Shown: in pieces, positions 1 to 49,022 of the stretch
Layout: the number at the start of each line of letters is the position of its first letter
Numbering within the stretch: position 1 is the first letter of the stretch
NCBI GenBank assembly: GCA_025786725.1
Contig: JAHLTZ010000074.1
Span: forward strand, 1 to 49,022
Origin: Syncephalis fuscata S228
Lineage: Eukaryota; Fungi; Zoopagomycota
Length of the DNA stretch: 49,022 bases
Reading direction: 5' to 3'
Notes under the pieces: generated by a model
Databases searched by the model: none
The model's input: only the letters and a program-made list of their open reading frames with translations
What the model was told of the DNA's origin: nothing
Position numbers and translations under genes: made by a program

Positions 1-2570
1 AAAAAATCGCCAAAAATTTATCCAATGAATTAAAAATCAAAACATGCAAAAAGTGCCGTTTTTTGTATGGAGGTCCAACTCCGCGTATTTTTCACGCATT
101 CCCACGATTTTTGGCGATTTTTAGCATATCAGGATCGACGCGCCTGCTTCTTGCGGTTCGAACAAGTGGCACCGTGTATTTTTAGGACAAGTATCCGTGG
201 AATTAAAAATACGGGGAGTTGGGCCGTTTTTCCCAAAAAAATCCGACAAAAATCCAACAAAAATCGACCAAATATACGGCTAAAAAGTTAACTAAAAGTT
301 AACTAAAGTTAAGTAAAAAGTTAAGTAATATTTGACTAGAAATGTAAGGGTATCCTTGCTATTTTGTTAATAAATATAGACTAAAAGTTAACTAAAGTTA
401 AGTAATTAGTTAAGTAATTAACAAGTTAACTAAGTGTTAAACGGTTATCATTACCATTAGTTAATTATTAACTAATTAACTATTACTTAACTTTATTAAC
501 TTTTAGTCTATATTTTATATCAAAAATAGCAAGGGATACCCTTACATTTCTAGTCAATATTACTTAACTTTTTACTTAACTTTAGTTAACTTTTAATTAA
601 CTTTTTTAGCCGTATATTTGGTCGATTTTTGTTGGATTTTTGTGGATTTTTTGGGAAAAACGGCCCAACTCCCCGTATTTTTAATTCCACGGATACTTGT
701 CCTAAAAATACACGGTGCCACTTGTTCGAACCGCAAGAAGCAGGCGCGTCGATCCTGATATGCTAAAAATCGCCAAAAATCGTGGGAATGCGTGAAAAAT
801 ACGCGGAGTTGGACCTCCATACAAAAAACGGCACTTTTTGCATGTTTTGATTTTTAATTCATTGGATAAATTTTTGGCATTTTTTTGAATATATAGGTCG
901 ACGCACATATCATTGCGGTCCGAACGAGTGGTCCTGTGTATTTTTAGAGCAATATCCGTAGAATTAAAAATACGCGAAGTTCTAGTTTGCTGGTTATAGG
1001 GGATATTTAGGATTTCGTGAAATATGCCACTATAACTAGTCATCAAACTTCCCGTATTTTTAATCTACGGATATTGCTCTAAAAATACACAGGACCACTC
1101 GTTCGACCGCAATATATGTGCGTCGATCTATATATTCAAAAAATGCCAAAAATTTATCCAATGAATTAAAAATCAAAACATGCAAAAAGTGCCGTTTTTT
1201 GTATGGAGGTCCAACTCCGCGTATTTTTCACGCATTCCCACGATTTTTGGCGATTTTTTAGCATATCAGGATCGACGCGCCTGCTTCTTGCGGTTCGAAC
1301 AAGTGGCACCGTGTATTTTTAGGACAAGTATCCGTGGAATTAAAAATACGGGGAGTTGGGCCGTTTTTCCCAAAAAATCCAACAAAAATCCAACAAAAAT
1401 CGACCAAATATACGGCTAAAAAAGTTAATTAAAAGTAACTAAAGTTAAGTAAAAAGTTAAGTAATATTGACTAGAAATGTAAGGGTATCCTTGCTATTTT
1501 GTTAATAAATATAGACTAAAAGTTAACTAAAGTTAAGTAATTAGTTAAGTAATTAACAAGTTAACTAAGTTGTTAAACGGTTATCATTACCATTAGTTAA
1601 TTACTTAACTAACCATTAACTATTACTTAACTTTTAGTTAACTTTTAGTCTATATTTTATAGTCAAAATAGCAAGGGATACCCTTACATTTCTAGTCAAA
1701 TATTACTTAACTTTTTACTTAACTTTAGTTAACTTTTATTAACTTTTTAGCCGTATATTTGGTCGATTTTTGTTGGATTTTTGTCGGATTTTTTGGGAAA
1801 AACGGCCCAACTCCCCGTATTTTTAATTCCACGGATACTTGTCCTAAAAATACACGGTGCCACTTGTTCGAACCGCAAGAAGCAGGCGCGTCGATCCTGA
1901 TATGCTAAAAATCGCCAAAAATCGTGGGAATGCGTGAAAAATACGTGGAGTTGGACCTCCATACAAAAAACGGCACTTTTTGCATGTTTTGATTTTTAAT
2001 TCATTGGATAAATTTTTGGCGATTTTTTGAATATATAGTCGACGCACCATATCATTGCGGTCGAACGAGTGGTCCTGTGTATTTTTAGAGCAATTATCCG
2101 TAGAATTAAAAATACGGAAGTTCTAGTTTGCTGGTTATAGGGGGATATTTTAGGATTTCGTGAAATATGCCACTATAAACTAGTCATCAAACTCCCGTAT
2201 TTTTAACTCTACGGATAATTGCTCTAAAAATACACAGGACCACTCGTTCGACCGCAATAATATGGTGCGTCGATCTATATATTCAAAAAAATCGCCAAAA
2301 ATTTATCCAATGAATTAAAAATCAAAACATGCAAAAAGTGCCGTTTTTTGTATGGAGGTCCAACTCCGCGTATTTTTCACGCATTCCCACGATTTTTGGC
2401 GATTTTTTAGCATATCAGGATCGACGCGCCTGCTTCTTGCGGTTCGAACAAGTGGCACCGTGTATTTTTAGGCAAGTATCCGTGGAATTAAAAATACGGG
2501 AGTTGGGCCGTTTTCCCAAAAAAATCCGAGAAAAATCCAACAAAAATCGACCAAATATACGGCTAAAAAA
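1..2570. repeat. Tandem array (period ~1.14 kb) of foldback units: arm forward / loop1 / arm reverse / loop2, about 2.3 units visible
   Basis: Arm ...GTATGGAGGTCCAACTCCGCG...TATACGGCTAAAAAG occurs forward at ~1-430, ~1046-1565 and ~2190-2570, and reverse at ~465-980 and ~1600-2120. Loop1 (GTTAAACGGTTATCATTACCATTAG) is at ~436 and ~1573. Loop2 (TCTAGTTTGCTGGTTATAG...CTATAACTAGTCATCAAACT) is at ~981 and ~2122. Both loops recur in the same orientation. Confidence 0.95.
2190..2503. repeat. MITE-like terminal module with ~85-bp imperfect internal inverted repeats (present in every arm of the array)
   Basis: AACTCCCGTATTTTTAA..CTACGGATA..CTAAAAATACAC..CCACTCGTTCGACCGCAA..GCGTCGATC (2190-2275) pairs with GATCGACGC..TTGCGGTTCGAACAAGTGG..GTGTATTTTTAG..TATCCGTGGAATTAAAAATACGGGAGTT (2419-2503). 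Confidence 0.8.
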
Positions 2571-5500
2571 GTTAAGTAAAAAGTTAAGTAATAATTACCT
2601 AAAATGTAAGGGTATCCCTTGCCATTTTGACAATGAAATATAAATCAAAAGCTAATCAAAAGTTAATTAAAAGTTAATTAACTAGTTAATAATCAGTTAT
2701 CTAAAAATGTAAGGGGTACTCTTTGCCATTTTGATAATAAAATATAAAATAAAAAGTTAATTAAAAATGTATTAACTAGCTAATATTAATCCAGTTAATA
2801 ATTAATTAATAGGTGGTTTTTCAGCTTTATCTGAGAAGTCAGTTGCTAAAAATTTGCATTGCAGATTGGACAAATAAAATAAAAGTTAATTAGCTAGCTA
2901 ATAATATTTTATTTAATTTAGTTAATAGTTAATAGATTAATTAGTTAATTAGTTAATTAGTTAGTTAATGGTGGTTGTTGTTTAATACTTAATTATTCTA
3001 GTCAATTAATAGTGATTGCCGTTTAATACTTGTCAATTGGTTAACTAGTTAATAGCGATTGTTGTCTAGCACTAGTAATTAATTAACCTAGTTAATAAAT
3101 AGTAATGGCCAGCTAAGATTAGTCAATTACCTTTAGTTAACAATAATTTGTTTAATATTAGCTAATAGTTAATTAATTAATAAAGTGGTTTTTCAGATCG
3201 ATCTGAAAAGTTAGTTGCTAAAAGTTTTGCTCTGTAGATTGGACAGATAAATAAAATATAATTAATTATTAATAATTGGTGTTTAATAATTAGTTAGCAA
3301 TAATTTATCTAATACTAGTAATTAATTAGTTATCAATAGTATATTTAATATTGGTTAATTGCCTAATTACCTAATAATGACAGTTGTTTAATAGTTAATT
3401 AATTATTCTAGTCAATAGTACTTGGTGTTTAATACTTGTTAATTAGCTAACTAGTTAATAATAATTGTTGTTTAATAATTAATCAATTAATTTAGTTAAT
3501 TAGTAATGATTGCTATTCAATACTTGTCAACTAGTTTAGCTAAGAGTAATAGCCAGCTAACATTGGTCAATCAACTAGTTAGTTAATAATTCGTTTGATA
3601 GTTAATTAATCAGTCAATTGGTTAAATAATGTCACCGATATTATGGTTAGTGTATTGATGTTATTAATAATATATGATTGTGTATTAAAACATTGGTGCT
3701 AGGCGATGCACAAATGCTTAATAGTGTATATGCTGGATACATCCAAAAATAATGGTGCTAGCTATTGCATGATCATACCAACTGTGCCAATTGTTAACAT
3801 TGTGTGTACAATTGCATATCCATCAGCGGTAATATATTGCTGTATATTAGTTAATCATATTACTTGTTAAGACTAGCACCTATAAATGCTGTGTTAATGC
3901 ATTGACCATGCATGACACGCTAATGTCTAGTGACGCAAATGATACTAACATTAATGGCCAGTCGTGACTATGTCACGCCAATTAGCAGTCAGTGTGCCAG
4001 TGCTGTTGTTGGTCAATGCAATAGATCACTTATACGTAATTGCCAGCATAAATAGCATTGCATAGCAACCTGCAGCTTTAATGACATGATAAATACGTAG
4101 TACTATATTGCAAATTCTGCAACATCAGCTTCAGCAATTATGGCTAAACTGACTAATGACTATCTACATATTATTAAATACATTAATACAACTCATTTCC
4201 ATGTATAACATGTCGTGTAACTCTTGCAAATGATAGTAGAATTAAGTATACAATCATCATGGATAACAGCTGTTATATCATTAGTGGGCCTTGTAACATT
4301 AATTCATTAGCTAAATAAAAATAACGCTTACTAAGTGTATTGTATGGTTAATGTAGTGCACAATATGTACATCAGCAGCAATCATTGCTATACTACAGAC
4401 GCCAATGACTACAATACAACATTGCAATCAATCCATCATTGTAATATATATATAAACAAGCATAATGGCTACTGTTGTTAACACCATTAGTATATACAAT
4501 GTAGTCAATGCAATTGTCGCAGTTCCATGTAATGATACATCAGTAAATTGCTGTAACACTGGTGTTATTATTACAACGTATGGTCATTTGTGTGTATATA
4601 GCTGACTATACGTATGTGCAACTGGATCATCCATTGTTTAGTACAGTGGCCATTATGTTTGCTACATGTTGATGTATCATTATATAGTGTATAAATAACT
4701 GCGTATAGTTTGCAATGAGTTGATTAATAATATTAGGCCATTGTATGTTAATGGCTAGTACATATAACATTCATGAATTAAAGTACATTAACGTTGTTGA
4801 TGACGTTGGCGTTTATATTAGCGGCATGTATAGCACACAATACACTCGTACATGGCGATGTGCGCTGTTTATACCATGGCCATCGTATTGCTGTGTAGTA
4901 GTCACGCATTGATGCATTGTAAACAGCACATTAGTAGCATACAAGTTGCCATTATACATAGCTATAATATATGTAAAATGATTAACATATCAATACTAAC
5001 AATAGAAGGAATACATAAACAGCCTGTAAACAAACATTAATATTATAACAAAGTATGTGTATAATTGATTGCGCAGCTATATATTACGGTAATTTTTAAT
5101 ACAAAAATTGATGGCCATTGGCGCAGATAACGCTATATGTAATACTTAGTACATGCGTTAGTAGCTTAATACTGTCGTACGTATATTAGCACTAACTAAA
5201 AAGCCAGAAACTATACTAGCATACTATCGGCTGTAATAATGCATCAATCAGCTATACGTGTACCGATACTAATTGCCACATTGATCAGTCGTGCCATTGA
5301 TCAGTGAACAACAACATACTGTGGCTAATTACGGCCAATAGTTGTAGCTGTATAGCAGCAACAATCATCGGTAACGTTAACAACGAAATCAGCTGTAAAA
5401 TATGTGATTATTAGTCGATATTAATTAGTGGTATTGCGATAGAGTCATAATGACACCAATCAGTATTGGATAGCAGTATTGATATCGCAATGTATATGTT

Positions 5501-7000
5501 CGACATCAACCAACTGTTAAATAACAGATATACTGGCATATGTATTGTCAATGTGCTAATCACTACTGATGGTTTTATCTGGTTAGTCAATAGCTATTAG
5601 TACACATATCATTATGCATGACCAGCAATTACTGACTATTATAACTGATAAAAATGGCAAAAATGCTTGTTACAATTATTTTGCTTGATCCACGGTTTTA
5701 CAATAGTCAATATTACTATTACCAATCAACAATAGCAGTATATATAGATATACAGCAATTATATTACCGAAGCTGATTGTTGATAGTTGCTATTGTGCAT
5801 GTAATTGCTAATAAAACATTGCCATTTCTGATTAAAACTATTGGCTGCTTAATAGTAGCTAACATACATCTGGTTAGTAGCATTGTATTAATTTATTTGT
5901 GCGTAAATAAATGTCGTACTACTTGCCAGCTGGTTAATAAACCAGCTAATATAGCATTGATGGAATGTCATATATCACTAGTAACTAGTGGCTGTATATA
6001 ACATATAGCAACATGTGGCGTTGACGTGCACAAAACGTAATTGGGCATATATTAGCAATAGCCATTAATATATTATTGATTATTTGTATGCATATCATAG
6101 CATTGTTATTATAACTTATAAGTTTTGCAAACAACCACCAGTTTATGTCTTTAATAAGCTTATTGATAGATGAAGACAAACAAAATGCACCAAGTGTTTA
6201 TGTTATTTGTAGATATGCTGCAAATCGACAAATATTAATAACAGCTTCGCTATTTCTGTTACTAAATATTATTAATAACTGGTTTACTATTTTCAGCGAT
6301 CAGTATTAGTATGCATATTTACATTATCAATCAACAATACAGCAACAATAACGTCAATTACGGCATTTATTAAACAGCATGTCATTTTTGTCATCGATAT
6401 AGATAGTAACTTTTTGTTAATTCTTAGCTGTTGCACTGAAATATACGACATTATTTTATAGTGATACTAAGTTGTATAAATATAAAATTTTAACTATTAG
6501 TATCAGTAGCTGTGTTATGCTGATGGCGCACGCAGTATATTTAGCTCTAGCTACTGGCCAGTAATCAGTAATATACGATAAACAGATAGTGCTAATGTAA
6601 TCATGTAATTAATTGATGGCAATGTCGCAGATTAATTAACCTATAACAAGCCGCTATCGATATCGTACTTTATTTGATTAATAGACAATCGATTAATATA
6701 ATGAGGACTATTAAACTGGAAAAATATTGGTAATGTATTAATGCTAATTCGTAATTAGTAGTATATTTGCTTGACAAAGCGCCAATATACCATCATATTA
6801 GTTATTGTTAAGCGGCTAATACGACTAGCTAACTTGTATACTTGAATACTATTTAACCCACTGTTTAATATTGTTCTTCAATATTTAGGTAAATATTATT
6901 AGCATAGCATTGTCAATTAAGTAGTGTTGTCTGTTATAGCAACCAGCAACAGTATTGAGCGCTATTATAGCCCATTAACTATATAGTTTTCTATACATTA
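2190..7000 (+). repeat. Repeat family R, copy 1 (terminal module + TTAATTAG-rich segment S ~2570-3625 + degenerate segment D from ~3660); inner end approximate
   Basis: 3000-3610 is nearly identical to the reverse complement of 33546-34170. 3670-5100 and ~5850-6000 align more loosely with copies 2-4, e.g. GTGTGCCAGTGCTGTTGTTGGTCAATGCAATA at ~3992 and ~36346, and CTACTTGCCAGCTGG at ~5919 and ~37698. Confidence 0.85.
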
Positions 7001-7834
7001 ATGGTAATATATATTATTGTTTTCATATGAGCTACTAATTATTAACAACTGCTCAGCTGTCTATTAGTGTCAATATACACCATGTAATTATTTATGCCAT
7101 GCTGTTATTGCCATACCCATACACTAAATAATTATAAATGCCTCGGATATTGTTAATAAGTCTATAATTAATAAATCAGATAAAATTAATAATGTAATCT
7201 GGTAGCTAATGAATACGATGCAATGCATTGTGTTTATGTAACATTAATCGATGGTAGAATAAAATAATACCTCTGGTCATTAACGCTATAAATGCCGATA
7301 ACAATTCTAAATAGTTATCATTCTGTGTATCAGAACTAGACAAAGAAAGCAAATCACATAGTAATTGTAAATTAGTTTGCATTTTTCACGTATATCCTCG
7401 TTATTAGCTTTATCGATCGTCAATAAATGTATGTATAATATTAGATATTCTATATAATTATCTTATCAAGTATATATATTTTTGTATTATTGTTTGTAAT
7501 CGGATCTATTTGGGATAACTCTACAGTAAATTGGCTGTCTCATGTACATCCACTAATGTCATGGCAACATTTTTATCGAATTCATGCTGCTTTTCGATGC
7601 TGTAATTATTATAAATTAATTCGAACCTAGTAATTTGTCTTTATAATCTTTCATTTCTTGCTTACTTTAAAGTATAAGTCAGCTTATTTATTTATAAAAA
7701 ACATTGAAATAATAATTTATATGTTATTATTAAATCCATAGTCTTATTAGTACTATTAATAGAAAATAAATTGTAGTATGTTAGTAATTATTATTTATTC
7801 GTATTGAGAGCTCAATAAAGCTACATAGTACAAG

Positions 7835-10032
7835 TTAGTTTTTAGTATGTGGCGATGTATTGTGTGCGATATAGATGTCGTCAACGTTAACACCGGCACT
7901 TTTGCAAGCCAAGCGAACCCATGACTTTAGCCAAATATCGTGGCGTAGTGAATGGTCAACCAAGTCGCGGCATCGCTCAATCTGTCCAACACGAGCTAGC
8001 GCAACAATCCATGTCGATAAATGGAAGCCATTAAGCGATACTTGGACTGTGGCCAAATCGGCCTCAATAACCGCTAGCGAGTTTGCATCGCGTCCAACAC
8101 TACACGCTATAAATAGCTGAGTAATCATATTAGGTGTGAATACAATACCTAGATGCAGCGATTGACGCCAAAGATCGAGTGCTTCGGTGGCACGACCACG
8201 TCGCGCATAGGCCCGTAGTAGCGCATAAATCATTTCATTTGGCAGTAAGGAGTAGCGATGCAGATGGGCTACACGCGAGAATAGCCATTGCACTACGCGA
8301 ATCTCGCCTCGTCGAGCAAATGCCATTAGTAGTGGCCGGTGCACCTGATTAGCAAATTCAATGCCATTTTGGAATAGCATTTTTCGCCAGGCTCGTAACG
8401 CAGCACTAAGATGACGGGCCCGTGCATAAGCAATCAAGAGAGTGATGGCAGCCACGACGTCAAGCTGATTTGTTTTTAAAAATGGCTTTAGAATGTCGAT
8501 AGCATCGCGGTGATGGCCATACTGCGATCTTGTATAGGCCCGAATCGTTTTGTATTTCAATCCTTCGGTCAAAAAGCGCTCGCGCACTTCTCGATGAAAT
8601 TGCTCACTCATTTCTATTTTACCCGTTAAACCGAGGCCATAGTAGAGTGCTCCGTAGCCAACAATATCCGGCTCATGGCCACCACCGACCATTTTTGCGT
8701 AATAATCAAGCGCCAACTCTTGATTGCCGCCTTTAAAAGCCCGATCCATTAATGAAGTGTATGTATACTGGTTTGGTATAATATCCATACGTTGCATTTC
8801 CTCGAATAGACGCTTATCCTGTCCAAGGACCAATGTACACTCTAGTTGCCTATGTTGCGAAGGCGGTGGTCGATCTCGCCACGGCTCTATTGATATTGAA
8901 TCACGTGGCGGCAGTGGCGTTGCATTAATAAGCACCGTATATGAAACAGTATTTTCAGGTACATTGTTCTGCTGCATAATAGCACGAAACTTGGCCACCA
9001 GCTCAGTATGGCCGGCTTGTGCTGCTGCATGCATAAGTGTCGTATATGTGTAGTGATTAGGCTGAGTTGCTGCCATTTCATTCGTATTATTGGTCATGGT
9101 CTGGTATATTTGCAGCATTTGAGCAAAATTATCCTGGTGTTTTGATAATAGCCGTAGCAATATGTTGTAGGTTGTGGTATTAGGCTTAATGTGCTGTCTA
9201 TTCATTTCGTTCAATATTAGCGAGACAAGCTTGTAGTCAGTCTCGCCAAAAGCATTTAACATATGATTATAGGTAACTATATTAGCAGTGCGACAAATAC
9301 GCAACACCCTTAGAAATGTCCTCCACAATTGACTAAGCTGTCGGTGCTGACTATAGAACCATATAAGCTGGTTGAACTGGCGAAGTGTCGTAAATTTGAT
9401 ACCTTGATCGCGCATCCGTCCTAGAACACGAAAGCCCAAAGCTAAACTGCTTGACGATGGATGTCGATTAATTTTAAGCAATAACGCTGAAAATTCATCT
9501 GGTTGTGACAGCAATTCGATATCTTTTCTATTTAACTTTATACGAGAGCGTATTTGGTCAATGCAAGTGGCACAGCATTAATTGCTTCTTTGTAGCTTAT
9601 CATTTTGTTGGCACCCATCGACTCTAACATGCTCTCAATGTAGTTGACCAGTTCAGGCGATAATTTTGGTAGTTCTTCGTTAGAATAGCCATGTTCTGTA
9701 GTGTTTTTATCTGCACTATAAAAATATTGGGTCGGTGTGGGTCTCAGTGTGGTGAATGGGCGCGGTTTGTCGTATAAACGTGTAGGACGTGGTGAAGCAT
9801 AAGATGGATTCAGAAACAATGACGTTGCAAGTGGCGATGGCTGTGAATGATCTCGCACCGCCAATATTCTGTAGCTTGATCTAGTGCTTGTTAGGCAAGT
9901 GCGCGTTGGACTTGCTCTTGGCTGTAGATCCGTGTTGAAAGAAGGTGGAGCGGCTCTAGATCTTGCTGTACAGCCGGCCAACTGTAGTTTCTGTGCACAG
10001 TCTGTGCAGATGCGGCCACCCAACTGCCGCAT
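7835..10032 (-). CDS. Pentatricopeptide-repeat (PPR) protein, probably mitochondrial RNA-binding; one frameshift near 9560
   Basis: Repeated PPR motifs (ANIVTYNHMLNAFG, PNTTTYNILLRLL, PNHYTYTTLMHAAAQAG, PNQYTYTSLMD, PDIVGYGAL). The R/S-rich N-terminus (9538-10032) joins ...DQIRSRIKLNRKDIELLSQP if one base is restored. Confidence 0.85.
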
Positions 10033-10478
10033 TCAAAATAATATGCTGTATACAGCAGTAGGTAAGTATATACTATTGCAGATTATATTGGCGCTATTAC
10101 TACAAATAATATGCATATGCGCCGCAAAGCGTAAAGATAGAGAAAAAGAAAAGAACGCGTCGCAGCACTATTATTTAGGCTCCTATAGATTCTAAAATGA
10201 AAGCAATAGCAATAGCAATAGCGTACCTCTTCTACGCTCTAAACAGCCGCCTACGCATACACTTTGTCAAACGCGCAGTACGCGTAGCAGAAACGTCTTA
10301 AAACACTGCTACTGTTATAAAGAGAGAAAACTAAAAGTAAATTGACGTAACGTACGAATAAAGTGCAGAATATAGACTTTTTACCAATCTACGATTTATA
10401 CTTTGATCAACCTAATAGCCACAGTTTACTTTATTTCTCTACTAACTAAACTACTGCCACTACAAGCACAACAGTTCA

Positions 10479-11504
10479 ATGTAAGCTAGTTCTTGTTACT
10501 TGTAATCGTCAACTGATCTGATTATAGGTCTGAATACTGGAAATCACAAGGACGCTACTTTTGTAATTACTGTAAAATATATGTAGCCGAGAATGCTATT
10601 GTAAGTAAATAGGACCTATACTTACCATGTCACTAAGTAGCCTTATTATTTATAGAGCCGAAAGCATCATGAGGATGGTAGAAAGCATAAAGGAAATGTA
10701 GAGCGTTTTCTACGTGATGTACATACACGTACTCGAAAAGAGAAGGAAGATGCCGAGTATATGGCTAGAGAAATGGCTAAAATCGATCAAGTAAGTTGTA
10801 TAGTGACGATTAATAGCTAGTAAATAGAATAATAACCAGTATATTATATTATATTATATAGGCAGCACATGCTAAATACAATCTAGACTTGGGAAGGGGA
10901 AGTGTAGTGCATGGATCAGATGTAGCGATAGCAACTATGGGTGCACCATCACCATCAGTAGTATCTAAATCTAAGGCTTCGTTATCAACGGCAAAAGTAG
11001 AGACATCATCGAGAGCTCGGGACAGGACAGCAGCAGCAACAACACAAGTACAAGCACAAATGCCTTTCGACTACCAGAAGGTCAACAAGTAGGAGCGGTC
11101 GGTCAATGGAGACGTGTAGAAGAGCCCACAGCCACCATAGACTCTACCACTGATAAAAGCGATGGCGGTGCACGAAAAGCCGGTCCCAACCTGTTGTGGG
11201 CTCATCGGTGGCCAATGATGCACTGTTAGAAGATGAAGAGGAGGAAAAAGCACAGATCGAAATCAATCCAGATGATCCAGATGATTTACGTAATTTTAAA
11301 GTGGTTGAAAAGACCCACCCTACAGAATTCGATGCTAAAGAAGATATTAATTATCGTAATACTGGATTAACCAGTACTTTTTCAACTAAAGTTAAAAAAG
11401 AAGAGGAAGATGAAGAAGGAAGCAGTGGTGGTGGATCACTATTTAAAAAGAGAAAAGCCCCCAACTTAACTACAAATCGATCACGTAACATTAGACGTAA
11501 ATAA
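10479..11504 (+). CDS. U1-type (matrin) zinc-finger splicing factor, WBP4/FBP21-like; 4 exons (10479-10480, 10528-10600, 10656-10790, 10862-11504) with two frameshifts in exon 4
   Basis: Spliced translation MSEYWKSQGRYFCNYCKIYVAENAISRKHHEDGRKHKGNVERFLRD. GT-AG introns. GAVGQWRRVE motif and basic C-terminus FKKRKAP...RNIRRK. Confidence 0.8.
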
Positions 11505-11601
11505 ATAAATAACTAATTAATTAATGTAGTTATATTTTATGTAGAATAGTTAAATTGTTCATAGTTACTATCTTTCATTTCATGTTGATTCAGTCTTCGT
11601 T

Positions 11602-13321
11602 TTAATAATTTTGTTGGATTTTATAGTGTCCGTTGCTGGTATACGTTCAGATACTTGCCGGTATGGATCATTTTCAAATAACCATCTTATAATATAGATC
11701 AATTAGATTAGAGTCAATCCAGTTTAGTATTGATTAATGATAGTTCATTAGTGTGTTGTTGTTGTTGTTGTTACTTACGATTTAAGGGTAGGGAACCGTG
11801 GTTCTACTCTAGAAGCTAGATAAATGTCACCGGGTCCTTCAATACGTACTAGTCTCTATTAATACCAATATATATATATATATATATTAGTTATAATCAT
11901 CCTGGTTACTGTATTACTTATTACCTCATTGCCTATTAAACGACGAATATACCGATAAAAGTGGCCATATAGTCTGACACTATCTTTAGTACTCGGTGTT
12001 TACTAGTCATTGAACTGGGCAGTGAATAGTCACTATTGGGTGGCAATGAAACAATAGAATCAAGCGATAGATCCCATGCCACAATCCGTCTATATTTAAT
12101 TACTATGTATTAGAATTGGTCAATATAGTACCAAGGGTACTTACCTTGGTTCTATATAGTAGACTTCACCCGGGGCCAATCCCAATCGATAGATACCACC
12201 ATACGCGTTGAGAACGAGCTGACCCCGACCAGTTATTTGTCGATTTAATAGACCATCGATGCGCTATCACCACCACCATGGTTAACCTATAGATGACTAA
12301 GTGTTTATAATATATGTATCCTACCCAGCCAAATCCTGTGGTAGATAGTCGAGTCGTTATTTTACCGGTATACGCAACTACTGCACCACGACGTGCTCCC
12401 AAATCAACACTACCATCAAGAGATAACAGGGCCAAATCTCCTAGACGTGGTGGGGCAAGTAACAAATCGGCAGCCGATCCATCAGCTTGATACTAAAATG
12501 CGCAATTAATTACATAATTTATTAATTGCGTATAGTATTTATTTGTGCAGGTAAGTGTTTATATAACAACCACAACAATAATTACCTCATCCATAAACAG
12601 TGGATCACCCACAAGACGGCCCATAACCGCTGAAGATACACCGCCATACAATGGTCGTTTAAAGATAACCTAAATTATTGTCATAATTATGGTTATGGTT
12701 ATTAATAGACGGTTAAATAGGGTGTGGTCAATGGATATTTGTTAGTTACATTTGGTGAATGGCCTACAACGATGCCCGGTGAAAGCCGTACTGTAGTACG
12801 AGGTGGTAGATGGGCCAACATGACGGCGCCTATCATTTTGAATCAATGAGCCATAATATATATGTATATATACATAATAGCTTACCTGGTCCCGCATTGA
12901 CTAGTTCAAATGATGCAGTGGTAACTTCACTTGGATGTTTTGGTGCGGCATCAATATCTAAATAGAACCATTTACATAATAAATCAATTGTATTTAATAA
13001 ATAGGCCGTGAGTGGTCTACCTGGTTGAACATGGCCAATATGACTTGACGGTGTTGTTTTTGTTGGTGGTGGTGGGGCGGGGTTAGTTGCATCATGGTCT
13101 GTAGAGTGGTTTATACGGCTATTTAACTCTTTGGGCGGCGCAACTGGTTGTGAGTTAAAGGAGAGGGCCACATAGTTGCGGACAACGCTAGTTGGTGACC
13201 AACTCGATGTTGCGTAGATCTTTGTCGATCGTCGTAGCATAAGTAGGCACAAAGACGAGGATCTTAAAAAGAAATAGCGAATCCCAAATGAACAAGTGGC
13301 AATATCGATACTTCTAGCCAT
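11602..13321 (-). CDS. AIM24: AIM24-family mitochondrial protein, multi-exon, with frameshifts
   Basis: Spliced pieces ...LLLAPPRLGDLALLSLDGSVDLGARRGAVVAY..., GRGQLVLNAYGGIYRLGLAPGEVYYIEP|RRIVAWD and RLVRIEGPGDIYLASR match the Aim24 pattern. The N-terminus looks like a presequence. Confidence 0.75.
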
Positions 13322-13416
13322 AAAAGTACTGCTAAGGCCAGCTGGTTCCCCTGTCTCACTACAACTTTAACTACTACAACTTCAACTACTTGACACCTTT
13401 GAATTCAATTGCTGTA
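13322..13416. promoter_or_regulatory. Putative ~95-bp bidirectional promoter between the AIM24-like and GGA genes
   Basis: Divergent start codons at 13321 (-) and 13417 (+). The GGA start is inferred. Confidence 0.45.
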
Positions 13417-15751
13417 ATGGCATTGCACTATTAAAGATACTCTCTAATCGAGACAATCCATTAGTGGCGCTTATAGGCAAGTAGAAGTCGGTAACGTCGG
13501 CGCTACTCTACTAACTGTAGCGTGCTATGGACGCGTTACCAGTACGAGCATGTCATCCAACGCAGACAGAACCTAATCTCGCGCTTAACCTTGAAGTCTG
13601 CGACTTTATCAACGAGAAACAGAAGAACTAGTAAGTAGTGCGTTGTAGGATGACAACTGATGAATAATTGGTGTATACTAGTCCGCATGATGCTGCAGTA
13701 ACTATAGTTGAGCTGGCTAATAGTAGGAATCCCACTGTATCATTATTGGCCCTAGCAGTAAGTACAAACTAGTCACTGTAAATAGGTAACAAACGAGATG
13801 TACGGTCATTTTAGTTATTGGACCACTGTATGAAGAATTGTGGTCATGCATTTCACTTGCATGTTGCTACTAAGGACTTTCTTAATGAATTGGTTAAGCG
13901 CTTTCCAGAACATCCACCGGTAATCTAGAATGGATAACAGTGGATGGCATAATATAAGCTTACAAGGCAGTTGGACAATGAATAGGCGCATTTAACACAT
14001 TCACAGCGACGTATACTAGAGATGTTACAAGAATGGCGACTGACCATTGCTGCTCATTCAAGATATAAAGAGGATCTACGGGCGATAGAGGATATGGCAC
14101 GATTACTTGAATATAAAGGTGAATAGATGGAGTAGTTATAGATTAAGGCTTACTATAAGTATATATATGTATATGTATATATATTCTAGGTTATATGTTA
14201 CCAAGAGTACAGGCGGATAAATCATCGTTGATGCCAAAACAGGCAAGTAATAGGAGAGAGAGAAAAGAGAGTTGATATAATATATAATAGTTGGTAGTAC
14301 TTATGGATCAATGTTTATATTTATAGACACTTCGATCAGCCGATGAACTTGAAGAGGAAGATCGAGCAGCACAGGCAGCGGTAAGTAATTGGATGTAAAT
14401 AGTGTAAGTTAGTATATTTATAGATGTGGTATAGAAATTGCAAGAATTGATTCGTAAAGGCACACCAGCCGCTTTACGAGAAGCTAATGAATTGATGAAA
14501 GTAATGACTGGATTTGTAAGTAGTATTACCTTTTAGTTTAGAGACGGGAAAAAGCTAAATATATTAATATGGATTCTATGCGATGGTATAGGATCGTGAT
14601 GGACAGCGAGACTACCAGGAAGAAGTTAGCCAAGTGCTTGATGGCATTGAAAAACAAATTATTGAAGCCAATGATTTTATTACCGGTTTAGAGCCGAGTG
14701 AAGAGCGTCTGAATCGTCAACGGTTGGCAGTAAGTAGCTTACTCGTTTAGGTTTAGTGTATTGATTTGGTATAGACTTTGTTAAGTGAATGTAAAGCATC
14801 ACAAGTTAAAATACAGAAAATGATTACCGAGACCGAAGACGATGAACATACAGGTAAATGACGGGTAGTTAATGTAGAGGGTTATTTTACCAAGTTGTTG
14901 ATGTAGAGCGGCTATTACTGTTGAATGACATGATATTGGATGTGATTAATAAGCATGATTTGCTACGACATGGTAAATCGGCTAAAGAAGTCGAGGCACC
15001 AAAGTAAGTTGTACGGTTAAAGTGGCATGGTTATAGGATTAAGTATTGTGGTAGGCCTAGTGCGCCACCGATCATTGATTCACCTTCATTGATTGATATG
15101 GGATCAGTCGAGGAGAATCAAGGGCGTTCCAAAGTTACCTGGGGTGCTGCAGCTTCTACACCGGCTCTAGAGATGGAGAGTACATCGGCCGAAACTGTTC
15201 TTAACGATCTACTTGGGCTATCGTTTAATGTAAGCTTATTTAATATAAATTAATTGTAGAGTTTAATGGTGTGTGTGTGTGTATGGTACGTAGAATGATG
15301 CAGCACGAACACCTAGTCCGGCCATGGGAGCGATTGCTTTGCCAACAGGTAAGTCATTTGCATTAAGTAAGCCTTTGATTAGTAATGGCTATTATGATTG
15401 TAGGAGTGAATCAAGGCCGTAAGTAAATAGTGAAGCAAAGGAGTGATGGTACACTATCAATATTAACGTAGAATGTAGTGACACAGCCACTAGTAGCTCT
15501 TCCCGGTACAAGTCCATCTAATAGTATGCTTACCCCACTGCAACCTACACGTAAGTGTTAAAAGTTGATTAAATGATTAAAACTTTACATGATTGATTAT
15601 AGCATCTCGTCCCCTATCCAATCACTCGGCAGCATCTACATCCTCTTATACCAATAATAATAATAGTAACGATAATAATAATAATAGTTCATCAGCATCA
15701 ACAAGCCAGGATCCATTTAGCGATTTGCTAGGATCATGGACGTCAAAATAG
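13417..15751 (+). CDS. GGA2: GGA clathrin adaptor (VHS + GAT), highly intronic; not in the ORF track
   Basis: Spliced translation NPLVALI|VRACHPTQTEPNLALNLEVCDFINEKQKN...LLDHCMKNCGHAFHLHVATKDFLNELVKRFPEHPP...TLRSADELEEEDRAAQAA|KLQELIRKGTPAALREANELMKVMTGF closely resembles yeast Gga1/Gga2. Ends DPFSDLLGSWTSK*. Confidence 0.9.
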
Positions 15752-16717
15752 TCACAAGACCTAATAAATATGTAGTGTTGGATTAATTGCAATATCTTGG
15801 AGTTTAAAGTAGTACTTTTGAAAAGAGTTGTTATCTTTGAATATAATCTAATGGGAATTGACCATTCTATTCGTGCTCTTTAATGTTATTACTTTATTTG
15901 TAGTTAATAGTTGATTGTAACTTAAAGTTTTAATGCTGTGTGTAACATGATTTTACGTTAATAAAATAAACTATTTTGATTCTAAGCTATTATGTTGGTA
16001 CTAAATTTGATATCCAGAATAGAGTGATATATCTTTAATAATTTATTACATTTCTTAAATAGAATAAGGCAAGTATATACATAATTAACAATACTGAAAC
16101 TTTGATGTATACACGATAATAGCTGTAGAAGTGATAACAGGGTAAAGCAGGTGATCTGAGCCAATTACGGCATGTTACTATCGAAATTATGTAAGCTATG
16201 TTAAACTATACGGAGTTTAAAAGTGTTGGATTAAAGAATAATGTTACAAGGAGGTGCTTTAAAGTGTTTGTATTAAGTTAACAAGTGGTTGATTATTGGT
16301 ATTAGTCATACAATATATATATAAACTACGAAAGGATATCTGATGAATGAATGTTATTGGTTTGAAAAAGAGAAAGTTAAAGGCGATAGCGTAGATTGTA
16401 AGCTATGCAATTAATATGAGTAAATTATAATAATGCAATACAATGATTAATTAAATAAAAAATAAGTTACTTTACATCAACGATAAATATATTTGTAAAA
16501 CATATAACTTTTACTATATTGTAGAAGATGAAATGTAAATACTAAATAGCAAAATAAATAAAAAGTAAATTGAGTTGGATTATTACAAAGTGAGACAATC
16601 ATAAGCGTTAAATGACTCACTGTGCATGGATTCTATGTAGTTTCTCATGCTATTTAATTTATTGCAAGGCTTATTCTGCTATAGCAACTAGTTCTTTTAT
16701 TCGGGTTTATTTCCAAT

Positions 16718-18283
16718 ATGTCAACGCAAGATAACAACACGTTGCCAAAGATGTGGCAAATTGTCGATATAGTTCATCATATATTGATGTTGAGTAAAGT
16801 AACTACCGCAGTTGCTTTGGCACGTACTTGCAAATCGTTGTATAGCTCTGTTTCAAGCTATAATAGTCTCTGGCACAAGCTATATCAAGTGAATTTACTC
16901 GTGATATCAACACGAACGTTGGCTGGTTACAGTGGCAATTAGAGCAGAAGCAGCAAGCAACAGAAGCAGCAACTAGTGCGGAAACCGAAACTGCGCCAAT
17001 GTTGACTTGGTTTCAGCTATACGTTCAGCGTATGAATATAGGTTTAAATTGGCAAAAGAATAAGTCAGTATCGACGATTTGTTTACCAGTACCTAGGATG
17101 AATAGACTGGTAGAATTGTGTAATTCTAAAAGATTGATTACTGCAAGCTATCCTGGTTGGATTGTAATAGCAAATTGTCGGGAATTCCAGATTAGTTTGA
17201 TTAAGCTCTTTCCAAAAAACATGACCAGTGTTCAGCCGCTAAATTTGAATATAGCTAATTTAGAAGCTATTTATAATGTAGCATTCTATCGATATCAGCA
17301 ACAAGCGAATGATGCTGATGAAGACGTGCGTGTAATTCTACATTTAGAGCGCACTGAAGAGCCAGTAGATGTACTTGAAATATGGAGCGTGAATAGTCTT
17401 CAGTTGTTGCAGACTATTGATTTTGGTGATCAGTGGGACGGTAGAATTGTAAACTCGTTTTTGATTTTTCAAAAAGCCCAAATAATCGCAGCACCCAATT
17501 ATTCTATAGCAGTTTTTAAAAGGACATATACGCAAACCTCAATTGATTAAGAATATAAACATGTACACAAAATATAACTGTATTCTACACACGGCGGACA
17601 GCAAAAAAATCATTATCTTGGAATACTTTATGCAAAAAACTATAGTAAAATATAGTATAAGCCGCGTTTTGTTGACTCCCGATGCCAACCTGAGGCTGAA
17701 TGATGACGATAATGTGCAAATAACTCAACTTGGCTCAGGCCAGTTTACTGCACCCAATAATTCATTCTGTTGGGATTGTAAATTTTACTCAATTGACTGC
17801 GATCGTGTATTATTTTATACTAGCACTATGTTCTGGAGTATGTCGTGTAGCAATGAAATGTTTTACCGTTGCCATATCAAAATAATATCTATAAGCAAAG
17901 GAATCATTCTCAAATGCGACCATCCAGTAAATGCTCTCGAAGCTTTGATTTTAATTCCAAAATATGAATTGGCTGTATTTTATTCAAAAAAATGCACACC
18001 AATAGTCATTATGTCGTTATTAAACGGTGAGATTCAACAGCATGCCGATATAGAAGCTGTATGCGATAGATTTTGTCACTTTCAACATATTATTGATACA
18101 ACAATTATTGGTTGTAATTATGAATCAAATCAGTATTGTATTGTTGATGTTTTAGCTGGTACAGCCAATGTCTATCCATTTCTAATACCAGATGTGGTTT
18201 ATTGTAAAGTTTCATTTAAGCATATGGTGCTAATAAATGAGGAGACTATGCTCATTACGAGCTTTGTGCCTGAACTGGTTTAA
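16718..18283 (+). CDS. Divergent F-box-like protein with a beta-rich C-terminus; intronless, frameshifts at ~16893 and ~17520
   Basis: DIVHHILMLSKVTTAVALARTCKSLYSSVSSYNSLWHKLY (F-box-like), followed by TWFQLYVQRMNIGLNW. Three ORFs join through single-base indels in T/A runs. Confidence 0.65.
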
Positions 18284-18563
18284 TTGATTAAATATTAATA
18301 AATAGTTTATTAAGGCTGCCAGCTGATTCCGGACGTAATATATACATGATTTGGCCTCCTGTGATAGTTTTGTATATTTTTTATATTATCCTATTTTAGA
18401 ATATATTAGACCATCGATCAGTAACTGTACTAATAGCATATAAATTGATGAAGTAATGAGTGGAATAAGTAAAGTATGTTGGAGTATGTAGTGAATAGAA
18501 AGTGCTTATTATATTAGAGTGATATATAGTGGTGTGGGATAAAGTTTTAATGATGTATACCGA

Positions 18564-18845
18564 ATATATGCATACTGGATAATAAATCTACGATGATGAG
18601 TATTTTGGACCCTGACGTCACTCACCACCCAGTTTCATGTTCAATAGAACAAATCTGTAACTCAACTGTGTGAATATTATTAAATATAGTCATTTGACAC
18701 TCAAACTACACCATAATGTATGATTTGCTGACTGTTGTCACTCACCACCCAGCATCACCTTCAATAGAACAAATCCTAGTTCAGTTACGCAAATGTTATT
18801 ACGTATAGCTATTTACACCAAATCATACTAAACAGTTAGCAAGGT
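18564..18845 (-). repeat. Solo fragment of the inner end of family R, with an internal 120-bp tandem duplication
   Basis: ATATATGCATACTGGATAATA is identical at 18564 and 30158, followed by shared AGTTTCATGTTCAATA and ACGCAAATGTTAT. GTCACTCACCACCCAG occurs at 18617 and 18737. Confidence 0.75.
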
Positions 18846-19212
18846 ATTTAATATTAAAGCTATTACACTCATATCATTGTTTAAGCGTATGCGAGTGTAA
18901 CTATCGACGTGTAACTCAATGTCATTGGACACCAAAGAGCGGTATTATAGAACATATCATTAGTAAATAACAAGTATAATAAAGGCCAGTATGGAACATC
19001 GTCAACAGTAAAACAATGACTGTATTGACATAAAAGGCTATTCTAATGGACTACAAACAGCTACTTTCTAATAAACACTTCTACATCCATCTACATAACA
19101 CCATGTGATATGAAGCAGTAGTCACTAGATTGTACCACAGTCAACTCTTATTCATCTAAACTCATCTGAATTCATTTTATTTGTATACACGTATGACCAT
19201 CTGTCTTTTTAC

Positions 19213-22200
19213 ATGCTTACCTACCTTTTATTGCTGGCTATTGGCCTAGTGGCCCTGTTACTTGCGGTGAAGCTTGTAGCGCAATGGCTATTGGCACACT
19301 TTGGGTGTAGAGTTGGCCGTGTAGGCTGGCTCCATCTACGCGACATTGAACTACGCATTCCCAACATCAGCAACACCACCACCACCAACAATGATAGTAA
19401 GCCGATGCTGCGCGTTACTATTGGCACGGTGGGGCTGCGTTTTACTTGGCAGCATCTACGCTGGATTCATCTAGCTATTTCTGATTTGCAAGTGGCATTC
19501 GACCCCGAAGCAGCCGCCCAAGCGAGCCGTGAAAAGGCGTCGCGTGAACTGGGTCGCGCCCAAGCGAAGACGGCACTTGAACAGCGCGGACGCGCATGGC
19601 AGCGCACCCAACGCGCCCAACCACTCGCCTCTATCAGCGTACCAACTACGCCGACGTCACCGACCGGACCGCACCGCTTCTTCCACCCGAGCAGCGACCA
19701 CGACACACCAAACAATGAATCGCCGTCTGCCACTGCAGCCACACCGTCTTCTTCGGGACCGAAGCGTGGACTGCAGTTGTGGTGGCTCGCCATTCGCTTC
19801 TCCAATTGGATTGGGCTTACGGTGGAGCGTATACAGCTATCGCTGATGGGAGCTGCTGCACCGGATATCACCGTAGAACTGGACCGTCTCATGGTAACCA
19901 CGACATTCTTTCAGCTTGGCTTGCGCGATGGGGGCGAGATGCTTTCGTTTGAGGGCCGTGTCGATCTACTTGGTATTGTATTAAAGACGCATTTGTTACC
20001 GGATATGCCACCTACGAGTTTGACTTCCATAGATGCATTCTCTATTGCCCTAAGTGGCAAAACAAAACTCGAACAACTTCAGTTTGAACAATTAGAACTC
20101 GATATTGATTTGGATAAGGTGGATGTCAATATACGGGCCCTCTTACACTGTATTGATTCAATACAGTCATCTCTAAATACTAAAAGTGATACCACCACTA
20201 AAAATAGTGAAGATGATGATGAATTAAATGATGAAGTAGATGATTTATTAACTACGCCATCTCATTTACTGTCCCCAGGCCGTATTCCACCACCCTATGT
20301 TACTACTAACATTAACACCAACACGTCTACTGCATCACCAGCTATTCTATCGTTACTGGGCAAGGTTAAATTGGATATACGGCGTGTATCATTTGCCTAT
20401 GCCTTAGATGAAGACTATCCAGATACATCACCGATGATTACTGTTCAATGGCGTTCATTCAGTGCTCTATTTATACTGCCTCGATTATCAGAAATGGGCA
20501 CAGAACGTAATGGTCTAATGGATGTTCAAATGACTGCTTGTAGAACTTTATTAGAGGATGCCAATTATTATCCCGTTAGACGTCATACACTTGCCTCTAT
20601 CAATGATATATCAGCTCGATTGTCAGTTGATTTCATTAATACTACACTACTACGATCACGTACCAGTATTAATATGTCACTACCTAAACTATTTGTTAAT
20701 ACAAATGTACTAGCAGTTATTCTATCCTATCAGCCATCTAGTGATCTATTAAACCCACAATCTACTTCTTCGTCGTCATCATCATCATCAAAGCCATCCA
20801 GTTCACTTTTTGCTCAATTATCTATTTTACCGGCCTTTAATATTGAATTACGATTAAATCAGCCATCGATTGCTCTATCCAATACACCACTAGATGATAC
20901 AGATACGAATATGGATACAACATCTACTATACTTATCTGTCCTGATAATGTACGACTTTATGGCTCATTAGCACCACCCGCATCGACTCACTTACCACAA
21001 CATACAACATCGACTATTCTGTCTCAATTGAGCGGTGGTCTTACGATACAAGAATCAACAATTACAGTGCAGTCTACCCATACTGCTACCTCTTGTTGTT
21101 CTACCGCTTGTTGTTTTACACTGCCTGAAGCCCATCTACAATGGATGATGGAGCCTGTATCACCGGCATCACCGCTATGGCCACAACGTTCTTTATCGAC
21201 CCGTTCTACTTATTCGCGTAATAGAGCACCGTTGTCACCGCGTATTGATGAACACCCTCCAGCCAATGAACCACGCTTTTCTATTCATATTAAAGTGCAC
21301 TTGGATGCAGTAGAAGTTGATTTATCAGCCAACACGCTAACCACCATAGGCGATATTGTAACACCACTACAATCACTCGTAGTCAAAAACAATAAATCAA
21401 CTACTACTACTATTACTTCAACAACAACATCTAATACTGGTTCTAATTGTCAAGCTATCACTGTATTATTTAGAGTGCCTACTATTTCAGTTATGATTTA
21501 TGGCCCAGGTGATCCAGATGATAATGAACAACGCGGTATTTGTATACAATCAGGCAGTATTGAATTACAAGTAGAGAAATCAACGACTGCTATGACATCA
21601 TCTCCACCACCACCACCATCATCAATGACAGATCCATTACTTATTGTTAAAGGCTATTTACAAAGTTTAACTATTCATTCATTTAAACCAGAAGTGCACT
21701 CACCGTCTTTATTATCGCGTACACGTCGACGATCAAGTGTTATTAGACCCTTAAGTACTGTGTCTAATTCAAATGGCCATTCAGCATTGACACCAGATCC
21801 ACTACTACTATCGATTGAGACGATTAACTTTTTTACCGATGCCACTGGATCACACCAACCAGTTGTATGTCATATACCAAGTATACATATGCAATTGACT
21901 CTACTTAATATGTATGCAATTGTATCAGCTATGGCCCACTTGAAGCGATTAGCTAGTTCGAGTATGGATGGTGGTGGTGAGGATAGTATTAAAATGGACA
22001 ATTCAACAACAACAACAACATCTAATGTGGCTACTACAACACGATTTGTAGTTGAATTGATGGCAGTTCATATAGACTGGCAACTAGCCAATCACGTCGA
22101 TTTAACCTTTAAGTTAAGGTGTATTCGTGCCCATTATTCATCTACTTGGTATACAGATATTGAGTCATGTAGAATGTATGGTTATATGTCTAATAGTACA

Positions 22201-25200
22201 CCAACACCATCTAGCAGAGTTAAACTACTATCGATACAGTCTCTCATTATTACGCCTAATGGTCTATCGGTAACACCGTCTAATCTGTCGTATATTTCAG
22301 TATCAGCGGCATCACTTTGTTTGTCAGTTCCCCACAAATATCGATTGGCCGATGTTATTGATAATGTGAACAACACAATTAAATCGGCCAAGTATTTATG
22401 GGCCCGTGTGTTAACGGGTGGACCGCCACCACATACCGATACACATGTAGACTTACCACGACTAGAGATTCGTATTGTCGATATGGTGTTTGAGTTGTTG
22501 GATTCGCCGTTTGAAATGGCCCTGGCGCGTATATTCCGTCTAGGTGTACCAGAACAGCGTGAACGATTGGTGCGTGAAACGATTCTAGAGAGTAAATTGA
22601 CTGCACTAGAGACCGATACGGCACAGACAGAGCCTCCAGTGGATCCAGCAGTGGCCCGTTACTTATTACTAGAGTATAATGCTAGTCGATGGGCATCCAA
22701 AATACATAATGCTACTACATCCAATACGGGATCCACTGATGTGCCATTAATGCAAGTAACGGCGCGTGATATGTTTATCAAACTGGGTCCACCGTCATTT
22801 GGCCGTGATCATTTGGCAGAATGGGTCTATACATTGGATCAATGTACACCAGCCGACTATATCTACGACTTGGGCATTCTAATGCACTTATCATGGTCAG
22901 TATCCGAGCTGACAATGCAACTACGCGACTTTCCACAGCCTCTAATTCACTTTCCACCCTCAATCAACGCAAACGATGGTGGAGGTGAACCGAGTTTTGT
23001 GTGGGAAGGTGATTTGGCAGTGTTGGAACAGGATCCATTGCCGTGTGCCTTCCGGTATGTTAAGGTGCCCATTACGGATAGAGTGACGGCGATATCGGCC
23101 CGTACTATATCACCGGTCAAGCTATTTACCGATGCCCATATATCGGTGCGTAATGGCGGCGAAACGCGTATCTGCTGGGGACCATGCATTCAACCGACCC
23201 TCGCCGAACTGAGCCATGTTATCGATACACTGACCGATCCCAGTCCCGATCCCAGCCCAAGTCTAGGTTGGTGGGATAAATTGCGACTTGTACTGCATGG
23301 CCGATTACGTCTAGACTGGTCACCACAGCAGTCGAATAATAATGACGAAGGTGGTGAATTGCATGTTAGGTTGCAGGGTGGACAGCATCCATGGGAGCGC
23401 AATCTACGCACCGCTGGACTAGCACTCGTATGGCGTGATAGTGTCAGTCTTACCTTAGGTGGTGATCAACGCATACTTGAATTCCGCAGTAAACAATTCA
23501 CCATAGCCATTCCCGATATCAGTAGATCCATAGAACGTAATAATACCAACAATACCAATCATAGTGGTGGTTCAGAGTTTGCTAAAGTATTATTGCAATT
23601 GGCGGGTGATGTGGCTATTGGTATTGCTGGTCGACTTGAACGACCACCTGATGTATCAGAATGGGTGCCGCATCATGCCATTATTACGCGTATGTCTCAT
23701 AGTATCCCCTCCAACATCACCGTAAGTTATTGCCATCATTAATATGGCTATTACTAATACAATTTATTAGAATTACGATAGTTTTAAAGGATTTAGAGCG
23801 GGCAAAGTCCATTTACAATTTATATTTGAAGCCCATCAAATGATCAATTCGATGTTAAGTAACAGTGTTCATTTAACACCCAAAACAGTACAGCACTTTT
23901 TGTCATTTATTGAGTTATTTGGGGCTGAAAAGTCACCGCCCATTCGATTGGGTCCATTATTTCCGGATATTACGAGTAAACCACCCAATTTTGGTAAACA
24001 TTTATCTAGTTTAAGATTTACATTTGGTCTATCGCCATTCACTCTTGGCTATTTCATAAGAGATGAGACCACCACTACAACCACGGTTAATAGACCGAGA
24101 AGAGGTACAACGAATACTGCCCATGACCATCATCAGCATCACCATCATGATCCATCATCTGATACGGCCACTGTGAACGATAGTCATAGCAATCATGGTG
24201 ACAACTACCATAGTGATGGCGATAATGATCATGACGATGTTGAAGAACGACATATTACACTAAGAGGTGTTAAGGCACGGGTAGAGCGATTTGATTTTGA
24301 ATTAGTTATGGAGCAGTATGAAAAGTCAGCATCTGAACTACCAGAGAACTCTATGATGAAGGCCGGATTTGGTATACAAGATGCGATGATTGATTTGATT
24401 GCCCTTGATGCACGGTCAGTTACCGTGGAGCAGGTAGAATATGATCTAGTCTACCAAGAGCCACTCGATATTGAAATGCTTCTAGAAGAGATGATGGCCA
24501 CTCATCATGATGGAGAAGGTGGCGCAGAAGATGGTGGCGATATAGATGATGAACAGCATAGTCATGCAACTGTTGAAGAATTGGCTGATGATGATAGCAG
24601 TAAAAAGAAGCAGCAACAGAACAAGAAGAAGAAGAGGGAGCGTGAAGAAGAGAAGCGTGGTATACTAAGATCGTGGATGGATATGGCTGATTTAGAGGAT
24701 ATTGATATGCCGCGTATCTATAATGTAGGGCCCACTACAGTAACTCCATTTATCTATGCCCCCCAAGCTATCTATTTCAAGCAAGGCAAAAGCAGTACTT
24801 AACGAATAGACTATCGATGGCCGGTAAAGGTAAGCAGAACAAATAGATATAGATGTAGATAAATGGCCCGTATTAACAATAACCATCATATGGATAGATG
24901 TACGAGATATTCAGTTGAATATATTTAGAGAACGGCAATCGGTATTACAAATGGATATTGCTCGTCAATCTAGATTATTAAATGAATTACATGAACATAA
25001 AAGCACTGTCATTAATACAACTGGATCAGAAAGATCACGTCGACGCACTGTAATGATTAATATTTAACTATTTAACTATTTACTAATTACATTTATTTAT
25101 TTATTAGGAAATAAGTCGGTTAAAGGCCAATTTAAAGATTGCTGCTCAACAATTGGCCATTATTGAACGACACTTGGCTGAACTTGAAAGTAATGATGGC

Positions 25201-28200
25201 GAACAACAACAAGTCCAGTATTTGGACGCCATTCTACTGATCCATCCTCGTCTACTAATCGTCCTATGAATGGCGATGACGATGACCAAGCCTCTAATCT
25301 ACAAGATTCATTTGATCATCGTTGTGCAGTTCATAATGCGCATATTATATGGAATATTGAACTACGTAATCAAATATTCCGATATACTCGCCTACTTACC
25401 CGTCAACATGCCATTGGTTACTATATGACCGCCACTGCTGTCAAAGCCATTAGAGATACCACACGTAAAATTATACGCAATAATGAACGGGCTCTTTCTA
25501 TTGATCATAGCACTGCACTATCACCACGCCGTCAAAGAAATAGAGACCGCTCATTAACATCGCTACTTCAAGATGGTGAAGATGAAGGTGGCGAAGATGG
25601 TGAGGAGGAGGAGGAGGAGGATGACTCGTTACAGTATCCCTATAGTCAAGGAGCAGGTCATCATACACCAGAAGGATATTCACCAGAAGATTTAATACGT
25701 CAACTATTAGGTGATGATGCACCATCTACAACAATGCAGACATTAGAAGAACGAGATAAACCACCATCTAGTGGCTATAACAACAACGATCATAGTGACA
25801 ATGAAGAAGATGACGATGATCATAGTAGTATGCACCCTACCGTGCCTGATGACTATGAAGTAGATCATAGTTTATTGGTTATGTTTACATATCCACAAAT
25901 AAGTCTACAAAGTGGCAATGACAATTCAACGCTGGCCTTTTTATCAGCAGAACAGATTCAGATTGAGTCATTATCTATTCTAGATCCATTATCTGAACAT
26001 ATTGCCTCTAATCACTTGGTGAAGACACGAACTATTCTGCATGTTAAAGACGTTCAAGTATTTGTGGCCCATCGAGTGCACTGTATGGCTCGACCACGAT
26101 CATCACTGGCCTTCCAGTATGGATCCAGTCATGGTAGATGGCAGGACTGGTTGCCGATTGATGTATTAGTCGACTATGATGGTGAATCGGGTCCATTCCA
26201 ACGTATTGTATCGCGAGCATCAGCGACCCTATACCATGACAAGAGGAATCCGCTAAGATTTACTGCTCAAGCAAGCGATGAATCGGCCGAGGGCAAGTCT
26301 ACACAGACCCAACGGCGATATGACCAATCGGACACTGAAGACGATAGTGATCAAGGAGAGACGGTGACCGATACGCTATTTATACACTTGCCATCATTGG
26401 TATTTAGTGCCGATGCACTACAATTTGCGAGTATTTGGTCAGTGGCCAATGATTTATTGGCCTATCGTGAGCCAGATGAGCATTTGGATCAGATTAACAA
26501 CATTCTACTTGCTTCAGAGTCTAATGATTACGCGGTGATTGTTGATACTATCTGGAGATGCAAGAGAAGATTCAAGGCATTGAACAAGTTATTGAACGCT
26601 ATTTATTAGATCGTAAACTATGGCAGTCATCAGATGCAGTGGCCGATCGATATAGTGAAGAATTCACCCGATTGGTGGATCAACATAGATCGATGCGAGA
26701 AGAATTGTATGTTATTGTGACGACAATGATTCGATCACAGCAATTACGAGAACGGCGTCGTCAAACAACAAAGACCGTCATTCGTACCGTGATGACGGCC
26801 GACAGAGTTGTATGGTTAATGGTCGATGACGATTCAAAGGATCCATTGTGTGAATGTACACTATATCACGCTAATCTAGTATGGGTCATTGGTGACGATC
26901 AATCGAGTAGCAATACGCTGGAGATTGATAGATTAGAAGTGATTGATCGTATGCCCAAAGCGTATTTTGTTGAACTATTGTATCCACTATTGCCGGAGGG
27001 TCAAATCATTGACTTTACAAGGCATAAGATGTTAAGAGTGCATTGGCGTGAGCTGGCACCGGTAGCGGGTATTGCCGTCGTTGAACACTTTGAAGTAAAC
27101 TTGTTCCCGTGTATTGTTCGACTGACCCAAGAAGTGGGGCGGCGTATTATAGCCTATGCTTTTCCTGAAAAGCAGCGATTACGCCTCCATCAAGAGAGTG
27201 CACTGCAAGCGAAGTCAGTTGCTCAATATCGAGCCACCGTAGGGGGAGGAGCGGTAGGAGGTGGTGGAGTGAGTGATGTGTTAGAGGAGGAGCCATTTCC
27301 GCCATCACTTGCGCTACAAGCGGGTGATTCGGCCACCTCAGTACTACTAGACACTGAGCACGATGGCTGTCACAGCCTACTCCGCGAAGAGCCTGAAGCG
27401 ATTGATGACCCTTTACTGTCCACCACTAGTAATATGGGTGTTGTTAAGACAAGGCCGGCGCGTCGATTAACACTAATGGCCGATGATGACACGATGATGG
27501 CTAAACGGCGCCGATCCAAATCAATTATTAGATCGGCCACGCTTATTGGTAATCGACAGTACCGATCACTAACCCAAATGAGAACAAGAGCATCTGAAAA
27601 TCGTACATTTATTTACGTTAAAGTACCCAGCACTCAACTATGTCTAAGCTATCGAGTAAGTAGTATTAAATAGTGTTAGTGTATAAATACTGATTTGTTG
27701 TTTTGTTATAGGGTCGTAAGGAAAAGGATATTTCCAACTTGAATGATTTCCTATTTACACTGCCGACATTTGAATACCGTAACAAAACATGTACATCACT
27801 CGATCTACTACTCCAAGTAAAGAAAGGTAATAGTAATTACGATAGTAGTGTTGGTATTAATGATCATGATTATTGTAGATATTATGTGGCGGTTATTGTC
27901 CCATACTGGTTCGTTGGTCAAGGGTAAACTATTTAATAGTAAGCCAAAACATTTAGGTGGCGGTGGTGGTGGTGGTATGCGTAGTCACGATTTAATGGCG
28001 CTTAATACCATGCCTATGCCATCACCTACCGATAGTTTACTATTGGCCTCTGCTTCTGCTTCACCGATAGGACCGCTTTCATCGGCCACCGGTAGTTCAC
28101 AGCATTCAGATTTTATAATGAATCGGGCCCGTGCTTTACTTCATGTAGAAACCGGCACGACCCTAAAGAAGCGGCCATCGCTATTACTGCGTGCCCTCTC

Positions 28201-28501
28201 CACCCAAAGTGAAGAAGGCACCGACCGAACCGAATCTGAAGATGGCGATACCGATACACGAACCAGGATAGAAGAGGCAGCCGGAGAAGAAAAAAGTGAC
28301 CGTAACAGCAGTCATGGTATTGGTGGTATGGCATGTGAACGCAGTGCCTCCACCTCTAGTGTGCCACCTAGCAATAATAGTAATAGTAGCTCGTTACAGT
28401 CACCGTCGCACTTGCCGCCACCGCCTATTCGACGCAGCATATCAAATGACCAGAAATCACGTTTACTCTTTGGTAAATTGTATCATGCACATAACGATTA
28501 G
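19213..28501 (+). CDS. FMP27: Bridge-like lipid transfer protein BLTP2/Hobbit/KIAA0100 (FMP27 family), about 6 exons, several frameshifts
   Basis: N-terminal TM anchor. DPSPDPSPSLGWWDKLRLVLHG. Intron 23722-23770, then NYDSFKGFRA and SVHLTPKTVQHF. Apt1-type C-terminus WRELAPVAGIAVVEHFEVNLFP, QMRTRASENRTFIYVKVPSTQLCLSY, FTLPTFEYRNKT. Confidence 0.92.
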
Positions 28502-30059
28502 CTAGTCGTTGTTTTCGTTTAGAAAATAAATACTTTATTAGTTATTATTGTGAATATTATTAAAATAAATGGTTATTTTATTATTACTACTAGCTATAGT
28601 GTTTATGATTAGTGTATAGTATACACCTCATTGAGTGTATACCGCTTTATTGGCATAGCCATCTTATATTGCTTTAAATTAGGTATGATTATCCAAGTGT
28701 TGTTACTATCTATTTTCACTGTGCTACTGTACTTAATTGGATTATAATTACTAGCAAATACAGCTATACTTTTATAGCTATTTTATTACAGCAATAGTGT
28801 TAATAAAATGTCAAGTAGATGTAGAAAGCCATCTAGTTACCTGACTCGTATTAGTTTATTAAGCTATTACATTTAGCAAATTAGATATAAATATACACAT
28901 ATGGTTTATTCTAATTATTAATTTTGTTGCCCTGTTACATTAATACTAGCGATTTAATAGCAAATCCTATTGCGGTTTGATAATTAAATTAAGCATTTAC
29001 TTTACTCAAGACTAAATGCTAAATATTATTATTTACTAAATCATTATAATGATAACTATAGCACTGTCATTATTATATATAAATATATATAATAATACTA
29101 TCATAAATTTAAGCAAAAAGCAGCTATGGATAAAGCGTAGTTGTTTTAGCATATAGTTATAAGAAGTACTATGAATGTAGGATCAAATGATATAAACAGT
29201 GGATTTGAATCTTATTAATAATAAAAATAGTTCGAGTCAGGTAGATGTGTTGAATAACCTGTAGTTATAATACAATAAAATAATAATGGGGTAAATGTAC
29301 AATTATAAAGTTATTTGTTGTATAAATAAATGAGCAAAATGCATTTGGCTTTTAATAATAAACTAGAAACAACTAGCAACATTATGGATAGTGCCTGATG
29401 GCACAATAAAATAAGATATAATATGCAATGAAAAATATGTAAATAGTGGCATTGAAATTATAGTGAATATAGCTCAATGAATGACATGTTGTTACTGTTC
29501 TATAATTCCGGGCAGGGTCTTGTGAAAGTGTGACCAAGAGCTATACCATGTAATTGGATCACCAGTTAAAGTCGTATGTGATTGATTGCAAGAATAATAT
29601 ACCTATCAAATATTAGTACCGATTACTAGTAACAAATACCTATTACGACAATATGATGAGTAGCTACTTGTTAGTTATGAGTATATGAGCAGTCACCTAA
29701 ACTAATATGCTGGGCTAATGATGAAATACTACAAGGCATTCCAGTTCTATTATTAGTTGTGTTTACTATATAATGATAGCTTTATTCAATATCAATAAAG
29801 GAATAATCAAGTTTCTAGTCCAATATTATTTCTACTTAGTGTCATACAAGTTATTCAGTTTATTATAGCTAAACTGTGGTAATTAATGACCAATAAGGAA
29901 TAATTTTATTATAAAAGCAATATAACCAAACAACACATTGTATTCTGAGCATTAAGGTAAGCGTTAATAAGCATCAGAGATTAACTTTATAGGATAGCAA
30001 CAGGATAAGGTGTTGCTTGGTCATCTAAGTTGCGATTTCTAAAACAAGAAGCGTAACAA

Positions 30060-33000
30060 TGTGTTAAAAGCTATATTGAATAAAACATAATCAATGTATG
30101 ATAAGATGGTATATATTGGTATGAATATGTCATAAGAATAATTCGTATAAATAGTGGATATATGCATACTGGATAATAATCTACAATGATGAGTATTTAA
30201 TAGCTGATTCACATACCGTCTAGTTTCATGTTCAATATAACGAGTGCCATTTCAATCACGCAAATGTTATCAATTGTAGCCATCTAATCACTCAATCACA
30301 TCATAGTCTGCTGATAAGTTGCTTACTATTAATACAATAGCTTAATACGCATATTCAATTAAATAAACCAATGATGTTTCTGTTTAAATAAATGATGCAG
30401 CGTGTACCTATATAATGCAGCTGCTTATAATACGCTAATAATTTAATACAACTCATTAATTGAGTGCCATGCTATATTTGCTGTCTATTATATTGCTTGA
30501 TTTGCCAGTTAGCATAGTAATGGTATCAGTACTATTAGCAGTAATCGACAGTTGTATATGATAGCTTGTTGATACATCAATTGGCATAAAGTCAAATAAA
30601 CATACACATTATTGTAATCATGAAATACATAAGCCACTGCATGCTGAGTAGTGATCAGTATTAACAGCACCAATTGCTTTGCATAAAATACACAGCAATA
30701 CTACCATATATCTATTAGTCCAACATCACCAGCATGTTTTACTAGCTGTGGTCACAGTAGCATATTAATACACATCGACGTCTATTCGGCGCATCATATT
30801 GTCAATTGTAGCAATGCGACAGCCATCACTAGTGTAATCGTCGACACCACAATATACAGTCTGTGCTACATTGCTAAACACATATATGTACACAGCAATA
30901 ATACACAGCAATAATATTATTGGTAATGACTAGTAAAAAACACGGCTATAGTCAATTTGCTTAGCATACAGCATACAATATACGCTGTATTATTAAGCAT
31001 CGTAAATTGATACGCAGCAACACACAAATGTTAATTGCGCTTAAATTACATGCCAATAGCTATATTCCACCAATGCAATTAATACGCCAGCTATAATACC
31101 GACAACGTCAAACAACATAGCCAAATAATGGATACTACTAAAATAATATATACAACATCTAACAATAGCTAATTGGCTAATACTATTTAATATCAATAGT
31201 CATTGTCATACAAATCTACAACTAGCTATTTATTAATAGTTGATTACACAATGCCAGTATTAGTTTATGCAGTCATAATTGATTGTTGATAATTGCTGCC
31301 AATTTGCTAATTATATTAATCAACAGACATTATAGCCAATGCACCATTCAATAATATGTTGACATTTGGTATTATATATAAATATTGTGTGTGCACAATA
31401 GCACAATAATATACATTGCTAGACTGTCGTCTACATATGCTATGAATGGTGTGATACCTGTAGATGTTGGTTTGTTTATTGGTATTACTGATGGCTTGTA
31501 TTAAACATAACTAATGCTATTGGTATGCCATGTAGTTATGCGACATAAATGTTGGTTACCATACAGCTACTAACAATTATTAATGATGGCATTGATAGCG
31601 TCAATATGCGTTAATATAAAGTTAACAGCATCTGTGATTACATACCACACGGCACCTATTATAAGCAATAACGTGCTTGCGTTTATGTCAATAGCGGCCA
31701 CTGTAAGCTATTGACCATTCTGATACTATATGGTTGCATATAGCATATACAACTACTCGTTATTAATTGCTAGAAATGCGCAGTGTGCCATTATCTGCAT
31801 GTTAGTCAACAAGCTATAGCAATAGCATTGTATTAGCTGGTTCATTAGCCAGCTGGCAAGTAGTTTAGTATCCATTTACACATTTGTACGTTGCTGCAAT
31901 GCTAATATACACTGTATATTATTTATATAAATTGCCAATGTTATTAGCTATAAAATACAATACTTTACTAACAACTATGCACAATATTAACTGACAATTA
32001 ATTACGGTAATGTAATTGCTATTATTAATTGCTAATAGCTGATTACACACTATAGCATGTGTAGTAATAACTGCCACTTACCAGCTAGTATAGCTGCTGG
32101 CTTGTCAGATGTTGCTGATGCCGCACTATACCATTAGACTGTTGATACACTTGAACAATACATATGATGTCATCTGTACTAATGGTCGTCTATATTTGTA
32201 TTGACAGTAGTTGCAGTATATAGTACTGCATAATCAATTATACATGCACGTTGCTGCATTCCGTCAATTGCTAGTACAATACGTTAATTATTTTACATAT
32301 ATTGCAGGTAGATATAGTGGCAGCTTGTATGTTGTTAATGTGTTATTTACAATGCAGTAATGCAGTGACCACTATATAGTATTACAATGGCCATGATATG
32401 CAAAACACACACTGACATGTACCAGCTATATATTGTGTATCATACACGACGATAACACAAATACTAGCATTGACAACTATATTGATATGATTTAATTTAT
32501 TGAAGCTATATATATTGGCTATTGACATTCAATAGTACATTAATGTGTAGCAAGCATAGTCGCCATTGTGTCAGTTCATTTATAATTGAGTTGCACATAT
32601 TCATGGCTTTATTTACATATACAAATAACGATACGTTGCAATAATCACCCAGTATTACAGCCGTCTATTGACATAGCGTATACATGTAACTGTAGCAGTT
32701 ACACTGACCACATCGCATATACTACTGATATTAACAGCAGTAGTCATGATAGTAATTGGTATGTATTTTACAATGCTGCATTAATTGCAATGCCGAATTG
32801 TAAGCATTATCGTTTATAGTATGGCGATTGGTGCTGCTGATTTACGTACTATGCACTACACTAACCATGCAATACGCTTAGTGGCTGTTTTTGTGCAACT
32901 AACTTATCGGTGCTACAAAGCACGCTGGCAATATAGCAGCTGTTACCCATGATGATTGTATATTTAATTCTACTATTATTTATGTATTACACGACATGCT

Positions 33001-34487
33001 ATGCATGGAATGAGTTGTATTAATGTGTTTGATAATATGTAGACAAACAGCAACCAGTTTATACATAATTGCTGAAGCTGGTGTTACAGCGTTCGCAATA
33101 TATTACTACGTATTCACCATGTCGTTAAAGCTGCAGGCCGTTGTGCAATGCTATTTGTACTAACACATTACGTATAAGTAACGTATTACATTGACCAACA
33201 ACAGCACTGGCACACCAACTGCCAATTGACGTGGCATGCTCACGACTGGCCATTGATGTTAGTGCCAGTTATGTTACTAGACATTAGCATGCCATACATG
33301 GTCAATGTATCAACACAACATGTATAGATACAGCACTAACAAGTAACATGGTTAATTAATATACAGTAATATATACCCGCTGATGAATATGCAAGTGTAC
33401 ACACGATGTTAGCAGTTGATACAGTTGCTATAATTATACAATAACTAGCACCATTATTTTTGAATGTGTTCAGCATATATACTACCAAGCACTTGTGTAT
33501 CGTCTAGCACCAATGTTGTAATACACAATCATACACTTTTAATATTATTAATTAACTATCAAACGAATTATTAACTAACTAGTTGATTGACCAATGTTAG
33601 CTGGCTATTACTCTTAGCTAAACTAGTTGACAAGTATTGAATAGCAATCATTACTAATTAACTAAATTAATTGATTAATTATTAAACAACAATTATTATT
33701 AACTAGTTAGCTAATTAACAAGTATTAAACACCAAGTACTATTAACTGACTAGAATAATTAATTAACTATTAAACAACTGTCATTATTAGGTAATTAGGT
33801 AATTAACTAATATTAAATATACTATTGATAGCTAATTAATTACTAGTATTAGATAAATTATTGCTAACTAATTATTAAACACCAATTATTAATAATTAAT
33901 TATATTTTATTTATCTGTCCAATCTACAGAGCAAAACTTTTAGCAACTAACTTTTCAGATCGATCTGAAAAACCACTTTATTAATTAATTAACTATTAGC
34001 TAATATTAAACAAATTATTGTTAACTAAAGGTAATTGACTAATCTTAGCTGGCCATTACTATTTATTAACTAGGTTAATTAATTACTAGTGCTAGACAAC
34101 AATCGCTATTAACTAGTTAACCAATTGACAAGTATTAAACGGCAATCACTATTAATCGACTAGAATAATTGATTAATTAACCAACTAATTAACTAGTATT
34201 AAGTGCACTATTAACATCAACTATTACCTGAATTACTATTAGCTGGTTATTAATATTAATTAACTAATATTAAATAAATTATTAACTAACTATTAACTGG
34301 ATTACTATTAATTAATACATTTTAATTTTTAGTTTATATTTTATTATCAAATGGCAAAGGGTATTTTTTACATTTTTAACTAATTATTACTTAACTTTTA
34401 CTTAACTTCTAGTCTATATTCTATGATTAAAATGGCAAAGAGCACCCTTTACATTTTCAGATAATTATTAATTGACTTTCAATTAAT
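30060..34487 (-). repeat. Repeat family R, copy 2 (reverse orientation)
   Basis: ~30200-33430 is a near-identical reverse complement of ~36130-39360. 33546-34170 is a near-identical reverse complement of 3000-3610. 34320-34470 carries the AAATGTAAGGGTA..TTGCCATTTTG motif also seen at 2600-2735. Confidence 0.92.
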
Positions 34488-35468
34488 AATCCAGCTAAGA
34501 CACCACCCGGAGTTAGCACAAACACTACTTACCAGTACAAAAGTGGAGCTAACTACAAGAGAGGGGGGTAAGGCCGGAAAAAAACACGAGTAAGGAAGAG
34601 TATTAAATCGAAATGAAAAGAGAAGAGTTTGCGCTAGAAATCGCAGCCGGTATACTGCCAACTCTAGAAAAGCAAAATAAGTGGTGTAGGGAGAGATATA
34701 GAACTAATATGTGCTGCAGATGTAGTAGTGGAGAAATAGAGACGTGTTGACATATAGTAAAGTGTGAAGGAAACGGACTAGATAGGAAAAAGAAGCAAGA
34801 GATAAAGCTAAAGACATGACAAGAAGAAAGGTGGAGTGGATAAATGAAAGAAGATTGAGAAAAGACCCGCCAATGAGACTGTTAAATGTGGGGGAGTGGC
34901 TGAATCTATCGCCCCAGATCAGCCAATCAGCAACACCGGACTCCTATTGGGATTGGCGAGCCTACAAACACAATACATTATGAAAAGAGAGGGGATACGT
35001 GAAGAAGAAAGAAGAAAACTGATAAAAACAGCAACAAAAACAACATTGGACTTCGTATGGAAGAAGATATGGAACACAAGATGCAAGCAAGTGGACAAAG
35101 CAATAGGAAGATGAAAAACAGCACGTACCGACACACAAGTAACAGCTCAACCAGAACCACAAGAAGGTCTGGCAACAAACGTCGAAGGCCAGAACGGCCC
35201 AAGGCAAATTTATACCTGGACCACATCAATAAAATGGCGCTCAATGTCGAACGTTACTTAAAGATGGTGGCCCCGCGTGGAGTCTATAGGACCCGGTTCC
35301 ATGCAAAAACGTGGCGGTCCGCTCGGTGTCAACAATGCTACATTGTTTAATATTTTAAAAGCTTTATTATGATTAACGTAATGACAGCATGACACTGAGA
35401 AGCAGCACAAACTCCTTAATTATGCGCAGCGGGGGCCCACAAGCTTTTCAAAATAAAAATCCAGCTAA
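34488..35468 (+). mobile_element. 5'-truncated, decayed non-LTR retrotransposon (L1/Tad-like ORF2 3' end) with an 11-bp TSD
   Basis: AATCCAGCTAA at 34488-34498 and 35458-35468. The frame from 34622 reads ILPTLEKQNKWCRERYRTNMCCRCSSGEIETC*HIVKC (zf-RVT CCHC), and later VWKKIWNTRC. A-rich 3' tail. Confidence 0.85.
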
Positions 35469-38400
35469 TAGTTAATAGTTAATTAGTTAATAATAATTTG
35501 TTTAATATTAGTTAATTAGTTGGTTAACTAATAAATAATGATTGATGTTTAATAATTAGCTAATTGATAATGATTGATGTTTGGTAGTTAATAATAATGG
35601 TTGCTGTTTAATACTGTTAGTTAGTTAATTAGTCAATAGCGATGGTTGTTTAATCTTAGTTAATTAGTTAGTCTAGTTAATTAATGGTAATAGCCAGCTA
35701 ATATTAGTTAATCAACTAGTTAGTTAATGATCAGTTAATTGGTTTAGTTAGTTAATAACGATTGTTTAACAGCTAATCAATTAGTTAATAATGGCTGCTA
35801 TTTAATACTCGTCAATTAGTTTAACTATAACTATCGTTGTCTAACACTAGTTAATTAACCGATGTAGTTGATTAATAATAGTAGCTAATTGTATCAGTCA
35901 ATCAGCTAGCTAGTTAATTAATGATGATTACTGGTTAACAATTAATTAATTATTTAAGCAGTGAACAATAATTTGTTTAATAATTAATTAGTCAATTGGT
36001 TAATAATAATTGTTGTTTATAATTAGTTAATTAACTAATAATGCTGTGTCTAACAATTAGTTTGCTAATTAATTATTAATGATCACTACTCCATTTGCTA
36101 TAATGGTGCTGTTAGCTATTGCATGATCATAGCAACTGTATCAACTGCTAATATCGTGTGTACACTTGCATATTCATCAGCGGGTATATATTACTGTATA
36201 TTAATTAACCATGTTACTTGTTAGTGCTGTATCTATACATGTTGTGTTGATACATTGACCATGTATGGCATGCTAATGTCTAGTAACATAACTGGCACTA
36301 ACATCAATGGCCAGTCGTGAGCATGCCACGTCAATTGGCAGTTGGTGTGCCAGTGCTGTTGTTGGTCAATGCAATACGTTACTTATACGTGGGTGTCAGT
36401 ATGAATAGCATTGCACAACGGCCTGCAGCTTTAACGACATGGTGAATACGTAGTAATATATTGCGAACGCTGTAACACCAGCTTCAGCAATTATGTATAA
36501 ACTGGTTACTGATTGTCTACATATTATCAAACACATTAATACAACTCATTCCGTGCATAGCATGTCGTGTAATACATAAATAATAGTAGAATTAAGTATA
36601 CAATCATCATGGGTAACAGCTGCTATATTGCCAGCGTGCTTTGTAGCACCGATAAGTTAGTTGCACAAAAACAGTCACTAAGCGTATTGCATGGTTAGTG
36701 TAGTGCATAGTACGTAAATCAGCAGCACCAATCGCCATACTATAAACGATAATGCTTACAATTCGGCATTGCAATTAATGCAGCATTGTAAAATACATAC
36801 CAATTACTATCATGACTACTGCTGTTAATATCAGTAGTATATGCGATGTGGTCAGTGTAACTGCTACAGTTACATGTATACGCTATGTCAATAGACGGCT
36901 GTAATACTGGGTGATTATTGCAACGTATCGTTATTTGTATATGTAAATAAAGCCATGAATATGTGCAACTCAATTATAAATGAACTGACACAATGGCGAC
37001 TATGCTTGCTACACATTAATGTACTATTGAATGTCAATAGCCAATATATATAGCTTCAATAAATTAAATCATATCAATATAGTTGTCAATGCTAGTATTT
37101 GTGTTATCGTCGTGTATGATACACAATATATAGCTGGTACATGTCAGTGTGTGTTTTGCATATCATGGCCATTGTAATACTATATAGTGGTCACTGCATT
37201 ACTGCATTGTAAATAACACATTAACAACATACAAGCTGCCACTATATCTACCTGCAATATATGTAAAATAATTAACGTATTGCTACTAGCAATTGACGGA
37301 CTGCAGCAACGTGCATGTATAATTGATTATGCAGTACTATATACTGCAACTACTGTCAATACAAATATAGACGACCATTAGTACAGATGACATCATATGT
37401 ATTGTTCAAGTGTATCAATAGTCTAATGGTATAGTGCGGCATCAGCAACATCTGACAAGCCAGCAGCTATACTAGCTGGTAAGTGGCAGTTATTACTACA
37501 CATGCTATAGTGTGTAATCAGCTATTAGCAATTAATAATAGCAATTACATTACCGTAATTAATTGTCAGTTAATATTGTGCATAGTTGTTAGTAAAGTAT
37601 TGTATTTTATAGCTAATAACACTGCCAATTTATATAAATAATATACAGTTGTATATTAGCATTATAGCAACGTACAAATGTGTAAATGGATACTAAACTA
37701 CTTGCCAGCTGGCTAATGAACCAGCTAATACAATGCTATTGCTATAGCTTGTTGACTAACATGCATATATGGCACACTGCGCGTTTCTAGCAACTAATAA
37801 CGAGTAGCTGTATATGCTATATGCAACCATATAGTATCAGAATGTCAATAGCTTAAGTGGCCGCTATTGACATAAACGCAAGCACGTTATTGCTTATAAT
37901 AGGTGCCGTGTGGTATGTAATCACAGATGCTGTTAACTTTATATTAACGCATATTGACGCTATCAATGCCATCATTAATAATTGTTAGTAGCTGTATGGT
38001 AACCAACATTTATGTCGCATAACTACATGGCCTACCAATATATTAGTTATGTTTAATACAAGCCATCAGTAATACCAATAAACAAACCAACATCCACAGG
38101 TATCACACCATTCATAGCATATGTAGACAACAGTCTAGCAATGCATATTATTGTGCTATTGTGCACACACAATGTTTATATTAATACCAAATGTCAAATA
38201 TTATTGAATGGTGCATTGGCTATAATGTCTGTTGATTAATATAATTAGCAAATTGGCAGCAATTATCAACAATCAATTATGACTGCATAAACTAATACTG
38301 GCATTGTGTAATCAACTATTAATAAATAGCTAGTTGTAGTTTGCCAATGTTGACTTGTATGACAATGACTATCGATATTAAATAGTATTAGCCAATTAGC

Positions 38401-39560
38401 TATTGTTAGATGTCGTATATATTATTTTAGTAGTATCCATTATTTGGCTATGTTGTTTGACGTTGTCGGTATTATAGCTGGCGTATTAATTGCATTGGGG
38501 AATATAGCTATTGGCACGTAATTTAAGCGCAATTAACATTTGTGTGTTGCTGCGTATCAATTTACGATGCTTAATAATACAGCATATATTGTATGCTGTA
38601 TGCTAAGCAAATTGACTATAGTCGTGTTTCTTACTGGTCATTACCATAATATTATTGCTGTGTATTATTGGCTGTGTACATATATGTGTTTAGCAATGTA
38701 GCACAGACTGTATATTGTGGTGTCGACGATGACACTAGTGATGGCTGTCGCATTGCTACAATTGATATATGATGCGCCGAATTAGACTCGATGTGTATTA
38801 TATGCTACTGTAAGCACAGCTAGTAAAACATGCCGGTGATGTTGGACTAATAGACATATGGTAGTATTGCTGTGTATTTTATGCAAAGCAATTGGTGCTG
38901 TTAATACTGATCACTACTCAGCATGCAGTGCTTATGTATTTCATGATTACAATAATGTGTATGTTTATTTGACTTTATGCCAATTAATGTATCGACAAGC
39001 TATCATATACAACTGTCGATTACTGCTAATAGTACTGATACCATTACTATGCTAACTGGCAAATCAAGCAATATAATAGACAGCAAATATAGCATGGCAC
39101 TCAGTTACACGAGTTGTATTAAATTATTAGCGTATTATAATCGGCTGCATTATATAAATACACGCTGCATCATTTATTTAAACAGAAACACCATTGGTTT
39201 ATTTAATTGAATATGCGTATTAAGCTATTGTATTAATAGTAAGCAACTTGTCAGCAGACTATGATGTGATTGCGTGATTAGATGGCTACAATTGATAACA
39301 TTTGCGCCATTGAAATGGCACTCGTTATATTGAACATGAAACTAGACGGTAGGTGAATCAGTTATCAAATATTTACACTGTACATTTATTATTTATTATG
39401 CATATATCCACAGTTTAGATGGATCATTCCCATTCTATTCCACACTGGCATCTAGTGTATGACATGCTATACACATTTTTTATTATATGGTATAATGCAC
39501 CTTATTCATCCGATGTATTGATACATATGCACTGCAGCTTTAACAGCGTTGTTTATGCTT
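35461..39560 (+). repeat. Repeat family R, copy 3
   Basis: Inverted match to copy 2 (the same 77-aa spurious ORF appears at 32586+ and 36973-) and to copy 4 (35467-36500 vs 43680-44468). Confidence 0.92.
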
Positions 39561-41970
39561 TTCATTGTATATGTATTTATCATGTACCGTTATATGCTCG
39601 CATGACATTGCATATACAATCTGGGTTTATTTCAACGGTATTAACAGCATCCAGTTTGTTTTGCTTATTTACGCATTTGCTTATGTATATATGCTGTATA
39701 ACGGTGACGCCGCTAACCACACGCCTTTATTGTAAATCTATCTGGATACATAACATTGTACCATGTAATGACCTTGCTTTAGCTTTATTGGTTATAAAAC
39801 TGGACTTACTTGGCTTTTCTATTTGTTTATTTTTTATAATGCACTGTAGTGGTTATTGGCGCTTTATACGTAGATTCATTTTATTGTATGTTGTTTTACC
39901 TATAATGACTGCCGACACTATGCTCATTGACGCAACTCGCCTGCTTATCCGTTGTATTGTGTTGTATTTTGCTTAACTAGCTTCAATCTATGTTTTGTAT
40001 TGTTACTGCATTTCTTTCTCGTATTATATTTTGTATTATAGTACTGCTTGTATAGCTGGATGTATGCTTGTTAGTATTGCTACGTATGGCTTTATACATA
40101 TTTGCATAGCTGTTTATTTGTATGTATAAGTGGCTTTATACTTGAGGTTAGATGGTATTGGTATATTAGTCTGTGCAGTTGTACATTCGTATAGTTAATT
40201 GCAGTGTAGCATATAATGCCGTGTAATTAGTTGTATGGCTGTATATCCACATAACTGTCTAGCTGGTAGTATATCTGTACAATTGGCGATATAGCTGTGT
40301 AATTGTGTGTTAGCCTGCTTGGCTGCACATAGTTAGTATATTGGCCAAAGTAGCTATACAGACCTATAAGCATGGTTGTATGTTATATAGTGACCAATGC
40401 TCTATACTTTTATTTATGTTTTTTAACGCTGTATGTTTTACCATTTTGATAGTTGGTTGGTTTTGCTTTATGCATAACAGCAGTTTAGTTTGTTTTGGCT
40501 TTATTAGCAATACAGCTTGACCTGTTCTGCTTATCTGCACATTTGTTATACATATGTGCTGAATAACTTCAATATAAGCTATTATCACTTTGCATAGCAT
40601 ATTCGTTTAGTTTTATACTGTTTTAGTATTTAATAATTACGCAATATTTATTGCTATTGTTTTTAATACTAGATCTGGTATTAATATATGTCTGTTTATT
40701 TTGTTTTAAATAGTTACACATCCACTCGTGTGTGTATATGCGCAATATGTCCAACATAATCAATATTCACTTCACATTGCCTGTTCGTTTAATTCAGTCA
40801 TATTTTATTGTCTACTAAGTACGTGCTGTCTGAGACTGCAATTCCTTTGTTCTCAACTTATTAATTACAAATCTCAGCTTATTTCGCTTCATTATTTATT
40901 AGGCTATATGCACTGTGTAAATGCGCCACCGCCATTTATATACTTCACCTGTATGTTCGTCATATTGTATATTGTGTTATTACATAGTAAACACGCTTTA
41001 TTTGAACTATGCTTATTTAAAGCTTACTTTATTGGTTATGGCTTTGGCAGACCCTGCTTAGTCTGCTTATTGACTCATATACAATGCAGCTTCTACTTTA
41101 CTGTGCATACAAATGATTTTGATTGTCTGGTTTATTGTATATCATTTTGTTACTAGCAAACACGCATTATTAATTGCAGCTGTTCACTTGTCAGTAGCTT
41201 TATTTGCCGTCAATTCGTCAACTGCCACTCATTTCTATGTTTTTATTCGACATACTAAGTATAGCATTTACTTTATACTGCCAAACACGTGCAATTGGCA
41301 GCCTGCTATGCTATGTTGGCTGTATATTTTGTTGTAATAGACAAAAGTATTTGTTAATCAACTTAAATGTATTACTGTGTCATTGATATATTTGCAGTAA
41401 TGCTCTGCTGTGTGCTTGCATATATACTTGTAACACACAAGCATGTCCTGGCCTACTGTATATCGCATGGCTATTTATTGTCTTACAGATGCGATGTAGT
41501 ATACACACCATAGCAAGTACGCTTAGTATATGCTGCCGTTATTTATGCGATTGCAGTAATTACTGTTATTCAACGCACTATCCATTGCTACATAGCTTGT
41601 TGTTTATCACTAAAGTTTATTTCTACTGTGCAATCAAATCCATTTGCGTTTATAGACTTCTGGCCGTGCAGCAAACTATATCGTGTTATTACATACACCA
41701 CAGTCTATTGTATAAATATGCCATTACTATTGTTATACTATTTTATATACATTCTGCCTATTTACAGCCATTGTGTTGCTTTTACCATCTGTGTTGCCAA
41801 AGCGTACGTTTATACACTATGATAGCAAATAAACAACCGATTTGCTATAAGCATTAAATGTACACGATGTAGCCCAATATGCATGTTAAATACGATTAAC
41901 AGTTACAGCCTGAGTTACAACTTAATGGTAGTGTATACAACACAGTTAATTAACAACGTGACATAAAGTA
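39560..41970. other. Gene-free, T-rich (+ strand) central core between R copies 3 and 4
   Basis: Only short C/Y/I/L/F-rich ORFs with no recognisable domain. No close second copy in the window. Confidence 0.55.
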
Positions 41971-41974
41971 CGCG

Positions 41975-44468
41975 GCAATACTACCATATGTCTATTAGTC
42001 CAACATCACTGGCGTGGTTACTAGCTGTGCTTAACAGTAGCATATTAATACGCAGCAATGTCTATTCGGCGCATCATATTGTCAATTATACAGTTTCAGC
42101 GTTGGTTCATGTAGCCATGACTGATCGTTAATAACTGCTGTCAATTTGCCAGCTATATCATTCGGCAAACATAATTGCCAATGCACTATTAACTGATATA
42201 TGTATTAACTATTTATATTACTTATAAGCACCGTGTGTGAACAATAGCACACTAGTACGTATTAATAGACTTCCGACCGCATACGCTATGAATGGTGCGT
42301 ATCAAACATAGCTAATATCATTGGGATCTGTGTGCTTACGTAGTATGGCTACTGACTACTATACAGCTACCGACGGCCACCAATGATGGCATTGATCGTA
42401 TTAGTAGCCGTCGATATATTGTACAATTGGTAGCATTTGTGATTACGTGCCATGCCGCAATCGTATACGATAGCGTAGTTGAATATACCGATAACGGTCT
42501 AGTAGTATCTAATCAGTTGCGCTAATATCATACGCAACTGTATACTATATAGTTACTGGTGACTAGAAATGCATAGCGTGTTAGCATACACATGGTAGGC
42601 AACAGGACATGCCATTATCATTGTATCAAATAGGTTATTAACCAGCTGGCAATCAGTGTAATATGTGTTTATACAGCTGCTGGCTTGTCAGATGTCGCTG
42701 ATGGCCGCACTATGCCATTAGACTGTTGATACACTTGAACAACACATATGATGCCATCTGTACTAATAGTCATCCATATTTGTATTGACATCCATGCTGC
42801 AGTAATTGCTAGCAGCAATATATTAATTATTTTACATATATTGCAGGTAGATATAGTGGCAGCTTGTATGTCACCAATGCGCTGTTTACAATGCAGTAAT
42901 GCAGCGACTGCTACATAGTAATACAATGACCATGGCATGCAAAACACATGCTGACATGTACCAGCTATATTTCGTGTAGCATACACGGCGACAATACAAA
43001 TACTAGCATTGGCAACTATATCGATATGCTTTAATCTATTGAGGCTGTATATACTGGCTATTGACATTCAATAGTACAGTATTACCAGTTGACATACTAC
43101 AAACAATATGCAGCTATTGATACATTATATAATAGTACATTGCTGTGTAGCAAGCATAGCCGCCATTGTGCCAGTTTTTATAATTGAGTTGCACATACTT
43201 ATGGTTTATTTACATATACAAATAACCATACGCTGCAATAATCACCCAGTATTACAACCGTTTACTGACATAGCGTATACATGTAACTGTAGCAGTTACA
43301 CTGACCACATCGCATATACTACTGATATTAACAGCAGTAGCCATGATAGTAATTGATATGTATTTTACAATGCTGCATTAATTGCAATGCCGAATTGTAA
43401 GCATTATCGTTTATAGTATGGCGATTGGCGCTGCTAATTTACGTACTATGCACTACCAACATGCATACGTTAGTGGCTGTTTTATGCAACTAACTTATCA
43501 TGCTACAAAGCAGTTGGCAACATAGCAGCTGTTACCCATAATGATTGTATATTTGATTTACTATCGTTTGTGTATTACACGACATGCTATGCACGGAATG
43601 CGTTGTATTAATGTGTTTGCTAATATATAGACAATCATTAACCAGTTTATACATAATTGCTGAAGCTGGTGTTACAGCGTTCGCAATATATCACTACGTA
43701 TTCACCATGTCGTTAAAGCTGCAGGCCGTTGTGCAATGCTATTCATACTGGCACACCACGTATAAGTAACGTATTGCATTGACCAACAACAGCACTGGCA
43801 CACCAACTGCCAATTGACGTGCCATGATCACGACTGGCCATTGATGTTAGTGTCAGTTATGTTACTAGACATTAGCATGCCATACACGGTCGATGTATCA
43901 ACACAACATGTATAGATGCAGCACTAACAAGCAGTATGGCTGATTAATATACAGCAATATATACCCGCTGATGAACATGCAAGTGTACACACAATATTAA
44001 CGGTTGACACAGCTGCTATGATCATGCAATAGCTAACAGTACCATTATAGGCAAATGGGAGTAGTGATCATTAATAATTAATTAGCAAACTAGTTGTTAG
44101 ACACAGCATTATTAGTTAATTAACTAATCATAAGCAAAATCATTATTAACTAATTGACGAGTATTAAATAGCAGCCATTATTAACTAATTAATTATTAAA
44201 CAACAGCCATTATTAGCTAATTGATTAACTGTTAAACAACAATCGCTATTAACTTAATTAACTAAACTAATTAACTGATCATTAACTAACTAGTTGATTG
44301 ACTAATATTAGCTGGCTATTACTATTGCTTTGACTAATTAACTAATTGACAAGTATTAAACACCAAGCATTATTAACTAACTAACTTAAACATCAATCAT
44401 TATTTATTAATTAACTAGCTATTAACTACTATCAAATAAATTATTATTGACTAATTAATTAACTATTA
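41975..44468 (-). repeat. Repeat family R, copy 4 (internally deleted; interrupted by the DIRS element and resuming at 48974-49022)
   Basis: GCAATACTACCATAT.TCTATTAGTCCAACATCAC at ~41975 matches ~30696. 42672-44030 is colinear with 32090-33440. After the DIRS element the sequence resumes ACTGGATTATTAATT...TAGTCTATATTCTAT, as at 34297-34425. Confidence 0.88.
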
Positions 44469-44633
44469 TTGCCTGTTGACAAAACTTTTTATTCTCGAAA
44501 TGTAGGTGATGTTACTAATTGCACTTAAATGGATATTAGGCTACTAGGGCCAAAGAGGAAAGAAAGGTAGAAATAAAGGAGAAAAGTTTCAGAACGTTCC
44601 AAACAACAGGCACCAGGGTCAGTGGCTGGGTGG

Positions 44634-44765
44634 GTGGAGGGACGAAGCAACTTAAAATAAAGGAGAAAAGTAGTGGAATCCGATGAATTGGATTCCTCGG
44701 CTTCCTTTATAGTTGTTTTGTCCCGACAATAAAGCGCTATTTAAAATTTTTAAATAGCCGCATTA
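44634..44765 (-). repeat. DIRS direct repeat A2 (132 bp)
   Basis: GTGGAGGGACGAAGC...AAATAGCCGCATTA, identical by eye to 48842-48973. Confidence 0.95.
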
Positions 44766-47657
44766 TTGCCTTATGTCTGGAGTAGACTGTTGCATGAAAT
44801 CAAACAGGGCAAAGTCGAAAGGTTGGGCTACATACTCCATTCGTATGTACCTTTGCATTGACGTCAAACTCGACCATATGCCTTGATACATTATCTTCGC
44901 GCTGCTGATACCAATGCTGTGGGTGGCGGACGCAAACGTGCGTCGTACGCTATGCGATGTTAATGTCTTAACCACCGCTGCTGGGGCACCCGCAGTCTTC
45001 ATTACCCGTTGTAATACTTGCGTGACGGTATAATGGCTCTGAAATATAGCCTTTTCAGTAAAAGGCGGGCTCCATATTGTTTCTGTATTACTACTAATAA
45101 ATTGTGTTGATTCCAAATAACGTCTGATGAGTGGTCCAACTATTGTGCGTGTTAAATCGATTGCAAGAATACGTCCTGCCTCATGCTTATGTCGTTTCGC
45201 GCCGTTAATTGTGATGGTAAGCATTGTATTCGTTACTTGTAAATCGGTCTTTTCTATCTTGAGTAGAGAAGAGGCACGCAGGCCGCATAACACGCCTATC
45301 AGAATGATGTTTAAGTCGCGTAATGCCACCTCGTCGGTCAACAAGCCATCATTCGATACGTAAGGAGCCAACCAGGAGGAAGGAAAAAATGAATTACTTT
45401 TTGATACGGTTGGATTTTCAGCAAAAGTCCAAGCTGCGTACCCTTTGGATAATTGTGTGAGTAGTGTTGATTCAACTTCAGGGAAGCCGAGGTGATTATT
45501 AATTGATCGTAACGCCGACATCCGTGCTTGTATAGTTGCAGGTGCCAACGCGCGTAAACTGGATGCGGCCATATAAACGGCCATCGCACCAATTTTTAGT
45601 GGAAAAGGGTGTTGCCCATACTCACGACAGAAACGCGCGTAACTGGAAACGTGGGAGCTATAAGTATTCCACGACGCTTCCGTATATTGTTTGTCGAGTA
45701 ATTGGAACAAACGCTGTTGTTGTTCTGGATCTAAATTGACGGGCAACTGTAGTTGCTCCGCCCAGGCGCGTGATAGCTGCGTGCGCAAATACGAGCTCCG
45801 TCCATGCGCGCCACCAAGATCTTCCAACTCGGATTGATCGCCGGTTCTGGAATGACGTCCGACCTTGTCATTACATTCGCCCAAACCCGAACGGAATCTA
45901 CTGGCAACACGGCGGTTGTTATCAACTGCACGAGAGGCCACCACGGCTGGCTGGTCCAACGAGGCAAGATGACGGTAGCTTGCGCGCGATCTCGTATTAA
46001 CTTGGTTAAGATTACGCCCATAAGGCCGAAAGGGGGATTGATAAAATTGTTTTCTCCCCGCCACGTAACCGACAGGGCATCTACCCCCTCGCACCCATCG
46101 TCTGCGTTGAGTGAATTGTAACGCGGTAGCAATGCGTTCCAGCCCGCCGCGAAACGATCTATGGTATGAGGGCCGAATGCTTCTTCTATCTCTTGGAACA
46201 TAGGTGCCGGTAGTTGCCAATCGGACTTTTGGACGATTCGCGACAGGAAATCCGCCGCCACGTTGTATCGACCGGGTAAGTACTTGATTAGCCCCATCAA
46301 ATGTATTTCTTCTTGCTGACAGAGATTCCAAACCCGACGAACGATCGCGTGCAAAGAAGCGCTGGACGAGGCGAAAGCATTGAGCGCGCCGAGAGAAGCT
46401 TGGGCGTCCATCATGGCCTGCACCACCGATTGACGAATGATCGTCTGGAAGTTTTTTACTGCGTATAGCAATCCCAACGCCTCTCTGTGCACTATGTGCA
46501 ACTCTTTCTCTTCCGCCCCCCACTGTCCGTAAGCCAATCTCTCTTCTCCTTGCCCGTCCACGATTGTTGCCCCCCATCCCTCGTCTGATGCATCCGTAGT
46601 AATAACGTAGTCGGGCGGACGCTGAATGATCGACGCGGCAGGCTGATTGCTCACGATTTTCAAAATTCGCCTCATCTCTCTGACGCTTGCATTGCTGACC
46701 TTGATCCGGGCTTGCCAATCCCCTCTCTTTTTCAGATCGTTGTATAATGCTCTTAGGTGCAACATTATATACGGGATTGCATGCCTCGCCGCGATCACCA
46801 CCCCCGTCACTTGCGCCACCTCCCGCGCCACCACCATCCTGGCTTTCTTCGCGCACATCTTTAAAACTCCTAGCAAGGTAAGCTTTATTTTCTCCCGATA
46901 TGAATCTGTCAGTTGAAATTCCATTGCGCGCAGATCTATACGGTAACCAAGATGATCTATTACCTGAGTCGGCTCCCACACACATTTCGTCGGATGTGGC
47001 TGTAATCCTAAACTTCTTAACAGCAATTGCGTCTTGAGCGGCCATTCCTGAGCCATTTGCACGTGATTGAGCAGAATCAGAAAGTCGTCTAGGTACGCCA
47101 GACAACGCAATCCTTGCTCGCGCAAATATTGCACCATGGGCCGCATTGTCTTGACGAAGAAATACGGGGACAGACTCCACCCGAACGGGAGGGATTGGTA
47201 CTGGTAATACCGACCTAGTATTTCCGTTTGAAAATACTTTTGCTGATTGGGACGTAGGCCCACCGCCAGATAACCATCCTTCAGATCGAAGGCTATGGCG
47301 CGGTCTTCCGGTTGAGCCAAGTACTTGAGCACTCTTAAGTCTTCGTAACGCATCGGCGATTCTGAACAGTGTTGGTTTAGATGTCGCAGGTCGATTATTA
47401 GGCGGTATCCCTGCGGCTTGCGAGGGATGATAAACGACGGCGACACGTGAATGGCTTGGCTGGCCGGGATTTCGATTATGGCACCGGCCTGCAATAATCG
47501 ATGAACTTCCTGCTGTAAGAACAGGACCTCCGCAGGATCGCGGGTCTGGTAGGATCGATAGCGGAACGGAGCAGGAGGCCCTTGCGCGCCCCATGGTACC
47601 GCTACGCCATGCCGGATCCACTTCATCACTCTTCGACTTGCCCCTATAGAATGCCAC
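44763..47657 (-). CDS. Tyrosine recombinase ORF (YR domain ~45760-44763; long N-terminal part overlaps pol in another frame)
   Basis: Core-binding helices (SWNTYSSHVSSYARFC...LAPATIQARMSAL) and catalytic residues GLRAS, GAKRHK, SHSVRR, GIWSSLTSMQRYIR. Confidence 0.92.
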   Translation of the reverse strand: MAFYRGKSKSDEVDPAWRSGTMGRARASCSVPLSILPDPRSCGGPVLTAGSSSIIAGRCHNRNPGQPSHSRVAVVYHPSQAAGIPPNNRPATSKPTLFRIADALRRLKSAQVLGSTGRPRHSLRSEGWLSGGGPTSQSAKVFSNGNTRSVLPVPIPPVRVESVPVFLRQDNAAHGAIFARARIALSGVPRRLSDSAQSRANGSGMAAQDAIAVKKFRITATSDEMCVGADSGNRSSWLPYRSARNGISTDRFISGENKAYLARSFKDVREESQDGGGAGGGASDGGGDRGEACNPVYNVAPKSIIQRSEKERGLASPDQGQQCKRQRDEANFENREQSACRVDHSASARLRYYYGCIRRGMGGNNRGRARRREIGLRTVGGGRERVAHSAQRGVGIAIRSKKLPDDHSSIGGAGHDGRPSFSRRAQCFRLVQRFFARDRSSGLESLSARRNTFDGANQVLTRSIQRGGGFPVANRPKVRLATTGTYVPRDRRSIRPSYHRSFRGGLERIATALQFTQRRRWVRGGRCPVGYVAGRKQFYQSPFRPYGRNLNQVNTRSRASYRHLASLDQPAVVASRAVDNNRRVASRFRSGLGECNDKVGRHSRTGDQSELEDLGGAHGRSSYLRTQLSRAWAEQLQLPVNLDPEQQQRLFQLLDKQYTEASWNTYSSHVSSYARFCREYGQHPFPLKIGAMAVYMAASSLRALAPATIQARMSALRSINNHLGFPEVESTLLTQLSKGYAAWTFAENPTVSKSNSFFPSSWLAPYVSNDGLLTDEVALRDLNIILIGVLCGLRASSLLKIEKTDLQVTNTMLTITINGAKRHKHEAGRILAIDLTRTIVGPLIRRYLESTQFISSNTETIWSPPFTEKAIFQSHYTVTQVLQRVMKTAGAPAAVVKTLTSHSVRRTFASATHSIGISSAKIMYQGIWSSLTSMQRYIRMEYVAQPFDFALFDFMQQSTPDIRQ

Positions 47658-47728
47658 CTTTTCCAGGCCGATCTTACACGTAAATGCAGGGGCTGATCGA
47701 CCGGAGGTGGCCGGTAGGATTCAGGCAT
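45731..47728 (-). CDS. Reverse transcriptase - RNase H - DNA N6-adenine methyltransferase-like polyprotein (first ATG 47728; frame open from 47809)
   Basis: RT: RLIIDLR, FDLKDGY, LPFGWSLSP, YLDD. RNase H: TTDASDEGWG, HREA, NVAADFLSR. MT: IDRFA...RYNS...DAL...W...INPPF...QPWWP. Confidence 0.95.
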   Translation of the reverse strand: MPESYRPPPVDQPLHLRVRSAWKRWHSIGASRRVMKWIRHGVAVPWGAQGPPAPFRYRSYQTRDPAEVLFLQQEVHRLLQAGAIIEIPASQAIHVSPSFIIPRKPQGYRLIIDLRHLNQHCSESPMRYEDLRVLKYLAQPEDRAIAFDLKDGYLAVGLRPNQQKYFQTEILGRYYQYQSLPFGWSLSPYFFVKTMRPMVQYLREQGLRCLAYLDDFLILLNHVQMAQEWPLKTQLLLRSLGLQPHPTKCVWEPTQVIDHLGYRIDLRAMEFQLTDSYREKIKLTLLGVLKMCAKKARMVVAREVAQVTGVVIAARHAIPYIMLHLRALYNDLKKRGDWQARIKVSNASVREMRRILKIVSNQPAASIIQRPPDYVITTDASDEGWGATIVDGQGEERLAYGQWGAEEKELHIVHREALGLLYAVKNFQTIIRQSVVQAMMDAQASLGALNAFASSSASLHAIVRRVWNLCQQEEIHLMGLIKYLPGRYNVAADFLSRIVQKSDWQLPAPMFQEIEEAFGPHTIDRFAAGWNALLPRYNSLNADDGCEGVDALSVTWRGENNFINPPFGLMGVILTKLIRDRAQATVILPRWTSQPWWPLVQLITTAVLPVDSVRVWANVMTRSDVIPEPAINPSWKILVARMDGARICARSYHAPGRSNYSCPSI

Positions 47729-48749
47729 TTCCGGCCCCGCCCGCCGGACCACCACCGCGCTGTGGCGGGGCGGATTTCTTGGGGTCGGTGGCCGTCGTGC
47801 CTTTACCAAGCTTGGTGGTGGAATGACTTAAACTTTTGAAAGTTTGCGCTGTCTCTGTCTTCCGTTTGGCCCGCAAAATCTCGGATTGGATGTTGCTGGT
47901 GTATCGGGTCATGCCAACCGTATCCATACGCGATTCCACCTGGCGGATGGCCTCATCACTCAATTCAGACCTGGCCCGGACCATTGAATAACGAGTTAAT
48001 ATAGTCCGTTCCAATACTTGCAACACGCAGGCTAACACCGTATACGCGGATGTACCCTCACGCATGTCCACATTCCACAATGACAAGGCTTGGATAGTCT
48101 TTACCAGGTAAAGCACCATGGATAACACAGCACGTCCTTCCCTTTGCCCTTCACCGGTAAGCTTGTTGAAGACGTCGTCTTGAATAGTGTTGAGATTTTG
48201 TGGTTTAGGATCCATGTAATTAACGATGGGAATAAAACCCACGAACGGCATGAATAAATCTTCCGTTTGGGCAAATTCAGAAGGCGATTCGTTAAAACGG
48301 GTTCCTCTAAGCAATAACTCCACGAAATCAGGTGAATTGGGATCCAACTCTTCCGGCAAATCCGTGTATTCAACATCCGTTCGCGCCACCCGGACCCGCG
48401 GATCCTCTCCTTCCGATTCCTCGTCTGGTTCCCTAGGGTCCCCGTCGTTTTGCGTCGAACGACCCGTACCAAGTCGTTTGGTGGCGATGATATGTCGCAT
48501 GCGATTCACGTCCTGCCGAGCAGTGGCGTTATGGCCGGATGCTTCGACCAGTTGATTTGCACCTGCCCTCGGCTCTTCCAACAGATGACCAGGCGTGTCA
48601 GTCTGATCATGGTCTTCAACGGGGCGGTTCGATCCGATCTTCATGGCTTGGGCAAGCTGGGTAACAATGGCAGCCAAATCCTCCTCGTGCAGGCGTACCA
48701 CTGATGACTCAGGTTCCTCTGAACCACTCTGGCTCTGATCTTCAGACAT
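47721..48749 (-). CDS. Gag-like ORF1 of the DIRS element
   Basis: First ORF downstream of A1, overlapping pol. Assigned by position; no zinc knuckle seen. Confidence 0.75.
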   Translation of the reverse strand: MSEDQSQSGSEEPESSVVRLHEEDLAAIVTQLAQAMKIGSNRPVEDHDQTDTPGHLLEEPRAGANQLVEASGHNATARQDVNRMRHIIATKRLGTGRSTQNDGDPREPDEESEGEDPRVRVARTDVEYTDLPEELDPNSPDFVELLLRGTRFNESPSEFAQTEDLFMPFVGFIPIVNYMDPKPQNLNTIQDDVFNKLTGEGQREGRAVLSMVLYLVKTIQALSLWNVDMREGTSAYTVLACVLQVLERTILTRYSMVRARSELSDEAIRQVESRMDTVGMTRYTSNIQSEILRAKRKTETAQTFKSLSHSTTKLGKGTTATDPKKSAPPQRGGGPAGGAGNA

Positions 48750-48841
48750 GTTTAAAGATAGTATATCTTATTTGTAAATAACAAGAATAAAAACCTTTGA
48801 CTTTGCTTAATCAAATATGAACGCTTTATTTTGAGTGCTTT

Positions 48842-48973
48842 GTGGAGGGACGAAGCAACTTAAAATAAAGGAGAAAAGTAGTGGAATCCGATGAATTGGA
48901 TTCCTCGGCTTCCTTTATAGTTGTTTTGTCCCGACAATAAAGCGCTATTTAAAATTTTTAAATAGCCGCATTA
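48842..48973 (-). repeat. DIRS direct repeat A1 (132 bp; element 5' end, with a TATAAA on the sense strand)
   Basis: Identical by eye to 44634-44765. Confidence 0.95.
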
Positions 48974-49022
48974 ACTGGATTATTAATTAACACAGTTTAA
49001 CTTATAGTCTATATTCTATTAT

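Follow-up and report, generated by a model that had tools for sequence, protein, structure and literature searches.

Mirror-symmetric satellite modules as the probable source of the inverted repeats around ordinary genes in Syncephalis fuscata

Six genes of the mycoparasitic fungus Syncephalis fuscata lie between two inward-facing inverted repeats, raising the question of whether they are the cargo of a mobile element or ordinary DNA that happens to be bracketed. The window analyzed here is the entire 49-kb contig that carries them (C344), a repeat-rich chromosomal stretch with three mirror-symmetric module sites (Table 1). The first-pass annotation described it as a chain of segments bracketed by inward-facing repeats, and this geometry holds. 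We show that the relevant unit is a module rather than the block of genes, and that the six genes are ordinary DNA between modules. Each module is a palindrome, so the DNA between any two neighboring modules is bracketed by inward-facing copies of the repeats S, J, and R. We consider it probable that the genes are bracketed through this symmetry of the modules rather than as a mobile gene cassette; mobility of the gene block is not supported.

Table 1. Features of contig C344.
Feature	Position	Strand	Remarks
P array	1–2690	.	~570-bp units of alternating orientation (1.14-kb inverted dimer); runs off contig start
P turnarounds	T1 centers ~443, ~1576; T2 centers ~1014, ~2155		Imperfect loops
S1	2691–3661	+	AT-rich minisatellite with 43/84–88-bp subrepeats; outer end faces P
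J1 + R1	3662–6027	+	J1 = 3662–3849; R1 = local flank
PPR-repeat protein gene (BDF19DRAFT_456807)	7838–9616	-	
zf-U1-type gene	10525–11504	+	By orthology to S. plumigaleata gene with PF06220
AIM24-family gene	11764–13366	-	By orthology
VHS/GAT-domain gene	13422–15353	+	By orthology
Member of large lineage-specific family	16630–18300	+	65–73% DNA identity to dozens of loci; no Pfam match
Hobbit/FMP27 (bridge-like lipid-transfer protein) gene	19129–28507	+	Several exons; last exon = ORF 27848–28501
R2 + J2	30154–33544	-	J2 = 33357–33544; mirror copy of R3
S2	33545–34489	-	Outer end ~34489
5'-truncated LINE 3' fragment	34490–35468	+	LINE 34499–35459, A-rich tail; 9-bp target-site duplication on both sides
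S3 + J3 + R3	35469–39411	+	S3 to ~36100; J3 ~36013–36203; R3 36100–39411
Decayed dispersed repeats	39412–42817	.	ORFs without Pfam match; 68–72% DNA matches at many loci
R4 (partial) + J4 + short S4	42818–44451	-	J4 ~43948–44135; DIRS element interrupts outer S4
Intact DIRS-order tyrosine-recombinase retrotransposon	44452–48976	-	RT, RNase H, Dam-like methyltransferase, tyrosine recombinase (YR)
Resumed S-outer/P-like sequence	48977–49022	.	After DIRS insertion to contig end; compared directly with 34400–34430

A full module has the P satellite at its center, with S, the 185-bp repeat J, and a subfamily-specific flank mirrored on both sides; on C344 this flank is R. J is oriented toward P: all ten copies outside the window aim at a P array 80–750 bp distant, and the four within it aim at a P array (one copy), a LINE-filled center (two), and an S end interrupted by a DIRS element (one). 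The similarity shared between P and the outer end of S is limited to ~230 bp at ~78–80%. What had been read as empty mini-cassettes at 1046–2120 are units of P, which is a separate, genome-wide satellite, and two of the three proposed outer-end junctions (~1010 and ~2155) correspond to T2 turnarounds of this satellite. The T1 and T2 turnaround loops are imperfect, and each is present in both the flip and the flop orientation.

Arrays of P occur in about 10–13 places genome-wide, mostly at contig ends (contigs C201, C34, C320, C325, C311, C334, C102, C24, and C173, plus C344). The large contigs C201, C24, C311, C325, and C334 have a module at one end only, and on C320 it is internal. Units within these chromosomal arrays differ by 3–13%, and degenerate units flank the arrays. 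Outside C344, only the C320 module is covered from one flank to the other; its mirrored arms are 84% identical, and it is solitary, with no second module nearby. Beside it, the presence of three modules in 49 kb on C344 is unusual.

Flanks of different modules cease to be homologous directly after J in the case of the R copies, and at ~500, ~700, or ~900 bp in other subfamilies. We rejected the possibility that the module is a transposon with fixed ends, given that homology between subfamilies ends ~200, 500, 700, and 900 bp beyond J. The surroundings of the modules are AT-rich and ORF-poor over 4–8 kb. No ORF of the AT-rich parts matched Pfam, no tRNA genes or Rfam families were found in the flanks, and (TTAGGG)4 occurs neither in the window nor in the entire assembly, which does not speak for or against a subtelomeric location.

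The copies of R fall into two types. R2 and R3, a pair that faces away from the genes, are 97% identical over 3.3 kb, including a ~1-kb tract at 99–100%; R4 is 88–93% identical to this pair (R3/R4, 93%). R1 is 99.5–99.9% identical to positions 25583–28635 of contig C369 and ~80% identical to R2 and R3 up to ~4591. The R-S end of C369 probably faces R1 from the other side of the left P array. Arms across one module are 97–99.9% alike, the upper figure being that for R1 and C369 with this inferred adjacency, compared to 76–80% between the two R types. The gene-bracketing pair, R1 and R2, is the least alike (~80%).

This bears on the first-pass description of R1 (+) and R2 (-) as multi-kb inward-facing repeats. 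The two are indeed inverted copies, and their outer S tracts (2977–3610 versus 34185–33547) are 98.1% identical over 639 bp, far above chance. However, only about 2 kb from the outer ends can be aligned, most of it at ~80%: the next stretch (3662–4591 versus 33544–32621) is 79.7% identical over 932 bp, an additional patch of 140 bp is about 79% identical, there is no similarity beyond ~5010, and the inner ends differ. The distal edge of R2, at 30154, coincides with the end of a dispersed repeat of ~190 bp. The mismatches between R1 and R2 comprise 140 transitions and 41 transversions, a predominance of transitions that indicates real divergence rather than sequencing error. S1 at 2977–3610 matches S2 at 98% identity and the S of C369 at 98.8%; S2 at 33547–34310 likewise shares 98–99% identity with both S1 and the C369 copy of S, while its adjoining J and R are only 80% identical. 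From its sequence, this stretch of S2 looks like a conversion tract, and a 639-bp inverted tract at 98% next to flanks at 80% points to ectopic exchange between S1 and S2.

Mapping R across the genome, as had been proposed, did not reveal a genome-wide family: four copies are on C344, one is on C369, and full copies are found nowhere else. Three candidate identities for R were rejected. It is not a dispersed transposable element family, as beyond C344 and C369 only short mosaic fragments occur. Nor does it represent decayed DIRS copies, since R showed no nucleotide similarity to DIRS in the self-comparison, and neither did P or S. Using high TpA/ApT together with depleted (CpA+TpG)/(ApC+GpT) as the criterion for repeat-induced point mutation (RIP), R is not a RIP-degraded transposon either (substrate index 1.2–1.4, composite index near or below 0).

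Two of the modules contain retroelements at their centers. The third proposed outer-end junction, at ~34487, is real and contains a LINE fragment inserted exactly where the outer ends of S2 and S3 meet; the module there has no P array. The segment 34499–35459 shows 5' truncation, an A-rich 3' end, and a target-site duplication (TCCAGCTAA, read directly at 34490–34498 and 35460–35468), as expected of a non-LTR element. It is 92% identical to the 3' ~965 bp of reverse transcriptase-encoding copies on C177, C2, and C24, in which a 1708-aa RVT_1 ORF lies about 2–3 kb upstream.

These observations argue against the palindromic junctions being chimeras of assembly or amplification. Many contigs do terminate inside P arrays, and the array copies at the left end differ mostly by transversions and indels, as such artifacts might. 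However, the S2-S3 junction at 34.5 kb is genuine because the LINE and its target-site duplication span it. In addition, the arms differ by 3–20% with a transition bias, S2 and S3 are asymmetric, and the P-S-J layout is found on ten contigs. No public Logan unitig bridges the S2-LINE or LINE-S3 junction with at least 31 letters on each side, the unitigs being only ~100–480 bp long. We regard a chimeric origin as extremely unlikely. At 34.5 kb, the duplication likewise contradicts the earlier suggestion of inverted repeat-capped molecules joined in the assembly, and the transition-rich divergence of the arms argues against it.

An intact DIRS element closes the stretch at 35461–49022 that had been taken for a cassette without genes. 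The overlapping ORFs of this element encode reverse transcriptase, RNase H, methyltransferase, and tyrosine recombinase domains (PF00078, PF17917/PF17919, PF05869, and PF00589) with neither a protease nor a DDE integrase, and it accounts for the only RVT_1 match on C344 (46.9–47.4 kb). This RT-RH-MT-YR set is the one that defines the DIRS elements of early-diverging fungi (PMC3783388). DIRS elements are expected to have inverted terminal repeats and an internal complementary region; the repeat seen here is a 132-bp direct one (48842–48973 and 44634–44765; element positions 4–135 and 4212–4343), with no obvious inverted terminal repeats. Copies that are 99.9% identical are present on C201 and C34; all three lie within P or S-outer sequence, and at least two adjoin a T1 turnaround. 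The AT-rich palindromic centers are favored landing sites for retroelements, as the LINE at 34.5 kb and the DIRS element at 44.5 kb show. The DIRS element, to which P, S, and R bear no similarity, travels with the module as a passenger and did not give rise to it.

The genes between R1 and R2 were compared exon by exon, via a reference or tblastx. The PPR, zf-U1, AIM24, VHS/GAT, and Hobbit genes are single-copy orthologs of a contiguous block in S. plumigaleata that lies among ordinary genes; the first-pass annotation had recommended such a comparison of copy number and synteny. The Hobbit segment is present once in the genome; a 1537-aa exon in S. fuscata compares with a 2861-aa protein in S. 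plumigaleata. The remaining gene belongs to a lineage-specific family that is often tandemly clustered, and a member is missing from the syntenic S. plumigaleata block; a homolog word search with its ORF gave no match. As noted previously, the block lacks a transposase and a Starship-type DUF3435 captain; Pfam scans of its ORFs detected no transposase, reverse transcriptase, or recombinase.

On a 560-kb contig of S. plumigaleata (JAIXMF010000015.1), the gene order is Hobbit-AIM24-VHS/GAT-zfU1-PPR-arylesterase-SAC3-STX6-TPR, and S. pseudoplumigaleata retains VHS-zfU1-PPR. C344 carries the same five block genes in a rearranged order that is at least two inversions apart; the breakpoints of these inversions (AIM24-VHS and Hobbit) are internal to the block rather than at R. 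On either side of the block, synteny breaks off precisely where R1 and R2 lie. Arylesterase, which the five genes adjoin in the sister species, and TPR have their S. fuscata orthologs on C338, a contig without matches to P, S, or R.

A gene block with such ends could be cargo carried by a giant non-autonomous element, either a foldback or a composite transposon, that has R-S ends and is mobilized in trans. The inward-facing repeats, the loss of synteny at both block ends, and the activity of tyrosine-recombinase elements in this genome would all fit. However, R1 and R2 are 80% alike and have no common inner terminus, the block is single copy, and R occurs outside C344 only on C369. Furthermore, the flank homology of the modules is staggered, an identical bracket surrounds a gene-free stretch, and no recombinase is found inside the block. 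No target duplication of the block is definable because its outer ends run into the P array or the LINE. Taken together, these findings render the cargo-carrying foldback of the first-pass annotation very unlikely.

Comparison with known cargo-bearing elements leads in the same direction. In Drosophila, FB elements and FB-bounded giant segments show that long subrepeat-built inverted repeats can bracket host genes. C344 resembles them in having such repeats around host genes with no transposase between, but R1 and R2 lack common termini, and the block occurs once and shows neither an insertion polymorphism nor a target duplication. Module symmetry explains the bracket. Starships are cargo-carrying elements of Pezizomycotina, and the block is similarly a segment of tens of kilobases with host-like genes. 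In contrast to them, S. fuscata belongs to a different phylum, the boundaries of a C344 element are not definable, and Pfam scans of all large ORFs of the contig found no DUF3435 captain, the sole recombinase (PF00589) being that of the DIRS element. The evidence removes the reading that this early-diverging fungus has a novel type of foldback element carrying genes; the bracket follows from the geometry of palindromic modules. What remains is a defined genome-wide module in which an alternating satellite with flip/flop turnarounds lies between mirrored flanks that probably undergo arm conversion. The assembly breaks at this module, DIRS and LINE elements are drawn to it, and breakpoints of synteny coincide with it.

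Under the module explanation, modules would have multiplied locally through mirror-image segmental duplications that vary in reach. Gene conversion from arm to arm may keep the arms of a module alike, S tracts may have been swapped between modules, and inverted units would permit the recombination that flips the loops. Modules would then coincide with evolutionary rearrangement breakpoints, and the gene block would not move as a unit. Primate sex-chromosome palindromes and inverted repeat-mediated DUP-INV structures are large palindromes whose arms undergo conversion. The C344 modules share with these their multi-kb mirror arms around a spacer and a tract at 99–100% within arms at 97% (R2/R3), near-identity of the kind achieved via gene conversion; they differ in that their arms consist of non-coding repeat debris, with a satellite or a LINE as spacer.

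A further possibility, compatible with the module explanation, is that the 30-kb gene block is passively invertible, with recombination between S1 and S2 flipping it either within the population or repeatedly in evolution. A 98% S1/S2 tract inside 80% flanks implies recent exchange, mutual or with C369, and the flipped P loops show that inverted units of this family recombine. At least two inversions separate the gene order from the one in S. plumigaleata, and synteny stops at R1 and R2. Nevertheless, the breakpoints of those inversions lie within the block, the assembly holds one arrangement only, and public unitigs are too short to span the 639-bp tract. On balance, we consider such inversion rather unlikely. 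The loss of synteny at R1 and R2 is equally expected had the block moved as a unit.

Could the modules be centromeric? Descriptions of centromeres in Zoopagomycota are, to our knowledge, lacking, and the few AT-rich inverted-repeat modules found here would be obvious candidates. The modules might represent inverted repeat-type (peri)centromeric DNA that accumulates retroelements, with C344 a piece of a complex centromere enclosing a few genes. Clusters of DIRS-1 mark the centromeres of Dictyostelium; DIRS elements accumulate at P modules, and the C344 element resembles DIRS-1 in inserting repeatedly into one kind of repeat. Comparable systems are the homogenized inverted-repeat (HIR) centromeres of Candida tropicalis (PMC4741521) and fission yeast-type centromeres. 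The S. fuscata modules similarly have a kb-scale core with 2–5-kb inverted repeats and tandem subrepeats in the arms. They are also similar across loci, with the mirrored arms of one locus the most alike (R2/R3 at 97% and, given the inferred adjacency, R1/C369 at 99.9%, versus 76–80%), as reported for C. tropicalis, which suggests homogenization both within and between loci. The small number of loci (about 8–10 arrays), their position at one end of large contigs or internally on C320, and the AT-rich, ORF-poor surroundings are also consistent with a centromeric role.

In contrast to C. tropicalis, however, the S. fuscata core is an alternating-orientation satellite or is absent. One module is entirely without a P core, and three module sites are packed into 49 kb, two of them separated by five housekeeping genes. 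A centromeric identity thus seems doubtful, and the module explanation given above is preferred.

The organization of P itself invites comparison with the rolling-hairpin intermediates of parvoviruses and poxviruses, in which concatemer junctions join hairpin-ended replicons. As in such concatemers, P units are arranged head-to-head and tail-to-tail, with imperfect turnaround loops in flip and flop. Unlike them, P forms chromosomal arrays of units that differ from each other and are flanked by degenerate ones, and no replication gene is present. It is conceivable, if improbable, that P modules are functional rather than inert debris: they would be either the first inverted-repeat centromeres of Zoopagomycota or relics of rolling-hairpin replicons with turnarounds recognized by the DIRS recombinase, and under both readings, gene blocks would be actively inverted or relocated as the mirrored flanks around them recombine. 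The flipped P loops are explained equally well by recombination between adjacent inverted units.

Self-comparison of the window confirmed that the copies of the repeat flank R on either side of the six genes, R1 (+) and R2 (-), oppose each other as the first-pass annotation had described, but these are alignable over only about 2 kb. The long, closely matching pair is instead R2 (30154-33457) with R3 (39411-36100), which is 96.9% identical over 3.3 kb and oriented away from the genes. Because most differences between copies are transitions (58 versus 16 transversions for R2/R3; 140 versus 41 for R1/R2), they reflect real divergence, neither read error nor amplification chimera. Sequence indices gave no RIP signature, the genome being merely AT-rich outside exons. 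Genome-wide searches (29.4 Mb in 371 contigs, the window being the entire 49,022-bp contig C344) confined this flank subfamily to four window copies (R1 to R3 and an incomplete R4) and a single further copy, at one end of C369. Pairwise identities over the common first ~930 bp show that the gene-bracketing pair is the least alike. At the distal edge of the R2 and R3 arms (30154-30350 and 39215-39411), the arm end falls together with the end of a dispersed repeat of ~120-190 bp that has many copies genome-wide (C318, C320, C1, C74, C157, and others). A second, different dispersed repeat starts immediately outside R3 (39412-39615).

Features of the window and identities between R copies
Feature	Position	Strand or orientation	Detail
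P array	1-2690	alternating	~570-bp units = 1.14-kb inverted dimer
T1 turnaround	centres ~443, ~1576		imperfect, ~25 nt
T2 turnaround	centres ~1014, ~2155		imperfect, ~70 nt
R1/R2 tract	2977-3610 vs 34185-33547	inverted	98.1%
R1/R2 tract	3662-4591 vs 33544-32621	inverted	79.7%
R1/R2 patch			140 bp, ~79%
PPR gene	7838-9616	-	Pfam; annotated BDF19DRAFT_456807, Syncephalis fuscata
zf-U1	10525-11504	+	exon-by-exon tblastx
AIM24	11764-13366	-	exon-by-exon tblastx
VHS/GAT	13422-15353	+	exon-by-exon tblastx
Sixth gene	16630-18300		large lineage-specific family
Hobbit/FMP27	19129-28507	+	Pfam
DIRS-order retrotransposon, intact	44452-48976	-	RT, RNase H, Dam-like methyltransferase, tyrosine recombinase
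R1/C369			99.9%
R2/R3			94% over first ~930 bp; 97% over full 3.3 kb
R3/R4			93%
R2/R4			88%
R1/R2			80%

The empty "mini-cassettes" previously noted at the left of the contig are units of a genome-wide satellite, P. Arrays of 1.5-6.4 kb with 92-97% identity occur on C201 (two), C34 (two), C320, C325, C311, C334, C102, C24, and C173; most lie at contig ends, indicating that P breaks assembly. The turnaround loops T1 and T2 appear irregularly in both orientations within one array (flip/flop), in the window and on C311, C325, C34, C201, and C320. This pattern is compatible with recombination between neighbouring inverted units that turns the loops around, or with hairpin-based copying. C102, C24, C173, and C320:97200-100400 share 96-98% identity over more than 3 kb, from the P array through into the flank. 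These four stretches are recent copies of a single module arm, or else the same locus assembled more than once.

Every P array is adjoined by S, an AT-rich minisatellite of variable length with 43- and 84-88-bp subrepeats; a degenerate fragment of a P unit makes up its outer ~230 bp. Beyond S lies J, which is conserved and 185 bp long (3662-3849 in the window). Of the J copies found elsewhere in the genome, all ten are oriented toward a P array at a distance of 80-750 bp; in the window, J1 points to the left P array, J2 and J3 to the centre at 34.5 kb, and J4 to the DIRS-interrupted end of S. Past J, homology is subfamily-specific: it breaks off immediately for the R copies of the window and runs for ~500, 700, or 900 bp in other groups, and these staggered ends therefore leave no transposon-like common terminus. 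Modules are surrounded by 4-8 kb of AT-rich DNA in which, DIRS elements excepted, no ORF reaches 180 aa. The sole other module spanned with both flanks visible, on C320, has arms mirrored at 84% and is solitary in a 110-kb contig.

The module at 34.5 kb lacks a P core. Here, positions 34497-35460 match the 3'-terminal ~965 bp of elements found on C177, C2, and C24 with 92% identity; those elements carry a 1708-aa RVT_1 ORF 2-3 kb upstream of the matched part. The fragment has an A-rich tail and TCCAGCTAA on both sides (34490-34498 and 35460-35468); it is a normal 5'-truncated LINE with a target-site duplication, and before its insertion S2 and S3 abutted each other at their outer ends. The outer-end-to-outer-end junction proposed near 34487 is thus genomic, since the duplication spans the S2/S3 contact, and the alternative that the assembler had joined separate molecules at this point falls away.

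At the right end, S4 is split in its outer part by a DIRS element with the domain set that defines the order, i.e., RT, RNase H, methyltransferase, and tyrosine recombinase (PMC3783388), and with a 132-bp direct repeat; the final 46 bp of the contig return to S-outer sequence. Copies 99.9% identical to it lie at C201:365579-370104 and C34:2476-6906, the latter without ~80 bp (window 46885-46963) present in the other two. All three copies sit inside P or S-outer sequence, and at least two have a T1 turnaround no more than a few tens of bases from a junction. These insertion sites suggest that the tyrosine recombinase may prefer the palindromic satellite as a target.

Identity along the R2/R3 palindrome is 66-81% in S, 99-100% for ~1 kb mid-arm, and 83% at the distal edge, a profile that indicates arm-to-arm conversion. 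S2 (33547-34310) is 98-99% identical to S1 (2977-3610) and to C369:28000-28760 while the adjoining J and R are only ~80% identical, with a sharp switch exactly at the J/S boundary. From this we infer that S tracts have been exchanged between modules; the match resembles a tract that was recently converted or exchanged between the S of different modules. C369 terminates within S, pointing outward, and possibly supplies the mirror arm that is missing on the far side of the left P array. The same small contig, which holds the R1-like copy, also contains a 3.6-kb inverted repeat (C369:1-3639 vs 7857-11510, 99.1%) around a pol of Ty3/Gypsy type with RVT_1, integrase zinc-finger, and rve domains.

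Gene comparison with sister species and a copy-number search show that the block genes are ordinary single-copy genes. A 560-kb contig of S. plumigaleata carries the order Hobbit, AIM24, VHS/GAT, zf-U1, PPR, arylesterase, SAC3, STX6, TPR, and S. pseudoplumigaleata has VHS, zf-U1, PPR. Compared with S. plumigaleata, the window shows one inversion of the AIM24-VHS pair and another of Hobbit. The sixth gene gave no Pfam match and a blank word search; its family forms tandem clusters on C35, C90, C316, C190, C13, and C257 (65-73% DNA identity), and it occupies the breakpoint of the Hobbit/VHS inversion, whereas the S. plumigaleata block lacks it. Just upstream of Hobbit (18456-18720) is a ~260-bp MITE-like dispersed repeat that matches more than 15 loci at 74-81% identity. 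C338 carries the orthologues of arylesterase and TPR, and had no P, S, or R match in genome-wide searches. The motif (TTAGGG)4 has zero occurrences in the 29.4-Mb assembly; the telomere repeat of S. fuscata, a mycoparasite belonging to the Zoopagomycota, is either different or unassembled.

Sister-species synteny stops exactly at R1 and at R2, and this loss at both block ends is what would favour the earlier proposal of a mobile, inverted-repeat-bounded gene cassette. However, since each module is a palindrome, DNA between two modules is necessarily bracketed by inward-facing S-J-R copies, as also holds for the gene-free stretch at 35.5-44.5 kb. A chain of cassettes and a row of palindromic modules are therefore one geometry in two descriptions. 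The identity pattern, the solitary C320 module, the polarity of J toward P, and the staggered flank homology together point to the module as the evolving unit. The cassette interpretation is largely deflated; mobility of the block is not supported. The S1/S2 tract, at 98% identity, could plausibly allow the block to invert; public runs, which are short unitigs, contained no junction-bridging sequence. Evolution by modules would involve their local duplication in mirror image, gene conversion among S tracts as well as from arm to arm, and flipping of loops when neighbouring inverted units recombine.

In their palindromic repeat architecture, the modules form a variant not described before. Foldback-bounded giant transposons and rolling-hairpin concatemers each have one feature in common with them, as Starships do with the block, and tests of membership failed for all three. 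The closest described architecture is that of the inverted-repeat centromere in Candida tropicalis, in which a 2-5-kb core is flanked by 2-5-kb inverted repeats, with arms most alike within a locus and homogenised across loci (PMC4741521). The palindromic modules are worth testing as centromeres. Their small number, AT-richness, attraction of retroelements, and location at ends of large contigs agree with that architecture; the presence of three sites within 49 kb, with housekeeping genes in between, and of one coreless site goes against it.

Follow-up and report, generated by a model that had tools for sequence, protein, structure and literature searches.

A LINE and a DIRS-order retrotransposon occupy the same position of a 13-bp repeat-boundary motif, in two paralogous copies, within a 49,022-nucleotide stretch of the Syncephalis fuscata S228 genome (contig JAHLTZ010000074.1; hereafter the window). 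The initial annotation of this DNA had proposed the shared position; the target-site duplication of the LINE covers motif positions 2-12 and the TAAT core of the DIRS insertion covers positions 10-13. On balance, the arrangement is probably the product of two or three independent insertions, each following the element's own short AT-rich target requirement, in a zone of repeats which tolerates transposons.

The repeat boundary

The 13-mer TAATCCAGYTAAT marks the point where a tandem array of a 1.14-kb repeat (T) meets AT-rich DNA of low complexity (S). Six copies with at most one mismatch are present in the window against 0.36 expected, a number reached in none of 100 shuffles. Repeat families and self-alignment place a T array, a tandem and partly palindromic 1.14-kb repeat, at 1-2786, where it stops at an unoccupied motif copy, c1 (TAATCCAGTTAAT; 2787-2799, forward strand), with S DNA next to it at 2800-3660. 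A second unoccupied copy, c2, lies on the reverse strand at 34292-34304, its S DNA being 33460-34291. Both had been recorded initially as empty copies; the coordinates of c1 stand, while those given for c2, 34288-34304, include four flanking bases. Two T subunits of family D13 (34305-34486, forward strand) separate c2 from c3, the copy which holds the LINE. Their orientation fits c2 and is wrong for c3, and a rearrangement breakpoint is thus placed no more than 8 bp from the left edge of the c3 motif. The S DNA of c3 (35469-36100) comes after the right LINE duplication. The S DNA of the fourth copy, c4 (44036-44464, reverse strand), runs to the DIRS insertion point, and the c4 motif itself lies at 48970-48982 on the reverse strand. 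Its last four bases, TAAT, are the DIRS core and read ATTA on the forward strand at 48970-48973; T DNA continues thereafter to the contig end. Once the inserts are taken out, the four window copies align.

Across the genome there are about 10 T arrays, most of them at contig ends, and 11 boundary copies. Eight of the 11 are empty at the motif, and three are occupied, by the LINE, the DIRS element and an insert on contig C311. Degenerate motif searches for more boundary copies gave nothing above control besides the 11 already known. The sequence TTAATTAAT is found on either side of the motif, which itself contains ATTAACT. S DNA is saturated with TAAT/ATTA, each S copy holding 14-17 ATTAACT, about 30 ARTTAAT and about 54-97 TAAT sites.

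The cassette at 35457-44468 was considered as a TIR transposon ending in the motif. This was rejected, none of its ORFs matching a transposase or recombinase; the unit between inverted repeats beside it contains host genes (PPR, Hobbit). No Rfam family reached threshold for a structured RNA in the window.

The LINE insertion

The window carries the 5'-truncated 3' end of an APE-type LINE (34499-35457, forward strand; 959 bp including the AAAATAAA tail). Direct reading shows it to be bounded by an exact 11-bp duplication, AATCCAGCTAA, at 34488-34498 within c3 and again at 35458-35468, both on the forward strand. The fragment is 92% identical to full-length copies of about 7.0-7.3 kb (69 of 958 aligned bases differ, 87% of these changes being transitions), which encode ORF1, an APE endonuclease, reverse transcriptase and RNase H. 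The assignment to the APE type, by an ORF2 with apurinic-type endonuclease and reverse transcriptase, is made on the full-length relative L050 (Exo_endo_phos, E=1.2e-12; RVT_1, E=1.4e-22; RNase_H, E=1.6e-11), the window fragment being the 3' 959 bp only. The hallmarks of LINE insertion are present: an A-rich tail of the (AAAAT)n type, a target-site duplication and variable 5' truncation, with copies beginning at query positions 1, 158, 474 and 764.

The DIRS-order insertion

The tyrosine-recombinase retrotransposon at 44469-48973 (reverse strand) is intact and measures 4505 bp counting one copy of the core. Its reverse-strand ORFs encode a gag-like protein (48749-47721), a reverse transcriptase/RNase H/Dam-like methyltransferase (47809-45731) and a recombinase (ending at 44763). 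Pfam recognizes RVT_1, RT_RNaseH, Dam and Phage_integrase domains, and no DDE integrase or protease. A 132-nt direct repeat (48842-48973 and 44634-44765) is accompanied by a 165-nt terminal segment (44469-44633) and an internal circle-junction copy, GCCGC-ATTA-TTGCCT (44757-44774), which has a single ATTA and equals right end, core and left end in succession.

The combination of reverse transcriptase/RNase H with a tyrosine recombinase, together with terminal repeats and an internal junction of joined ends, places the element in the DIRS order, whose members it resembles in its three ORFs and internal circle junction (as in DIRS-1, with a PAT/Ngaro-type repeat layout). It is not DIRS1-like in the strict sense of having inverted terminal repeats and an internal complementary region, as its long terminal repeats are direct and inverted matches within it are short palindromes only. 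Its second repeat pair, moreover, is almost absent. The layout is of the A...(B)A B type (PMC3783388) with B1 cut to about 6 nt, yet the methyltransferase domain is one assigned to DIRS. The closest proteins share only about 34% identity with its own.

The left flank ends ...AACT-ATTA, the ATTA at 44465-44468 being either the crossover core or a 4-bp duplication, and the right flank reads ATTA-ACTGGATT. Two unoccupied paralogs, at C201:370279 and C320:93704, contain ATTA only once, in the context ...AACT-ATTA-ACTGGATTATTAATT, which confirms the DIRS empty site directly. The LINE duplication, the ATTA core, both empty sites and the position at the repeat junction, all proposed in the initial annotation, are thus upheld by direct reading, alignment and the empty paralogs.

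Three circumstances might suggest that no two insertion events took place and that the common position arose in assembly, or through copying from one repeat copy to another: the three DIRS copies in the genome, situated at contig ends or close to them, are 100% identical, the flanks of the copy on C201 are not cognate, and one read-contig diverges from the window at 34497. Such an artefact is nevertheless extremely improbable. The flanks of each window insert exactly rebuild the empty site of the paralogs, an exact 11-bp duplication could not be created by a misjoin, the two inserts are unrelated elements, and short contigs of the same strain carry the LINE copy with 0-1 mismatches.

Insertion sites elsewhere in the genome

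Outside the window the LINE has a different habit. The LINE and its partner SINE, a tRNA-headed element with its last 60 bp in common with the LINE, offer 29 distinct 3' junctions, and 26 of these lie at one fixed site of an unrelated satellite of about 80 bp, at (T)AATATACAATACCAC. Duplications of this site, 15-18 bp long, flank the full-length LINEs on C2, C24 and C177, and the site is likewise duplicated in 15 of the 18 SINEs for which the two flanks were read. Off target, the sites L013, L022 and c3 of the window have only (T)AAT in common, at the start of the duplication. The nick contexts are TTAAT^ at c3 and C311, and TCAAT^ or TCAGT^ at the canonical satellite site.

In these respects the family resembles the target-specific APE-type LINEs of the R1/TRAS/SART/Tx1 lineages and their SINEs, with which it shares ORF1, APE, reverse transcriptase and RNase H, duplications of 11-18 bp, variable 5' truncation, a tRNA-headed SINE with a common 3' 60 bp, and the placement of by far the most copies at a single fixed point within a repeat. 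It differs in that its preferred target is an ~80-bp satellite and in that the window copy lies off target in a different repeat. Utopia, which inserts in U2 snRNA genes, encodes a restriction-like endonuclease and not an APE-type enzyme (PMC4640811); it is similar to the window LINE family in behaviour only. A separate observation concerns the satellite, which reads as an intron array: the LINE/SINE pair targets intron starts in arrays of 3-nt microexons, at a fixed point 4 nt inside the 5' splice site.

All three intact DIRS copies sit in T/S complexes. The window copy occupies AACT-ATTA-ACTGG. A second, on C201, lies in S DNA at ATTA-ACTAAC, and a third is inside T at TTTAC-ATTA-ACTAAT, for which a cognate empty paralog is present at C34:9020-9034. 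The latter two targets have only ATTA|ACT in common with that of the window. A published model holds that a short, trinucleotide core at the circle junction sets DIRS integration sites (PMC7192593). The short core on both sides of the window element fits this model, although the core is of 4 nt (ATTA) with an ACT extension. DIRS-1 of Dictyostelium is confined to centromeres or centromeric safe sites (PMC7192593, PMC3783388), and the present copies are likewise kept to a repeat zone.

It had been proposed that the motif is a host-defined landing pad common to both elements, on the premise that a LINE and a DIRS element should have no sequence need in common. The premise fails here, TAAT/ATTA being used by both, and the common pad does not survive the test set for it in the initial annotation: LINE and SINE copies are concentrated at the satellite, and the two remaining DIRS copies use different ATTA|ACT sites. 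Reading the flanks of the remaining copies places none of 28 LINE/SINE junctions and neither of the two DIRS copies at the motif. In its strict form, with the 13-mer itself as the sequence-specific target of both elements or of a host protein recruiting both, the proposal could draw on the presence of two elements in the same 13 bp and on the good preservation of the motif in the 11 boundary copies while S DNA drifts to about 75% identity. The insertion sites found for the remaining copies contradict it already, and it must be considered very unlikely. No other LINE or SINE copy is at the motif among at least 45 matches, and the canonical LINE target has only T^(T)AAT in common with it. The empty boundary copies count against it also, as do the only three exact 13-mers outside T/S junctions, which lie in unique DNA and are all empty, and an extended 17-mer with 1-2 mismatches is no commoner than its reversed-pattern control. 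A site-specific landing pad would gather the bulk of an element's copies at a single sequence, and the boundary motif does not.

Independent insertions or a local hot spot

Independent insertion by each element offers a simple account of these target sites. The LINE would nick after ...TTAAT, and its (AAAAT)n tail would prime reverse transcription on the exposed ...ATT(A)-3' end; since its normal target is the fixed site of an unrelated satellite, the window copy would be a rare off-target event. The DIRS element would recombine the ATTA core of its circle junction with an ATTA|ACT target site, in what we infer to be a 4-bp crossover. With TTAATTAAT on both sides and ATTAACT inside it, the motif would satisfy both requirements within about 25 bp. 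To find both elements there is then a coincidence of moderate improbability, which does not speak for a landing pad made by the host. Insertions in T/S DNA also appear to be tolerated. Such a zone would be comparable to transposon nests or safe havens in heterochromatic and centromeric repeats, where unrelated elements pile up in AT-rich, gene-free repeat complexes, and the intact DIRS copies are indeed all carried by about 11 T/S loci. In contrast to such nests, the coincidence here is at base-pair scale in paralogous copies, and the T/S complexes are putative centromeres only.

How unlikely the coincidence is can be estimated. The chance that one of three DIRS insertions in T/S DNA strikes the motif is about 0.1-0.15, and that of a LINE-type event overlapping it is 0.02-0.045 if any T^AAT/TAA site is allowed, or 0.04-0.10 with a TTAAT^ preference. 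Taken jointly, and with no correction for post hoc selection, the observations at the motif have a probability of roughly 1e-4 to 1e-3 if chance alone is at work.

The insert on C311 bears on this question. It is a third independent insertion at the motif, 59 bp with a tail and an 18-bp duplication, for which no other genomic copy was found. A derivation of its body from the window LINE was rejected: 1382 of 2000 shuffles score at least equally, and only the tail pattern matches. A signature scan of 38.8 kb found no tail-plus-duplication insertions elsewhere in T/S interiors; in about 39 kb of T/S DNA, the only two LINE-type insertions to be detected are those at the motif. C311, the one test that postdates the hypothesis, yields a p of about 0.04-0.10 under the TTAAT^ preference.

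This insert, together with two rearrangement breakpoints at the left edge of the motif, keeps part of the landing-pad idea alive. Tentatively, the T/S boundary of the host locus may be a hot spot for insertion and breakage used by mechanistically different elements. The palindromic edge of the T array, TTAATTAA-TAATYCAGYTAATAG-TTAATTAA, might on this reading, which we rate clearly below independent insertion, be a fragile or accessible point set by the host, possibly a centromere boundary, catching insertions by target-primed reverse transcription and tyrosine recombination and seeding rearrangements. Replication stalling or processing at the palindromic T edge, or a chromatin boundary at a centromere-like region, are possible causes. 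The three occupying inserts are all different, differ in orientation and overlap the same 13-18 bp; a deletion on C325 and the collapse of the c3 T array both have breakpoints at the left edge of the motif; and the three DIRS copies are confined to complexes making up roughly 0.2% of the assembly and about 4% of its ATTAACT sites (a rough estimate from site densities). The comparison of three occupied copies in 11 with a per-event chance of 0.02-0.10 is one of a small sample and a post hoc hypothesis, and C311 and the breakpoints together lend the hot spot modest statistical support. Against this, the LINE-type inserts have clean 11- and 18-bp duplications, which are what an element-encoded endonuclease would be expected to leave and capture at an existing break would not; the motif near the DIRS copy on C201 is intact, the element having gone in 180 bp from it; and the C311 body is tied to no element. 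DNA folds of three copies, moreover, gave no hairpin or cruciform at the motif better than shuffles (z -0.04 to -1.6), and the single independent test is borderline on very small numbers.

Implications

If coincidence and target preference alone are at work, the window would hold an ordinary transposon pile-up in AT-rich repeats, and its main use would lie in the annotation of a new LINE/SINE pair and of a divergent member of the DIRS order whose 4-bp core is clear. Were the boundary a true hot spot, it would provide a compact, sequence-defined place, with no more than 11 copies to follow, in which to study how locus structure, and not element specificity, directs integration. The worthier lead is the targeting of microexon-array introns by the LINE/SINE pair, through which the expansion of those unusual genes is connected with mobile elements.

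Repeat organisation of the contig

The contig is eukaryotic, carrying a PPR gene and a multi-exon Hobbit-family gene, and was searched together with the rest of its genome (371 contigs, 29.4-Mb assembly, window contig included). Its repeats are of three kinds. T is a partly palindromic tandem unit of 1.14 kb, found at 1-2786, at 34305-34486 as a two-subunit remnant, and from 48983 to the contig end. S is AT-rich low-complexity DNA of 0.4-0.9 kb, with words including TTAAT, TAACTA and ATTAG, and D is more complex DNA lying beyond S. The 'repeat R' of the initial annotation is S plus D, and its 'cassette' is the mere interval separating two T arrays. The string TTAATTAA-TAATYCAGYTAATAG-TTAATTAA is conserved at every T/S boundary. 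The boundary motif, a 13-mer at this junction, is represented by 11 boundary copies in the whole assembly, four of them in the window: c1 at 2787 (+), c2 at 34304 (-), c3 at 34487/35457 (+) and c4 at 48982 (-). Genome-wide there are ~10-11 T arrays of this unit, 1.6-6.4 kb each and mostly at contig ends (C344, C201, C320, C311, C334, C325, C34, C102, C24 and C173), flanked by S/D repeats which face outward.

A ~9-kb palindrome has its arms at 30154-34304 and 35457-39411. Their D parts are 97% identical, whilst their S parts differ in type, c2 resembling c1 (98%) and c3 resembling c4 (75-81%). The arms are thus mosaic and do not derive from a simple inverted duplication.

Two insertions at one position

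The sequence at 34499-35457, within c3, is a genuine LINE insertion, 5'-truncated and on the + strand, since an exact 11-bp duplication, AATCCAGCTAA, lies on both sides of it, it matches the 3' end of upstream-extending copies on C2, C24, C177 and C135 at 92% identity, and truncation points vary among the remaining copies. The upstream-extending copies are ~7.0-7.3 kb long and encode ORF1, an APE-type endonuclease, RT and RNase H. Against the near-identical active group the window copy shows 69 differences in 958 positions, mostly transitions (87% of the 69 when set against full-length LINEs, in both directions). A 326-nt read-contig of the same strain matches the window copy over 239 nt with one mismatch; its other 87 nt, departing at 34497, are absent from the window left flank, and a near-identical longer LINE copy or an alternative junction may lie behind it.

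The element in c4, at 44469-48973 (-), has ORFs for a gag-like protein, for RT/RNase H/Dam-like methyltransferase and for a tyrosine recombinase, and the nearest relatives of its proteins are ~34% identical. A 132-nt direct repeat is present at its 5' end and again 165 nt from its 3' end. This A...(B)A B layout differs from the inverted-repeat type (PMC3783388), and the element is therefore classed in the DIRS order without being DIRS1-like in the strict sense. ATTA stands at either side of the element and occurs singly in the unoccupied paralogs on C201 and C320, whilst the sequence expected from joining the two ends is found internally as GCCGC-ATTA-TTGCCT (44757-44774). The flanking ATTA and the internal junction copy agree with a published model in which recombination takes place between a short core at the circle junction and an identical core in the target (PMC7192593).

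When both inserts are removed, all four window copies of the motif align, confirming the earlier observation of a LINE and a DIRS element at one position: motif positions 2-12 form the LINE duplication and positions 10-13 the DIRS core. The accompanying proposal, that the motif is a host-defined landing pad for both, failed when put to the test suggested for it, the targets of other copies, as LINE/SINE and other DIRS copies have inserted without using the motif.

Targets of the LINE and its SINE partner

The last 60 bp of a tRNA-headed SINE of ~395 bp are common to the LINE. In 26 of 29 cases, distinct LINE and SINE 3' junctions run into one same sequence of an ~80-bp satellite, with duplications of 15-18 bp at three full-length LINEs and of (T)AATATACAATACCAC at 15 of the 18 SINEs with both flanks read. 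The three exceptions, the window LINE and two SINEs in unique DNA, have no more in common than (T)AAT where the duplication begins. Nicks fall in the context TTAAT^ or TCA(A/G)T^, and the RNA, through its (AAAAT)n tail, would pair with the ...ATT(A)-3' end left by the nick. The LINE/SINE pair is site-specific, aimed at microexon-array introns.

The canonical target, (T)AATATACAATACCAC, recurs at loci L002-L030 (e.g. L026:2281-2963, L025 and L018) as one fixed satellite site for both elements. Read on its other strand, the satellite is ...TAG|NNN|GTAAGTGGTATTGTATATTA..., a series of introns with 3-nt exons between them. Since the duplication runs from +5 to +20 of the intron, the elements go in 4 nt inside its 5' splice site and in antisense orientation, extending one satellite unit from ~80 to ~500 bp. 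The 132 concatenated triplets from six loci contain one stop, against ~10 expected from base composition.

Targets of the DIRS element

Only three recombinase-bearing DIRS copies exist in the genome, 100% identical to each other. The C201 copy occupies S DNA at ATTA-ACTAAC and has an intact motif 180 bp away, and the C34 copy lies inside a T array at TTTAC-ATTA-ACTAAT, with its cognate empty paralog 2 kb off. In two degraded remnants (C75 and C101), too, the left end bears ATTA. From these targets, the recombinase appears to require ATTA|ACT and nothing beyond, an inference from three copies.

The C34 copy (C34:2483-6899), otherwise identical, is missing ~79 bp (query positions 2414-2492), and its right junction carries an additional A (GCCGC-A-ATTA). 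In the C201 copy (C201:365596-370100, L032) the two flanks are not cognate, with T-array DNA on the left and, on the right, S DNA that naturally continues into other sequence, as seen in the window at ~44280. Identical DIRS copies may have exchanged sequence, or the 4.5-kb identical repeat may have caused an assembly misjoin.

Hot spot or coincidence

Each S copy holds 14-17 ATTAACT, ~30 ARTTAAT and ~54-97 TAAT, and the boundary motif itself includes ATTAACT and is bracketed on either side by TTAATTAAT. S DNA is thus saturated with the requirements of both elements, which would probably account for their use of the same spot. For a DIRS insertion within the T/S complex the chance of using the motif is ~1/14 to 1/30; for a LINE-type insertion the chance of overlapping it is 0.02-0.045 if any T^AAT/TAA site serves and 0.04-0.10 if TTAAT^ is required.

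A third insertion, exactly at the motif, was found in the C311 boundary copy (C311:150680-150774; L077, L083), and favours a real local hot spot. It is 59 bp long, with an (AAAAT)n-like end run and an 18-bp duplication of TAATTCAGTTAAYAGTTA, and is oriented opposite to the window LINE, its end reading (TTTAT)n-like in the locus. Since its body matches nothing elsewhere in the genome and has no significant similarity to the LINE, it is probably a retroposed copy of an unassigned RNA. No second event with this combination of tail and duplication turned up when 38.8 kb of T/S DNA were scanned for it. Two rearrangements ending at the left edge of the motif point the same way: a normal boundary would have the T subunits left of c3 in the other orientation, and on C325 the motif has been lost between two GTTAATTAA repeats. 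Against a hot spot, however, the motif is not predicted to adopt any special DNA structure, and the clean duplications favour ordinary endonuclease-made insertions.

As the LINE and DIRS pair prompted the hypothesis, it cannot also test it, and the C311 event is the sole independent test (p ~0.04-0.10). On this evidence coincidence, through chance and element-specific preference, is on balance probable, and a local hot spot is possible though rather doubtful. A modest hot-spot signal nevertheless survives the failure of the landing-pad reading. In kind the arrangement is ordinary, namely transposons with short AT-rich target needs nested in a repeat zone.

The T arrays could be centromere-like regions. 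T/S complexes span roughly 50 kb of the assembly and hold, in estimate, ~4% of the genome's ATTAACT sites (extrapolated from S-copy densities, not counted), and the three intact DIRS copies are all found in these complexes, inside or next to T arrays. In this confinement they resemble Dictyostelium DIRS-1, which is restricted to centromeric safe sites (PMC7192593).
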